Shown piece by piece: positions 1 to 64,000 of a stretch of 64,000 nt of DNA. The stretch is from Tubulanus polymorphus (lineage: Eukaryota; Animalia; Nemertea): contig NC_134035.1 in the NCBI RefSeq assembly GCF_964204645.1, positions 2,914,001-2,978,000 of the forward strand, read 5' to 3'. The position numbers were made by a program, and so were the translations under genes. Every line of letters begins with the position of its first letter. The stretch's first letter is position 1. The notes beneath the pieces were generated by a model. The model was not told where the DNA came from and did not search any database. It saw nothing but the letters and a program-made list of their open reading frames with translations.

Positions 1-79
1 TATTAAAAAAATAATGCCATCTACCGGGCGAGACAGGAACTAGTTCCTATCACAACCCGGTAGATGGTGGAATGAGACC

Positions 80-290
80 AGAGTGAGGATGAGTAAGATG
101 AGTGATGAGAGAGATGAGAATGAGGATGAGAATGAGATGAGTATGAGATGAGGATGAAAGAGTGAGATGAGAGATGAGTATGAGAGATGAGTATGAGATG
201 AGAATGAGAAAGAGTGAGATGAGGATGAGAATGAGATGAGTATGAGAGATGAGTATGAGAGATGAGGATGAGAGATGATAGAAAGAGACA
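80..290. repeat. Degenerate (GAGAT/GAGTAT) purine-rich simple repeat
   Basis: Run of GAGAT/GATGAG-type units; explains the low-complexity ORFs at 21-362. Confidence 0.85.
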
Positions 291-736
291 GAGAGGGGAT
301 TGTATATCACCTGAACTTCTATGTTCCTCGTTGTTTTCTATCCGGCAGATTCTAGATGCCATCAGTAGTTTTAGTTTTACAGTTTTTAGTTCAAACAGAT
401 ATTTATCCCATCAGCAGCAAAGTCATCACATAGTTAGTCCTCGTGGACATAAAGTTCACTATAACTGAAGTCAAGTTCTCTCAATATTTGTTCGTTTGTT
501 TGTTTATCCTCCCGGTGAGTTCTAATGCTGCCAACACATATTTTATCCAGTTCATCTGATGTAGTCCTGATCATCAAACACAAACGTCAATAATTCCATC
601 CTAGTGATGACAAACATCCTAAAAGATATAAATGAAACTTTATAGATTTGAGGCAACCAATCAGTTATACACAGTGTAAGAGTTAAGTCTAGTTACCGGT
701 GTATCAGAGAAATGGCAATCTCAGGTAGGCTGGCTA

Positions 737-1440
737 CTCCCCAAAATGAGTGTCAGGGGTCAAATATTTTTTGTCTCCGATTTTGATGAAATTCAGTATA
801 GACATGTATCCTTGGGTGCTGATTACAAATCTGAAAGAATTTTTCGGATCTGAGGCCCAGAAAATGAGAAATTCGAATTATTGGGGGACCCCCCTATATT
901 TTCAAAAGGCCTTGGACCCCAGAGTTTTCGAGATATTCAAAATCTGATTGCAGATTTGGAATCAGCACCCCTGAAAATATAAAGGACTAAAATTTCAAGC
1001 AAATCGAAGAGATTCGGTTTTTTGGCCAAAAATGGCAAAAATAAGGTCCAGGAGTTTTTTTTCGGCGAAAACTTTTTTTTCTCTGATTCCTTCTAAAATT
1101 GGTAGGAATATGTATTCTAAGGTGTAGATTCCGGATCCGCAATCAGATTATGAATCGGAATTCATCTTCTTGGGCAAATATGGGTTTTAATGCCCAAAAT
1201 ATGCACCCCAAAAATGGGGTACAAAGTCAAAATTTTTTTTGGGCCCAATTTTAATGAAACTTAGTGCAAACATGTTTTTTGGGGTGCTGATTACGAATAT
1301 GGGGTTACATTTTGGATCCGAGGCACCTAAAATGAGATATTCAGGATTTCGTGTTTTGACCCCCTAAATTTCGTCACAAATTTTGATGAAATTTGCCTGG
1401 GAAATTCGGCCCAAAATCGAATATTATTCAATGATCAAAT
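737..1440. repeat. ~700-bp internally repetitive element within the macro-repeat (other copies ~4300-5030 and ~11465-12035)
   Basis: Internal sub-repeats (TTTTGATGAAATT...GGGTGCTGAT...GGATCCGAGGC) and a short inverted pair AGGGGTCAAA/TTTGACCCCCT. No coding capacity; class unassigned. Confidence 0.6.
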
Positions 1441-1959
1441 ATTCAATTAATTTTTAAGGTAGAAATTGATGCTCTTACTAAAACCCTGTATTATAACTCC
1501 TGCAACACAATTACAGGCTGCCTCAAATAACCACATTGAAAATTCTTATGAAATGCAGAAAACAGTGTTTACAGATAAACTGCTTTCTCATAATTGTTTT
1601 GGAAACTTATAAGAAATTCTACTCACACACTCACTAGCCCTTGTCTAGCAGTAATGGTAGTCCACTGAGTTCCACAAATCCACATACACCTCCTGGAGTC
1701 CCACCACTGACTGTTTTTTTATCCACTTATAGTCCGGTTAGTTGACTAAATAGTCCAGTTAGTTCACTAATAGTCCGGTTAGTTGACTAGTAGTCCAGTT
1801 AGTTCACTAGTAGTCCGGAAGAAGTTGACTGAAGAAGTAAAACTGTGATGAATTTCAGTTGAAGTCCACCACATCCAGTATTCGTGATGAAGTTTACACA
1901 ACAGCCCGAAGAAAACCTGAAATATAAAATTGAAATCACATTAACAGGGAGACTAACTG

Positions 1960-2412
1960 AGAAGTTGAGGGAGGATGGGGTGAGAGGTTGGGGAAGGATG
2001 TGGTGAGAGGTTGAGGGACAATGGGATGAGAGGTTGGGGAGGATGGGGTGAGAGGTTGAGGGAGGATGGGATGAGAGGTTGCGGAGGATGGGGTGAGAGG
2101 TTGAGGGAGGATGGGGTGAGAGGTTGAGAGAGGATGGGGTGAGAGGTTGGGGGAGGATGTGGTGAGAGGTTGGGGGAGGATGTGGTGAGAGGTTGAGGGA
2201 CAATGGGATGAGAGGTTGGGGAGGATGGGGTGAGAGGTTGAGGGAGTATGGGATGAGAGGTTGGGGAGGATGGGGTGAGAGGTGGGGGAGGATGGGATGA
2301 GAGGTTGGGGAGGATGGGGTGAGAGGTTGAGAGAGGATGGGGTGAGAGGTTGGGGAGGGTGGGTTAAGAGGTTGAGGGAGGGTGGGGTGAGAGGTTGGGG
2401 AGGATGGGTGAA
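1960..2412. repeat. G-rich 22-23-bp minisatellite (GAGAGGTTG[A/G]GGGAGGATGGGGT)
   Basis: Directly visible tandem units, ~20 copies. Confidence 0.9.
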
Positions 2413-5400
2413 AAGAGAAGCAAACACAATAACTCAGGCTTAAGCAAAAGTTTTCAGCAGTTTTCAGTCACGCTGGATTAACAGATTCACGTTTTACACA
2501 AGAGCCCAGCCTGTGGCAGTGGGAGAAAGCTGGTGTAACTAACTGGTCGAGTCAGCTGGTCTTAACCTGCTGAACAAGATGTGGTGCCGGAGGAAGTTGA
2601 AGAACAGTTCATCAAGATTTGTGAAACTATCGCCTGCTGCACCATGTGCAATGCAAGCGGCTAGGGTAGTGCGGCCCGTGTAGGCTAGAAAGTGGTTTTT
2701 GACACCGAGTGAGGTCCCTGTTAGTCTAGCACCTAGCCGTCGTTCCCTAAACAACCCGGAACCCGTAGTAAAAACGACTGACTGATTCAGACTAAATTTG
2801 AGTAGGTCCCGGCCTCCACTGACTGTCGTGAAGTGTCTGCGAAGTCACTGGAGTGAGGTCCCCCTAAACTGTGTGTGTACCTGAGGACATGAAAATGAAA
2901 TATCATGTATGAATTTTTATCTTTTTTACCAATATCAAAATTCGTACATTTAGAATCATCGCGGCTTTAAAGTCTTTATCAATTGAGGGAATAGTTCACT
3001 GTAAATAAAGAATTAGCGATTGAATTGAGCCCGCTCCACAGTAAAATAGCGCGATTAATTCAATCTCGACCGTCTAGTGCTGCCGCTACGTATAACGATA
3101 GCGTGGAAAACGTGAACTAACATAATACTCGCTTGCCAGAGTCTTCGAACGGCCGTAGTGGACGAACTAATTACCGATTTGCGGGCCGGATTCCGAGGAA
3201 ATTTCTCAAACTCTGAAAACTGCTCTGAAACGTCTGGCCAAACAATTTTTCTATAAGAGAATGAGCCTTAAAAGAGTTAATTTGAATCGGGGTATTTCTA
3301 GTATGGTCTGGGAGAGAGCGACAGGTGTTTGTATGTTCCCTGATTATTTGCGTGCAAATAGACTATAATCGAAGAAAAAATATGGACATTTTGTCAATTC
3401 TGATGATAAATTGTCATTAAAAAATGAAAATGAATAATTTATTCTGTATACAAATACTATATTAATTGATAAGTAAGTGAATTTTAGCTAAAAAAAATTA
3501 AATATGTTACCTAAAAATAAGGAAATATCATACAAAATTCAGAACGTATTCATAGTATCATATTTAATCAGAATTAGACGACACACTGGTCTGTATTGTA
3601 CGTAATAAGGACATTTAAATTCCGGCGGTAAATATGCGCTACCATTTTAGTTCACAGAAATTCCGCTATCGTAATTCATAGGGGCAGCACTGTACGGTAA
3701 ATATCTAACTCAGCCTCGCTATCTTACTGTGGCATGCGAGCAATACAGATATTTTTCTTAGCCGAATTTCGTTGATTATCTAATACGATTCCATTGTATA
3801 TGAATAATTCGACTATCGTTTAAGGTTTTTAGAAGGGGATTCTCTTTCTAAAACGAATTTCAAACCGTTTGTGATAGAACTCTTTTGTCTGCGGAATGTA
3901 TTAGCATCCAGTAAAGCGCTAAGCTCACATGCCAAAGGAAGAATTTCAAGCAAATTTAATTTTATTCTCTAAAATAGTGCATTCAACTACCACTAACACT
4001 GTAACCAGAAATAATGCTCGGAAACTATTAAAGAAGAGTAAATTTGAAGTCAAGTTCTCCCAATATTTGTTCGTTTGTTTGTTTATCCTCCCGGTGAGTT
4101 CTAACACTGCCAACACATATTTATCCAGTTCATCTGATCCTGATCATCAAACTCAAAAAGTCAATAATTCCATCCTAATGATGAGAAACATCCTAAAAGA
4201 TATAAATGAAACTTAATAGATTTGAGGCCACCGAACAGTTATACACAGTGTAAGAGTGTCTAGTTACCGGTATATCAGAGAAATGGCAATCTAAGGTAGG
4301 CTACTCCCCAAAATGAGTGTCAGGGGTCAAATATTTTTTGTCTCCGATTTTGATGAAATTCCGGTTAGACTTGTATTCTGGGGTGCTGATCACAAATCTG
4401 AACGAATTTTTAGGATCCGAGGCCCAGAAAATGAGAAATTCGAATTTTTTGGGGGACCCCTAAATTTTCAAAAGGCCTTTGACCCCAGAGTTTTCGAGAT
4501 ATTCAAAATCTGATTGCAGATTTGGAATCAGCACCCCTGACAATATAAATGACTGAAATTTCAAGCAAATCGAAGAGTTTCGATTTTTTGGCAAAAAATG
4601 GCAAAAATCTAAGGTGTTAGTCCAGGAGTTTTTTTTCGGCGAAAACTTTTTTTTCTCTGATTCCTTCGAAATTTGGTAGGAATATGTATTCTGAGGTGTA
4701 GATTCCGGATCCGCAATCAGATTTTGAATCGGAATTCATCTTCATGGGCAAATAAGGGTTTTAATGCCCAAAATATGCACCCCAAAAATGGGGTACAAAG
4801 TCAAAATATTTTTTTGGCCCAATTTTAATAAAATTTAGTGCAGACATGTTTTTTGGGGTGCTGGTTACAAATATGAGGTTAGATTTAGGATCCGAGGCTC
4901 CTAAAATGAGATATTCAGGATTTTGTGTTTTGACCCCCTTAATTTCGTCACAAATTTTGATGAAATTCGCCCGCGAAATTCGGTCCAAAAACGATTTTTA
5001 TTCAATGATGTCAAATATTCAATTAATTTTTAAGGTAGAAATTGATGCTCTTACTAAAAACCCTGAATTATAATTCCCGCAACACAATTACAGGCTGCTT
5101 CAAATAACCACATTGACAATTCTTATGAAATGCAGTGAACAGTGTTTACAGATAAACTGCTTTCTCATAATTGTTTGGGAAACTTTTAAGAAATTCTACT
5201 CACACTCACCAGCCCTTGTCTAGCAGTAATGGTAGTCCACCGAATCCCACAAATCCACATACAGAGTTCAACACCTCCTGGAGTCCACCACTGACTGTTT
5301 TTTATGAGTATCAATCTAGATGGTCCTAAATGGACTAAATGGTCCGGTTAGTTCACATATAGTCGGGTTAGTTCACTAGTAGTCCGGAAGAAGTTGATTG

Positions 5401-5515
5401 AAGAAGTAAAACTGTGATAAATTTCAGTTGATGTCCACCACGTCCAGCATTCGTGATGAAGTTTACACCACTGCCCGACAGAGGAAAACCTGAAAAATAA
5501 AATTGAAATCACATT

Positions 5516-6366
5516 TTTTTTTTTATCTTAAAATAGGGATTGTCCCCATTATTTATTTATTTGGCTGGTAAATTTTGTTTGATTTTTCGATTGAGTGTCC
5601 CTTACAGACCCACCACACCTGCCGGGAGAGAAACAGGGGGTTTGATTTTGAAATCGGAAATCGAAGTACAGATATAGATGTGTGATCGGCGGTCGAGTAA
5701 ACAGAATATTTTAAAATCGAAGTACATAATTGGAAATTCGGTTCCGGTTCATCCAAACAATCTTCCATTCAGTCTGAACCGGCAAGCGACTGATTGGGAT
5801 GAATTTTTCTGGCTGCCTAATTTAATACAATGAGATTCTGGAAATAGCTATATTACAAGATCATTTTGTCCATTTTTATATTTTTTTGGTCGTTTTCTAC
5901 GTGTAAATAGTCCGATAGTTTAGTGTGGTTTTTTTCCTCGGGTAGATGTTGATGTAGAAGTCCTCTAAGTTGATGATCCCGCGTGTTGACTAGATAGGAA
6001 GAAAGCACATTTCCAAACGCAAATTTTCCAGATGAGAGTATGGCCCTGGGGTATCCGAAGTGTAGTTGTATGACATCGACGGTGCAGCTCCGATTAGGAT
6101 GGGTTTCTCCGTCAAGGGGTGCGCAGTTGGTACTTCACATCTGGTGCTGAATTTGCCTAAAAGTATAAGTTTTACACTGGGAGCAGTTATGTGTTTCTAA
6201 TATACAGTGAGTTAGGTCCGTGAATGTATCGCAATCAAACGGACAGTGCTATGCGTATTGATAGACCGTCAGTAAGAAAGCGGCACAGACACGTGAATAT
6301 TGAATACATGTTTGTACACTTACATATATACAGTCTTGATCGGGTTTTATTTACATTGTCACGATT
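5516..6366 (-). mobile_element. 5'-truncated, decayed non-LTR retrotransposon 3' end
   Basis: 16-bp direct repeat AAATTGAAATCACATT at 5500-5515 and 6367-6382 (TSD). Poly(T) at the left end is a minus-strand poly(A), preceded by AATAAA. Absent from the other macro-repeat copies. A minus frame reads HCPFDCDTFTDLTHCILETHNC, reminiscent of the C-terminal CCHC knuckle of LINE ORF2; frames are broken by stops. Confidence 0.7.
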
Positions 6367-6401
6367 AAATTGAAATCACATTAACAGGGAGACTGACTGC
6401 G

Positions 6402-6572
6402 AGAAGTTGGGGGAGGATGGGGTGAGAGGTTGGGGGAGGATGGGGTGAGAGGTTGAGGGAGGATGGGGTGAGAGGTTGGGGACAATGGGATGATGAGGTT
6501 GGGTGAGGTTGAGGGAGGATGGGGTGAGAGGTTGAGGGAGGATGGGGTGAGAGGTTGAGGGAGGATGGGTGA
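6402..6572. repeat. G-rich 22-23-bp minisatellite, copy 2
   Basis: Same unit as 1960-2412, shorter array. Confidence 0.85.
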
Positions 6573-9279
6573 AAAGGGGAGCAAAACAGTACAATTACTC
6601 TGACATAGTAGCCTAAAGGCTTCAGCAAAGGTTTTCAGCAGTTTTCAGTCCCCTGGTCACACTGGTTTAACAGATTCTCGTTTTTCACAAGAGCCCAGCC
6701 TGTGGCCGGGAGAAAGCCATTGTAACTAACTGGTCGAGTCAGGGCCTGGCCGGCCTCACTAGTGTGTCGTGACGTGTTTGCGAAGTCAATTGGAGTGAGG
6801 TCTCCCTGTGGCTGTGCGTCCCGGGCCCTGAGCCCGTGAGGACATAAAATATGATGAATTCTTATCATTTTACCCAATTCAAAAGTCGTACATTTAAAAT
6901 CATCGTGGCTTTAAAGTCTTTATCAATTGAGAGAATAGTTCACTGTAAATAAAGAATTAGCGATTGAATTGAGCCCGCTCCACAGTAAAATAGCGCGATT
7001 AATTCAATCTCGACCGTCTAGTGCTGCCCCTATGTATAACGATAGCGTGGAAAACGTGAACTAACATAATACTCGCTTGCCAGAGTCTTCGAACGGCCGT
7101 AGTGGACGAACTAATTACCGATTTGCGGGCCGGATTCCGAGGAAATTTCTCAAACTCTGAAAACTGCTCTGAAACGTCTGGCCAAACAATTTTTCTATAA
7201 AAGAATAAGCCTTGAAAGAGTAAATTTGAATCGGGGTATTTCTAGTATGGTCTGGGAGAGAGCTACAGGTGTTTGTATGTTCCCTGATTATTTCTGCGTA
7301 ATTAGAATATATCGAAGAAAGAATATTGACATTTTGGACATATGGACATTTTGTCAATTTTATCATTCAAAAATGTAAACGAATAAGTTATTCTGTATAT
7401 AAATACTACATTAATTGATAGGTAAGTGAATTTTAGCTAAAAAGAATTAAATATGTTACCTAAAAAATTAGGAAATATCATACAAAATTCAGAACGTTTT
7501 CATAGTATCATATTCAATCAGAATTAGGCGCCACACTGGTCCGTATTGTACGTAATAAGGAAATTTAAATTCCGGCGGTAAATATGCGCTACTATTTTAG
7601 TTCACAGAAATTCCGCTACCGTAATTCATAGGGGCAGCACTGTACGGTAGATATCTAACTCGGCCTTGCTATCTTACTGTGGAATGCGAGTAATAAAGAT
7701 ATTTTTCTTAGCCGAATTTCGTTCAATGTTTAATACGATTCCATTGTATATGAATAATTCTACTATCGTTTAAGGTTTTTTGAAGGGGATCATCCTTTTA
7801 AAACGAATTTCAAACCATTTTTGATAGAACTCTTTTGTCAGCGGAATGTATTAGCATCCGGTAAAGCGATAGGCTCACATGCCATAGGAAGAATTCTGAG
7901 CAAATAAAATTTTATTCTCTAAAATAGTGCATTCAACTACCACTAACACTGTAACCAGAAAAAATGCCCTGAAACTATTAAAGGAACAACTTTCTATGAA
8001 AGAATTAGGCTTAAGAGTAAATTTGAATCAGGGATATTCCTAGTTTCGTCTGGGAGAGAACGACAGGTTCTAGAAGCCACGCAGTTTTTTTTCAGTTGCC
8101 CTGTTTTTAGTTCAAAAGCAAATCGGTAGTGTCACATATTTAGTCCTCGTAAAGTTCACTATAACTGAAGTCAAGTTCTCCCAATATGTGTTCGATTGTT
8201 TGTTTATCCTCTCGGTGAGTTCTAACGCTTGCCAACATCCAGTTCGATGTAGTCCTGATCAACAAACAAAAATGTCAATAAATACCGGTACTATAGTTCC
8301 TAATGATGACAAACATCCTAAAAACAGACATGACAGTCATTTTGGCCAAATTTTCATCTTCAGGAAATATGTGGTAATGTATTCTGATGGTGAAGAGTAA
8401 GAAGTGAATGGTGATAGCCCTCAGTCGGCTGAGAAATACTGTTACGCCAAACAGGAAAAAGGATCGTGGCTCCAGTTAGTCGAGCGCGACGAGATATATT
8501 GTTTCAAATATATGCACCTCCAACGCCTTGCGCCTCCAACCTGAAAAATATGATGTAGTAATAGATGAAAACATTCGGTCATGGTCATGAATTTGCAAGT
8601 CTTACTTGCAAATTCATGAATTCAGTCGATTCTAAAAATTTGCTTACGAAACGACTGTAGGAGTCTACAGTTATTGGGCAAGCGAAGCAGACACTTGCTC
8701 GAAAAATGAAAAGTTCTCCCTTAAAAACTCCTTATATTCCGGTATGACCGGTCTGTAGGAACTGCCCGAATAAAATCAAAATCTTAAATGCAAAACTCTA
8801 TGCAATTCAACAAACAAAATACAAGAAATGAACATAATATAATTTATTTTCACAAATTAAAATTGATGAATACATATTCTCATAATTGTTTTGGAAACTT
8901 ATAAGAAATTCTACTCACACACTCACTAGCCCTTGTCTAGCAGTAATGGTAGTCCACCGAGTTCCACAAATCCACATATAGAGTTCCACACTGTATTTTT
9001 ATGAGTATCACTCCACTTATAGTCCGGTTAGTTGACTAAATAGTCCAGTTAGTTCACATATAGTCTGGTTAGTTCACAAATAGTCCAGTTAGTTCACTAA
9101 TAGTCCGGTTAGTTGACTAGTAATCCAGTTAGTTCACTAGTAGTCCGGAAGAAGTTGACTGAAGAAGTAAAACTGTGATAAATTTCAGTTGAAGTCCACC
9201 ACGTTGAGTACTACACCACAGCCCGACAGAGGAAAACCTGAAATATAAAATTGAAATCACATTAACAGGAAGACTGACT

Positions 9280-9550
9280 GAGAGGTTGTGGGAGGATGGG
9301 GTGAGAGGTTGGGGAGGATAGGGTGAGAGGTTGAGGGAGGATAGGGTGAGAGGTTGGGGAGGATGGGGTGAGAGGTTGAGGGAGGGTCGGGTGAGAGGTT
9401 GAGGGAGGATGGGGTGAGAGGTTGGGGAGGATGGGGTGAGAGGTTGGGGTGGATGGGATGAGAGGTTGAGGGAGGATGGGGTGAGAGGTTGGGGAGGATG
9501 GGGTGAGAGGTTGAAGAGGGTGGTTTGTGAGGTTGAGGGAGGGTCGGGTG
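9280..9550. repeat. G-rich 22-23-bp minisatellite, copy 3
   Basis: Same unit as 1960-2412. Confidence 0.85.
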
Positions 9551-12500
9551 AAAAGAGAGCAAAACAGTACAATTACTCTGACAAAGTAAAGGCTTAAACA
9601 AAAGTTTTCAGCAGTTTTCAGTCACACTGGATTAACAGATTCTCGTTTTACACAAGAGCCCAGCCTGTGGCAGTGGGAGAAAGCTGGTGTAACTAAATGG
9701 TCGAGTCAGCTGGTCTTAACCTGCTGAACAAGATGTGGTGCCGGAGGAAGTTGAAGAACAGTTCGTCAAGATTTGTGAAACTATCGCCTGCTGCACCATG
9801 TGCAATGCAAGCGGCTAGGGTAGTGCGGCCCGTGTAGGCTAGAAAGTGGTTTTTGACACCGAGTGAGGTCCCTGTTAGTCTAGCACCTAGCCGTCGTTCC
9901 CTAAACAACCCAGAACCCGTAGTAAAAACGACTGACTGATTCAGACTAAATTTGAGTAGGTCCCGGCCTCACTAGTCACTGACTGTCGAAGTGTCTGCAA
10001 AGTCACTGTGGGTCTGGAGTGAGTGAGGTCCCCCTAAAGTGTGTGTACCTGAGGACATGAAAATGAAACATCGTGAATGAATTCTTATCTTTTTTACCAA
10101 TATCAAAATTCGTACATTTAGAATCATCGCGGCTTTAAAGTCTTTATCAATTGAGGGAATAGTTTACTGTTGTAAATAAAGAATTAGCGATCGAATTGAG
10201 CCCGCTCCACAGTAAAATAGCGCGACCAATTCAATCTCGACCGTCTAGTGCTGCCGCTATGTATAACGATAGCGTGGAAAATGTGAACTAACATAATACT
10301 CGCTTGCCAGAGTCTTCGAACGGCAGGAGTGGACGAACTAATTACCGATTTGCGGGCCGGATTCCGAGGAAAATTCTCAAACTCTGAAAACTGCTCTGAA
10401 ACGTTTGAACCAAACAATTTTTCTATAAAAGAATAAGCCTTAAAAGAGTGAAGATGAATCGGGGTATTTCTAGTATGGTCTGGGAGAGAGCGATAGGTGT
10501 TTGTATGTTCCCTGTTTATTTGCGCGCAAATAGACAATCGAAGAAAAAATATGGACATTTTGTCAATTCTGATGATAAATTATCATTAAAAAATGAAAAT
10601 GAATAATTTATTCAGTATACAAATACTATATTAATTGATAAGTAAGTAAATTTTAGCTAAAAATGATTAAATATGATACCTAAAAAATATTCAAAATTCA
10701 GAACGTACTCATAGTATCATATTAAATCAGAATTAGACGACACACTGGTCGGTATTGTACGTAATAAGGACATTTAAATTCCGGCGGTAAATATGCGCTA
10801 TTTTAGTTCGCAGAAATTCCGCTATCGTTATTCATAGGGGCAGCACTGTACGGTAAATATCTAACTCAGCCTTGCGATCTTACTGTGGCATGCGAGCAAT
10901 ACAGATATTTTTCTTAGCCGAATTTCGTTGATTATCTAATACGATTCCATTGTATATGACTAATTCTACTATCGTTTAAGGTTTTTCGAAGGGGATCATC
11001 TTTTTAAAACGAATTTAAACCATTTTTGATAGAACTCTTTTGTCTGCGGTATGTATTAGCATCCGGTAAAGCGGTAGGCTCACATGCCAAAGGAAGAACT
11101 TCAAGCAAATTTAATTTTATTCTCTAAAATAGTGCATTCAACTACCACTAACACTGTAACCAGAAATAATGCTCAGAAACTATTAAAGAATAATGCTTAA
11201 GAGTAAATTTGAAGTCAAGTTCTCCCAATATTTGTTCGTTTGTTTGTTTATCCTCCCGGTGAGTTCTAACACTGCCCACACATATTTATCCAGTTCATCT
11301 GATCCTGATCATCAAACTCAAAAAGTCAATAATTCCATCCTAATGATGACAAACATCCTAAAAGATATAAATGAAAGTTAATAAATTTGATGCCACCAAT
11401 CAGTTATACACAGTTAGAGTTAAGTCTAGTTACCGGTGTATCAGAGAAATGGCAATCTAAGGTAGGCTACTCCCCAAAATGAGTGTCAGGGGTAAAATAT
11501 TTTTTGTCTCCGATTTTGATGAAATTCCGTTCAGACATGTATTAAAGGGTGTTGATCGCAAATCTGAACGAATTTTTCGGATCCGCTGCCCAGAAAATGA
11601 GAAATTCGAATTTTTTGGGGGACCCCTAGATTTTCAAAAGGCCTTGGATCCCAGAGTTTTCAAGATATTCAAAATCTGATTGCAGATTTGGAATCAGCAC
11701 CCCTGAAAATATAAAGGACTAAAATTTCAAGCAAATCGAAGAGATTCGGTTTTTTGGCCAAAAATGGCAAAAATCCAGGAGTTTTTTTTCGGCGAAAACT
11801 TTTTTTTCTCTGATTCCTTCGAAATTTGGTAGGAATATGTATTCTGAGGTGTAGATTCCGGATCCGCAATCAGATTTTGAATCGGAATTCATCTGCATGG
11901 GCAAATAAGGGTTTTCATGCCCAAAATAAGCACCCCAAAATGGGGTACAAAGTCAAAATATTTTTTTGGCCCAATTTTAAGGAAATTTTGTGCAGACGTG
12001 TTTTTTGGGGTGCTGATTACGAATATGAGGTTAGATCATCTCATTATCATCTTATCTTATCTAAAACCGGCTTTGATGTATTGTAAATAGTTAATGTATA
12101 TATTTTGTAAACTTTTTCATTCTCTAAATTTTAATCACTTCAGAGTTGTTATGTAAATATTTGTATATACATGTGAAATAGTTTTCCTCCATATACCATG
12201 GAAATGGTTGGAGTGTAAATAAAATCGTAATCGTAATTGTAATCTTTCGTTAGACTTTCAAACCTTCATTTACGCAGAAATGAATTTCCAAAAATGGCCT
12301 ATATTTTTGGGGATTTATTACATTGTCTCTCTGATTGTGACCAATTCTTGCTAAACTTGCGAAAACATTCCAAATTTAGACACATTACTTAGAGCTTCAA
12401 ATTTCCACTCGGCAAAATTGATCCAAGATGGTTTAGATATCGTCATACATGCATATGTATAGATCCCTCCAGTAGTGTATAGTAAAGTATCTGTATATTT

Positions 12501-14764
12501 TGTCAATAACTTTCATGTCACCGATGTTTTCAAAATGTTTTTATTTCTATCTCGATTAACAAAATTATTTTTCCCCATTTACCATGTAAATGGTAGGCGA
12601 GTAATGGAATTATCTTGGCGATCTGGTTTTAACTACTCTTCTGTTCAAAATGGTTTTAGCATTATATTTTTTTTTCACTTTAAACATTTCAACCAGTTCA
12701 CCATAGATCAACAAGGGAGAGGAAATTCAGAATAAGCTCTATAGAGAAGGGAGGTGCTTGGGGTCTATATCCCGAAGTGCTGGAGTTACATCTTCTTTCT
12801 TCACTTTTCCAAGATAAAACCAACGAAAAAAAAGAAATTCATGGGGTTGGATCATTCATAGCTATTGGCTTTTATCCTCTTTCATTCATTTTTTACCTTC
12901 TGCTGTTCACAAATAAAATCCTGTTTTGAGAACAAAAATCCAAATGAACAAACAACAAATATCAAACAATCATAAAAGGTCATGTTTTTCCAAATGAATT
13001 TAAACATATAAATACATCTCTATCTACATTTTTAGAACACACATGTTTATATGTAATCGTGTTCAAAATTATATACACTCTAACTCTTTAATGAAAATGA
13101 AAACATACAAAGTTTACATGACTTAATTAGACTTTGCCTGTTTAACATATCATAAAAATGAGATCATATGAAATCGCAAGTAGCTATTTATTATCACTGC
13201 TAGTTTCTATTTAATAGATTGAATATATAACCCGAGTAACCATCATCAGTATCAGTGAAAATCACAAAATACTGATAAAATCTTCCAACAAAATCACCCT
13301 CACGATTTTTATAAGTTTTATCTTTGTAACCTAGACAAACCTGGACTGTGAAAAACTGGAATGTTTCACAATCACAAAAACACAATCATAATATTTCAAC
13401 ATCAAGCCACTAGAAAAACAGGAATGTTTCAGAATCATCAAATTTTTCCCTTTACGGTTTTAATATTAATATAACTGTATTCATTATACAACAGTTTATC
13501 AAGATCTTTCTGTACCACAAGAAAAATCACACAAAATTCATCGTATATTTCCACATCAAATACTTCTATTTTATTGCTTGAACAACCTGAGTAATTATAT
13601 ATCAGCACATATATATATATATAGATATATGAAAATATCTAGTGGCACGGAATGCAATTCACAAAATAGTAACATTTTTCAACAAAATCACCTCACTGTT
13701 CTATATCTTATTCTTGTAACCTAAACCATATTCCTATGCGGACTTTCGTAACCTGACCTTGAAACCTTAACTGAGGAAAATTCTTACATCAAGAAAAACG
13801 GGAATGTTTCATAATCACAAAAATCATCATAGTACTTCCGCATTTAAATCTATTTATGCCACACCACTGGAAAAACAGGAATATTTCAAAATCATCAGAT
13901 TTCTTCCTTCATGGTTTAACACTGTTTAACACAGTATCTAAATCTATTTGTTTCACAAAAATGTTTCCTATATTTTCACGCACAACAGTTTATCAAAATC
14001 TGTATCAAAATTTCTTTCAATGATTATTCCATTTCTTCATTTTACAGTTTTAATCGTATATCACTGTGTTTATCATAATTTTTGTCAACTCTTTTCTTAC
14101 AGCTACAAAACATTTTTCGACCAACACAAACTTCACACAAGTAATTCATAATCTCCTTTTCAATGAAATATCTATACCATAGATTTCTATAGTCTATTCA
14201 AAATTTCTATTACTCTATCTAGGTTTCTTCATTTTTCAGCAGTTTTTCACCGATCGACTCAAGAATTAAAGTCAATCAACTTCGATCAAACATTAAAGAT
14301 TATTTGATAGATATTCAACCACACTAAAACAACATGAAACGCTTTAAATCAATCTCTTGAATAGAATCGTATTCATAATTCGACAATTCAGTTTTTTTTC
14401 AGTTATTCACTTATCAATCAATACTAACCTTTTCTATGTCCAGTTCATCATAATAAATATTCTAACTTCTAAAATTTACTGATTTACAATTCAATTATTC
14501 ACCAAATATCCTAACAATCTCTAAACTCAAATTATTGACAGATCAACAGTTCAGTAATTCATCTACGTTTGTCTAAATCCTATTTCAGTGACTTATCAAA
14601 TATCACATATAAACCTGCACTAAATTATTCTAAACTTGACTCAACTGTTAACTACCCGGTATTCGATCTATGTTTGTATTATTCAAATCTGTTAATTCAA
14701 CTGCTTCTTCACAATATTCTTTTCTAATTGTCTAAGATATTTATGCCTTATTTTCTTAGAAATT

Positions 14765-15096
14765 TTCTTTTCTTTTCTTACAATAATATATCTTTTCCTT
14801 TCTTACAATAATATATCTTTTCTTTTCTTACAATAATATATCTTTTCCTTTCTTACAATAATATATCTTTTCTTTTCTTACAATAATATATCTTTTCTTT
14901 TCTTACAATATATTTTTTCTTTTCTTACAATAATATATTTTTTCCTTTCTTACAATAATATATTTTTTCCTTTCTTACAATAATATATTTTTTTCCTTTC
15001 TTACAATAATATATCTTTTCCTTTCTTACAATAATATATTTTTCTTTTCTTACAATAATAATATATTTTTTCTTTTCTTTCAATAATATATTTTTT
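14765..15096. repeat. ~25-bp AT-rich minisatellite (CAATAATATATCTTTTCCTTTCTTA)
   Basis: ~13 tandem units. Confidence 0.9.
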
Positions 15097-16155
15097 CGAT
15101 AATTCAAGCTATAATGTAATCTTTTAGGTTTCTCAAAATATGTTTTATGTTTAACATATCTCTCTTTATGTTTCCTACAATTTATTTTCTAATTATCTAA
15201 AATATCAATCCAAGTTTTTTTTTTCGAATACAAATATTTTTCAACCACTAAAATCCTGTAGTCGTCGTTGCTGAAGTTGTCGTCATCGTCGATGAAGCGT
15301 TTACGAATTTTAAAACGAGTCTAATTACGCGAAGTAACCAAACGTAGTAACGAACGAACGAACGAACGAGGCGATTCAGCTCCTTTAACTCCTTCCACTA
15401 CCCGATTACACAACGTACACTTTCAACCAAATTTTTCTTTCTGGAAAATATCTCGAGATCGCAAGCGAGAAGGAACGCTTGCGAGTAATTTGTGCACTGG
15501 AACGTTTGTGATTCGACCTGTTTCGTTATTACTCGCGATCGTGACGTATTGGACTATATACTACAGCCCTATGACAGATAGCGGGTTACTGGATCAACGA
15601 CAGATAGCGGGTTACTGGATCCATGACAGATAGCAGGTAACTTGATCCTTGGTGTCTCAACTCAGTTCGTCTCGTTTCTTTGTTACTGATGAACATGACG
15701 TATTGTATCATATAAGCCTTTTCGCTGTGGGTATCATTCAACTTTCATACTCGATATCGCATTGTATGAGACGGTCCCGTAAGACTGGATAGCATAGCAG
15801 GTGACTCTCACGCATTTATATCAGATAGTCTCTTGACTGATAACAGCAAACCTGATGTTTCGATAGATCGAATTGTTTCCATGTTACTTTACATCGCAAG
15901 ATTGATGTTTTGTAATCACATTGGTTTGGTACATTTTTTTCTGAATGCGATTTTTCACACTGTTCGGCACATCCTGCTTTACAGTTCATATCATAACAGC
16001 AGCAAATTGTAGAAACTGAAAAACAACAAAATAATCAAAATATAAATATAGATTTCAATTCAATCAAAATGTTACAAATCTATAAAGTAATTCGAATACA
16101 AGGAATTATGAGAAAGAAATATTTACCTGATTTGCTTGAGTTGTTTGTCCAGTTG

Positions 16156-16519
16156 ATGGAACTGATAGCGATACCGTCCACGAGACGCAACTGATAGCGA
16201 TACCGTCCACGAGACGCAACTGATAGCGATACTGTCCACGAGACGCAACTGATAGCGATACCGTCCACGAGACGCAACTGATAGCGATACCGTCCACGAG
16301 ACGCAACTGATAGCGATACCGTCCACGAGACGCAACTGATAGCGATACTGTCCACGAGACGCAACTGATAGCGATACTGTCCACGAGACGCAACTGAAAG
16401 CGATACCGTCCACGAGATGCAACTGATAGCGATACTGTCCACGAGATGCAACTGATAGCGATACCGTCCACGAGATGCAACTGATAGCGATACTGTCCAC
16501 GAGATGCAACTGATAGCAA
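16156..16519. repeat. 29-bp minisatellite AACTGATAGCGATACCGTCCACGAGACGC, array 1 (~12 copies)
   Basis: Head-to-tail units, no spacers. Confidence 0.95.
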
Positions 16520-16890
16520 TATAGTGGATTTTGATTGATCAGATTTGTTCACACTGTACGACGTTGTTTTTGCGAAGCAGTGTTTTCCGGTTCATAGTAA
16601 CAACAGCAAATTGGAGAAACTGAAATGATAAAACAAAATATAAATACAGATTTCAAACACATCAAAATATTACACAAAACTACAAATTTTAAAGTGAGAA
16701 GTGATGAGAAAGATAATTACCTGATTTGCTTGAGTTGTTTGCCCAGTTGACCGTTGAATGTTGGTGGAGTAATAAGACTGAATGACTCCAAGATAGAGTT
16801 GCCATTAGATCTGACCATTGAGTCGACATTTAGCCGAGAGTAGCGTTGACCGCAGTTTGAGTTGACAGTACTGAGTTGATCGCAGGGTTA

Positions 16891-17075
16891 GATGACCACC
16901 GCGCGTTGACGGTAAATGATAGCAGTGCCAGTCGATTGCGCGGTGAGTTGACATTAGGTTCAGTTGACCACCGCGCGTTGACGGTAAATTATAGCGGAGC
17001 GAGTCGATCGTGCGGTGAGTTGACAGTAGATTCAGTTGACCACCGCGCGTTGACGGTAAATGATAGCAGAGCGAA
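16891..17075. repeat. 72-bp minisatellite, array 1 (~2.5 copies)
   Basis: Unit GTTGACCACCGCGCGTTGACGGTAAATGATAGC...GGTGAGTTGACATTAGGTTCA. Confidence 0.85.
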
Positions 17076-18164
17076 TCAATCGATAGCACGGAGTTGATCA
17101 CTGACATTAGATCTTACCGGTTTTGAGTAAGTTGACCACTGAACGTGTGGTCATAGAGTGGATGTTGTATCAGGAGTTAACGGAGCCAATTAGTTGTTAC
17201 TATGGTTACTATTGTTGTCCATCGTTGCCATTCCCGTTGTTGTCGTCATCGTCATTGTTGATTTACAATATATATTTTTTTTTCTTACATGATTTTTTTT
17301 CTTTCATTACACAAACGTTTTTTTTCCCTTGTTCGAACCCGAGTCGACTGAAATGTCGAACAATAAATAATCGTATCACATCGAGATTTTTCATAATTGA
17401 TTTTGATGAAGTCACATGAGACTTGAAATAATGTTTACAGGTTCGGTCCCTGAAGATACACATTATTTCTACTAAACTGAAAAGTGTTAAAGATTTTATC
17501 ATTTCTAAACACTTCGGGTTCTTTTGAACCGAGCATCAAATGCAAAACATGGAAACTAAAACATACATGATTCCATGAATAAGAAACTCCGTTTAGGATT
17601 TTACTTTGATGACAATAAATTTCACAAAAACTTCCCAACAAATTTTCCAAAGTTGAGAAGTTCGATATCAGGTTCAGTTTATGAAGTTATGAATAAGACA
17701 ACTTCATAACTGTTGTAGTTTTCGCTGAAAATGAAAGTATTTGATACCAAAAATAGCAGATTTTGATATCACACAAAACTTGGTAATTTTATAGTGACAG
17801 GTTCGGTCCCTGTAAGCCGAGAAATGTTAGAGATTTCTCCTTAAAAATTTTGTACTTGTTCAAAACCAGCATCGAATACAAAACATGGAAACTAAAAAGA
17901 AATTCCAACAGGAAAATCCTTTCAGTTTCAATAATTTGATGACGATAACTGTAAGAAAAACGAATGCCAAATTTCAGAAGTTCAATATCAGGTCCAGATC
18001 ATGAAAATCTATGAATAAGACTTAACTGATACTGTAGTCGTTTTTTTGCTAAAAATGAAAGTAATTTGACGTCAAAAAATGGCAATTTAATCAAAAATGA
18101 TGAAGAAATTATCCAGATTTAGAGAGCATTTTGACTGTTGCTCAACGTTGTTTAAAGTTCACCA

Positions 18165-18230
18165 TCTGGCTCATTGGTAAGAGTAAACCAGATATAATAA
18201 TCTGTGCAGTTTCAGGTTCGATTCCTGATG
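18165..18230 (+). pseudogene. tRNA-derived remnant (SINE head or tRNA pseudogene)
   Basis: A-box-like TGGCTCATTGG and B-box GGTTCGATTCC at tRNA-like spacing; no intact cloverleaf. Confidence 0.4.
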
Positions 18231-19059
18231 ACAATTTCTGAAATTCGAAAAATTTCACAAAGTGTTTCCAACGTAGACACGAGATCTTATTCACGTGTTT
18301 CACTTGAGCTTTTCATTTCAATAAAAATAGGATTCTATTCAGGTAAAATTCCCGAATAATGAATGCCTCAAAATAATTTGGTCGTTTTTCAAAAGGCAAT
18401 TCATTGGAAATCATAGAAGTTTCCTTTGTTAAGTTCAGCTTCGTGAGTTCGAAGACTCAAATCATCAAATCAATCAACTAGAATTAGTAATTAGTACATT
18501 GCTTACGCATGATTTAACTTTTTGTGTTAAATCTGAACTCAGAACCCTATAGAACTGCGTCCTGCCGTTTAGTAATACATCATTATCATCGAGAATGATT
18601 TATCCATTTACAGGTTCAAATCCTGTTGGCAAGAAAATTGAATTAGGCAAATAACTGAGATTCCTTATTTAAATTCTGAAGGAAATAATAGTTTCACGGA
18701 TCATGGATCAATTTGGTCTCGATTTCAAAGATTTGATAGACAATTTGATATTTCAATATGGAACATTTGATCTCAATTTCATAGGATTGAGACGCACATT
18801 TGATCATTTTGGTCTCAATTTCACAGATTTGATATCCAAAATTCTTTGAGTATCAATTTCTCTTGAGTATCGACTTTGCGCTTCGACTGTCCCATATCAT
18901 AACAGCAGCAAATTGTAGAAACTGAAAAACAACAAAATAATCAAAACATAAATATAGATTTCAATCCAATCAAAATGTTACAAATCTATAAAGTAATTCG
19001 AATACAAGGAATTATGAGAAAGAAATATTTACCTGATTTGCTTGAGTTGTTTGTCCAGT

Positions 19060-19714
19060 TGATGGAACTGATAGCGATACCGTCCACGAGACGCAACTGA
19101 TAGCGATACCGTCCACGAGACGCAACTGATAGCGATACCGTCCACGAGACGCAACTGATAGCGATACCGTCCACGAGACGCAACTGATAGCGATACCGTC
19201 CACGAGACGCAACTGATAGCGATACCGTCCACGAGACGCAACTGATAGCGATACCGTCCACGAGACGTAACTGATAGCGATACCGTCCACGAGACGTAAC
19301 TGATAGCGATACCGTCCACGAGACGTAACTGATAGCGATACCGTCCACGAGACGCAACTGATAGCGATACCGTCCACGAGACGTAACTGATAGCGATACC
19401 GTCCACGAGACGCAACTGATAGCGATACCGTCCACGAGACGCAACTGATAGCGATACCGTCCACGAGACGCAACTGATAGCGATACCGTCCACGAGACGC
19501 AACTGATAGCGATACCGTCCACGAGACGCAACTGATAGCGATACCGTCCACGAGACGCAACTGATAGCGATACCGTCCACGAGACGCAACTGATAGCGAT
19601 ACCGTCCACGAGACGCAACTGATAGCGATACTGTCCACGAGATGGAACTGATTGCGATACCGTCCACGAGACGCAACTGATAGCGATACCGTCCACGAGA
19701 TGCAACTGATAGCA
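19060..19714. repeat. 29-bp minisatellite, array 2 (~22 copies)
   Basis: Head-to-tail units. Confidence 0.95.
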
Positions 19715-20086
19715 ATATAATGGATTTTGATTGATCAGATTTGTTCACACTGTACGACGTTGTTTTTGCGAAGCAGTGTTTTCCGGTTCATTGTAACAAC
19801 AGCAAATTGGAGAAACTGAAATGATAAAACAAAATATAAATACAGATTTCAAACACATCAAAATATTACACAAAACTACAAATTTTAAAGTGAGAAGTGA
19901 TGAGAAAGATAATTACCTGATTTGCTTGAGTTGTTTGCCCAGTTGACCGTTGAATGTTGGTGGAGTAATAAGACTGAATGACTCCAAGATAGAGTTGACA
20001 TTAGATCTGACCATTGAGTCGACATTTAGCCGAGAGTAGCGTTGACCGCAGTTTGAGTTGACAGTACTGAGTTGATCGCAGGGTTA

Positions 20087-20420
20087 GATGACCACCGCGC
20101 GTTGACGGTAAATGATAGCAGTGCCAGTCGATCGCGTGGTGAGTTGACAGTAGATTCAGTTGACCACCGCGCGTTGACGGTAAATGATAGCAGAGCCAGT
20201 TTATCACGCGGTGAGTTGACATTAGGTTCAGTTGACCACCGCGCGTTGACGGTAAATGATAGCAGAGCCAGTTTATCACGCGGTGAGTTGACATTAGGTT
20301 CAGTTGACCACCGCGCGTTGACGGTAAATGATAGCAGTGCCAGTTTATCACGCGGTGAGTTGACATTAGGTTCAGTTGACCACCGCGCGTTGACGGTAAA
20401 TGATAGCAGTGCCAGTCGAT
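20087..20420. repeat. 72-bp minisatellite, array 2 (~4.6 copies)
   Basis: Tandem units. Confidence 0.9.
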
Positions 20421-20745
20421 CGCTACTTTAATCAAAACGTAAACGTAAACGATCATAAGCGGAATATCGCGATGGTGATGAAGCGTTTACGAATTTTAAA
20501 ACCAGTCTAATTACGCGAAGTAACCAAACGTAGTAACGAACAAACGAGGCGATTCAGCTCCTTTAACTCCTTCCACTACCCGATTACACAACGTACACTT
20601 TCAACCAAATTTTTCTTTCTGGAAAATATCTCGAGATCGCAAGCGAGAAGGAACGCTAGCGAGTAATTTGTGCACTGGAACGTTTGTGATTCGACCTGTT
20701 TCGTTATTACTCGCGATCGTGACGTATTGGACTATATACGCTAAA

Positions 20746-22253
20746 ATACCGTCCACGAGACGCAACTGATAGTGATACTGTCCACGAGATGGAACTGATA
20801 GCGATACCGTCCACGAGACGCAACTGATAGCGATACCGTCCACGAGACGCAACTGATAGCAATACTGTCCACGAGACGCAACTGATAGCGATACCGTCCA
20901 CGAGACGCAACTGATAGCGATACCGTCCACGAGACGCAACTGATAGCGATACCGTCCACGAGACGCAACTGATAGCGATACTGTCCACGAGATGGAACTG
21001 ATAGCGATACCGTCCACGAGACGCAACTGATAGCGATACTGTCCTCGAGACGAAACTGATAGCAATACTGTCCACGAGATGGAACTGATAGCGATACCAT
21101 CCACGAGACGCAACTGAACGCGATACCGTCCACGAGACGCAACTGATGGCGATACCGTCCACGAGATGCAACTGATAGCGATACCGTCCACGAGACGCAA
21201 CTGATAGCGATACCGTCCACGAGACGCAACTGATAGCGATACCGTCCACGAGACGCAACTGATAGCGATACCGTCCACGAGACGCAACTGATAGCGATAC
21301 CGTCCACGAGACGCAACTGAACGCGATACCGTCCACGAGACGCAACTGATAGCGATACCGTCCACGAGATGCAACTGATAGCGATACTGTCCACGAGACG
21401 CAACTGATAGCGATACCGTCCACGAGACGCAACTGATAGCGATACCGTCCACGAGACGCAACTGATAGCGATACCGTCCACGAGATGCAACTGATAGCGA
21501 TACTGTCCACGAGACGCAACTGATAGCAATACTGTCCACGAGACGAAACTGATAGCAATACTGTCCACGAGATGGAACTGATAGCGATACCGTCCACTAG
21601 ACGCAACTGAACGCGATACCGTCCACGAGACGCAACTGATAGCAATACTGTCCTCGAGACGAAACTGATAGCAATACTGTCCACGAGATGGAACTGATAG
21701 CGATACCATCCACGAGACGCAACTGAACGCGATACCGTCCACGAGACGCAACTGATGGCGATACCGTCCACGAGATGCAACTGATAGCGATACTGTCCAC
21801 GAGACGCAACTGATAGCGATACCGTCCACGAGACGCAACTGATAGCGATACCGTCCACGAGACGCAACTGATAGCGATACCGTCCACGAGACGCAACTGA
21901 TAGCGATACCGTCCACGAGACGCAACTGAACGCGATACCGTCCACGAGACGCAACTGATAGCGATACCGTCCACGAGATGCAACTGATAGCGATACTGTC
22001 CACGAGACGCAACTGATAGCGATACCATCCACGAGACGCAACTGAACGCGATACCGTCCACGAGACGCAACTGATGGCGATACCGTCCACGAGATGCAAC
22101 TGATAGCGATACTGTCCACGAGACGCAACTGATAGCGATACCGTCCACGAGACGCAACTGATAGCGATACTGTCCACGAGATGGAACTGATTGCGATACC
22201 GTCCACGAGACGCAACTGATAGCGATACCGTCCACGAGATGCAACTGATAGCA
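20746..22253. repeat. 29-bp minisatellite, array 3 (~52 copies, with variant units)
   Basis: Head-to-tail units with recurrent variants GATGGAAC, CTGAACGC, CTGATGGC, GTCCTCGAG. Confidence 0.95.
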
Positions 22254-22626
22254 ATATAATGGATTTTGATTGATCAGATTTGTTCACACTGTACGACGTT
22301 GTTTTTGCGAAGCAGTGTTTTCCGGTTCATTGTAACAACAGCAAATTGGAGAAACTGAAATGATAAAACAAAATATAAATACAGATTTCAAACACATCAA
22401 AATATTACACAAAACTACAAATTTTAAAGTGAGAAGTGATGAGAAAGATAATTACCTGATTTGCTTGAGTTGTTTGCCCAGTTGACCGTTGAATGTTGGT
22501 GGAGTAATAAGACTGAATGACTCCAAGATAGAGTTGACATTAGATCTGACCATTGAGTCGACATTTAGCCGAGAGTAGCGTTGACCGCAGTTTGAGTTGA
22601 CAGTACTGAGTTGATCGCAGGGTTAG

Positions 22627-22960
22627 ATGACCACCGCGCGTTGACGGTAAATGATAGCAGTGCCAGTCGATCGCGTGGTGAGTTGACAGTAGATTCAGTT
22701 GACCACCGCGCGTTGACGGTAAATGATAGCAGAGCCAGTTTATCACGCGGTGAGTTGACATTAGGTTCAGTTGTCCACCGCGCGTTGACGGTAAATGATA
22801 GCAGAGCCAGTTTATCACGCGGTGAGTTGACATTAGGTTCAGTTGACCACCGCGCGTTGACGGTAAATGATAGCAGTGCCAGTTTATCACGCGGTGAGTT
22901 GACATTAGGTTCAGTTGACCACCGCGCGTTGACGGTAAATGATAGCAGTGCCAGTCGATC
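22627..22960. repeat. 72-bp minisatellite, array 3 (~4.6 copies)
   Basis: Nearly identical to array 2. Confidence 0.9.
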
Positions 22961-23284
22961 GCTACTTTAATCAAAACGTAAACGTAAACGATCATAAGCG
23001 GAATATCGCGATGGTGATGAAGCGTTTACGAATTTTAAAACCAGTCTAATTACGCGAAGTAACCAAACGTAGTAACGAACAAACGAGGCGATTCAGCTCC
23101 TTTAACTCCTTCCACTACCCGATTACACAACGTACACTTTCAACCAAATTTTTCTTTCTGGAAAATATCTCGAGATCGCAAGCGAGAAGGAACGCTAGCG
23201 AGTAATTTGTGCACTGGAACGTTTGTGATTCGACCTGTTTCGTTATTACTCGCGATCGTGACGTATTGGACTATATACGCTAAA

Positions 23285-23980
23285 ATACTGTCCTCGAGAC
23301 GAAACTGATAGCGATACTGTCCACGAGATGGAACTGATAGCGATACCGTCCACGAGACGCAACTGAACGCGATACCGTCCACGAGACGCAACTGATGGCG
23401 ATACCGTCCACGAGATGCAACTGATAGCGATACCGTCCACGAGACGCAACTGATAGCGATACCGTCCACGAGACGCAACTGAACGCGACACCGTCCACGA
23501 GACGCAACTGATAGCGATACTGTCCACGAGATGGAACTGATAGCGATACCGTCCACGAGACGCAACTGAACGCGATACCGTCCACGAGACGCAACTGATA
23601 GCGATACCGTCCACGAGACGCAACTGATAGCGATACCGTCCACGAGACGCAACTGATAGCGATACTGTCCACGAGATGGAACTGATAGCGATACTGTCCA
23701 CTAGACGCAACTGAACGCGATACCGTCCACGAGACGCAACTGATAGTGATACTGTCCACGAGATGGAACTGATAGCGATACCGTCCACGAGACGCAACTG
23801 ATAGCGATACCATCCACGAGACGCAACTGATAGCGATACTGTCCACGAGACGCAACTGATAGCGATACTGTCCACGAGACGCAACTGATAGCGATACCGT
23901 CCACGAGATGCAACTGATAGCGATACCGTCCACGAGATGCAACTGATAGCGATACCGTCCACGAGATGCAACTGATAGCA
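23285..23980. repeat. 29-bp minisatellite, array 4 (~24 copies)
   Basis: Head-to-tail units. Confidence 0.95.
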
Positions 23981-24353
23981 ATATAGTGGATTTTGATTGA
24001 TCAGATTTGTTCACACTGTACGACGTTGTTTTTGCGAAGCAGTGTTTTCCGGTTCATAGTAACAACAGCAAATTGGAGAAACTGAAATGATAAAACAAAA
24101 TATAAATACAGATTTCAAACACATCAAAATATTACACAAAACTACAAATTTTAAAGTGAGAAGTGATGAGAAAGATAATTACCTGATTTGCTTGAGTTGT
24201 TTGCCCAGTTGACCGTTGAATGTTGGTGGAGTAATAAGACTGAATGACTCCAAGATAGAGTTGACATTAGATCTGACCATTGAGTCGACATTTAGCCGAG
24301 AGTAGCGTTGACCGCAGTTTGAGTTGACAGTACTGAGTTGATCGCAGGGTTAG

Positions 24354-24615
24354 ATGACCACCGCGCGTTGACGGTAAATGATAGCAGAGCCAGTTTATCA
24401 CGCGGTGAGTTGACATTAGGTTCAGTTGACCACCGCGCGTTGACGGTAAATGATAGCAGTGCCAGTCGATCGCGTGGTGAGTTGACAGTAGATTCAGTTG
24501 ACCACCGCGCGTTGACAGTAAATGATAGCAGAGCCAGTTTATCACGCGGTGAGTTGACATTAGGTTCAGTTGACCACCGCGCGTTGACGGTAAATGATAG
24601 CAGAGCCAGTCGATC
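24354..24615. repeat. 72-bp minisatellite, array 4 (~3.6 copies)
   Basis: Tandem units. Confidence 0.9.
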
Positions 24616-25866
24616 GCTACTTTAATCAAAACGTAAACGATCATAAGCGGAATATCGCGATGGTAGCGGATCCGGGTTCGACGACGACGACGAATCGAGA
24701 CAAGTAAAAGGATGGTCCGGGTAAAGCCTTTTACGAAATATAATCGAACAAAAACCATTTATGATTACAATAAAGCTCCACTGCGGCATAAAAATCCCTC
24801 AACTAACCCGTGGTATATCCCTGAACCAAATAAACAAGAATCCTATATTGGGCGGGTAAAATGTGATAATATGAGAGGAACAAGTTTATCGCGATATCAA
24901 TAAGTTTATCGCGATATCAATATTAAAAAGTTAACAGGGTAAAACATTTCTTCACAGGAATGTTTTCATGTACAGTAAAAATACCAAGGTTACGCCCTCA
25001 GTTACAACTGATCTAAACATTAAGTCAGTTTGTATTATTGAATCTATTTACATAAGATGGCAGTTATACTGCGTAATAAAATCTGGTTTCAGTAAAAAAC
25101 GGCGAAGGTATCTTCAGATAGATCGAAGGGAAAAAAATCTCAATGAAATCTGGTTTCAGTAAAAACTGTAAACCATCAGCAATCTATTTCATCGCAAAAT
25201 ATCAGAGTACAGCAAAACTCTGCATTCAACATTAGATCAGATTTTAAAACTTTTTACATAAGATGGCAGTTATACTGCTAATGAAATATGGTTTCAGGAA
25301 AACCGTAAACCTTTAGCAATCTATTTCATTGTGAAATAGATGAAAATATATATAGTTGACCTCATCATCACATTGTTATAACGGGTGGGTGGGGCCCCCC
25401 AAAACATATTGAAGTCCAAGGGCCCCAACTAGATCTAATTGCCAAGCCACATAAAGATCAGTAATAATATATATAAAGACCATCAACGGTCCACAGTTAA
25501 AGTGTCGCAACACTGCAACACATATTCGGATGATAATAATTATCATCGTTATCCCGAGGCTCACGCCAATTTATCGAGTTCAAAAAAGTGACTTGGCAAT
25601 GTACCGCAGCGGAGAAAAAAATCGATAAAAAACATCCCGGGACCCACCAAAAAAATAAAAGGGTACTTACTGGCAAAAGCAGACGCATACAGTCGACAGA
25701 GGCTCAGATCACAGCGCCGCAGCATAAACCGTGGAACAGCGCAGAAGTAGTGAAGCACGGACAGAGGAGAGCATGGAAGAGGCGAAGGTATCTTCAGATA
25801 GATCGAAGGCAAAAAAAGGGTAACCAGCAGCAAAACACACGTAGTCAACTAATTTGACCTACGAAA

Positions 25867-27068
25867 TAACGAATGAGTAGTCGTATACTTGAACTAACGA
25901 ATGAGTAGTCGTATACTTGAACTAACGAATGAGTAGTCGTATACTTGAACTAACGAATGAGTAGTCGTATACTTGAACTAACGAATGAGTAGTCGTATAC
26001 TTGAACTAACGAATGAGTAGTCGTATACTTGAACTAACGAATGAGTAGTCGTATACTTGAACTAACGAATGAGTAGTCGTATACTTGAACTAACGAATGA
26101 GTAGTCGTATACTTGAACTAACGAATGAGTAGTCGTATACTTGAACTAACGAATGAGTAGTCGTATACTTGAACTAACGAATGAGTAGTCGTATACTTGA
26201 ACTAACGAATGAGTAGTCGTATACTTGAACTAACGAATGAGTAGTCGTATACTTGAACTAACGAATGAGTAGTCGTATACTTGAACTAACGAATGAGTAG
26301 TCGTATACTTGAACTAACGAATGAGTAGTCGTATACTTGAACTAACGAATGAGTAGTCGTATACTTGAACTAACGAATGAGTAGTCGTATACTTGAACTA
26401 ACGAATGAGTAGTCGTATACTTGAACTAACGAATGAGTAGTCGTATACTTGAACTAACGAATGAGTAGTCGTATACTTGAACTAACGAATGAGTAGTCGT
26501 ATACTTGAACTAACGAATGAGTAGTCGTATACTTGAACTAACGAATGAGTAGTCGTATACTTGAACTAACGAATGAGTAGTCGTATACTTGAACTAACGA
26601 ATGAGTAGTCGTATACTTGAACTAACGAATGAGTAGTCGTATACTTGAACTAACGAATGAGTAGTCGTATACTTGAACTAACAAATGAGTAGTCGTATAC
26701 TTGAACTAACAAATGAGTAGTCGTATACTTGAACTAACGAATGAGTAGTCGTATACTTGAACTAACGAATGAGTAGTCGTATACTTGAACTAACGAATGA
26801 TGAGTAGTCGTATACTTGAACTAACGAATGATGAGTAGTCGTATACTTGAACTAACGAATGATGAGTAGTCGTATACTTGAACTAACGAATGAGTAGTCG
26901 TATACTTGAACTAACGAATGAGTAGTCGTATACTTGAACTAACGAATGAGTAGTCGTATACTTGAACTAACGAATGAGTAGTCGTATACTTGAACTAACG
27001 AATGAGTAGTCGTATACTTGAACTAACGAATGAGTAGTCGTATACTTGAACTAACGAATGAGTAGTCA
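25867..27068. repeat. 28-bp minisatellite AACGAATGAGTAGTCGTATACTTGAACT (~43 copies)
   Basis: Almost perfect head-to-tail array; variants only in the right-hand third. Confidence 0.97.
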
Positions 27069-27324
27069 TACTCTTTGAACTAACGAACACGCTTAGTTTT
27101 ACATCCAAGATAAAAGCTTGGTTTAGTTGTAGTGAGTATGTTGTAAACATACTTACATCAAAAATATTGAAAATATTCCTGGATAAGATGCAGAAAGCGA
27201 GTGCAACTTCATACATAGAGAAAGGCTAATGCCTGAACTTTTAACATGAATAACTGCATCGTACTGTAAACTCATTAACAATTACTACCAATTAATGAAA
27301 CGAATATCTCGGCATTTTTATATA

Positions 27325-30300
27325 TAGGGGATATAGTTTATCTTACCCCAAAGTGAAGAAATGATTCTTGTGGAGCTTATCTTACTCCAAAGAGAAGATC
27401 CATGTATTACTAAATAAATAGGGGTTATATTCATCTTACCCCAAAGTAAAAGATTCTTACAGGGGTAGCTTATCTTACTCCAAAGAGAAAAGAGATTCTT
27501 ACAGGGGTAGTTTATCTTACCCCATAATAAAATGATTCTTACAGGGATAGCTTATCTTACCCCAAAGTAAAAGATTCTTACAGGGATAGCTTATTTTACC
27601 CCAAAGTAAAAGATTCTTACAGGAGCAGCTTGTCTTGTATTTCTTATGTTATATTTATCTTACCCGTAGGAAAAATGAGATTCTAACAGGGGTGGCTTAT
27701 CTTACCCCATAGTGAAATGATTCTGACAGGGGTAGCTCATCTTACCCCAAAGTGAAGATTCATGTATTACTAAATAGGGGTTATATTCATCTTACCCCAA
27801 AGTAAAAGATTCTCACAGGGGTAGTTTATCTTACCCCAAAGTAAAAGATTCTGACAGGGGTAGTTTATCTTACCCCAAAGAGAAGATCATGTATTGCTAA
27901 ATAAATAGGGGTTATATTCATCTTACCCCAAAGTAAAAGATTCTTACAGGGGTAGCTTATCTTACTCCAAAGAGAAAAGAGATTCTTACAGGGGTAGCTT
28001 ATCTTACCCCATAGTAAAAGATTCTTACAGGGGTAGCTTATCTTACCCCAAAGTAAAAGATTCTTACAGGGGTAGCTTATCTTACTCCAAAGGTAAAAGA
28101 TTCTTACAGGGGTAGTTTATCTTACCCCAAAGTAAAAGATTCTTACAGGGGTAGCTTATCTTACTCCAAAGGTAAAAGATTCTTACAGGGGTAGTTTATC
28201 TTACCCCATAGTAAAATGATTCTTACAGGGATAGCTTATCTTACCCCAAAGTAAAAAATTCTTACACGGTAGCTTATCTTACTCCAAAGGTAAAAGATTC
28301 TTACAGGGGTAGCTTATCTTACTCCAAAGGTAAAAGATTCTTACAGGGGTAGTTTATCTTACCCCATAGTAAAATGATTCTTACAGGGATAGCTTATCTT
28401 ACCCCAAAGTAAAACATTCTTACACGGTAGCTTATCTTACTCCAAAGGTAAAAGAGATTCTTACAGGAATAGCTTATCTTACCCCAAAGTAAACAGATTC
28501 TTACAGGGGCAGTTTATCTTACCCCAAAGAGAAGATTCATGTATTACTAAATAAATAGGGGTTATATTTATCTTACCCCAAAGGTAAAAGATTCTTACAG
28601 GGGTAGTTTATCTTACCCCAAAGTAAACAGATTCTTACAGGGGTAGCTTATCTTACCCCGAAAAGAAGATCGGGGTTTGAACTCACAGACTGAGCTCAAA
28701 CTAGTAAGCCTTACCTCTCCTCAAGGGTACATAACATACACCGAGCTTATCTTACCCCAAGTGAAACATTTTTACAGGGGTTGTAGCCTATCTTACCTCA
28801 AAGTGAAGAAAAGATTCTGACAAGTTTTTCTTTTATTAATAATGTTATATTTATCTTACCCGTAGGAGAAATGAGATTCTAGGAGTAGTTTACCCAAAAG
28901 TGATATGATTCTTACAGGGGTAGCTCATCTTACCCCAAAGTGAAGAAAAGATACAGGAGCAGTTTGTCTTGTATTTTTACGATAGATATTTTTCTAAGAA
29001 ATGTTGCTGCTTATGAGAGAAATGAGATTCTAACAGGGGTAGTTTATCTTACCCCACAGGGCAAAGAGATTCTAACAGGAGCAGTTTAGCAGTTTATCTT
29101 GCCCCGAAGTGAAAACATTTTTCCAGGGGTAGCTTATCTTACCCCAAAGAGAAGAGATTCTTACAGGAGCAGTTTGTTTTCCCCCAAAATAAACAGATTC
29201 TTACAGGGGTAGTTTATCTTACCCCAAAGAGAAGATTCACTGAATAAACAGGGTAGCTTATCTTACCCCAAAGATTCTCACAGGGGAAGTATGTCTTACC
29301 CCAAAGAGAAGATTGTTTGGGGTTTGAACTCATCTAGTTAGCCATACCTCTCCTCAAGGGTACTTAACATACATCAAGCTTATCTTACCCCAAGTGAAAC
29401 ATTTTTACAGGGGTTACATTTATCTTATCCCAACGGAAAAAGTTTGTTGCAGGGGTAGTTTATCTTACCCCAAAGTAAGAAAAGATTCTTACATGAACAG
29501 TTTACTTTCCCCAAAAAGAAAAGATTCATGTATAACTAAACAAGGGTTGTAGTTTATTTTACCCAAAAGGTAAAAAAAACACTTTTACAGGACTATTTTA
29601 TCTAGGTCAAAAGTGAAAAGCATATATCACCACTACAGATTCATGCCTTACTAAACAGGGTTTGTAGCTTAACCTACCCCAAAGTATAATACGATTCTTA
29701 CAGGGGTAGCTTATCTTACCCCAAAGAGAAGATTCACTGAATAAACAGGTTAGCTTATCTTACCCTAAAGTAAAAATAGATTCTTACATGAACAGTTTAT
29801 CTTTCCCCAAAAAGAAGAAAAGATTCATGTATTAATAAACAAGGGTTGTAGTTTATCTTACCCAAAAGGTAAAAAATAAACACTTTTACAGGACTAGTTT
29901 ATCTAGGTTAAAAGCATATATCACCACAAAGTACAGATTCATGCCTTACTAAACAGGGTTTGTAGCTTAACCTACCCCAAAGTAATAAGATTCTTACAGG
30001 GGAAGCTTATCTCGCCCCAAAAAGAAGATTGGGGTTTTAACTCACTGAGCTCAAACTAGTAAGCCATCCCTCTCCTCAAGGATAGCTATACATAACATAC
30101 ACCAAGCTTATTTATTCATTTATTAATTATCTATCTTACCCGTAGGAGAAAAGAGATTCTTACAGGTGTAGCTTATCTTACCCCCAAAGAAAAGATTCAC
30201 TGAATAAACAGGGTAGCTTATCTTACCCCAAAGAGAAGATTCACTGAATAAACAGGGGTTGTAGCTTATCTTACCCCAAAGATTCTGACAGGGGAAGTAT

Positions 30301-31040
30301 GTCTTACCCCAAAGAGAAGATTGTTTGGGGTTTGAACTCATCTAGTTAGCCATACCTCTCCTCAAGGGTACTTAACATACATCAAGCTTATCTTACCCCA
30401 AGTGAAACATTTTTACAGGGGTTACATTTATCTTACCCCAACGGAAAAAGTTTCTTGCAGGGGTAGTTTATCTTACCCCAAAGTAAGAATAGACTCTTAC
30501 ATGAACAGTTTATCTTTCCCCAAAAAGAAAAGATTCATGTATTACTAAACAAGGTTTGTAGCGTTTATCTTACCCCAAAAGAGAAGGGATTCTTACTCTT
30601 ACAGGAGCAGTATATTGATCTTTTACCCAAAAAGATTCTTGTATTACTAAAATAAACATGGGTAGTTTATCTTACCCCAAAGAGAAAGGAGATTCTAACA
30701 GGGGTATTCTGTAGTACCCCAAAGAGATTCTAACAGGGGTAGTAACCCTAATAATAAAAAGATTCTAACAGGGGTAGTTTATCTTACCCTAAAGAGACGA
30801 GATTCTAACAGGGGTAGCTTATCTTACCCCAAAGTGGAAATATTTTTACAGGTGCAGTTTATATAGGTCAAAAGTGAAAAGCTTATATTAGCACAAAGTA
30901 CAGATTCATGTATTGCTAAACAGGGGTTGAGAGCTTTAATCTTACCCCAAAGTGATTCCAACAGGTGCAGTTTATCTTACTTCAAAAAGAAGATTCTTGT
31001 ATTACTAAACTGGGGCGGTATTCAACTTATCCCAAAGTGA
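27325..31040. repeat. Degenerate ~40-bp satellite (AAAGATTCTTACAGGGGTAGCTTATCTTACCCCAAAGT) with higher-order duplications
   Basis: TATCTTACCCC recurs every ~40 bp. Larger blocks are duplicated, e.g. ~29220-29560 vs ~30225-30560. Confidence 0.92.
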
Positions 31041-31110
31041 AAAAAGATTCGTATGATAATAACCGATGCATCATTAACCGGGTATTGATACAAAAGTAAG
31101 TGTTAGATAC

Positions 31111-34100
31111 GCACATTCTAAAATTATAGACACCACACAAAAACCATAAGATTCTACTGCATTTGAATCGAACTATAACGTTGTCCGCCCTTCACGGAGG
31201 AAATAGTAAAGGGCTCAGAATTCATACAGAAAACAATAGTTTTAACGACAGTCTTAATAACGACACAGCTAAATTCTGGGAAGTAAAACCCATTTGGAAA
31301 TATGGTTATGAACGTCCATTTCAATCGTAATCTAATTTTGCTAGATTTTAATCTAAGTTTGCTCCGAATTGGTAATGAACGTCTCCATTTCAATTCTAAT
31401 GAAATAAATCATTTTGCAAAATTATCGAAGTCTAATTATACTTTTTCTTCCTACGTTATAATATGGCTGCCTCCTCTTTACGCTTTGTTTTAACTAATTA
31501 TCGCGCTCGCAACTTCTGCACGTTGAATGACAGAAGAAACTAAGCTATTTGTAACACAGCCGAGACGACTCAATGGTCACCGGGAAGAGCCCAGATACAC
31601 TTCTCTATTCCCTAATAAAAATTTGGGTGCGGGTAACAAAGTTATAATAGGAAAAGGCCGGCAGACTTAAAATTGGCCGACCTGAAGGAAAGAATTCTCA
31701 ATGTCACCAATTGATGCAGATCTCTAGATAAACGAATGCAGACCCCGCTCCAACTGCTGCCTTCCCAGTTAGGCGCCCTAGGCAGCGGACCCTCTGGCAG
31801 CCGCACCCTGCTGCGCAGAGGTGGTCCCGTCGTGTGGACGGGCGGCTGTCGGAGGGGGAGTTACGGGAGGTAAGCATCATCTCAACATCAATGAGATTTG
31901 ATATTGTACTAACCAGGTGGCGATCGCGTCACCGAAACCACCAGATGGCGATCCCACCATTTATGCCACCAGATGGAAATTTTACGCTTCATCAGCTAAT
32001 AACGAAAATGTTGCAGCCGCCGTGATATTTCAAGGTAAGACATATTCGATTTTAATCAATTAAATCTCAACATCGTCGAGAAGAAAATGTAGCCCCTGAT
32101 GCCACAGAAAATAGTAAGTCTACACATATTCATGATCCTATTTTAGATATGTCCGTTTGTAGCCAGACATTTTTGGTGGATGGGTTTATATATACTTATG
32201 TAAAAATGGCAAATCTCACTTGCCCGGGCGGAACCAAGAATTCTAAATAAGAGCTGAAACGTTCGTATTTTCAGTTGTACATATTGAATACACGCATACC
32301 AAGCGGTCCAGTTCCAGTTAAGATTTGACTCAGTAGAGTTAAAACATCAAAACGAGTTAATTCTATAACTAAATGATCGAAAATATCCATTTCGATTGTG
32401 ATCAAATTGATAAGTTTAACTAGATTCTCAAAGTCCACCAGATGGCGATCCCACCAGTTACGCCACCAGATGGCGATCCCACGCTTCATTAGCTGATAAT
32501 GAAAATGTTGCAGCCGCCGTGACATCTTAGGACGTATTCAATTTTAATCAATTAAATCTTAACATCATGATTGTTATTATATTATAGGAAGAAAATGCAG
32601 CTCTGCTGCAGTTGTCGCCGCACCTGCACCTGAGCCAGCCCGAAAAGGGCCAGCGTTGGTGCCGTGAAAGTAAGTTTGATTTGCGTCAAATCATTTTAAG
32701 TTCGATAATCTGGGCAGGGTTTTATAGACCACATCATTTTCTCCTAGGGGTAAATCCTCAACCTTGGCCCGATTTCATAGACCGGGTTTCAATGTTGCCC
32801 CTAGCGGTAAATCCTCAACATAGGTGACAACCACCATTGTAACAATGATAAACTATGGTAATAACTGACAAATTTTTAAATGTTTCCAGTTGTCCGAGCG
32901 TTCAAACCACTTTTCAAGTGATTTTCGCGTCTCTGCACCCACAGTTCATGGTTATTCATGAAGACTTGACCATTATTTCCTGTTTTAAGTCATGTAGATT
33001 ATTATCATTGTGGTTCACCAATGATTATGAGGATATTTTATTGTTTTCAAAATTTGCATCGGAAAAAGAATTATCCCTGAATCTCTCTGGTCCTACCGAG
33101 CTATTCACATATAAGAATCCCTGAACCTTTCCGGTCCTACCGAGCTATTCACATATAGAATCCCTGAACCTTTCCGGTCCTACCAAGTTATTCTGATACC
33201 GAATTCTCCAAACAGTAAGAAATCATTTAATGTTTCGATGATTTAATCAATGTTGATCGTTTTGTTTTTCCAGAGAGACGAAATGCCGTTACGGCGGTCG
33301 CCGCGGCTACAACGCCGTAGAGTAAGTTTGAATTGTTTACTGAGTTAGTGGTATTCCAGACCTGATAACGACTTTGAGAGTAGTGCCTCCATTTTTAAGA
33401 GCTTTGAAATATCAAAATACTTTCAAGATCACAATGATTTCTAGTTGTGGTTATTTTTCGATCTCTTTCATCTGAACCTTGGCTGTTGGAGGGGGAGTTA
33501 CGGGAGGTAAGCATCATCTCAATTTGTTTATTTAACAATCATTGAAGAGATTAGGCGGAATATCGCCGTGGATCCGCGGTATTTAGTTAATTTTTTGACG
33601 CGATGTAAGTACAACTTTTTGCACTTATATTATACTCTCTACTTTCTGTTTTCACTGATCACATCATTTTTCATCCCCCGCTCGTGTTGAGATAAATATC
33701 CTCAACGTATATTGAATAAAGTACTGGCTGTAATGGTGTAAAACTATCTCGCTCTATCCGTTATCAATTACACTTTCCTGTTCGACCGATAATCAGAAGA
33801 TTATGTATCAAAAGAAATCCTAAATTATCTCAAATACTGACAAAACTTGAGAGTGAGAAGCAAAAAACATTTTCATGCTGGTATCACGGTTCCCTCAGTT
33901 ATATGAATTCAGAATTCCCAAGTATTTCATGGGTGATTTTTCAATTTTCCCAAATGGCAATGAACACATATCGTCATGCAACAGTCAACATTTTAGCGGT
34001 GACTGGTTGATAAAGGTGATTTTCAAGGGAAATTGCTGAAGAAAGTTGCCCTTGGCAAATGCAACATGTGAAATATAATGAATTTCCCAAGTATTTTCCT

Positions 34101-34282
34101 GATATAAGGAAAATTTTTCAAATTCCCAAATATTTCTAAACCGGGAATTATTATTACAAAATTCCCAAGTTTTTCCCAATTTCCCTGTTCTGTGGGAACC
34201 ATACGGTATAATCCGCACATCGTAAACGGATGCATAGCAAAAATCGAAAAAATAATTTGGTGTCTATAATTTGAGAATGTAC
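31111..34282. mobile_element. Putative non-autonomous TIR element (~3.2 kb) carrying host exon fragments
   Basis: GCACATTCTAAAATTATAGACACCA (31111-31135) vs TGGTGTCTATAATTTGAGAATGTAC (34258-34282) is a 23/25 inverted match. No transposase ORF; no clean TSD. Confidence 0.55.
31736..33604 (+). pseudogene. Scrambled, inverted fragments of the 3' exons of the microexon gene family
   Basis: Exon-38 homologue 31736-31869 (..RRPRQRTLWQPHPAAQRWSRRVDGRLSEGELRE|gtaagc); exon-36 homologue ~32080-32113; frameshifted exon-36/33 chimera 32588-32669; exon-35 homologue 33274-33321 (RDEMPLRRSPRLQRRR); second exon-38 end ~33481-33506; exon-37 homologue 33539-33604 with dead acceptor (acaa). Flanking intron sequence is also homologous. 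Confidence 0.85.
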
Positions 34283-34744
34283 CTTTATAAGAATAACTTA
34301 GTATACATGTGACTAAATATACACATAACTAGACATACACATAACTAGACATACACAAACCTAGACATACACATGCCTAGACATACACATGACTAGACAT
34401 ACACATGACTAGACATACACATGACTAGATACACACATGACTAGATACACACATGACTAAGTATTCAGGTGACTAGTCAGAGACTGCATTCGTGTTTTAA
34501 TAGTTGTTATCATTGTTTCCAGAGGGTTGGAGAAACCTCTGGGGAGTTACTGGACATATCCCGTGAATCGTAGCGGTCTAACCAGGAAGATGACCATATC
34601 CAGACCAACCAGAATACCCGCTTTTGAAAACCCTCTTACATCTTCCCATATTGCTGGCTGAATGCGTGCTCGCGGCGCGTGTTGGGCGTAAATTCTTGAT
34701 ATCTGCACCGGCAACGTGGACCTGAGTAAAAGCTCAGCAACAAT

Positions 34745-35180
34745 TTAGAGGGGAGTGGGTAGACCAGGGAGGGAATAGGGCAGGACTATGGGAGAATTTG
34801 GGAGGGGAGCAGAAATGGGAGTAAGAGGGAGATAGAAAAGAGGTAAGGAGGAGGGCAGAGTATAAAGAGAAGAGGATATGAAGGAGGGAGGGATGCAGGG
34901 AGGGAGGGATGCAGGGAGGGAGGGAGGGATGCAGGGAGGGAGGACAAGAGGAAGTGAAAGAGGAGGGCAGAGCATAGAGAGAAGAGATTAGGGCAGGGTA
35001 GGGAAGAGGATGTGAAGAGGAAATGGAGAGAGGGAGGATCAGGTATGGGAGAGGATGAGAGGAAGAGGGTTAGGGTAAGGAGAGGATGGTAAAGGAGAGA
35101 GGCAAGAAACGTGGAAGGGAGGAGGAAAAGAAGAGAGAGGAGGAGCAGGGTAGAGGGTAGAGGAAAGAGGGAGCCAAAAC
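34745..35180. repeat. Purine-rich (GA) low-complexity tract
   Basis: Composition. Confidence 0.8.
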
Positions 35181-35987
35181 TAGGGATGCAATATCCAGTT
35201 ATACTAAGTGAAAATACCAAGAATTTACGTGCCAAGATAAATGGGGAGGGCCTACAAAAAAAAGTCTAAGAAAAAAAAACCTAAGAAAACGAAATACCTA
35301 AAAAAGTGTTTGGAAAAAAATCAGGAATTTCTGAAAATATTGTGACAAATTTTGAATATTTTTGCAATATGATTTTTAAGAATGGTCTAAAGAGCAACGA
35401 ACCCAGTTTCACGGAGTATAATTTGACAATGATTGGTTCTAACTCAATCCTAAACTGAATATCTTCGTGAAACTGGGCCCACATAGGAATACCAACCACC
35501 CCCACAACCCGCACCCATCCTCAACCATGTCCCTACACCCCATCCCAGGGTTTAATGGGTTCAGACGACACGCGTGAAGAACTAACAATCATTCTCGCAA
35601 AAACAGAACCAACATTCACTGTATACAACATTCACACACACACGCACACACATACTAAGAGAAGCTTCGTAATTGAAACGTTGAAATTAATTTCGAATAT
35701 TTCATTCAATTAATGGATTCACAAAAAAGTATCAACTCCTTAAACGAGTTTCCAAACGTTTTTGTTTAACTTTGCCTAGGATCGAAACATCACGAATTGT
35801 TATGAAATCCAAACTCCAAATCTATTTCAAATTTTCAATTACGTTCTTCTGAGAAAAAACAAAAGAAGACCAATCTTAATAATGATTATTTCAAAAATTT
35901 TCTAAAATATCAAAACATTCTCAGTAGTTCCCGACGCAGAAAAAATTTTGCCTAGAATTTTGCCTAAGTTAAACCTAATTTAACCTA

Positions 35988-36510
35988 ATATATTTTGTCT
36001 GGGATCGATTTTTTCGGATATTTCCTTGAATCATTTGAACACTTGCCTCAACTTGGGCTTAAACGACAAGTGAAACTGCGTACTCTGAATAAAACATTGT
36101 TTCTTATAATCCATTTTACACTGTATCGAAGAATTGTCAACAAGTCTAATAGGGAGAACAATAGACTCAATTTTTTTTAAATAAATCAAAAATAAATTAA
36201 GTTCAGAAATTAGCCTACACCTTTCATGCCTAAATACTGAAATATTTTCCAAATGATCAAAATTATAATTTGTCGGCTTGAAAAAATTGGAAACACGGTT
36301 AGAAATGAAAAAAATGGAGTCTCTTTTCTCTTATTCAACAAGAGTAGATTCTTTTTCTATCTTTCAATACAGCATAAAATGGATATAAAAGCTAGTTCAT
36401 TTAGACTGCACCGTTTCACTATCATATCAAGACCAAACTCGAGGCATGCGTTCAAAAGATTAAGAAAATTATCCCGAAAAATCTACCACAGACAGAAAAA
36501 TATAAGACTT
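35988..36510. mobile_element. Old MITE-like element with ~150-bp imperfect inverted arms (relatives at ~40300-40530 and ~61460-61885)
   Basis: 35990-36130 aligns to the reverse complement of ~36360-36505. Confidence 0.55.
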
Positions 36511-37499
36511 ATGTTAGATAAGAAAAAAAAAGAAAAAAAACCAAACTCCTTAAAATTGTAATAATAAAGCCTAAACTATCACTAAACCTAAACTATAAAA
36601 AAAAAAAAAGGTAGGAAGAGGGGGGCCAAGATCTCGGCACAGCGAGGCCAGGGGGGTTAGTGCACATCCTGCGCTCGCTAGGAGGGTACATGACCACCCT
36701 CCTGCAACCTCGGGAGGACCTCCTACTGCAGCCTCAGGAGGTCTTATGCCTCGTGCTACAGCCTCGCGAAATTTAAACCTCCTATTCCGTCACTTCCGAC
36801 GGAAATACGCCATTGCCAGCTGTGGAATAATGGGATGTATGTTTTGTGCGAGTTTATCTCCGGAAGGCCCGGATCTGCGGCCATCAACCCAGCACCGTAC
36901 GATTCATATCGAGATATGACTAGTAACTCCGAGAGGTAGCCCAACCATAGAAACAATGATAGCAACTAGTAAAACAGAATACAGAGTCTGACTAGTCACA
37001 AGAATACCTAGCCATGTATATACCTAGTCATGTGTACACCTAGTCATGTGTACATCCAGCCATGTGCACACCCAGCCATGCGCACACCTAGTCATGAGTA
37101 CATCCAGCCATGTGTACAACTGGTCATATGCATACTTAGTACCTGAATACATATGTACCAAGCACCTAACAGCACCTGCACCTAAAAGGATCTGCACCTG
37201 TACCTGAGAGCATCTGCACCTGTACCTAAAAGGATCTGCACCTGTACCTTATAGTATCTGCACTTGGAAAATTGACCGCAATTTTCGCAAAGAGTAATTT
37301 TTACTCAAATTGTTGAAAATTAGAAAATATTGACGAGGCGAACACGTCGAAAAAACGTTTGACACGCAAAATATTGTTTTAGAAAAAATCGGTTTAAAAA
37401 AATGCCGAGATATCGATCGACGGTTTTTCGAATAATCTGAACTCAATTGAGCTGATTATCAATTTATCGACTGATCGACTTTCAACTGACTACTACGAC

Positions 37500-38460
37500 C
37501 GAGTCACTGACTGACAAAGACTTACTGACTACTACTGATCATGACTGCTGTGATTGAGTGACTGCTACAGAGTCACAAATACTATTACTATTAATGACAA
37601 AATGACTGCTACGAGTCACTGACTACAACTTAGTGACTACTATTAACCAAAAAATGACTACTACAACTGACTTATAAAGACTTACTGACTACTACTGATC
37701 ATGACTGTTGTGATTGAGTGACTGCTACAGAGTCACAAATACTATTACTATTAATGTCAAAATGACTACTACGAGTCACTGACTACAAATTAGTGACTAC
37801 TACTAACCAAAAAATGACTACTACAACTGACTTATAAAGACTTACTGACTACTACTGATCATGACTGCTGTGATTGAGTGACTGCTACAGAGTCACCAAT
37901 ACTATTACTATTAATGACAAAATGACTACTACGAGTCACTGGCTACAAATAAGTGACTTCTATTAACCAAAAAATGACTACTACAACTGACTTATAAAGA
38001 CTTACTGACTACTACTGATCATGACTACTGTGATTGAGTGACTGCTACAGAGTCACCAATACTATTACTATTAATGACAAAATGACTACTACGAGTCACT
38101 GACAACTTAGTGACTACTACTAACCAAAAAATGACTACTACAACTGACTTATAAAGACTTACTGACTACTACTGATCATGACTGCTGTGATTGAGTGACT
38201 GCTACAGAGTCACCAATACTATTACTATTAATGACAAAATGACTACCACGAGTCACTGGCTACAAATTAGTGACTTCTATTAACCAAAAAATGACTACTA
38301 CAACTGACTTATAAAGACTTACTGACTACTACTGATCATGACTACTGTGATTGAGTGACTGCTACAGAGTCACCAATACTATTACTATTAATGACAAAAT
38401 GACTACTACGAGTCACTGACTACAAATTAGTGACTACTACTAACCAAAAAATGACTAGTA
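37500..38460. repeat. 160-bp tandem repeat built of GACTACT-like subunits (~6 copies)
   Basis: CTTACTGACT at 37521, 37681, 37841, 38001, 38158 and 38318. Confidence 0.95.
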
Positions 38461-38645
38461 TGACTGCGTAACTTGACTGAATGACTACACTACTACTGCT
38501 GATTAACTGACTACCATGACCGATGAAAAAAACTGTTTCGTTGAACTGCTGATTACCCGGATACAGGAAGCAGTTGAATCGTAAATGACCCAGTGAAGCA
38601 GTGAACAAACAAGCCTACCTCGTTACTGGATCATTTACGATTCAT

Positions 38646-39107
38646 CTACTCCCTGTACCCACGCCTAAACAAGACCGATTTTAAATCATGTAAAAGAGCC
38701 TTTGATCTATCCGAAGATAGAAGCTCCTCCCACGGTCCCACGGAACCGCGAGCCACCACCCGCACTTCGGCGCGGCATCGGTCGCTGGACAGAACTCTGT
38801 CCAGCGCCGAAACCGGGGCAGCGGCCAACGGCTCCACGGGGGCAGGAGGAACTCCTCTTACCTCCTCAACCTCCACGACCATCTCCTCTTCTACCAGTTC
38901 CGGCTCCGGCTCCGGCTCCGGGACCGGTTCAAACACCGGTTCCGGTTCCGGCTCCGGCTCCGGCACCGCCTCCACCACCTCCGGAACTGCCACGACGCCG
39001 ATCTCCTCCCCTCCGCCACCGCGTCGCTCCCCCTCGGGAGGCGCCACACCACCGCGACGAACCGCCGGACGGCGTCGTCTTCGATGCCGAGCGGTGCGCG
39101 TGCCCGT
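38646..39107 (-). CDS. Terminal coding exon 39 (Arg-rich, then acidic (EP)n region, then stop)
   Basis: Acceptor cttttttttgcag; GC-rich; TGTRTARHRRRRRPAV...EPEPEPEP...LFRRGYRE-TAG; phase 0 matches the exon-38 donor. Confidence 0.85.
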   Translation of the reverse strand, partial: TGTRTARHRRRRRPAVRRGGVAPPEGERRGGGGEEIGVVAVPEVVEAVPEPEPEPEPVFEPVPEPEPEPELVEEEMVVEVEEVRGVPPAPVEPLAAAPVSALDRVLSSDRCRAEVRVVARGSVGPWEELLSSDRSKALLHDLKSVLFRRGYRE

Positions 39108-40626
39108 CTGCAAAAAAAAGAAAACATTCATTTACTAAATGATCGGTTGAAAAGTGATTTTTTACAGAAAATTTTCGGATCAGTAACCGAGCTGAAATAA
39201 TGAAACAATTGATTACATATAAACAAAGAGATAAATCGTCGCGATCTGGGAAACAATATTCTAAAGGGTTAGAAAATAAAGCAAAAAAAAAAATGACGAT
39301 GGCTCGCTGAAAATGAAAGTATTATTAAAGAAAAGATATTATAAGTGATTCATAAAAACTGTTCGTGTGAGAGAAATTCATTCGAAATCAAAACTGAGAG
39401 AAATATAAAAAAAACAGTTAATGTTGAGATGATGCTTACCTCCCGTAACTCCCCCTCCCACAGCCGCCCGTCCACGCGACGGGACCACCTCTGTGCAAGA
39501 GGGTGCGGCTGCCGGAGGGTCCGCTGCCTAGGGCGCCTATCCGGGGAGGCAGCAGCTGGAACGGGGTCTGCCAGCTGGTCATCCAAGACAGGACCAAGGT
39601 TCAAGTGAAAGAGGTCTATGGCCTCTTTCACGTCCTCCGGACCATCCTCCACCGTCTCAATTAATATTGGTTCCACTGTAAAATATAAAATAGAAAGAAA
39701 TACATTAACAATCAGGAGAAACAATTAATATATCAAGGGCAGATCCAGTCCCCCGCCTTTAATATCTTGAGGTGCCCTCGAGATATTTTAGGAATTTCTT
39801 TTTCCATTTTATAAAGAAATATCAAGTATTCCCTCATGATGGCTATCGAATAGCCTCGGGCAACAAAATTTCAAAATTTTCTGGGGAGAAACACTTAAGA
39901 CCCCTTTCATCCCTTCACGAGTGCTCATGTGCCCTTCAGTAAACCTTCCAAAAATCCTGGCTCAGCCCTTGTAGATTTACAGTGAACCCAGTGTAGCTAG
40001 TAATCTCATTAATACAAAATGGTTGACTTTCCACTTGAAGTGTGATTGGTTGCCAATAATTTGTGACATCATCATGCAGCAGAATGTGGGATGCGGAAAG
40101 AATACAATATCAGTCTCCATGAGTGACATTGATGGGCTGGTTGAGAGTTTAGGGTTGTCGGGACAGGGTTACTACAGTACAGCACAGAAGTAACTAAACA
40201 TTGTATCATTGTATTGTACAGTCACATGAACAAATAAATAGGTGTTATACCATCAGCGAACCATCACTTAACCATCAGGTGAACCCCTGCCATAACCGCA
40301 AACCATGATTCATGATGATTTGGAAATAATTCTAAATGGTAGGCATGGAAACTTGTTAAAATTGATCTAGTTCATAAAATGCAGTCTATTTTCTCTGATT
40401 CAAATCAGTTCAAGAAGACTTTTTTGGCAATGCTTCAATTAACAGCGTAAAATGGATGCAAAAACGATGGTTTATTCAGACCGCGCGGTATCACTGGTCG
40501 TATTTAAACCAAATTTGATGCGGTATGTGTTTAAAACAATGAGCGACATATGGTATATGGAGTATATTACTTCATGCCTTGCCAAACACTAATTACTTAC
40601 TCACCAAATCACTCAATTAACCTGTT

Positions 40627-40698
<72 letters not shown>

Positions 40699-43600
40699 TA
40701 TATATAATTAATCCGTTTTTAGTCAATATCTCACACCTGACGATGATCTCTAGGGTGAGATCGAAACGTCGTGTTCTTATGTTTTAGATTGTTTCCATAA
40801 ATAAATTCTCGATTTTAGAATTCTTTTAATTTGTAAATAAAGTTGGTTTTTTATCTTATTAACCCTTTCAGTGCTGACTGATCAATACCCTATAGTGCTG
40901 GAGATAATTTGAAAATTTTGAAAAATTCCACCCAAGTGTGTTGAATAACGGGAATAGCACTACAGTGCGTCTACACCACGGCGCGGTGTATCGTTAGTTA
41001 CTGATATTTCACGATGTGTCTGAAAATGGTTGACGCCGCACGAAAATAAATAGGCTTTTGTTATACAGAATTCTGTAAGGGGAACAATGATCTCTTTTTT
41101 CTTTTTCAATTATTTCTAGGATGTACCGTCAATAAGACCCGGGGCTTGATGAGGCAGTGGCTGCGTTACTGTGGCAAGCGAGGATCAGCTAGTGGTTACT
41201 CCTCAATAACCGTGCTTCAATTTCGTCGACACTTCCCGATTGAACTGTAGCCGACTCATCGCTTTATCAATACGCGAAAGTTCACGATTGGTAGAACACT
41301 TTATCCGTGTTGACGCGATGAGGAGAGAATCCCACAATGATAATAAAAAGTCCGAAAATGAAACTTCATAATAATCAGGAATTATTCCTGAAGATGACTA
41401 TTAGGATATAGTCGAAACGTTGAAATAAACTACTATCTCGAAGTTTCATTTTTGGACTTTTTATTATCATGATGTGATCAGTGGAAAGAGAGAGGAGAGA
41501 GTATAAATGCAAAAAGTTGTACTTACATCGCGTCAAAAAATTAAGTAGATACCGCGGATCCGCGGCGATATTCCGCCTTATCTCTTCGATGACTGTAAAA
41601 TAAATAAATGAGAAAAATTATTAGTATTTCATTAAATCATGGACGATCAATAGGAGTTTTACGACGTGGACAATACAGTCAAAGTCTGTTATACTGCCGC
41701 CATACTCCATCAGGAGTGACATGATTATGGGTATTTTAACGTGCTGGATCCAGTTCCACAAATGAGTTAACTCTGAACTCAGGATCCAGTTCCACACATG
41801 AGTTAGATTTAACTCTGAACTCAGGATCCAGTTCTACAGTTACGAGTTAAAGTTAACTCTGAACTCGGGATCCAGGACCCAGTTCCACAGTTGTGAGTTA
41901 CAGTTAACTAAATTAATCATCAGTTATCAACAGTAAGGCGCTCAGTAACATCTTTCATATTTCTGTTCAAATCAGAGACAAATTCAGTATTTCTTGTCAT
42001 AAAATAGTAACAAATACCGAAAATCAGTAACAGTTTGGGCAGCTCTGCTAAAAATGTCTGGCTACAAACGGACATATCTAAATAGGATCATGAATATGTG
42101 TAGACTTACCATTTTCCGTCGCATCGACGGCGGGGGCGGCAGCTGCATTTTCTGCCTATAATATAATAACAATCATGATGTTAAGGTTTAAGAAAACAAC
42201 AAAAAAATTTGTCAAAATTCATGCAGTTTTTACTAGCGTTTCGATAACACGAATCGTAATTAGAGAGATAATGGGGCCAATTCCCTATATGAAATCAAAA
42301 GCTGAAAGAGAGCCTGCAAACAAGAGCATTTCAAGAGCTCAACTAATGCAGCGCAAAGTTTCCAAACAAACCAAGAAATCACAATTTCAAAGTTTTTCTT
42401 GATTTCTCTTTATAGTACATTCGGCGTTCATGTATAGCAGTTCCGGTCCATTGGATAATCCTTTCATCATCGCTTTAATGAAATTTGAACAGTAGGGAAC
42501 TGGCACGCCAGCTATCCCTTCAGATGGCACCGCTTAGGTATGTGAGACAATCTAATGGGACAGAAAGTGAACAAGAAGTGCGACAAGTCGTCGTCAAATT
42601 AGAGCATTGATATTTTTTCGCGCATCTCTTATTGTATTAATAGTGAGCACTGGATCATATCATTACGGTTAAAAATACCCGACTATTTGATATCTCTAAT
42701 TTGAGTAGTTTTCACCTGAATATATGACAGCGCAAGGGCTCTAATAACTTACTCTTCGGCGTCTCAGCCGCGGCGATCGCCTCAGCGGCGGTATCTCGTC
42801 TCTCTGGAAAAAACAAAACAATCAACAGTGATTAAATCATCGAAACATTAAATGATTTCTTACTGATTGGAGAATTCGGTATCAGAATAGCTCGGTAGGA
42901 CCAGAGAGATTCAGGGATTCTATATGTGAATAGCTCGGTAGGACCAGAGATTCAGGGATTCTACATGTGAATAGCTCAGTAGGACCAGAGAGATTCAGGG
43001 ATTCTGTATGTCTTCCTGTTCATTGACGTGTCAGTAATGATCAACACATTCAGTGTATTTGATGCATTATAATTATTTTCACTTATAGTTCAAACTTACA
43101 TCAGCTTGCGGCGGCGGCGGCGGCGTCGCAGGTGTTTCAGTCTAAAAAGTAAAAAAACGATATTTCCATTGGTTATAAAAACATGAAAATGATTCATTTC
43201 AATTTAATATAATAAAACTTGGTTCCACAGTTCAGGACCCAGTCCCACAGTTACAGAACCTGGCTCCGCAGTTCTGGACCCAGTCCCACAGTTACAGAAC
43301 CTGGCTCCGCAGTTCTGGACCCAGTTCCACAGTTTGAAGTTATGATCTAGTAAAGAGATACCGATCCTAGTTTTCCAGCCAATGATATTCAGTTAGTTCC
43401 GTGCGATGGTCATCAAGCCGATTGTCATCAATTTCTAGATCTCTCCCTGTCCCGCCGCCCCAGAATTAGGTATTTTTACTTTTTTTTGGTTTCGATTTTT
43501 TGGTGCCACGAGATCCAAAGCAGAAGAATTCTACACTATTTTAATTCTTTTTCCGATGCAGATTTTGAAAACAATAAAATATCCTCATAATCATTGGTGA

Positions 43601-46600
43601 ACCACAATGATAATAATCTACATGACTTAAAACAGGAAATAATGGTCAAGTCTTCATGAATAACCATGAACTGTGGGTGCAGAGACGCGAAAATCACTTG
43701 AAAAGTGGTTTGAACGCTCGGACAACTGGAAACATTTAAAAATTTGTCAGTTTTTACCATAGTTTATCATTGTTACAATGGTGGTTGTCACCTATGTTGA
43801 GGATTTACCGCTAGGGGCAACATTGAAACCCGGTCTATGAAATCGGGCCAAGGTTGAGGATTTACCCCTAGGAGAAAATGATGTGGTCTATAAAACCCTG
43901 CCCAGATTATCAATAAACTTATTTGAAATTAGCTTCACTTAAAATGATTTGACTCAAATCAAACTTACTTTAACCGGTCCGACGCGTGCCCGTTTAGGGC
44001 TAACGGGGTCCTATAAAATAAAAACAAGTTGAAATCAACATCCAGAATTTTCAAACATATTTCTGAAGGAAATCTCAATTTCAGATTATCTTAATAATCT
44101 TTGGTGAGCCACGAAAATGATAATCTACACAACTAAAAAATGTAAATGAATAACCATTAACTGCGGGTGCAGAAACGACAACACCACTTGCAAAAAGGGC
44201 TTCAACAAACTCTCCACAATCACAAGAGGCACGTACTACCATCGCGAAAATCTTGTGCCTTTTTTTCCATGCCCAAAATAGATGTTCAAGCCACTTGGAA
44301 AGTGGTTTTTTTCACATCGACAAACTCTCGTCGCAATCACAAATCATACTTGTCGTAAGCTTAAACTTTCACAAGATCCCGTCGGCAGGCGGACAGACGG
44401 AGAGACAGGCGGACAGACGGAGAGACAGGCGGACAGACGGAGAGACAGGCGGACAGACGGAGAGACAGGCGGACAGACGAACGGACTGTAAAATGATTTG
44501 ATGAAATTCAAACTCACCGATGCCGGTACCTCGAGCTTCCTCTTCTATAAAATAAAAAATCAACTTTAGTTTAACGACGTCAACAAAAATTCAGACATAT
44601 TTCATCTGCAGTCGTTTGTGTTCAACTGTAAATTCAATAGAAATGTTCACAATATTTACCGGCACATTCACGCACGTGTGGAATTCATTTCTCTACATAA
44701 AAAGAAAAACAAGAGCTCAATTTAGCATTTATGAAAATCAGAATAAATTATCTCGAATCTCGCATTTTTTTAATAGCTTGGTTGACAGGGTAGACTATTG
44801 AAATATCATTTCGGAAAATTTAAAAAAAAAAGAACTCGCTCAGCGCGATAAACACAGTTTTTGAAGGAAGAGGGAACGATCGATAGGGCAATATACATAT
44901 GTCCAAAACAATGATCCTTGGAAAGTTCGAATTCTGCACACAAATGTGATCAAAAAAAGAATAAACGTGCGTTTTTCAATTTTTTCATCATTCAAGCCGG
45001 GATTCTCATTCGGCGAAGGTGAAAAACTTTTTTGCTCGTTTTCCACTGAATTTGTTCCACGGATGGGAGTAAAAAAAAATTCTACTTTTGACTTTTCTTC
45101 AAATTTCGGGAGGCGGTTCCCGTAAACCAAGCTATTTAAGAAAAAGCCTCATCTGGTGAACCATCAAAAATAGTTATTATTACGTTATAGGTTGTTACTA
45201 ATGATCGGATTTATGAGAACCACAACGGTATAGTGTACATTATGGAATAAAGTTCAAGTTTTTGTCAGTAGATGGCAGGCAGGTGGTATTTATAAAGTCA
45301 CTGGGTGTCAACATGTGTAACTGAAATTGTCTATTGTAAACTTACGTCAATTTGCACAATACGCGCGATTTCCGATTCCTAGAAATGTAAAGAAAAAAAA
45401 TTCTGAAATCAAGTTTTGAATAACTATACCACGGATGAAAGATTCCATGATCGAAATTCTTAGTTGACCCTCGATTTAGAGACTATTTTGAGGATAATTG
45501 AACCGATGGATGCTGCGTGACATGATTTCAATATTCTACTAACTCGGTCTGAAGAATATTCACATCGATACAAAACTGTGACCGAGCCGCAACTTTTAAA
45601 CATTCTTAGTTTCACTTAAAAACATTGCTTCACGCTATTATCAATGCCAATTTTACGAATAATATGAACTCGGTAAGATGAATATTCGCATCGATACAAA
45701 CTGTGACCGAGTGCGACTACTTTCAAACACTCTTTAGATATAACTGGCTTCAGCTGTGATTAATTTAGGACCGAAGATACTACTCTATATAGCTTAATCA
45801 GTAGCGGATCCAAACTAGATTCCATTGTATTCCGGAATATAGTCAGAATAACATTTTTTTTTTTAAAGTAACTCGATCCAACAGAATGTCCCAGATACAA
45901 GGAAATTAGAACATATTTCAAAATTTTTATTGGTTAGGACCCCTAAACTGCGGCAGCTGCAGCGGTCAGGCAAAAAATATCTTTAAGGAATATAGCCAAA
46001 TTCACCAGCCCCCCACGGAACTGCCCCTAAGTAATGACATTTTAGAATTGAACCCATGATACAATATAGCGGCTGCAGCGCTGCAAACAGATCGGTCACA
46101 ATTACCAGTGTTTATGTTTTCCAACAACAAATAAGCTAGCAAAAACTAGGTGCCTTTAGCCTACGAGCAAAATTGGTCGTAGCTTTAGCCAAGTTTGACC
46201 TTGGTGGAGATATGCTATGGGATCTCTTAGAACATGGATATTTCAGCAGGAAAATCAATATCAGATTATAATAATCTGGTGAACTACGAAAATAATTATC
46301 TTTTACAACTTACGATAATGGTAGGAGCCTCGGGCTCCGGCGGCGGCGGCTCTGGGAAATCATCATTCTAGTAATCAAAATAACATGAAATATCATGAAA
46401 AATTCTAGCTAACCCTAAAAGCGAGTATATATGGAGCCACCCACTAATGAAAGGGATGGCTCCAAATTCACTGAGAACGAGTAGGCGATCAAAAGGATAT
46501 TTACCCAAAGGTCGTCGAATAAATTGATGTCCTATAAAAAAGAATACAAAAAATTTATTAAGATAAAATGTACGTATGTTTTTGGTAAATGACACTTACT

Positions 46601-49600
46601 GATCACAAGTGACATATGGTCACGATAGTATCACAATTGCTTGCCAGTGAGGCTAGGCGTTCACCAGAGCCAAGTTTCATAGATGTTGGGAAAAAATAAT
46701 ACCAGCTGGGATCATTTCGAAATTTTTCAGTTATTACCAAGGTTTTCATTATGAAGTTGTCACCTATGTTGAAGATTTACCTATCGGCAACCAACAGGGC
46801 TGCCAACCTCTGAAAAGTGCTATCAGTAACAAATTGCAATATGAAAATAAATGTTCAAATCAATCAGTAATCAACAGTAAGACCCTCAGTTAGATCTTTC
46901 ATACTTCTCATATGCATCGAACAAATCAAATCAGTATTTCTTGTCATAAAAGAGTAACAAATACCGAAAATCAGGAACAGTTGGCAACTCTGGGTAACAT
47001 TGATATCCGGTTTACAAAATCGGGCTCAGGTTGAAGAAATACCTCTAGGGTATTATTGATATACAGTCTATGAAACAGGGCTAAGGTTATCAATATTTAA
47101 CATCGATATCGAAAATGATTTAATGAAATTGAAACTTACCTCGTCACGCGGAATCTTCGGCGGGCTTACGGGTTGCTGTAAAATATTTAAAAAAAGTTGA
47201 AATCAACATTCAGAATTTTGATACACATTTCTTTAGTAAATCTCAACTTTCAGATAGTCATAATCTATATTGAACCACAATGATAATAATCTACACGACT
47301 TAAAACAGGAAATAATGGTCAAGTCTTCATGAATAACCATAAGCTGTGGGTGCAGAGACGTGAACATCACCGACCGACCGACCGACCGACCGACCGACCG
47401 ACCGACCGACCGACCGACCGACCGACCGACCGACCGACCGACCGACCGACCGACCGACCGACCGACCGACCGAGGGTAGACCACCCTGATTTTGGTAAAA
47501 ATCTATCAAATTCCCCAATCTTTCTGATTCAATGAGATTGTCAGGTTGTCTAGGACATTAGCACCCTTGAATTGCTGAACAATGCCTATACCACTGGCGA
47601 TTGTGAGATCCTATCTATGGACGAAAAGACAGATTGAAAGTAATAACGGGAGAACGATTCGATAGAATTCAAACTGACCTCGTCGACGGATCGGCGTCGC
47701 TTTCTGGTGACCTATAAAATAAACGAGCAACATTTAGATTTAATCATTTTTCATTTTCAAGTTCATGATCACGTGTAGTTCGAACATGGAAAGCATTTCA
47801 TGAGAGAAATTGAGTGGAGCCGATTTAAGACTGCGAGGAAAGATATCAGTAATGTCAGTGATGAGCGAAAACTAAAAACATGGCCAAAACTTACTTCTTT
47901 CGTTGTTGTTATTGTTTGTTTGCTCTGATGCCATGAAAGAAAAAAAGAGAATTAATTTTAGTTTTGTTATTTTATGTTCAGTAGCACACGTAGGTATCAA
48001 TATACGTAATAAATGAGTTCTAAGCGACGGATGCCTCGTTATAGATATTGTTTTGATTCTGTATCGTTATTTAATAAAACGAACAGGAGAATTTTTATGA
48101 CTTTGTTCCCGGTATGAAATACATTGGCTGTCAGATAGAAATGAACACGACAGAAAATCCATGATACAGAAAAATGCTGACTTACTTCCTTCGGTGCTGT
48201 TGCTGTTGGTTTCTGTTGCAATAAAAGAAAGAAAATTCAGTAAGTTTTTTTCTTATATTTCATATTCAGCAGGAAACGTTAATAAACACAGTAGACATAA
48301 AAACTGGACAGGTTTATATAGATATCTGTATCTGAAAAATGATTTTGATGTCATTAGCATAAATATCTTACATTAAGTTAAGTGCAATTCCTGAGTGCTA
48401 ATGGATTAAAGTTGATGTTAAGACAGGATCATCTACGAGGGAATACACGGGAAACGAATGACGCTTAATTATAAAATTGAAACTTACTCGTACAGGAATG
48501 GCCGCTGCCGCTGCCGGAGCTGTTGCTGTTGGTTTCTGTTGCAATAAAAGAAAGAAAATTCAGTAAGTTTTTTTTTTTATATTTCATATTCAGCAGCAAA
48601 CGTTAAACACAGAAGACACAAAAACTGGGCAGGTTTTATATCTGTGTCTGGAAATCGATGAAAATCGCAAAAAATAATTGCCCATAGGCCAAGAGGTTTA
48701 CCACAGCCTTATGAAATGCTTATATCAGGTAACGAAATAGGGATGTAAAGTGTAAGGTGCGAGAAGTTTCGGTCTCGGTTAGAGAAATGAACGTAATCAT
48801 AAAATCGTAATTATAAAATAGAAACTTACTCGTGCAGGAACGGCCGCTGCTACTGCAGCTGTTGTTGTTGGTTTCTGCTGCAATAAAAGAAAGAAAATTC
48901 AGTTTTGTTTTAAATTTCATATTCAGCAGCAAACGTTAATAAACACAGTAGACATAAAAACTGGACAGGTTTATATAGATATCTGTATCTGAAAAATGAT
49001 TTTGATGTCATTAGCATAAATTTCTTACATTAAGTTAAAATCAAACATGCCACATGGTAAATCATTTTGAAGGGAATCGAACTCAGATTAAATTCTGTAA
49101 CTTTTGACAAAATTCTGATGAAAAGCTCTTTAAGAATCGATTGTTATATTATTTGATGATCATTGGTTTACATATATCTGTTGGTTAATATTATCAATGA
49201 ACTTGTGGTCCAGTCGCCAATCCCACGCGAAAAATGATTTGGACGCTTGATAATCAGACTTATTTAATATTCAACGCCCCCCGGTGAAAATATACAAAAA
49301 CCGTTGACCTTGAAACTCGTCACTATCATAGAAAATGTCGCAAGTGAACAGATGGAGAGATGAACAGACGGACAAAAAAGTCCATGATACAGAAAACTTC
49401 AAACTTACAAATGCTGCTGCTGTTTTTGCTGCTGCTGCTGCTGCTGCTTTCGTCTGCTATAAAAGAAAAGAGAATTCATGAATTTCTTGCGTTATTTCGT
49501 ATTCAGTTGCAAACATTAAACATAGATCATATCTTGATTAAAACAAAAGAAACAAAAAACAAGTTTTTAACCTGTGTTTGGAAAAACTCTGATATTTATG

Positions 49601-52600
49601 TAACTTTGAAATTGATATTTCTGTATTCGTTTGTTTTACGGTTTAAAAGATATAAAGTCCATTAAACAGACAAATTCAAACTTACTTCTAATGCTTTTTT
49701 TTTCCTTTCCCTCTGGAAAGAAAAGAGAATTAATTTATTTAGTTTTGTTATTTCAGACTCAGTAACTGTGTGACCTAAATCCGCCTGTAATTATTCGAAA
49801 GAATTTACTTACTTCCATTTTTCTCTTCTCTTTCAGAGTCTATTAAATAAAAACGATTCAATTAAATTCTTTTTCTATTTTCAAGAGTGATGAGAGTAAT
49901 CAACAATAGAAATTTCGGCGACGATAAACTAGAAATTATTGTGTGATTGTTTGGTATCAGCTGAGCTGTTAAAATGAGGAGAAACTAAAACTTAGCAAAG
50001 TGGCAACAACTGGAAGACAGGTAAAGAATGTTGCAGTCTTCGTAAAAAACGACAGAGTTTACTTAATTTGTTATTGACTTCGAAAGAATTAAGCTTAGCC
50101 GTCTTAAAGCGAAGTTTCACGGGAATCCATCGAGAAATACAGGGCAAACTTTGGTTTTTCGTAGCTAGTCGACCAATGGTTGGAAATCACTGAACGCGCG
50201 ATAGCTCAGTCGAAACATATTCCAGCCATCTTGGAATCATGAAGTCCGAACTACAGCGACCGTGCTCAATACCACAGTCGATCATTTCTGACTATAGTCA
50301 TAACTGACATTCTGTTGCACTTAGTTCACAAATAGTCGACTAACTGCGATAACCAAAGTTCGTCCAGGCTTTGTCGCGCTAAAAATAAATTCAAGATGGC
50401 CGCCGATGACATCCTTCAATAGGGGTTAACGTGTGCCCTATATCGCACCGAGGATTGCAGGCTGGATGATGCTGGGACTGCACACACTGAGTAAGATTAG
50501 ATGGCCCCCACAACCGAAGAAACATTAATATACTCTCATATTATAGTTGTCATAATCAAGTATGGATATTATTAACACTATTATTCTTACCTCCTGCGCG
50601 ACGAGCCGGTCGCGTAGTTCGTGGGCGTACTCGTAGCAGTTGTCAACTGCTACTTTCGGCCCACGAACTACCACAATGGCGTGTACCCTCGGCGTATCTA
50701 CGATCACTTGCTGTAAATAGAGAACAAAAGAGACTGTATGAGCATTTTAAATCAGTAGCAGTTTGAAAGTGATGAGAAATAAACGTCATTCACTGAAAGC
50801 TCGTTATATACAACAATGAATTTCAGTAATCTGTTCGTTTATAATCGATATGAAATTATTAAAATGTTTTATTTTGGACGGAATTCTCAGGTTTATAATA
50901 AAACTAAGAAATAGTTAGATAAGTCGTTATATCCAAAGTCATTTTAACGTGAAAGTAATGAATTGAATACAAAATGTATAGAGCATTTTCACCCTTTGAC
51001 TGTTTAATTTATGTAATCAAAGTGGCTCCCCCTAGGGTAAGCTGCACTTCCTTTGAAATCAATCTTTTTCACATTACCGGATGTTTTCGCGTCAGCGTCT
51101 TCTGGAACGAGGCCCTGAGCGACGTCCCCAACTTTAATTCGAAAACTGTTTCGATTTCCTGAAATATAAATGAAAAATTTTACATCTCCATAAATATCAA
51201 TTAGAGGAAAACTGAGAGGTGTTTATTGACACCTTGAATGACACATGAATTGCTTGTCAACGATTGACGATATATGAATTAATCGGGGTCGAATTCTGTA
51301 TTTTCCTTTCATAGGAATGAAAGTTACGAAAGCAGTGTTGTCGTATGTCAGTTACATCTTTATTCTTCAAGTTCTCCGTGTTCCTGTTCCGTCCGATGAG
51401 TCGGGGTAGTCAATCAGTGTGACTACTAGCAGGATCAATAAATATATGTTGAATTTGAATATATCGATGATTGAATTGAACTGACCGGCAAAATCTCTAG
51501 TCTCTAGCCCCGATATATCAACGAGGTAATACCGGTACACAAATGTCTATTGCCAATAAGACATATATAAAATTTATCGAACAGAAAACATACAGAATGA
51601 AATATGTTATATTCAGAGTTGCCACTTATGTGAAGCTAAAAATCCGGAAAATAAGTCGGGGGTCTGGGGCCCTCCCCCCCAAAAAATTTTTAAATTAGAA
51701 CGCCAGGAGATGCGTTCTGGCGCAATACGCGTTATAGGCCTCACTTTCATTACCGCCTATAGATCTTTTTTTCAAATAGCAATTGGCTCCGGCAAATACA
51801 CCTCATATATAAACCAGAGCCAAAAAACAAACGAAGCGTCAGTCGATTTCGATCGTCGCGTCATCTTGGTTTAATCGTGTACTGCGCGCGGGGTTGTTGC
51901 CACTACGTGGCAGCACAATACGGCTTTTTCGAACCCTCTACGGAGCCGTCACGTTTTGATGTTTAGGGTCGAATCCCGAATTGATTTTATTTTTTTCGCG
52001 ATGTTTTCTTTTGTGGTTATTTGACTTCTCCCGAAAATCCGGAAATGAAATTGGATTTTTTTTAAATCCGGAATTCCGGAGAAATCCGGAGAAGTGGCAA
52101 CACTGTATATTACAAAATGGATAAGCGAACATTCACAATTGTAATTGTTATTTTGAAATGCTTCAATATTGAAATCTTCACCTGTCAAGGGATTCGAACC
52201 CACTACGCTAAAGCTGTTCCCCGAACCCCCTGACCTCACGAGTCGATGGAGTCGTTACTAGCCGACCAGAATCCGGTCGTACCAATCACAGCGCTTGTAA
52301 CAAACCGTCAGTAGACTTATGTTGGTTTTCCCGTTAAATAGACCAATCAGCGAACGTTTTACCGAACAAGGAAGTATTTCGCAAATCGATATATGACGTC
52401 ACGCGCAACAGCGCCAGTAATGAAATCACGCTTCATGAGGCCAGGGGGCTGGTGGAAGCGAGTTCGGGAGTGATACCGGACCACTGGCAAGCGTTATATT
52501 ACAAAATGGATAAGCGAACATTCACAATTGTAATTGTTATTTTGAAATGCTCCAATATTGATGACGTAGCGCACATTGACTCACACAAAACCATAGGCGT

Positions 52601-55600
52601 CCCCGAGGGGTGCAGGGGTAGCGGACCCTTTTCAAGATAGCTAACTTCTCAAGTTAACATGTAATCAATGTTCAAGATTTTTCTTGCCAATTTGACTTAA
52701 GTCCTTTAACTCTAAGTGATTCATTTAGAGCCTGGAAAACGTCTCTAAAGCCTCAAATTTAAAAAAAAGTTTTTTGGGGGAGGCCCCCCAAACACCAGAC
52801 ATTGTGCTTGGATGCTGGATTGATGCTTATTCGAACCCCGTATGAAAATTCCTGGGGACGCCTATGAGAACCTGTTTTAAATAACGCACAGGTATGAATG
52901 TATATGAACATCGTTGTAATTCCAGTTTTTACGGCATCAAAAAAGTTGCGATATTTGCTTCGCTATTAACACTCCCTCCCGTTAGATAATACAGTCGAAT
53001 TACCAAAAAATTGCATCAAAAGATTGAATCGTGAGAGCATCTCAAAAACGACATTTCAATAAATTGTCGTTAAGCCCTTGGGTTGTTTATCCTATACCTG
53101 AAATTTAAGGAGTTAGCAAATAAACTGGTCGCTGAGCTATAATTAATTGGAGAGGCGCAGTGGCCAAGTGGACTAAGCCGCCGGTCACTGGCTCCAGGGT
53201 TTATAGGTTCAAACCCTTGTGACGACAGAGTTTCTTAGTCGAATGTTTTTCTCTGGTCTCTTAAACAACGAATCCACTTATAATGCCATGTGTGGCGCTT
53301 AGCGTTTTGAGGCTCTTAAAAAGAGCTATAATTCGTGCAAATTAGGTTCAAACCCTTGTGACGACAGAGTTTCTTAGTCGAATGTTTTTCTCTGGTCTCT
53401 TAAACAACGAATCCACTTATAATGCCATGTGTGGCGCTTAGCGTTTTGAGGCTCTTAAAAAGAGCTATAATTCGTGCAAATTAGATCATTTTTCAAAAAA
53501 TTGTTACCAATCTTTTCTAAGGGTCAGTCATACCCTAGAAACCTTTCAATTAACATTAAGCTCATCTCTTACAGTTTTCACTCTATGGAGCTCGAAAGTT
53601 TCTATCGATTTTCCTACTTTTATGTTACCAATGATGGGCACTCTGAGTGTTTTTTTTTATCAAATCACCCGTGAGTGCTGAAAGAGTTATGCCCTTGGAT
53701 GATATATACTGGGAGGTGGGTTGATCCGACGTGGCTCCTTAACTCATTTCCACCCAAACACGTACTCGTATGTTCGTTATCTCCCATCACATTCCTGCCA
53801 AAACCGTACTGGCAAAATGGTTGGCTTGTTTCTTAACTCAAAACCGTACCGATACGGTTGGCTTGTTTCTTAACTCAAAACCGTACCGATACGGTTTGCT
53901 TGATTCTAAACTCAAAACCGTACCGATACGGTTGGCTTGATTCTTAACTCAAAACCGTACCGATACGGTTGGCTTGGTTCTTAACTCTAACGATAGATGG
54001 CGAATTCATCGCACAACACCAGTTAGTTTAATGCCTTTTACTACTAAACAAACTCATCAGTTGTTCTATACAGTGTGCGAGTGACATCATCTATTGAAAT
54101 GGGGGCTGAACACGCATGAACGAGCATATATTCTGCAAAATACTCCCTCTGCACTGGTTATCGCTACAGATTTTATCACTCTTAGAAGAAATGCCGCTTA
54201 TTTTACATGAAAATGCAAGACCAGATCAAAGATATAAAACAAATTTGATGAGAAGATATCTCTTCTTGTTTTTGTTTTATGAATCTCTGAAAAACACGGA
54301 AATCCTGGCAAAACGCAGCATTGCCTGAAAAATAGGCGTGGCAGGCAAAGAGTTACGAATGTTCTTCATTTATATTCCCGCTTTTTTTCTCATATACCCT
54401 AATTATTCACTCGCCTTAAGCCCGCCGCACCGGCATAACATTTGTTTCGCCAAAACAGAAAACACACTTTTCAGAACACGTTTTGCCCACAAACAATAAA
54501 ATGTTCAACGGACACGACATTTTGCTGTTCGGCGTTTTGTGTTTTGCCTTCCCCGCACACGGCATAACAAAAAACAGGCTTTAACCTCATGTACTAACAC
54601 AATACAAATCATTTTCATCTCAAGTCTCAACATATTACAATTGATAACCAGCCAACAGAACGGATACATCTAAACTTACTTCGATGTCTGGGGACGCCAA
54701 CGTGGACCTCGTTCCAGTGTGATGCTGTAAAAGAATAAAATTCATTAATACAAAGCCTAGGAATTGGTAAATCGACCATGGAAAACATCATCTTGTTTTG
54801 CAGAAAATCTACCAGGCGAAAGAAAAAAAACGAGTCGGAATCTATTCAATCGTTGCGCTTATGAAAATCAGCACCAGTTTATGGGCATAAAAATGTGCGC
54901 CAAGAATTGAATTTGATGACCAATACAAATAAACCAAAAATAGACAGGTTTGATATCTGTAACCGAATTGGATTTAGAGCCGCCTTTTTTCAGGTCAAAA
55001 ACGATAAGTTACAAAGGTAATCGAACTCCGATTAAATTCTGTAACTTTGATGATAATTCTGACGAAAAACTCATAAGAATCGGTTGTTTCAAGGTAACAG
55101 AAGAATTAATACTTACTGCCTTTGCTGCTGTTTGTTTACGCTGATGACATGAAAGAAAAAAAGAGAATTCCTTTTAGTTTTGTTATTTCACGTTCACACA
55201 TTAAATACAGTAAATATAAATACATCAATAAGAGATACATAAAATATATGCACATATATCCGTGAGCAAATGCTTCCAGATTTTACTGTGTGTGCTAATA
55301 TTATATAAAAAAAACTTGATATATAAAATAATTCTAAGTGACGGGAATTTATTTCATTGAAAGCAGGATTATTTTCATGACTTTGTTCCTGGTATGAAAT
55401 ATACAATGAAAATCAGAAACAAATCATCGTCTGTCAGAAAGAAATAAACACCACAGAAATTCCATGATACAGAAAACTTCTCACTTACTTCTGGTGCTGT
55501 TGTTGTTCTTGTCGTCGTCGAATTCTGTCGCAATAAAAAAAAAAGAGAATTCATGAATTTCTTGCATTATTTCATATTCAGTAGCAAACATTAATAAACA

Positions 55601-58600
55601 CAGGAGATCATATTATAATTAAAACAAAAGACAAGTTTTATATCTGTATTCGGGAAAAACCTCGATATTTCAGTATTCGTTTGTTTTAGGGTTTTATTTA
55701 AACAATATAAAGTCCATTAAACAGAAAAATTCAAACTTACTGTATTCGTCGCTGTTTGTCTGTTCTGTTGCAATAAAAGAAAAGAGAATTCATTAATTTC
55801 TTGCATTAAAACTCTGATCTCTGTAACTTTGATATTTCTGTATTCGTTTGTTTTACAGTTTGATTCAAACGATATAGAGTCCATTAAACAGAAAAATTCA
55901 AACTTCTGTTGTCGTTGCTGCTGCTGCTACAGCAGCAGCAAACTGTCGCGATGAAAGAAAAGTAATTAATTGCGTTGTTATTTCATATTGAGTAGCACAC
56001 ATTTAACAGAGGTCATGATTAAAACGAATACCAGACAGGTTTAATATCTGGAAAAAGATTTCATCAGAGTAAACTTGTTACAATGAGAGAAAACCAAAAA
56101 CACCAAGCGATAAATCAGTTTGATAATTCCTTTCATCGGGATATTTGCACTTTAAAAATGACAATTGTAATTATTATCATTACTATTATCATTATTACTA
56201 CGAGTTTGATGATAATTATGAACTATATGCGCAAATATAAGCGTATGTGTAAGTAAGCGCGCACACAAACTGAAGACGAAATCAGTAACAACTTGCTTAA
56301 AGAGTTATGAAGTTTCAATGACTCAGCAAAAATGGTAGATATCATATTCCACCGAGGAGATTAATAGAAAACTTACAAAATGAATTTCCGCTTCTACTGT
56401 TATCTAGAAAAGAGAATTAACATTCATATCTATAAAAATCATTCATTAAATGATCAATGAATCTAAGCGCCAGTTTTATGGAGACCAATGTTTACTTTAG
56501 TAAATCTGGGTTAACTTGATTAAAAGTGAATTCAGTTAGCTGAGCACGGGTTAAAGATAATACCAGTCTAACCGGCTTCAGAGGACCAGGTTAAACAAAA
56601 CAGGTTTATATAAAATGATATCATAAAATCTAAACTTACTGGCGGCGGAATTTCCTCCAGGACTTCTGGCTGTTAGAAAAGAACAATAAATTCACATTCA
56701 GGTCAAAAACGATAGGTTACGAAGGGAATCGAACTCCGACTAAATTCTGTAACTTTGATGATAATTCTGACGAAAAACTCATAAGAATCGGTTGTTTCAA
56801 GGTAACAGAAGAATTAATACTTACTGCCTTTGCTGCTGTTTGTTTGCGCTGATGATATGAAAGAAAAAAAGAGAATTCATATTAGTTTTGTTATTTCACG
56901 TTCACACGTTAAATACAGTAAATATAAATACATCAATAAAAGAGATACATAAAATATATGCACATATATCCGTGAGCAAATGTTTCCAGATTTTACTGTG
57001 TGCTAATGTTATATAAAAAAAACTTGATATATAAAATAATTCTAAGTGACGGGAATTTATTTCATTGAAAGCAGGATTATTTTCATGACTTTGTTCCCGG
57101 TATGAAATATACGATGAAAATCACAAACAAATCATCGTCTGTCAGAAAGAAATAAACACCACAGAAATTCCATGATACAGAAAACTTCTCACTTACTTCT
57201 GGTGCTGTTGTTCTTGTCGTCGTCGAATTCTGTCGCAATAAAAAAAAGAGAATCCATGAATTTCTTGCATTATTTCATATTCAGTAGCAAACATTAAACA
57301 CAGGAGATCATATTATAATTAAAACAAGAGACAAGTTTTATACCTGTATTTGGAAAAACCCTGATATTTCAGTATTCGTTTGTTTTAGGGTTTTATTTAA
57401 ACAATATAAAGTCCATTAAACAGAAAAATTCAAACTTACTGTATTCGTTGCTGTTTGTCTGTTCTGTTGCAATAAAAGAAAAGAGAATTCATTAATTTCT
57501 TGCATTAAAACTCTGATCTCTGTAACTTTGATATTTCTGTATTCGTTTGTTTTACAGTTTGATTCAAACGATAGAGTCCATGAAACAGAAAAATTCAAAC
57601 TTCTGTTGTCGTTGCTGCTGCTGCTGCTGCAGCAGCAAACTGTCGCGATGAAAGAAAAGTAATTAATTGCGTTGTTATTTCATATTGAGTAGCACACATT
57701 TAACAGAGATCATGATTAAAACGAATACCAGACAGGTTTAATATCTGGAAAAAGATTTCATCAGAGTAAACTTGTTACAATGAGAGAAAACCAAAAACAC
57801 CAAGCGATAAATCAGTTTGATAATTCCTTTCATCGGGATATTTGCACTTTAAAAATGACAATTGTAATTATTATCATTACTATTATCATTATTACTACGA
57901 GTTTGATGATAATTATGAACTATATGCGCAAATATAAGCGTATGTGTAAGTGAGCGCGCACACAAACTGAAGACGAAATCAGTAACAACTTGCTTAAAGA
58001 GTTATGAAGTTTCAATGACTCTCAGCAAAAATGGTAGATATCATATTCCACCGAGGAAATTAATAGAAAACTTACAAAATGAATTTCCGCTTCTACTGTT
58101 ATCTAGAAAAGAGAATTAACATTCATATCTATAAAATTCATTCATTAAATGATCAATGAATCTAAGCGCCAGTTTTATGGAGACCAATGTTTACTTTAAT
58201 AAATCTGGGTTAACTTGATTAAAAGTGAATTCAGTTAACAAAGCACGGGTTAAACATAATACCAGTCTAACCGGCTTCAGAGGACCAGGTTAAACAAAAC
58301 AGGTTTACATAAAATGATATCATAAAATCTAAACTTACTGGCGGCGGAATTTCCTCCAGGACTTCTGGCTGTTAGAAAAGAACAATAACATTCACATTCA
58401 GGTCAAAAACGATAAGTTATGAAGGGAATCGAACTCCGATTAAATTCTGTAACTTTGATGATAATTCTGTTGAAAAACTCATAAGAATCGGTTGTTTCAA
58501 GGTAACAGAAGAATTAATACTTACTGCCTTTGCTGCTGTTTGTTTACGCTGATGACATGAAAGAAAAAAAGAGAATTCATTTTAGTTTTGTTATTTCACG

Positions 58601-59322
58601 TTCACACGTTAAATACAGTAAATATTAATACATCAATAAAAGAGATACATAAAATATATGCACATATATCCGTGAGCAAATGTTTCCAGATTTGACTGTG
58701 TGCGCTAATATTATATTAAAAAAAACTTGATTATAAAATAATTCTAAGTGACGGGAATTTATTTCATTGAAAGCAGGATTATTTTCATGACTTTGTTCCC
58801 GGTATGAAATATACGATGAAAATCACAAACAAATCATCGTCTGTAAGAAAGAAATAAACACGACTAGAAATTCCATGATACAGAAAACTTCTCACTTACT
58901 TCTGATGCTGTTGTTGTTGTCATCGTCGCTGAATTCTGTCGCAATAAAAAAAAAGAAGAGAATTCATGAATTTCTTGCATTATTTCATATTCAGTAGCAA
59001 ACATTAAACACAGGAGATCATATTATAATTAAAACAAGAGACAAGTTTTATATCTGTATTTGGAAAAACCCTGATATTTCAGTATTCGTTTGTTTTAGGG
59101 TTTTATTTAAACAATATAAAGTCCATTAAACAGAAAAATTCAAACTTACTGTATTCGTCGCTGTTTGTCTGTTCTGTTGCAATAAAAGAAAAGAGAATTC
59201 ATTAATTTCTTGCATTAAAACTCTGATCTCTGTAACTTTGATATTTCTGTATTTGTTTGTTTTACAGTTTGATTCAAACGATATAGAGTCCATGAAACAG
59301 AAAAATTCAAACTTCTGTTGTC

Positions 59323-59357
<35 letters not shown>

Positions 59358-60611
59358 AGCAGCAAACTGTCGCGATGAAAGAATAGTAATTAATTGCGTT
59401 GTTATTTCATATTGAGTAGCACACATTTAACAGAGATCATTATTAAAACGAATACCAGACAGGTTTAATATCTGGAAAAAGATTTCATCAGAGTAAACTT
59501 GTTACAATGAGCGAAAACCAAAAACACCACGCGATAAATCAGTTTGATAATTCCTTTTATCGGGATATTTGCACTTTAAAAATGACAATTGTAATTATCA
59601 TCATTACTATTATCGTTATTACTACGAGTTTGATGATAATTATGAACTACATGCGCAAATATAAGCGTATGTGTAAGTTAGCGCGCGCACAAACTGAAGA
59701 CGAATCAGTTACAACTTGCTTAAAGAGTTATGAAGTTTCAATGACTCTCAGCGAAAATGGTAGATATCATATTCCACCGAGGAGATTAATAGAAAACTTA
59801 CAAAATGAATTTCCGCTTCTACTGTTATCTAGAAAAGAGAATTAACATTCATATCTATAAAAATCATTCATTAAATGATCAATGAATCTAAGCGCCAGTT
59901 TTATGGAGACCAATGTTTACTTTAATAAATCTGGGTTAACTTGATTAAAAGTGAATTCAGTTAGCTGAGCACGGGTTAAAGATAATATCAGTCTAACCGG
60001 CTTCAGAGGACCAGGTTAAACAAAACAGGTTTATATAAAATGATATCATAAAATCTAAACTTACTGGCGGCGGAATTTCCTCCAGGACTTCTGGCTGTTA
60101 GAAAAGAACAATAACATTCACATTCATTAGAATTATTTGAAAAATAAGCATCTGGGGGCGGTTGCACGTCAATCGAGACTTAAGTCCGAAAGTGGTCTTA
60201 AATCTTAAGACTGGTCTTAAGTTGTTAGATTGGCTATAGAACCAAGTTGGTCTTAGACTGATCTTAAGTGTAAGCCCTGACTATGGAACCGGCCCCAGAA
60301 AATGTTTCAGTTTTGAATATTGATTGTAACATCAAATGATAACCGGTCCCGGGTTCAATTCCACATTTAATTCATTATTCCATCTGTATCCTGGATGGTT
60401 AGTGAGGTGGAGTGGACGGTATCTTTGATGGGTTGGTATGAACGCCAACACAAGGGGGAGTGGGGGCGGGGGATTTAAATCTAGCTCCGATATATCGATG
60501 ACGTAGTGCACATCTACTCAGGTAAGTATACTAGGTATCAATGTAGATACAGACATATTATTGGAACAAAAAAAAATGAATACTTACTATCTGCTTTCGT
60601 TTTGGAGCCAT
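38646..60611 (-). CDS. Spliced microexon-rich gene, 39 coding exons, ~699-aa uncharacterised, mostly disordered, probably nuclear protein
   Basis: Exons in transcript order, each bounded by pyrimidine-rich ..AG and GT: 60588-60611 MAPKRKQI; 60065-60094 PEVLEEIPPP; 59802-59828 ITVEAEIHF; 59150-59173 NRQTATNT; 58900-58935 NSATMTTTTASE; 58525-58548 RKQTAAKA; 58339-58368; 58076-58102; 57440-57463; 57197-57229 NSTTTRTTAPE; 56825-56848; 56640-56669; 56377-56403; 55741-55764; 55489-55524; 55117-55140; 54680-54724 HHTGTRSTLASPDIE; 51078-51158; 50591-50710; 49813-49839 TLKEKRKME; 49686-49712 RERKKKALE; 49409-49453 TKAAAAAAAKTAAAF; 48830-48874 KPTTTAAVAAAVPAR; 48488-48535 KPTATAPAAAAAIPVR; 48186-48212 KPTATAPKE; 47895-47924 SKQTITTTKE; 47679-47711 VTRKRRRSVDE; 47140-47175 QPVSPPKIPRDE; 46314-46367 NDDFPEPPPPEPEAPTII; 45346-45378 ESEIARIVQID; 44660-44692 RNEFHTCVNVP; 44518-44544 KRKLEVPAS; 43969-44010 DPVSPKRARVGPVK; 43100-43141 TETPATPPPPPQAD; 42753-42803 RDEIPPLRRSPRLRRRR; 42110-42155 AENAAAAPAVDATEN+1nt; 41527-41592 VIEEIRRNIAADPRYLLNFLTR+1nt; 39440-39675; 38646-39107 (stop). 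Joined frame has no internal stop and all phases match. Manual call, so exons may have been missed. Confidence 0.85.
39440..39675 (-). CDS. Coding exon 38 (236 nt, phase 1 to phase 0)
   Basis: Acceptor ttttatattttacag, donor GAG|gtaagc; EPILIETVEDGPEDVKEAIDLFHLNL...WEGELRE. Confidence 0.85.
40630..40693. repeat. (TA)n microsatellite
   Basis: Direct observation. Confidence 0.95.
40733..40774 (+). ncRNA. Minimal type I hammerhead ribozyme motif (Penelope-like retroelement type)
   Basis: ACAC-CTGACGA-T-GATCTC[tagggt]GAGATC-GAAAC-GTC-GTGT: core CUGANGA/GAAA, 6-bp stem II, 4-bp stem I, palindromic ACGU in place of stem III. Confidence 0.65.
40863..41020. mobile_element. Partial piggyBac-type MITE (one end)
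   Basis: TTAA|CCCTTTCAGTGCTGACTGATCAATA...; reverse complement of 62612-62748. Confidence 0.7.
41337..41470 (+). mobile_element. Penelope-like remnant: 31-bp inverted arms enclosing a hammerhead motif (41382-41428)
   Basis: Arms 41337-41367 and 41440-41470 (one mismatch). Inside: CTGAAGA-T-GACTAT[taggat]ATAGTC-GAAAC-GTT. The paralogous intron at ~33650 diverges exactly where the arm begins. Confidence 0.6.
44386..44480. repeat. 20-bp minisatellite GGCGGACAGACGGAGAGACA
   Basis: ~4.5 copies, intronic. Confidence 0.9.
46795..46992. mobile_element. Small MITE (hAT-like termini)
   Basis: CAGGGCTGCCAAC...GTTGGCAACTCTG; the paralogous intron at ~43815 lacks it (empty site). Confidence 0.65.
47370..47472. 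repeat. (CCGA)n microsatellite
   Basis: ~25 perfect units. Confidence 0.95.
50591..51158 (-). CDS. Exons 18-19 (81 + 120 nt): the only predicted globular segment, possibly KH-like
   Basis: EIETVFELKLGTSLRASFQKTLTRKHP|QVIVDTPRVHAIVVVRGPKVAVDNCYEYAHELRDRLVAQE; canonical AG/GT ends, both phase 0. The fold assignment is inference only. Confidence 0.75.
51614..52105. mobile_element. MITE with 14-bp TIRs
   Basis: CAGAGTTGCCACTT / AAGTGGCAACACTG (13/14); TATATT on both flanks. Confidence 0.65.
52592..52866. mobile_element. MITE with perfect 13-bp TIRs
   Basis: CATAGGCGTCCCC / GGGGACGCCTATG; no clear TSD. Confidence 0.65.
53152..53484 (+). mobile_element. tRNA-derived SINE-like element with a 139-bp tandem duplication
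   Basis: A-box TGGCCAAGTGG, B-box GGTTCAAACCC; 53204-53342 repeated at 53343-53481. Confidence 0.6.
53800..53987. repeat. 37-bp minisatellite with internal palindrome AACCGTAccgaTACGGTT
   Basis: ~4.5 copies. Confidence 0.85.
54990..60123. repeat. Three tandem ~1.7-kb copies, each carrying five microexons plus one donor-mutated exon
   Basis: Equivalent exons at 55117/56825/58525 (spacing 1708 and 1700); introns near-identical. Confidence 0.95.
60152..60298. mobile_element. Short palindromic MITE
   Basis: CTGGGGGCGGTTGCA...TGGAACCGGCCCCAG with internal CTTAAG repeats. Confidence 0.55.
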
Positions 60612-61889
60612 ATTTCTAGAAAACAAAATAGAGACATCATAAACATTTAAGCGACGACACTTATCATCATTTGAAAATTGGCATATCGATTGTAAACAAA
60701 TCCGCCAGATGACAGATCTGTAATCAGTCAGGGCTATGGAGGGTAGCCCTTGGGTTTTAATAGAAACAATTTCAGAGACAACACATTAACATCTGGCCCC
60801 AGTGTTACCGCACTAAAGCAGTATGCGTGGTTACTGCAGTTACATGGATTAAAAATTTCTAAGTATTTCATGGGTGATTTTTCAATTTTCCAAAGTGGAA
60901 CTGAACCGATATCATCATGCTTCAGTTAACATTTTAGCGGTGACTGGTTGATACAGATGATTCTCACGGGAATTCGCTGACGAAAGTTGCACTTGGCAAA
61001 TACACAAAATATAAATGAATTACCCAAATATTTCCTTGATTTTAGGAAAATTTCCGAAATTTATTTTTGGAAATATTTCCAAACTAGGAATTATCATTTC
61101 AAAATTCCATCAGGCCATACATGCAGTTCAACAGTTTTGGACGCAATGGGATACCGGCAAGGCTAATGAATGAATAAGACCCTAAAGATATTTTCCATTG
61201 AAGACATTTTGAGGGCACCAACGATTCCCTACCATTTTTCATTACCAGTTGAAATTTGGTTTATTTCAGAATGTTTTAAATCTAAAAAACTGATCAAGAA
61301 ATGTGGAACTGGGGGGTCCAGAACAGTGGAACTGGATCCTGATAGCCGCTTTAAATGAAATCTTTTTGACATTTTTGTTGAAGAAATTAAATTTGTGTAG
61401 GGTGCCAAAAAACCCAGATCAGTTATCCAAAGTAATACACACTAAATTTTTTATTTTCGTGTTTAAACTTTTCTCAACTTGGTCTCAACAGGACCAGTGA
61501 AACTGTATAGTCCAGATAAACCATCGTTTCTATATCCATCTGACACTGTTTTCAAAGGATTGTCAAAAAATCGTCTTTAACTGATTTGAATCAGAGAAGA
61601 GACTCCATTTTATGAACTAAATAAATTTTAACAATATGTTCCATGCCTACCATTTTAAATCATTTTCAAATCATCAAAAATCATATTTCAGAGGCATGGA
61701 AACACAAGAAACATTTTGTTAGAATTTAAAAAATGGCTGATCTTTTGTAATTGCAACATGAGAAAATGAAGACTTTTTGGCAATTCTTCAATATGGTGTA
61801 AAGTGGATGTAAATACAACTGTTTATTCAGACTGCACATTTTCACTCTGGTCGTATCGAGACCAAATTGAGGTGTTTTCAAAAGTTTAA

Positions 61890-62748
61890 CCCCTTCAGTG
61901 TGTCTACAGCACAGTGTGGTATATAAATCGGTGATAGATTTTGCTAGTACACCGCACTGTGGTGTCTTGATGTAATAAGTAATTAGTTTTTATCTCTATT
62001 GAAAGATGACAGCACCTGTCAAACATAGTGAAATACTAGTACCGTATTTTCCGGCCTCAGATTTTTACCCAAAATATCGTGATTGGGCGGATACGATCTG
62101 ACATAAAAAATCACTTCCCGATCTATGCCACTCTAATGCTCCCAATGATCGTCAAAATCAAGAAAAGTGGTCGATATTTATTTGAGGTCATTATTTACTA
62201 CCAATTATAATCTATTTTGAACTATTTTATTTTTACTTTGATTGTTCCATCACCGCACAGCGGCAATGGTATACATTTATATAACGCGCGAGTTCATCGT
62301 ACTACCACGTGTCAGTTCATACATTAGTACATATGCAAATCAGCAGTGAGCCGCTGTACTGCGTGTATGGCTGTGTGTATAGTAATCAGCTGAGTGAGTC
62401 TATATATAGCACAGTCACTCGGCGATGATAGTATACACAGCACTCTCACACATCGGCCAGCCTCTTAAATCGTCAATTAAGACAAACTAATTGACAAATC
62501 ATTGAATTAAAATCTCTGATGAAGGGCCTCGGCTGATTGGGCGAAGCTTTATGAAATCCATGTATTTTAGGCTAAAAAACTCCCTCCAGCTTATTGGCCG
62601 AAAAATACGGTAGCTAATGATACACCGTGCCGCGGTGTAGACGCACTATAGTGGTATTCCCGTTATTCAACAAACTAGGGCAGAATTTTTCAAAATTTTA
62701 AAATTATCTCCAGCACTATAAGCTATTGATCAGTCAGCACTGAAAGGG
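61890..62748. mobile_element. piggyBac-type MITE (TTAA TSD)
   Basis: TTAA|CCCCTTCAGTG ... CACTGAAAGGG|TTAA. Confidence 0.75.
62042..62610. mobile_element. Tc1/mariner-pogo-type MITE nested in the piggyBac-type MITE
   Basis: TA|CCGTATTTTCCGGCC ... GGCCGAAAAATACGG|TA (14/15); the host copy at ~40995 is empty at this site. Confidence 0.75.
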
Positions 62749-62784
62749 TTAATGATGAAATTTTATAATCGATTCTAAGTGTAA

Positions 62785-63006
62785 GGCTAAACAAAAATGA
62801 TACCTTGTTTCTCCGCAGCGGCCGGGTCATTTTTGTAAAATATGATAAAATTTGTAAACAGTTCATTTCTATAGCAGCCGGGTCTGTTATGGTAAAATTG
62901 ATCACGATTTTAAAAAAAAAGTAATGTATAGGGTAGATAGGCGGCCGGCCGGGTCAACATTTAAGCTCAGCAGAGCGGAGAAACAAGGTATCAATTTTTT
63001 TTAGCC
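62785..63006. mobile_element. PIF/Harbinger-type MITE (TAA TSD)
   Basis: TAA|GGCTAAACAAAAATGATACCTTGTTTCTCCGC ... GCGGAGAAACAAGGTATCAA-(T)n-AGCC|TAA. Confidence 0.75.
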
Positions 63007-63079
63007 TAAGATATTCTTCATCTAAGTGGGTCCAAGTCTAATTGGGTCCAAGAGTCAGTTTCTCGAAAATTGTACAGCT

Positions 63080-63725
63080 ATTTTCTATTTCGACTTGACT
63101 TGCACATCAGGTGTCCTAGCTCAGTCAGTTTTAGTGGTATATACCTGATAGAAGTCTTATTAGGACCAGAAAGGACTGGCAGTTGACGAAAAACATTGTT
63201 TTCTGATCCATTCTACACTGTATTTAAGGATTGCAAAAAAGTCTTCATTGAAAACAGTTAAAATAAAGAAAAGTGGCTCTATGATTCTAACATTCTAACA
63301 AAAGTGGCTCTATGATTCCAACATTAAATTCTAACAATTTATTTCCATGCCTACATAGCAAACTTCAGTTGCTAAGGCTTTTTTGTAATCATTTGATACA
63401 GTGTGCAATGGATTAAAAAACGACTGCCCCTCAGTAAGTTTAGGTAGTATATACCTGATATTAAAGAAACGGGTCAAAAGGGTAAGCACAGATGGGCAGC
63501 TGATCTAAAAGCATCGGTTCCATTTAAACTGCATTGAGGGATACCCTAAATCTTCTTTAACTCAAATGATCTTCAATACAACGTAAAATGGATTAAATAT
63601 CAAAGTTTAAGGTTGGCCGCCTATCTGTGCCATCTCATTTGAGACCTTTATAACAGGTTACGTACTACCAAAACTGACTGAGCTAGGCCACCTGATGTGC
63701 GGCCAAATCTAGTTGAAATAGAAAT
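63080..63725. mobile_element. MITE-like element with ~70-bp imperfect inverted arms
   Basis: GCACATCAGGTGTCCTAGCTCAGTCAGTTTT (63102-) vs AAAACTGACTGAGCTAGGCCACCTGATGTGC (63670-). Confidence 0.6.
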
Positions 63726-64000
63726 TAATCGAAAAACAATATTCTTTACCAACACTAATGGATACAAAAATCTTGTAAAACCAGGGCCAACTAAAATCGG
63801 GGAAGCAATTTCATCACATAAATTTGACACCAAAATCTATTTCATGGCTCAGTATTTTATGAGAATAGATAATTCTAGAATATAATAATATTTTGCCTAT
63901 TATTTGTTGATTTGTATCAACATCATCCGCAGCTAATAGTGATCTAAGGTCTCAGTGAGTTGTATTGTATTCAAACAACTGTAAGACATGCCGTTACATT

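Follow-up and report, generated by a model that had tools for sequence, protein, structure and literature searches.

An amplified microexon gene in a nemertean, predicted to encode a disordered and probably nuclear protein

Symmetric exons are exemplified by the 54-nt exons of collagens, the PEVK exons of titin and the repeats of treacle. Schad, Kalmar and Tompa (2013, PMC3632108) described genes of disordered proteins in which symmetric exons accumulated through internal tandem duplication. Schistosoma, Echinococcus and Hymenolepis possess micro-exon genes (MEGs), whose larger terminal exons enclose an extended series of exons shorter than 70 nt and divisible by 3. A gene passes the structural filter for MEGs if it has at least seven exons, if micro-exons (<70 nt, with a length divisible by 3) account for half of them or more, and if four or more micro-exons are consecutive (PMC7653826); the published class consists of secreted or membrane-anchored proteins that all carry a signal peptide, are restricted to platyhelminths and show high dN/dS in the mature protein (PMC4350168). 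The SRRM3/4 (eMIC) neuronal microexons are single regulated microexons in ordinary genes, and most of them have a UGC motif that separates the pyrimidine tract from the AG. On the protein side, the HMGN proteins (~100 aa, vertebrates only) and Dsup (tardigrades only) use an RRS(A/S)RL motif at the nucleosome acidic patch, where the arginines of R-R-S-x-R-L insert into the H2A-H2B surface; the cryo-EM study of this motif expected a larger set of proteins to use it (PMC12487698).

The window analysed here, a 64-kb stretch of nemertean DNA, contains an unannotated gene on its minus strand. Our independently rebuilt model comprises 40 exons, from an ATG at 60611 to a TAG at 38648-38646, and the joined coding sequence of 2172 nt translates into 723 aa with no internal stop. 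A first-pass annotation, made from the letters alone, had proposed a hidden gene of symmetric phase-0 microexons at this place; the rebuilt chain confirms the proposed exon architecture and corrects the count of 39 exons and 699 aa, mostly through an 81-nt phase-0 exon that had been missed (exon 21 below) and that is conserved in all paralogues. Exons 1-20 and 23-37 measure 24-54 nt, and the larger ones 81, 120, 66, 236 and 462 nt. Every exon from 2 to 36 has a length that is a multiple of 3 and lies in phase 0. Recounting also upheld the 33 exons of 24-51 nt (33/40) and the prevalence of GTAAGT donors (32/39), the remaining donors being GTTTGA (three times), GTAATG, GTAAGA, GTGAGT and GTAAGC. 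As a control for chance, we counted GTAAGT sites that follow an in-frame open exon of 15-60 nt with an AG and a pyrimidine tract: the gene strand has 28 such structures, as against 0, 0 and 1 on the opposite strand and on the two strands of the rest of the window. A frame-blind test joined each GTAAGT to the acceptor whose pyrimidine tract was best; of the 30 exons so defined, 28 had a length divisible by 3 (18/20 with the triplicated cassette counted once).

Exon 1 (60588..60615, minus strand, like all exons of the gene) encodes MAPKRKQI, ends at a GTAAGT donor and is identical in five paralogues. The ATG at 60611 follows an acceptor AG at a distance of 4 nt, and an untranslated 5′ exon must exist further upstream. 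Exon 1 is followed by three copies of a six-exon cassette. The first (58525..60094) consists of exons 2-4 (60094-60065, 59828-59802 and 59366-59313, the last of which encodes poly-Ala and has a weak GTTTGA donor) and exons 5-7 (59173-59150, 58935-58900 and 58548-58525). The second (56825..58368) contains exons 8-13 (58368-58339, 58102-58076, 57639-57601, 57463-57440, 57229-57197 and 56848-56825), and the third (55117..56669) exons 14-19 (56669-56640, 56403-56377, 55942-55904, 55764-55741, 55524-55489 and 55140-55117). Exon 20 (54680..54724) has 45 nt. Exons 21 and 22 (51158-51078, 81 nt, and 50710-50591, 120 nt; span 50591..51158) encode a possibly folded segment, the sole hydrophobic one in the central part of the protein.

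Exons 23 and 24 (49839-49813 and 49712-49686) are Lys/Arg/Glu-rich and show no variation in six copies, while the Thr/Ala/Pro/Lys-rich modules of exons 25-29 (49456-49409, 48877-48830, 48535-48488, 48212-48186 and 47924-47895) vary strongly in both sequence and length between paralogues. Exons 30-32 (47175-47140, 46367-46314 and 45378-45346) include an SPPK site in the first and an acidic/Pro-rich module in the second. Exons 33 and 34 (44544-44518 and 44010-43969) carry a candidate bipartite NLS across their junction, and exon 34 also an SPKR site. The Pro-rich exon 35 (43100..43141) ranges from 39 to 45 nt across paralogues, and exon 36 (42753..42803, 51 nt) encodes RRSPRL followed by an Arg run. 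Exons 37 (42155-42110), 38 (41592-41527) and 39 (39440..39675) measure 46, 66 and 236 nt, with phases 0-1, 1-1 and 1-0. The 3′ part of exon 39 is 46-57% conserved in a distant family, which shares the end of this exon. Exon 40 (38646..39107, 462 nt including the TAG) encodes an Arg run, a Pro-Glu repeat and a C-terminal module of ~55 aa. The four larger exons that follow the 36 phase-0 exons carry the sole family-conserved module.

The cassette is a tandem repeat with a period of ~1.7 kb and 97-99% identity, and at least 10 exon types share an upstream intron module of ~60 nt. The small duplicated unit would comprise one microexon together with its consensus GTAAGT donor and the 3′ end of the preceding intron, which includes a branch-site-like element. 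Repeated tandem duplication of that unit would have enlarged the array, and in a later step the 1.7-kb six-exon cassette would have been duplicated too. Module number differs between gene copies: one copy has two cassettes and the others three, and paralogue copies C, D and F have an extra exon of the exon 25-29 type. Because each unit starts and ends in phase 0 and has a length divisible by 3, copies can gain or lose modules at the DNA level with the frame intact.

In these respects the gene resembles those described by Schad, Kalmar and Tompa (PMC3632108): one exon corresponds to one short disordered peptide module (disorder being judged here by composition and a low-confidence fold), the phases are symmetric, and tandem exon duplication is apparent, here in the triplicated cassette and the intron flanks common to at least 10 exon types. 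It is nevertheless an extreme case, in that 36 phase-0 exons follow one another, the majority with 8-16 codons; its modules are heterogeneous instead of repeating one motif, and the whole gene has been amplified to ~11 copies that differ in module number. If transcripts confirm the model, it would be a clean natural example of how a disordered protein can, through phase-0 microexon units, be lengthened, shortened and diversified among young paralogues with its frame preserved. Features in common with the SRRM3/4 microexons are the strength of the 5′ splice sites, a branch-site-like element that precedes several microexons by ~45-55 nt and a TGC directly before the AG of some acceptors, but those microexons occur singly, whereas here they form arrays. 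An SRRM4-type UGC was discarded as a general feature: of 28 distinct acceptors only six have the TGC, and these six are related to each other through duplication.

The gene had been taken for a single one. The whole locus, introns included, is in fact present in ~11 copies that are 94-99% identical and lie close to the termini of three contigs, in near-identical segmental duplications of at least 33 kb (a lower bound); positions 36.2-64 kb of the window align at 94-99% with the five copies compared. Exons 22 and 39 each have 11 full genomic copies, and the last exon has nine (97-100% identity). The genome search, which had been proposed earlier as a check for paralogues, also recovered a distant family of ~50 copies, whose C-terminal module is 43-45% identical and which has only the last two exons in common with the gene; exon 22 is absent from it and confined to the 11-copy family. 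Six copies preserve every exon, the open frames and, two acceptors apart, the AG/GT sites. Exons differ in length between copies by multiples of 3 only, save for a frame-breaking 55-nt version of the poly-Ala weak-donor exon in copy D. When the joined frame was compared with loci L010-L013 by local tblastn, exons 39 and 40 of L010 appeared to be joined without an intron; 24 codons are missing around the junction, which points to a deletion and is not evidence of splicing.

Three sequencing runs cover the locus. They cover the introns and lack GT..AG joints at the predicted sites, and we thus take them to be DNA. Apparent variants in these runs, such as a 6-nt insertion at 42127, match differences between paralogues and were not used as polymorphism. 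The locus is surrounded by satellites and high-copy repeats. We also considered a giant transposon, but ORFs for transposase, reverse transcriptase or integrase are absent from the 64-kb window, which contains tandem-repeat ORFs only. Rfam gave no match for the window and three loci.

Analyzing the differences between copies, we found pairwise dN/dS values of 0.06-0.34. Summed over six copies, pN/pS of the non-repetitive exons is 0.20 in the predicted frame, while the two remaining sense frames give 0.97 and 1.76; exons 25-29, taken apart, give 0.87. For the microexons alone the value is 0.14, versus 1.12 and 3.08 in the other sense frames. Variable sites are distributed 18/11/34 over the three codon positions (P = 6e-4), with 4/1/11 in exons 21-22 and 2/2/8 in the four conserved cassette exon types (15 cassettes from six gene copies). 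This purifying selection is specific to one frame and, as a sequence-based argument, supports translation in that frame. Overall variability is not lower in exons (6.1%) than in introns (4.7%), because of CpG content and of exons 25-29: at non-CpG sites, non-repetitive exons (3.3%) and introns (3.4%) vary alike, and CpG sites vary in 8.7% of exonic versus 19.8% of intronic cases. The notion that exons diverge faster than introns was accordingly dropped as a CpG-content effect for the non-repetitive exons, with only exons 25-29 being truly hypervariable.

Measured against the structural MEG filter, 35 of the 40 exons are shorter than 70 nt and divisible by 3; the longer of two runs comprises exons 1-20, the other exons 23-36 (14 exons). 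Like MEGs, the gene is multi-copy, lies in repeat-rich DNA and is hard for gene finders. The label MEG-like that it had received is thus apt for its structure, and inapt for secretion, taxonomic range and dN/dS. The product of ~720 aa has nuclear-type motifs and neither a signal peptide nor a membrane anchor, the host is a nemertean, dN/dS is ~0.2 for most exons, with the high value of 0.87 limited to exons 25-29, and no similarity to known sequences was found. An intronless HSP70 is 94% identical to that of Tubulanus polymorphus, the closest named relative, and no more than 81% to any other sequence; a search of the assembly for COX1 gave no match. Despite its structural fit, the gene thus falls outside the MEG class in its published sense. 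The earlier view of the N-terminus as non-secreted agrees with our hydropathy check, which for the N-terminus as modelled detected no signal-peptide-like stretch after the MAPKRK start: the N-terminus is charged, hydropathy over 10 aa peaks at 0.97 among residues 1-30, and the top 19-aa Kyte-Doolittle window (1.52, residues 25-43) lies in the poly-Ala tract that recurs three times. Should transcripts bear out the model, it would represent a MEG-type architecture outside Platyhelminthes in a non-secreted protein, which would separate the architecture from host-parasite function.

We consider it probable, though well short of certain, that the locus is a real lineage-specific coding gene with ~11 young copies, whose mostly disordered nuclear protein contacts nucleosomes and whose microexons are efficiently included. 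The near-uniform consensus donors, together with the selection on individual microexons, suggest that most microexons are spliced in efficiently and not freely skipped. By analogy with schistosome MEGs, the symmetric microexons might instead be skipped combinatorially, each copy thereby yielding a pool of variants of a nuclear disordered protein. The structural MEG definition (PMC7653826) suits this alternative, and each internal exon from 2 to 36 is removable in frame. It would also account for the three weak GTTTGA donors, at one of which a paralogue tolerates a frameshift, as expected if that exon is often skipped, and for NAGNAG-type double acceptors at exons 25, 26 and 33. Constitutive recognition is nonetheless favoured by the full U1 consensus of 32 of the 39 donors and by good pyrimidine tracts; individual microexons are under purifying selection, and the variation actually observed is genomic, in the number of modules between paralogues. 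We thus regard combinatorial skipping as unlikely, while giving it more weight than any of the other alternatives.

The predicted protein has ~720 aa, a mass of 79 kDa and a pI of about 6.5, and 72% of its residues are disorder-promoting. Judged from this composition and from the low-confidence fold of the C-terminal module (AlphaFold2, pLDDT 58), it is predicted to be mostly disordered. Of the NLS- and CDK-type motifs listed in the first-pass annotation, KRKL, RHRRRRR, SPPK, SPKR and SPDR were found in addition to MAPKRK; RKRRR was not, its nearest counterpart being RLRRRR. Joined, exons 33 and 34 give KRK, an 11-residue spacer and KRARV, which by our own pattern match is a classical bipartite NLS. 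The N-terminal KRK, this bipartite signal and the SPKK-type sites would all suit a nuclear protein, as would the lack of a signal peptide.

With the larger exons and the C-terminal module as queries, no homologue was found in Pfam, the PDB or 1.84 billion proteins, in line with the novelty claimed earlier. Five exons of at least 20 aa gave only a sub-threshold low-complexity match in Pfam, a word-indexed search with the last exon returned matches dominated by Pro-Glu repeat words, ESM Atlas scores (0.86-0.87) were in the chance range, and sequence searches of the PDB gave nothing significant. An exhaustive HMMER profile search with the C-terminal module hit only a repetitive bacterial FN3 protein, a sum of 13 weak stretches that we judged spurious. 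No protein in public collections carries the C-terminal domain, which fits the earlier claim that standard gene finders would largely miss the gene. The ~11 genes of this family and perhaps 50 distant ones are apparently missing from public protein sets, a warning for spiralian annotation.

The RRSPRL of exon 36 occurs once in the protein and matches the RRS-x-RL core of the nucleosome-binding motifs of HMGN and Dsup. An RRS-x-RL core appeared in 0.125% of residue shuffles. RRSPRL is invariant in six copies, and it is kept in an older diverged copy despite ~7 synonymous versus 1-2 replacement changes. As in HMGN and Dsup, which are disordered nuclear proteins (as is predicted here), a Pro precedes the core (HMGN RRSARLSA, Dsup PPRRSSRLT, this gene PPLRRSPRL). 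The variable position, however, is Pro in this gene and Ala or Ser in the known binders, and outside the motif there is no homology to either protein. The RRSPRL microexon would contact the nucleosome acidic patch in the manner of HMGN and Dsup, and given transcripts that confirm the model it would be an added candidate in the small set of proteins with this motif. We therefore describe the product as a lineage-specific disordered protein that is probably nuclear and possibly nucleosome-binding, both readings drawing on short motifs picked after the fact. A broader proposal, in which an amplified Dsup/HMGN-like family is diversified by cassette gain and loss as well as exon skipping and constitutes a non-flatworm MEG-type chromatin-protein system of independent origin, seems to us rather doubtful.

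The copies could also be silent or decaying relics of a once-functional gene that was amplified with repeat-rich DNA, the exon-like signals being left over from young duplication. Such an origin would agree with the satellite- and repeat-rich setting near contig ends, the lack of AATAAA or ATTAAA in the 2.1 kb downstream of the stop, the pieces of the last exons, scrambled and interrupted by stops, near several copies, and the frameshift in copy D. One possibly-RNA run under the species label likewise gave no reads on 38562-44560, a region that includes 700 nt of large exons, although this is not proof of absence. On the other hand, changes acquired since duplication fall preferentially on synonymous sites, and do so in the predicted frame alone, every exon is open in 6/6 copies examined with nearly every splice site kept, and exonic CpG sites vary less than half as often as intronic ones. 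Decay is thus improbable, and we retain the reading of a functional coding gene.

A final alternative is a mis-joined model, in which two genes would be fused at the 3.5-kb intron that separates exons 20 and 21, or an unseen coding start upstream might supply a signal peptide. It could draw on the frame being open through the 4 nt between the exon 1 acceptor and the ATG, on the distant family having only the last two exons in common and on the restriction of exon 22 to the 11-copy family. It is very improbable given phase-0 continuity over 36 upstream exons, the lack of a Met-initiated exon near exon 21, and the duplication of the whole unit together in every copy; in addition, the upstream 3.4 kb that the window contains has no ATG exon with a GT(A/G)AG donor in the required phase. 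Elsewhere in the window, on the plus strand, diverged copies of exons 39 (3′ half), 37 (part), 34, 36 and 38 lie with their intron flanks at 31738..33667; they still read open, and such copies are found beside every paralogue.

The minus strand was read directly and, alongside, scanned mechanically for an AG, an open frame and a GT(A/G)AG donor. This yielded a 40-exon chain that starts with an ATG at 60611, ends with a TAG at 38648–38646, and has a joined frame of 2172 nt that encodes 723 aa and contains no internal stops. Every exon from 2 to 36 is in phase 0 and has a length that is a multiple of 3; 33 of the 40 exons measure 24–51 nt, and GTAAGT serves as the donor at 32 of the 39 sites. 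The last four exons on this strand (exons 37–40) measure 46, 66, 236, and 462 nt. The symmetric phase-0 microexon gene proposed in the first-pass annotation was thereby rebuilt with a stop-free frame; its chain holds, but its count of 39 exons and 699 aa does not, the main gap being an 81-nt phase-0 exon (51158–51078) that is kept in all paralogues. Tandem AG acceptors of the NAGNAG type, 3 nt apart, occur at exons 25 (49456/49453), 26 (48877/48874), and 33 (44544/44541), where one residue could be gained or lost. Very probably, the gene is real and unannotated; it is a member of a young multi-copy family.

The array departs strongly from chance. A GTAAGT following an in-frame, open exon of 15–60 nt that has an AG and a pyrimidine tract was found 28 times on the gene strand, whereas the opposite strand had none and the two strands of the other 38.6 kb had 0 and 1. 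In a frame-blind test, in which each GTAAGT was matched with the upstream AG having the best pyrimidine tract, 28 of 30 exon lengths were divisible by 3; counting the triplicated cassette (see below) a single time gives 18 of 20.

Comparison of six near-identical copies of the locus (that in the window and five fetched from the assembly) provided further evidence for coding. All 40 exons are present with open frames in the other five copies, and the AG and GT splice sites are maintained with two acceptor exceptions. Exon lengths differ between copies only in multiples of 3, with a single exception (copy D, below); this carries little weight as coding evidence, because it partly reflects the mechanical behaviour of trinucleotide repeats. 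The placement of substitutions is the stronger test. Over 464 codons outside the Thr/Ala-rich exons 25–29, pairwise dN/dS among the six copies ranges from 0.06 to 0.34. The pN/pS summed across pairs is 0.20 for the predicted frame, whereas the two remaining sense frames give 0.97 and 1.76; restricted to ten microexons, the predicted frame gives 0.14 versus 1.12 and 3.08. With each site counted once, variable sites on codon positions 1/2/3 number 18/11/34 (P = 6e-4); in four conserved microexon types (15 cassette instances), the counts are 2/2/8. Since the differences postdate the duplications, protein-level selection has acted on the gene copies themselves.

What had been described as a hidden gene proved, on a search for paralogues, to be a whole locus present in about 11 copies. 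Exons 22 and 39 each have 11 full genomic copies, and the last exon has nine (97–100% identity). Gene copies reside on contigs C11, C9, and C8, each less than 3.5 Mb from a contig end. From 36.2 kb to the window end at 64 kb, introns included, the window is 94–99% identical to each of the five fetched copies. Every gene copy has, about 7 kb downstream, a diverged set of exon copies (31738–33667 in the window, see below), and the duplicated unit therefore spans at least 33 kb. Because the window lacks transposon protein genes and holds only satellite ORFs, we read the copies as segmental duplications within repeat-rich regions at chromosome ends. At C8:13951038–13954253 (locus L010 of assembly G000), exons 39 and 40 recur as a cluster of partial copies in tandem, some with stop codons, and one copy fuses the two exons via a deletion that takes out the intron and 24 codons; we read this cluster as pseudogenic debris adjoining the C8 paralogue.

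A distant family numbering about 50 copies (loci L011–L013) forms arrays with 30–45 kb spacing on C6 (0.65–1.75 Mb), C3 (0.42–1.33 Mb), and C8 (15.07–16.31 Mb). The only part it shares with the gene is the terminal two exons, which have the same exon boundary and 43–57% identity; the terminal module therefore predates the microexon array. Within the array, a 1.7-kb cassette of six microexons (exons 2–7, 8–13, and 14–19) is present at 55.0–60.1 kb in three tandem copies with 97–99% identity. In addition, at least ten exon types (4–7, 24–29) are preceded by a common intron module, about 60 nt long and ending in a pyrimidine tract and AG, and several of these types also share the first 60–100 nt of the downstream intron. 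These shared flanks and the tandem cassette show that the array grew by repeated duplication of a unit in which a microexon is flanked by the end of one intron and the start of the next.

Exons overall are not better conserved than introns (6.1% versus 4.7% variable sites in the six-copy alignment), mostly because the G+C-rich exons (60% versus 37% G+C in introns) hold more hypermutable CpG sites. At non-CpG sites, variability is 3.3% in exons and 3.4% in introns; at CpG sites, it is 8.7% and 19.8%, respectively. Intron CpGs (window 38649–54724) are hence about six times as variable as other intron sites, an excess indicating that cytosines across this region are probably methylated in the germline. 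Only exons 25–29 are truly hypervariable, with 14.6% of non-CpG sites variable and no codon-position bias, a pattern that slippage in GCA/ACA repeats, relaxed selection, or diversifying selection might produce indistinguishably here.

The copies also differ in modules. The cassette occurs twice in one paralogue and three times in the rest; a poly-Ala exon is missing from one copy, an additional 26/27-type exon is found in three, and several Thr/Ala exons show whole-codon differences. The sole frame-breaking difference among the six copies is found in copy D (C11, ~0.46 Mb; loci L020–L022), in which the first poly-Ala exon, one of 16, measures 55 nt. Either this exon type, which has a weak GTTTGA donor, is commonly skipped, or copy D is damaged. 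The combinatorial splicing proposed in the first-pass annotation may occur but is somewhat disfavoured by the uniformly strong splice sites. Three sequencing runs spanning the locus show even intron cover and no joints at predicted sites, and are therefore DNA; a 2015 run labelled as the same species, and tentatively taken as RNA, gave no alignments on 38562–44560, which is a weak negative at most. The SRRM4-type UGC acceptor signature (10.1101/2024.09.17.613571) was ruled out as a hallmark of the array, being limited to 6 of 28 distinct acceptors.

The MEG-like architecture suggested by the first-pass annotation stands in part: the gene passes a structural filter for Schistosoma-type micro-exon genes (PMC7653826), but it does not fit their published biological description, in which the genes encode a signal peptide, are confined to platyhelminths, and show high dN/dS (PMC4350168). 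It thus resembles a MEG in build and is not classed as one. As to the host, an intronless HSP70 encoded in this assembly shares 94% identity with a Tubulanus polymorphus protein and no more than 81% with any other, which suggests a palaeonemertean at or near T. polymorphus. As a rule, genes for disordered proteins are built up from symmetric exons through tandem duplications within the gene (PMC3632108), and the present gene is an extreme instance.

The predicted protein (79 kDa, pI 6.55) comprises 72% disorder-promoting residues. As proposed earlier, it begins with MAPKRK and has a non-secreted N-terminus by hydropathy; no signal-peptide-like or transmembrane-grade segment was found, the best 19-aa window scoring 1.52 in a poly-Ala tract. 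SPPK and SPKR are present, and exons 33 and 34 join to give KRK, an 11-residue spacer, and KRARV, which in our own reading fits the classical bipartite NLS pattern. These features agree with the nuclear character ascribed to the protein, and we grade nuclear localisation as plausible. Database searches were run exon by exon, and the joined frame was used in local tblastn against L010–L013. Pfam gave no match above threshold to the five exons of 20 aa or more, and a word-indexed protein search and searches of the Atlas and PDB gave no relatives; an exhaustive profile search of the C-terminal module against 1.84 billion representative proteins returned one spurious repeat protein only. Thus none of these routes turned up a relative.

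The peptide encoded by exon 36 includes PPLRRSPRL with an Arg run directly after it. The same R-R-S-x-R-L core occurs in HMGN (RRSARLSA) and tardigrade Dsup (PPRRSSRLT), where cryo-EM showed that it inserts into the nucleosome acidic patch (PMC12487698), although the present gene has Pro at the variable position. RRSPRL is invariant in the six copies, and a diverged copy at 33251–33328 keeps it despite ~7 synonymous versus 1–2 replacement changes. The pattern arises in 0.125% of residue shuffles of the protein. The motif is nonetheless short and was singled out post hoc; putative nucleosome binding via RRSPRL is a testable lead.

Downstream of the gene, no AATAAA or ATTAAA was found within 2.1 kb of the stop. 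A 160-nt satellite of about six copies (37465–38561) starts ~85 nt past the stop codon, or ~190 nt past it by Tandem Repeats Finder (37506–38457). Long tandem repeats at 16100–24800 and 1800–9600 contain many overlapping spurious ORFs (130–526 aa) with repeating peptide units and no recognisable gene. Within introns, segments 40562–41561, 41762–41961, and 43162–43361 have contig depths 100–1000 times those of their neighbours in the three DNA runs and represent very high-copy short repeats that are probably MITE-like. On the plus strand, 31738–33667 carries diverged copies of exons 39 (3′ half), 37 (part), 34, 36, and 38 with intron flanks, all open, in altered order and 82–97% identical over the aligned parts; the block could be captured exons or a piece of a second gene. 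Beside it, at 33888–34063, the 176 nt lying shortly upstream of exon 1 (60829–61004) recur with 84% identity and may be a fragment of a promoter or a 5′ untranslated exon.
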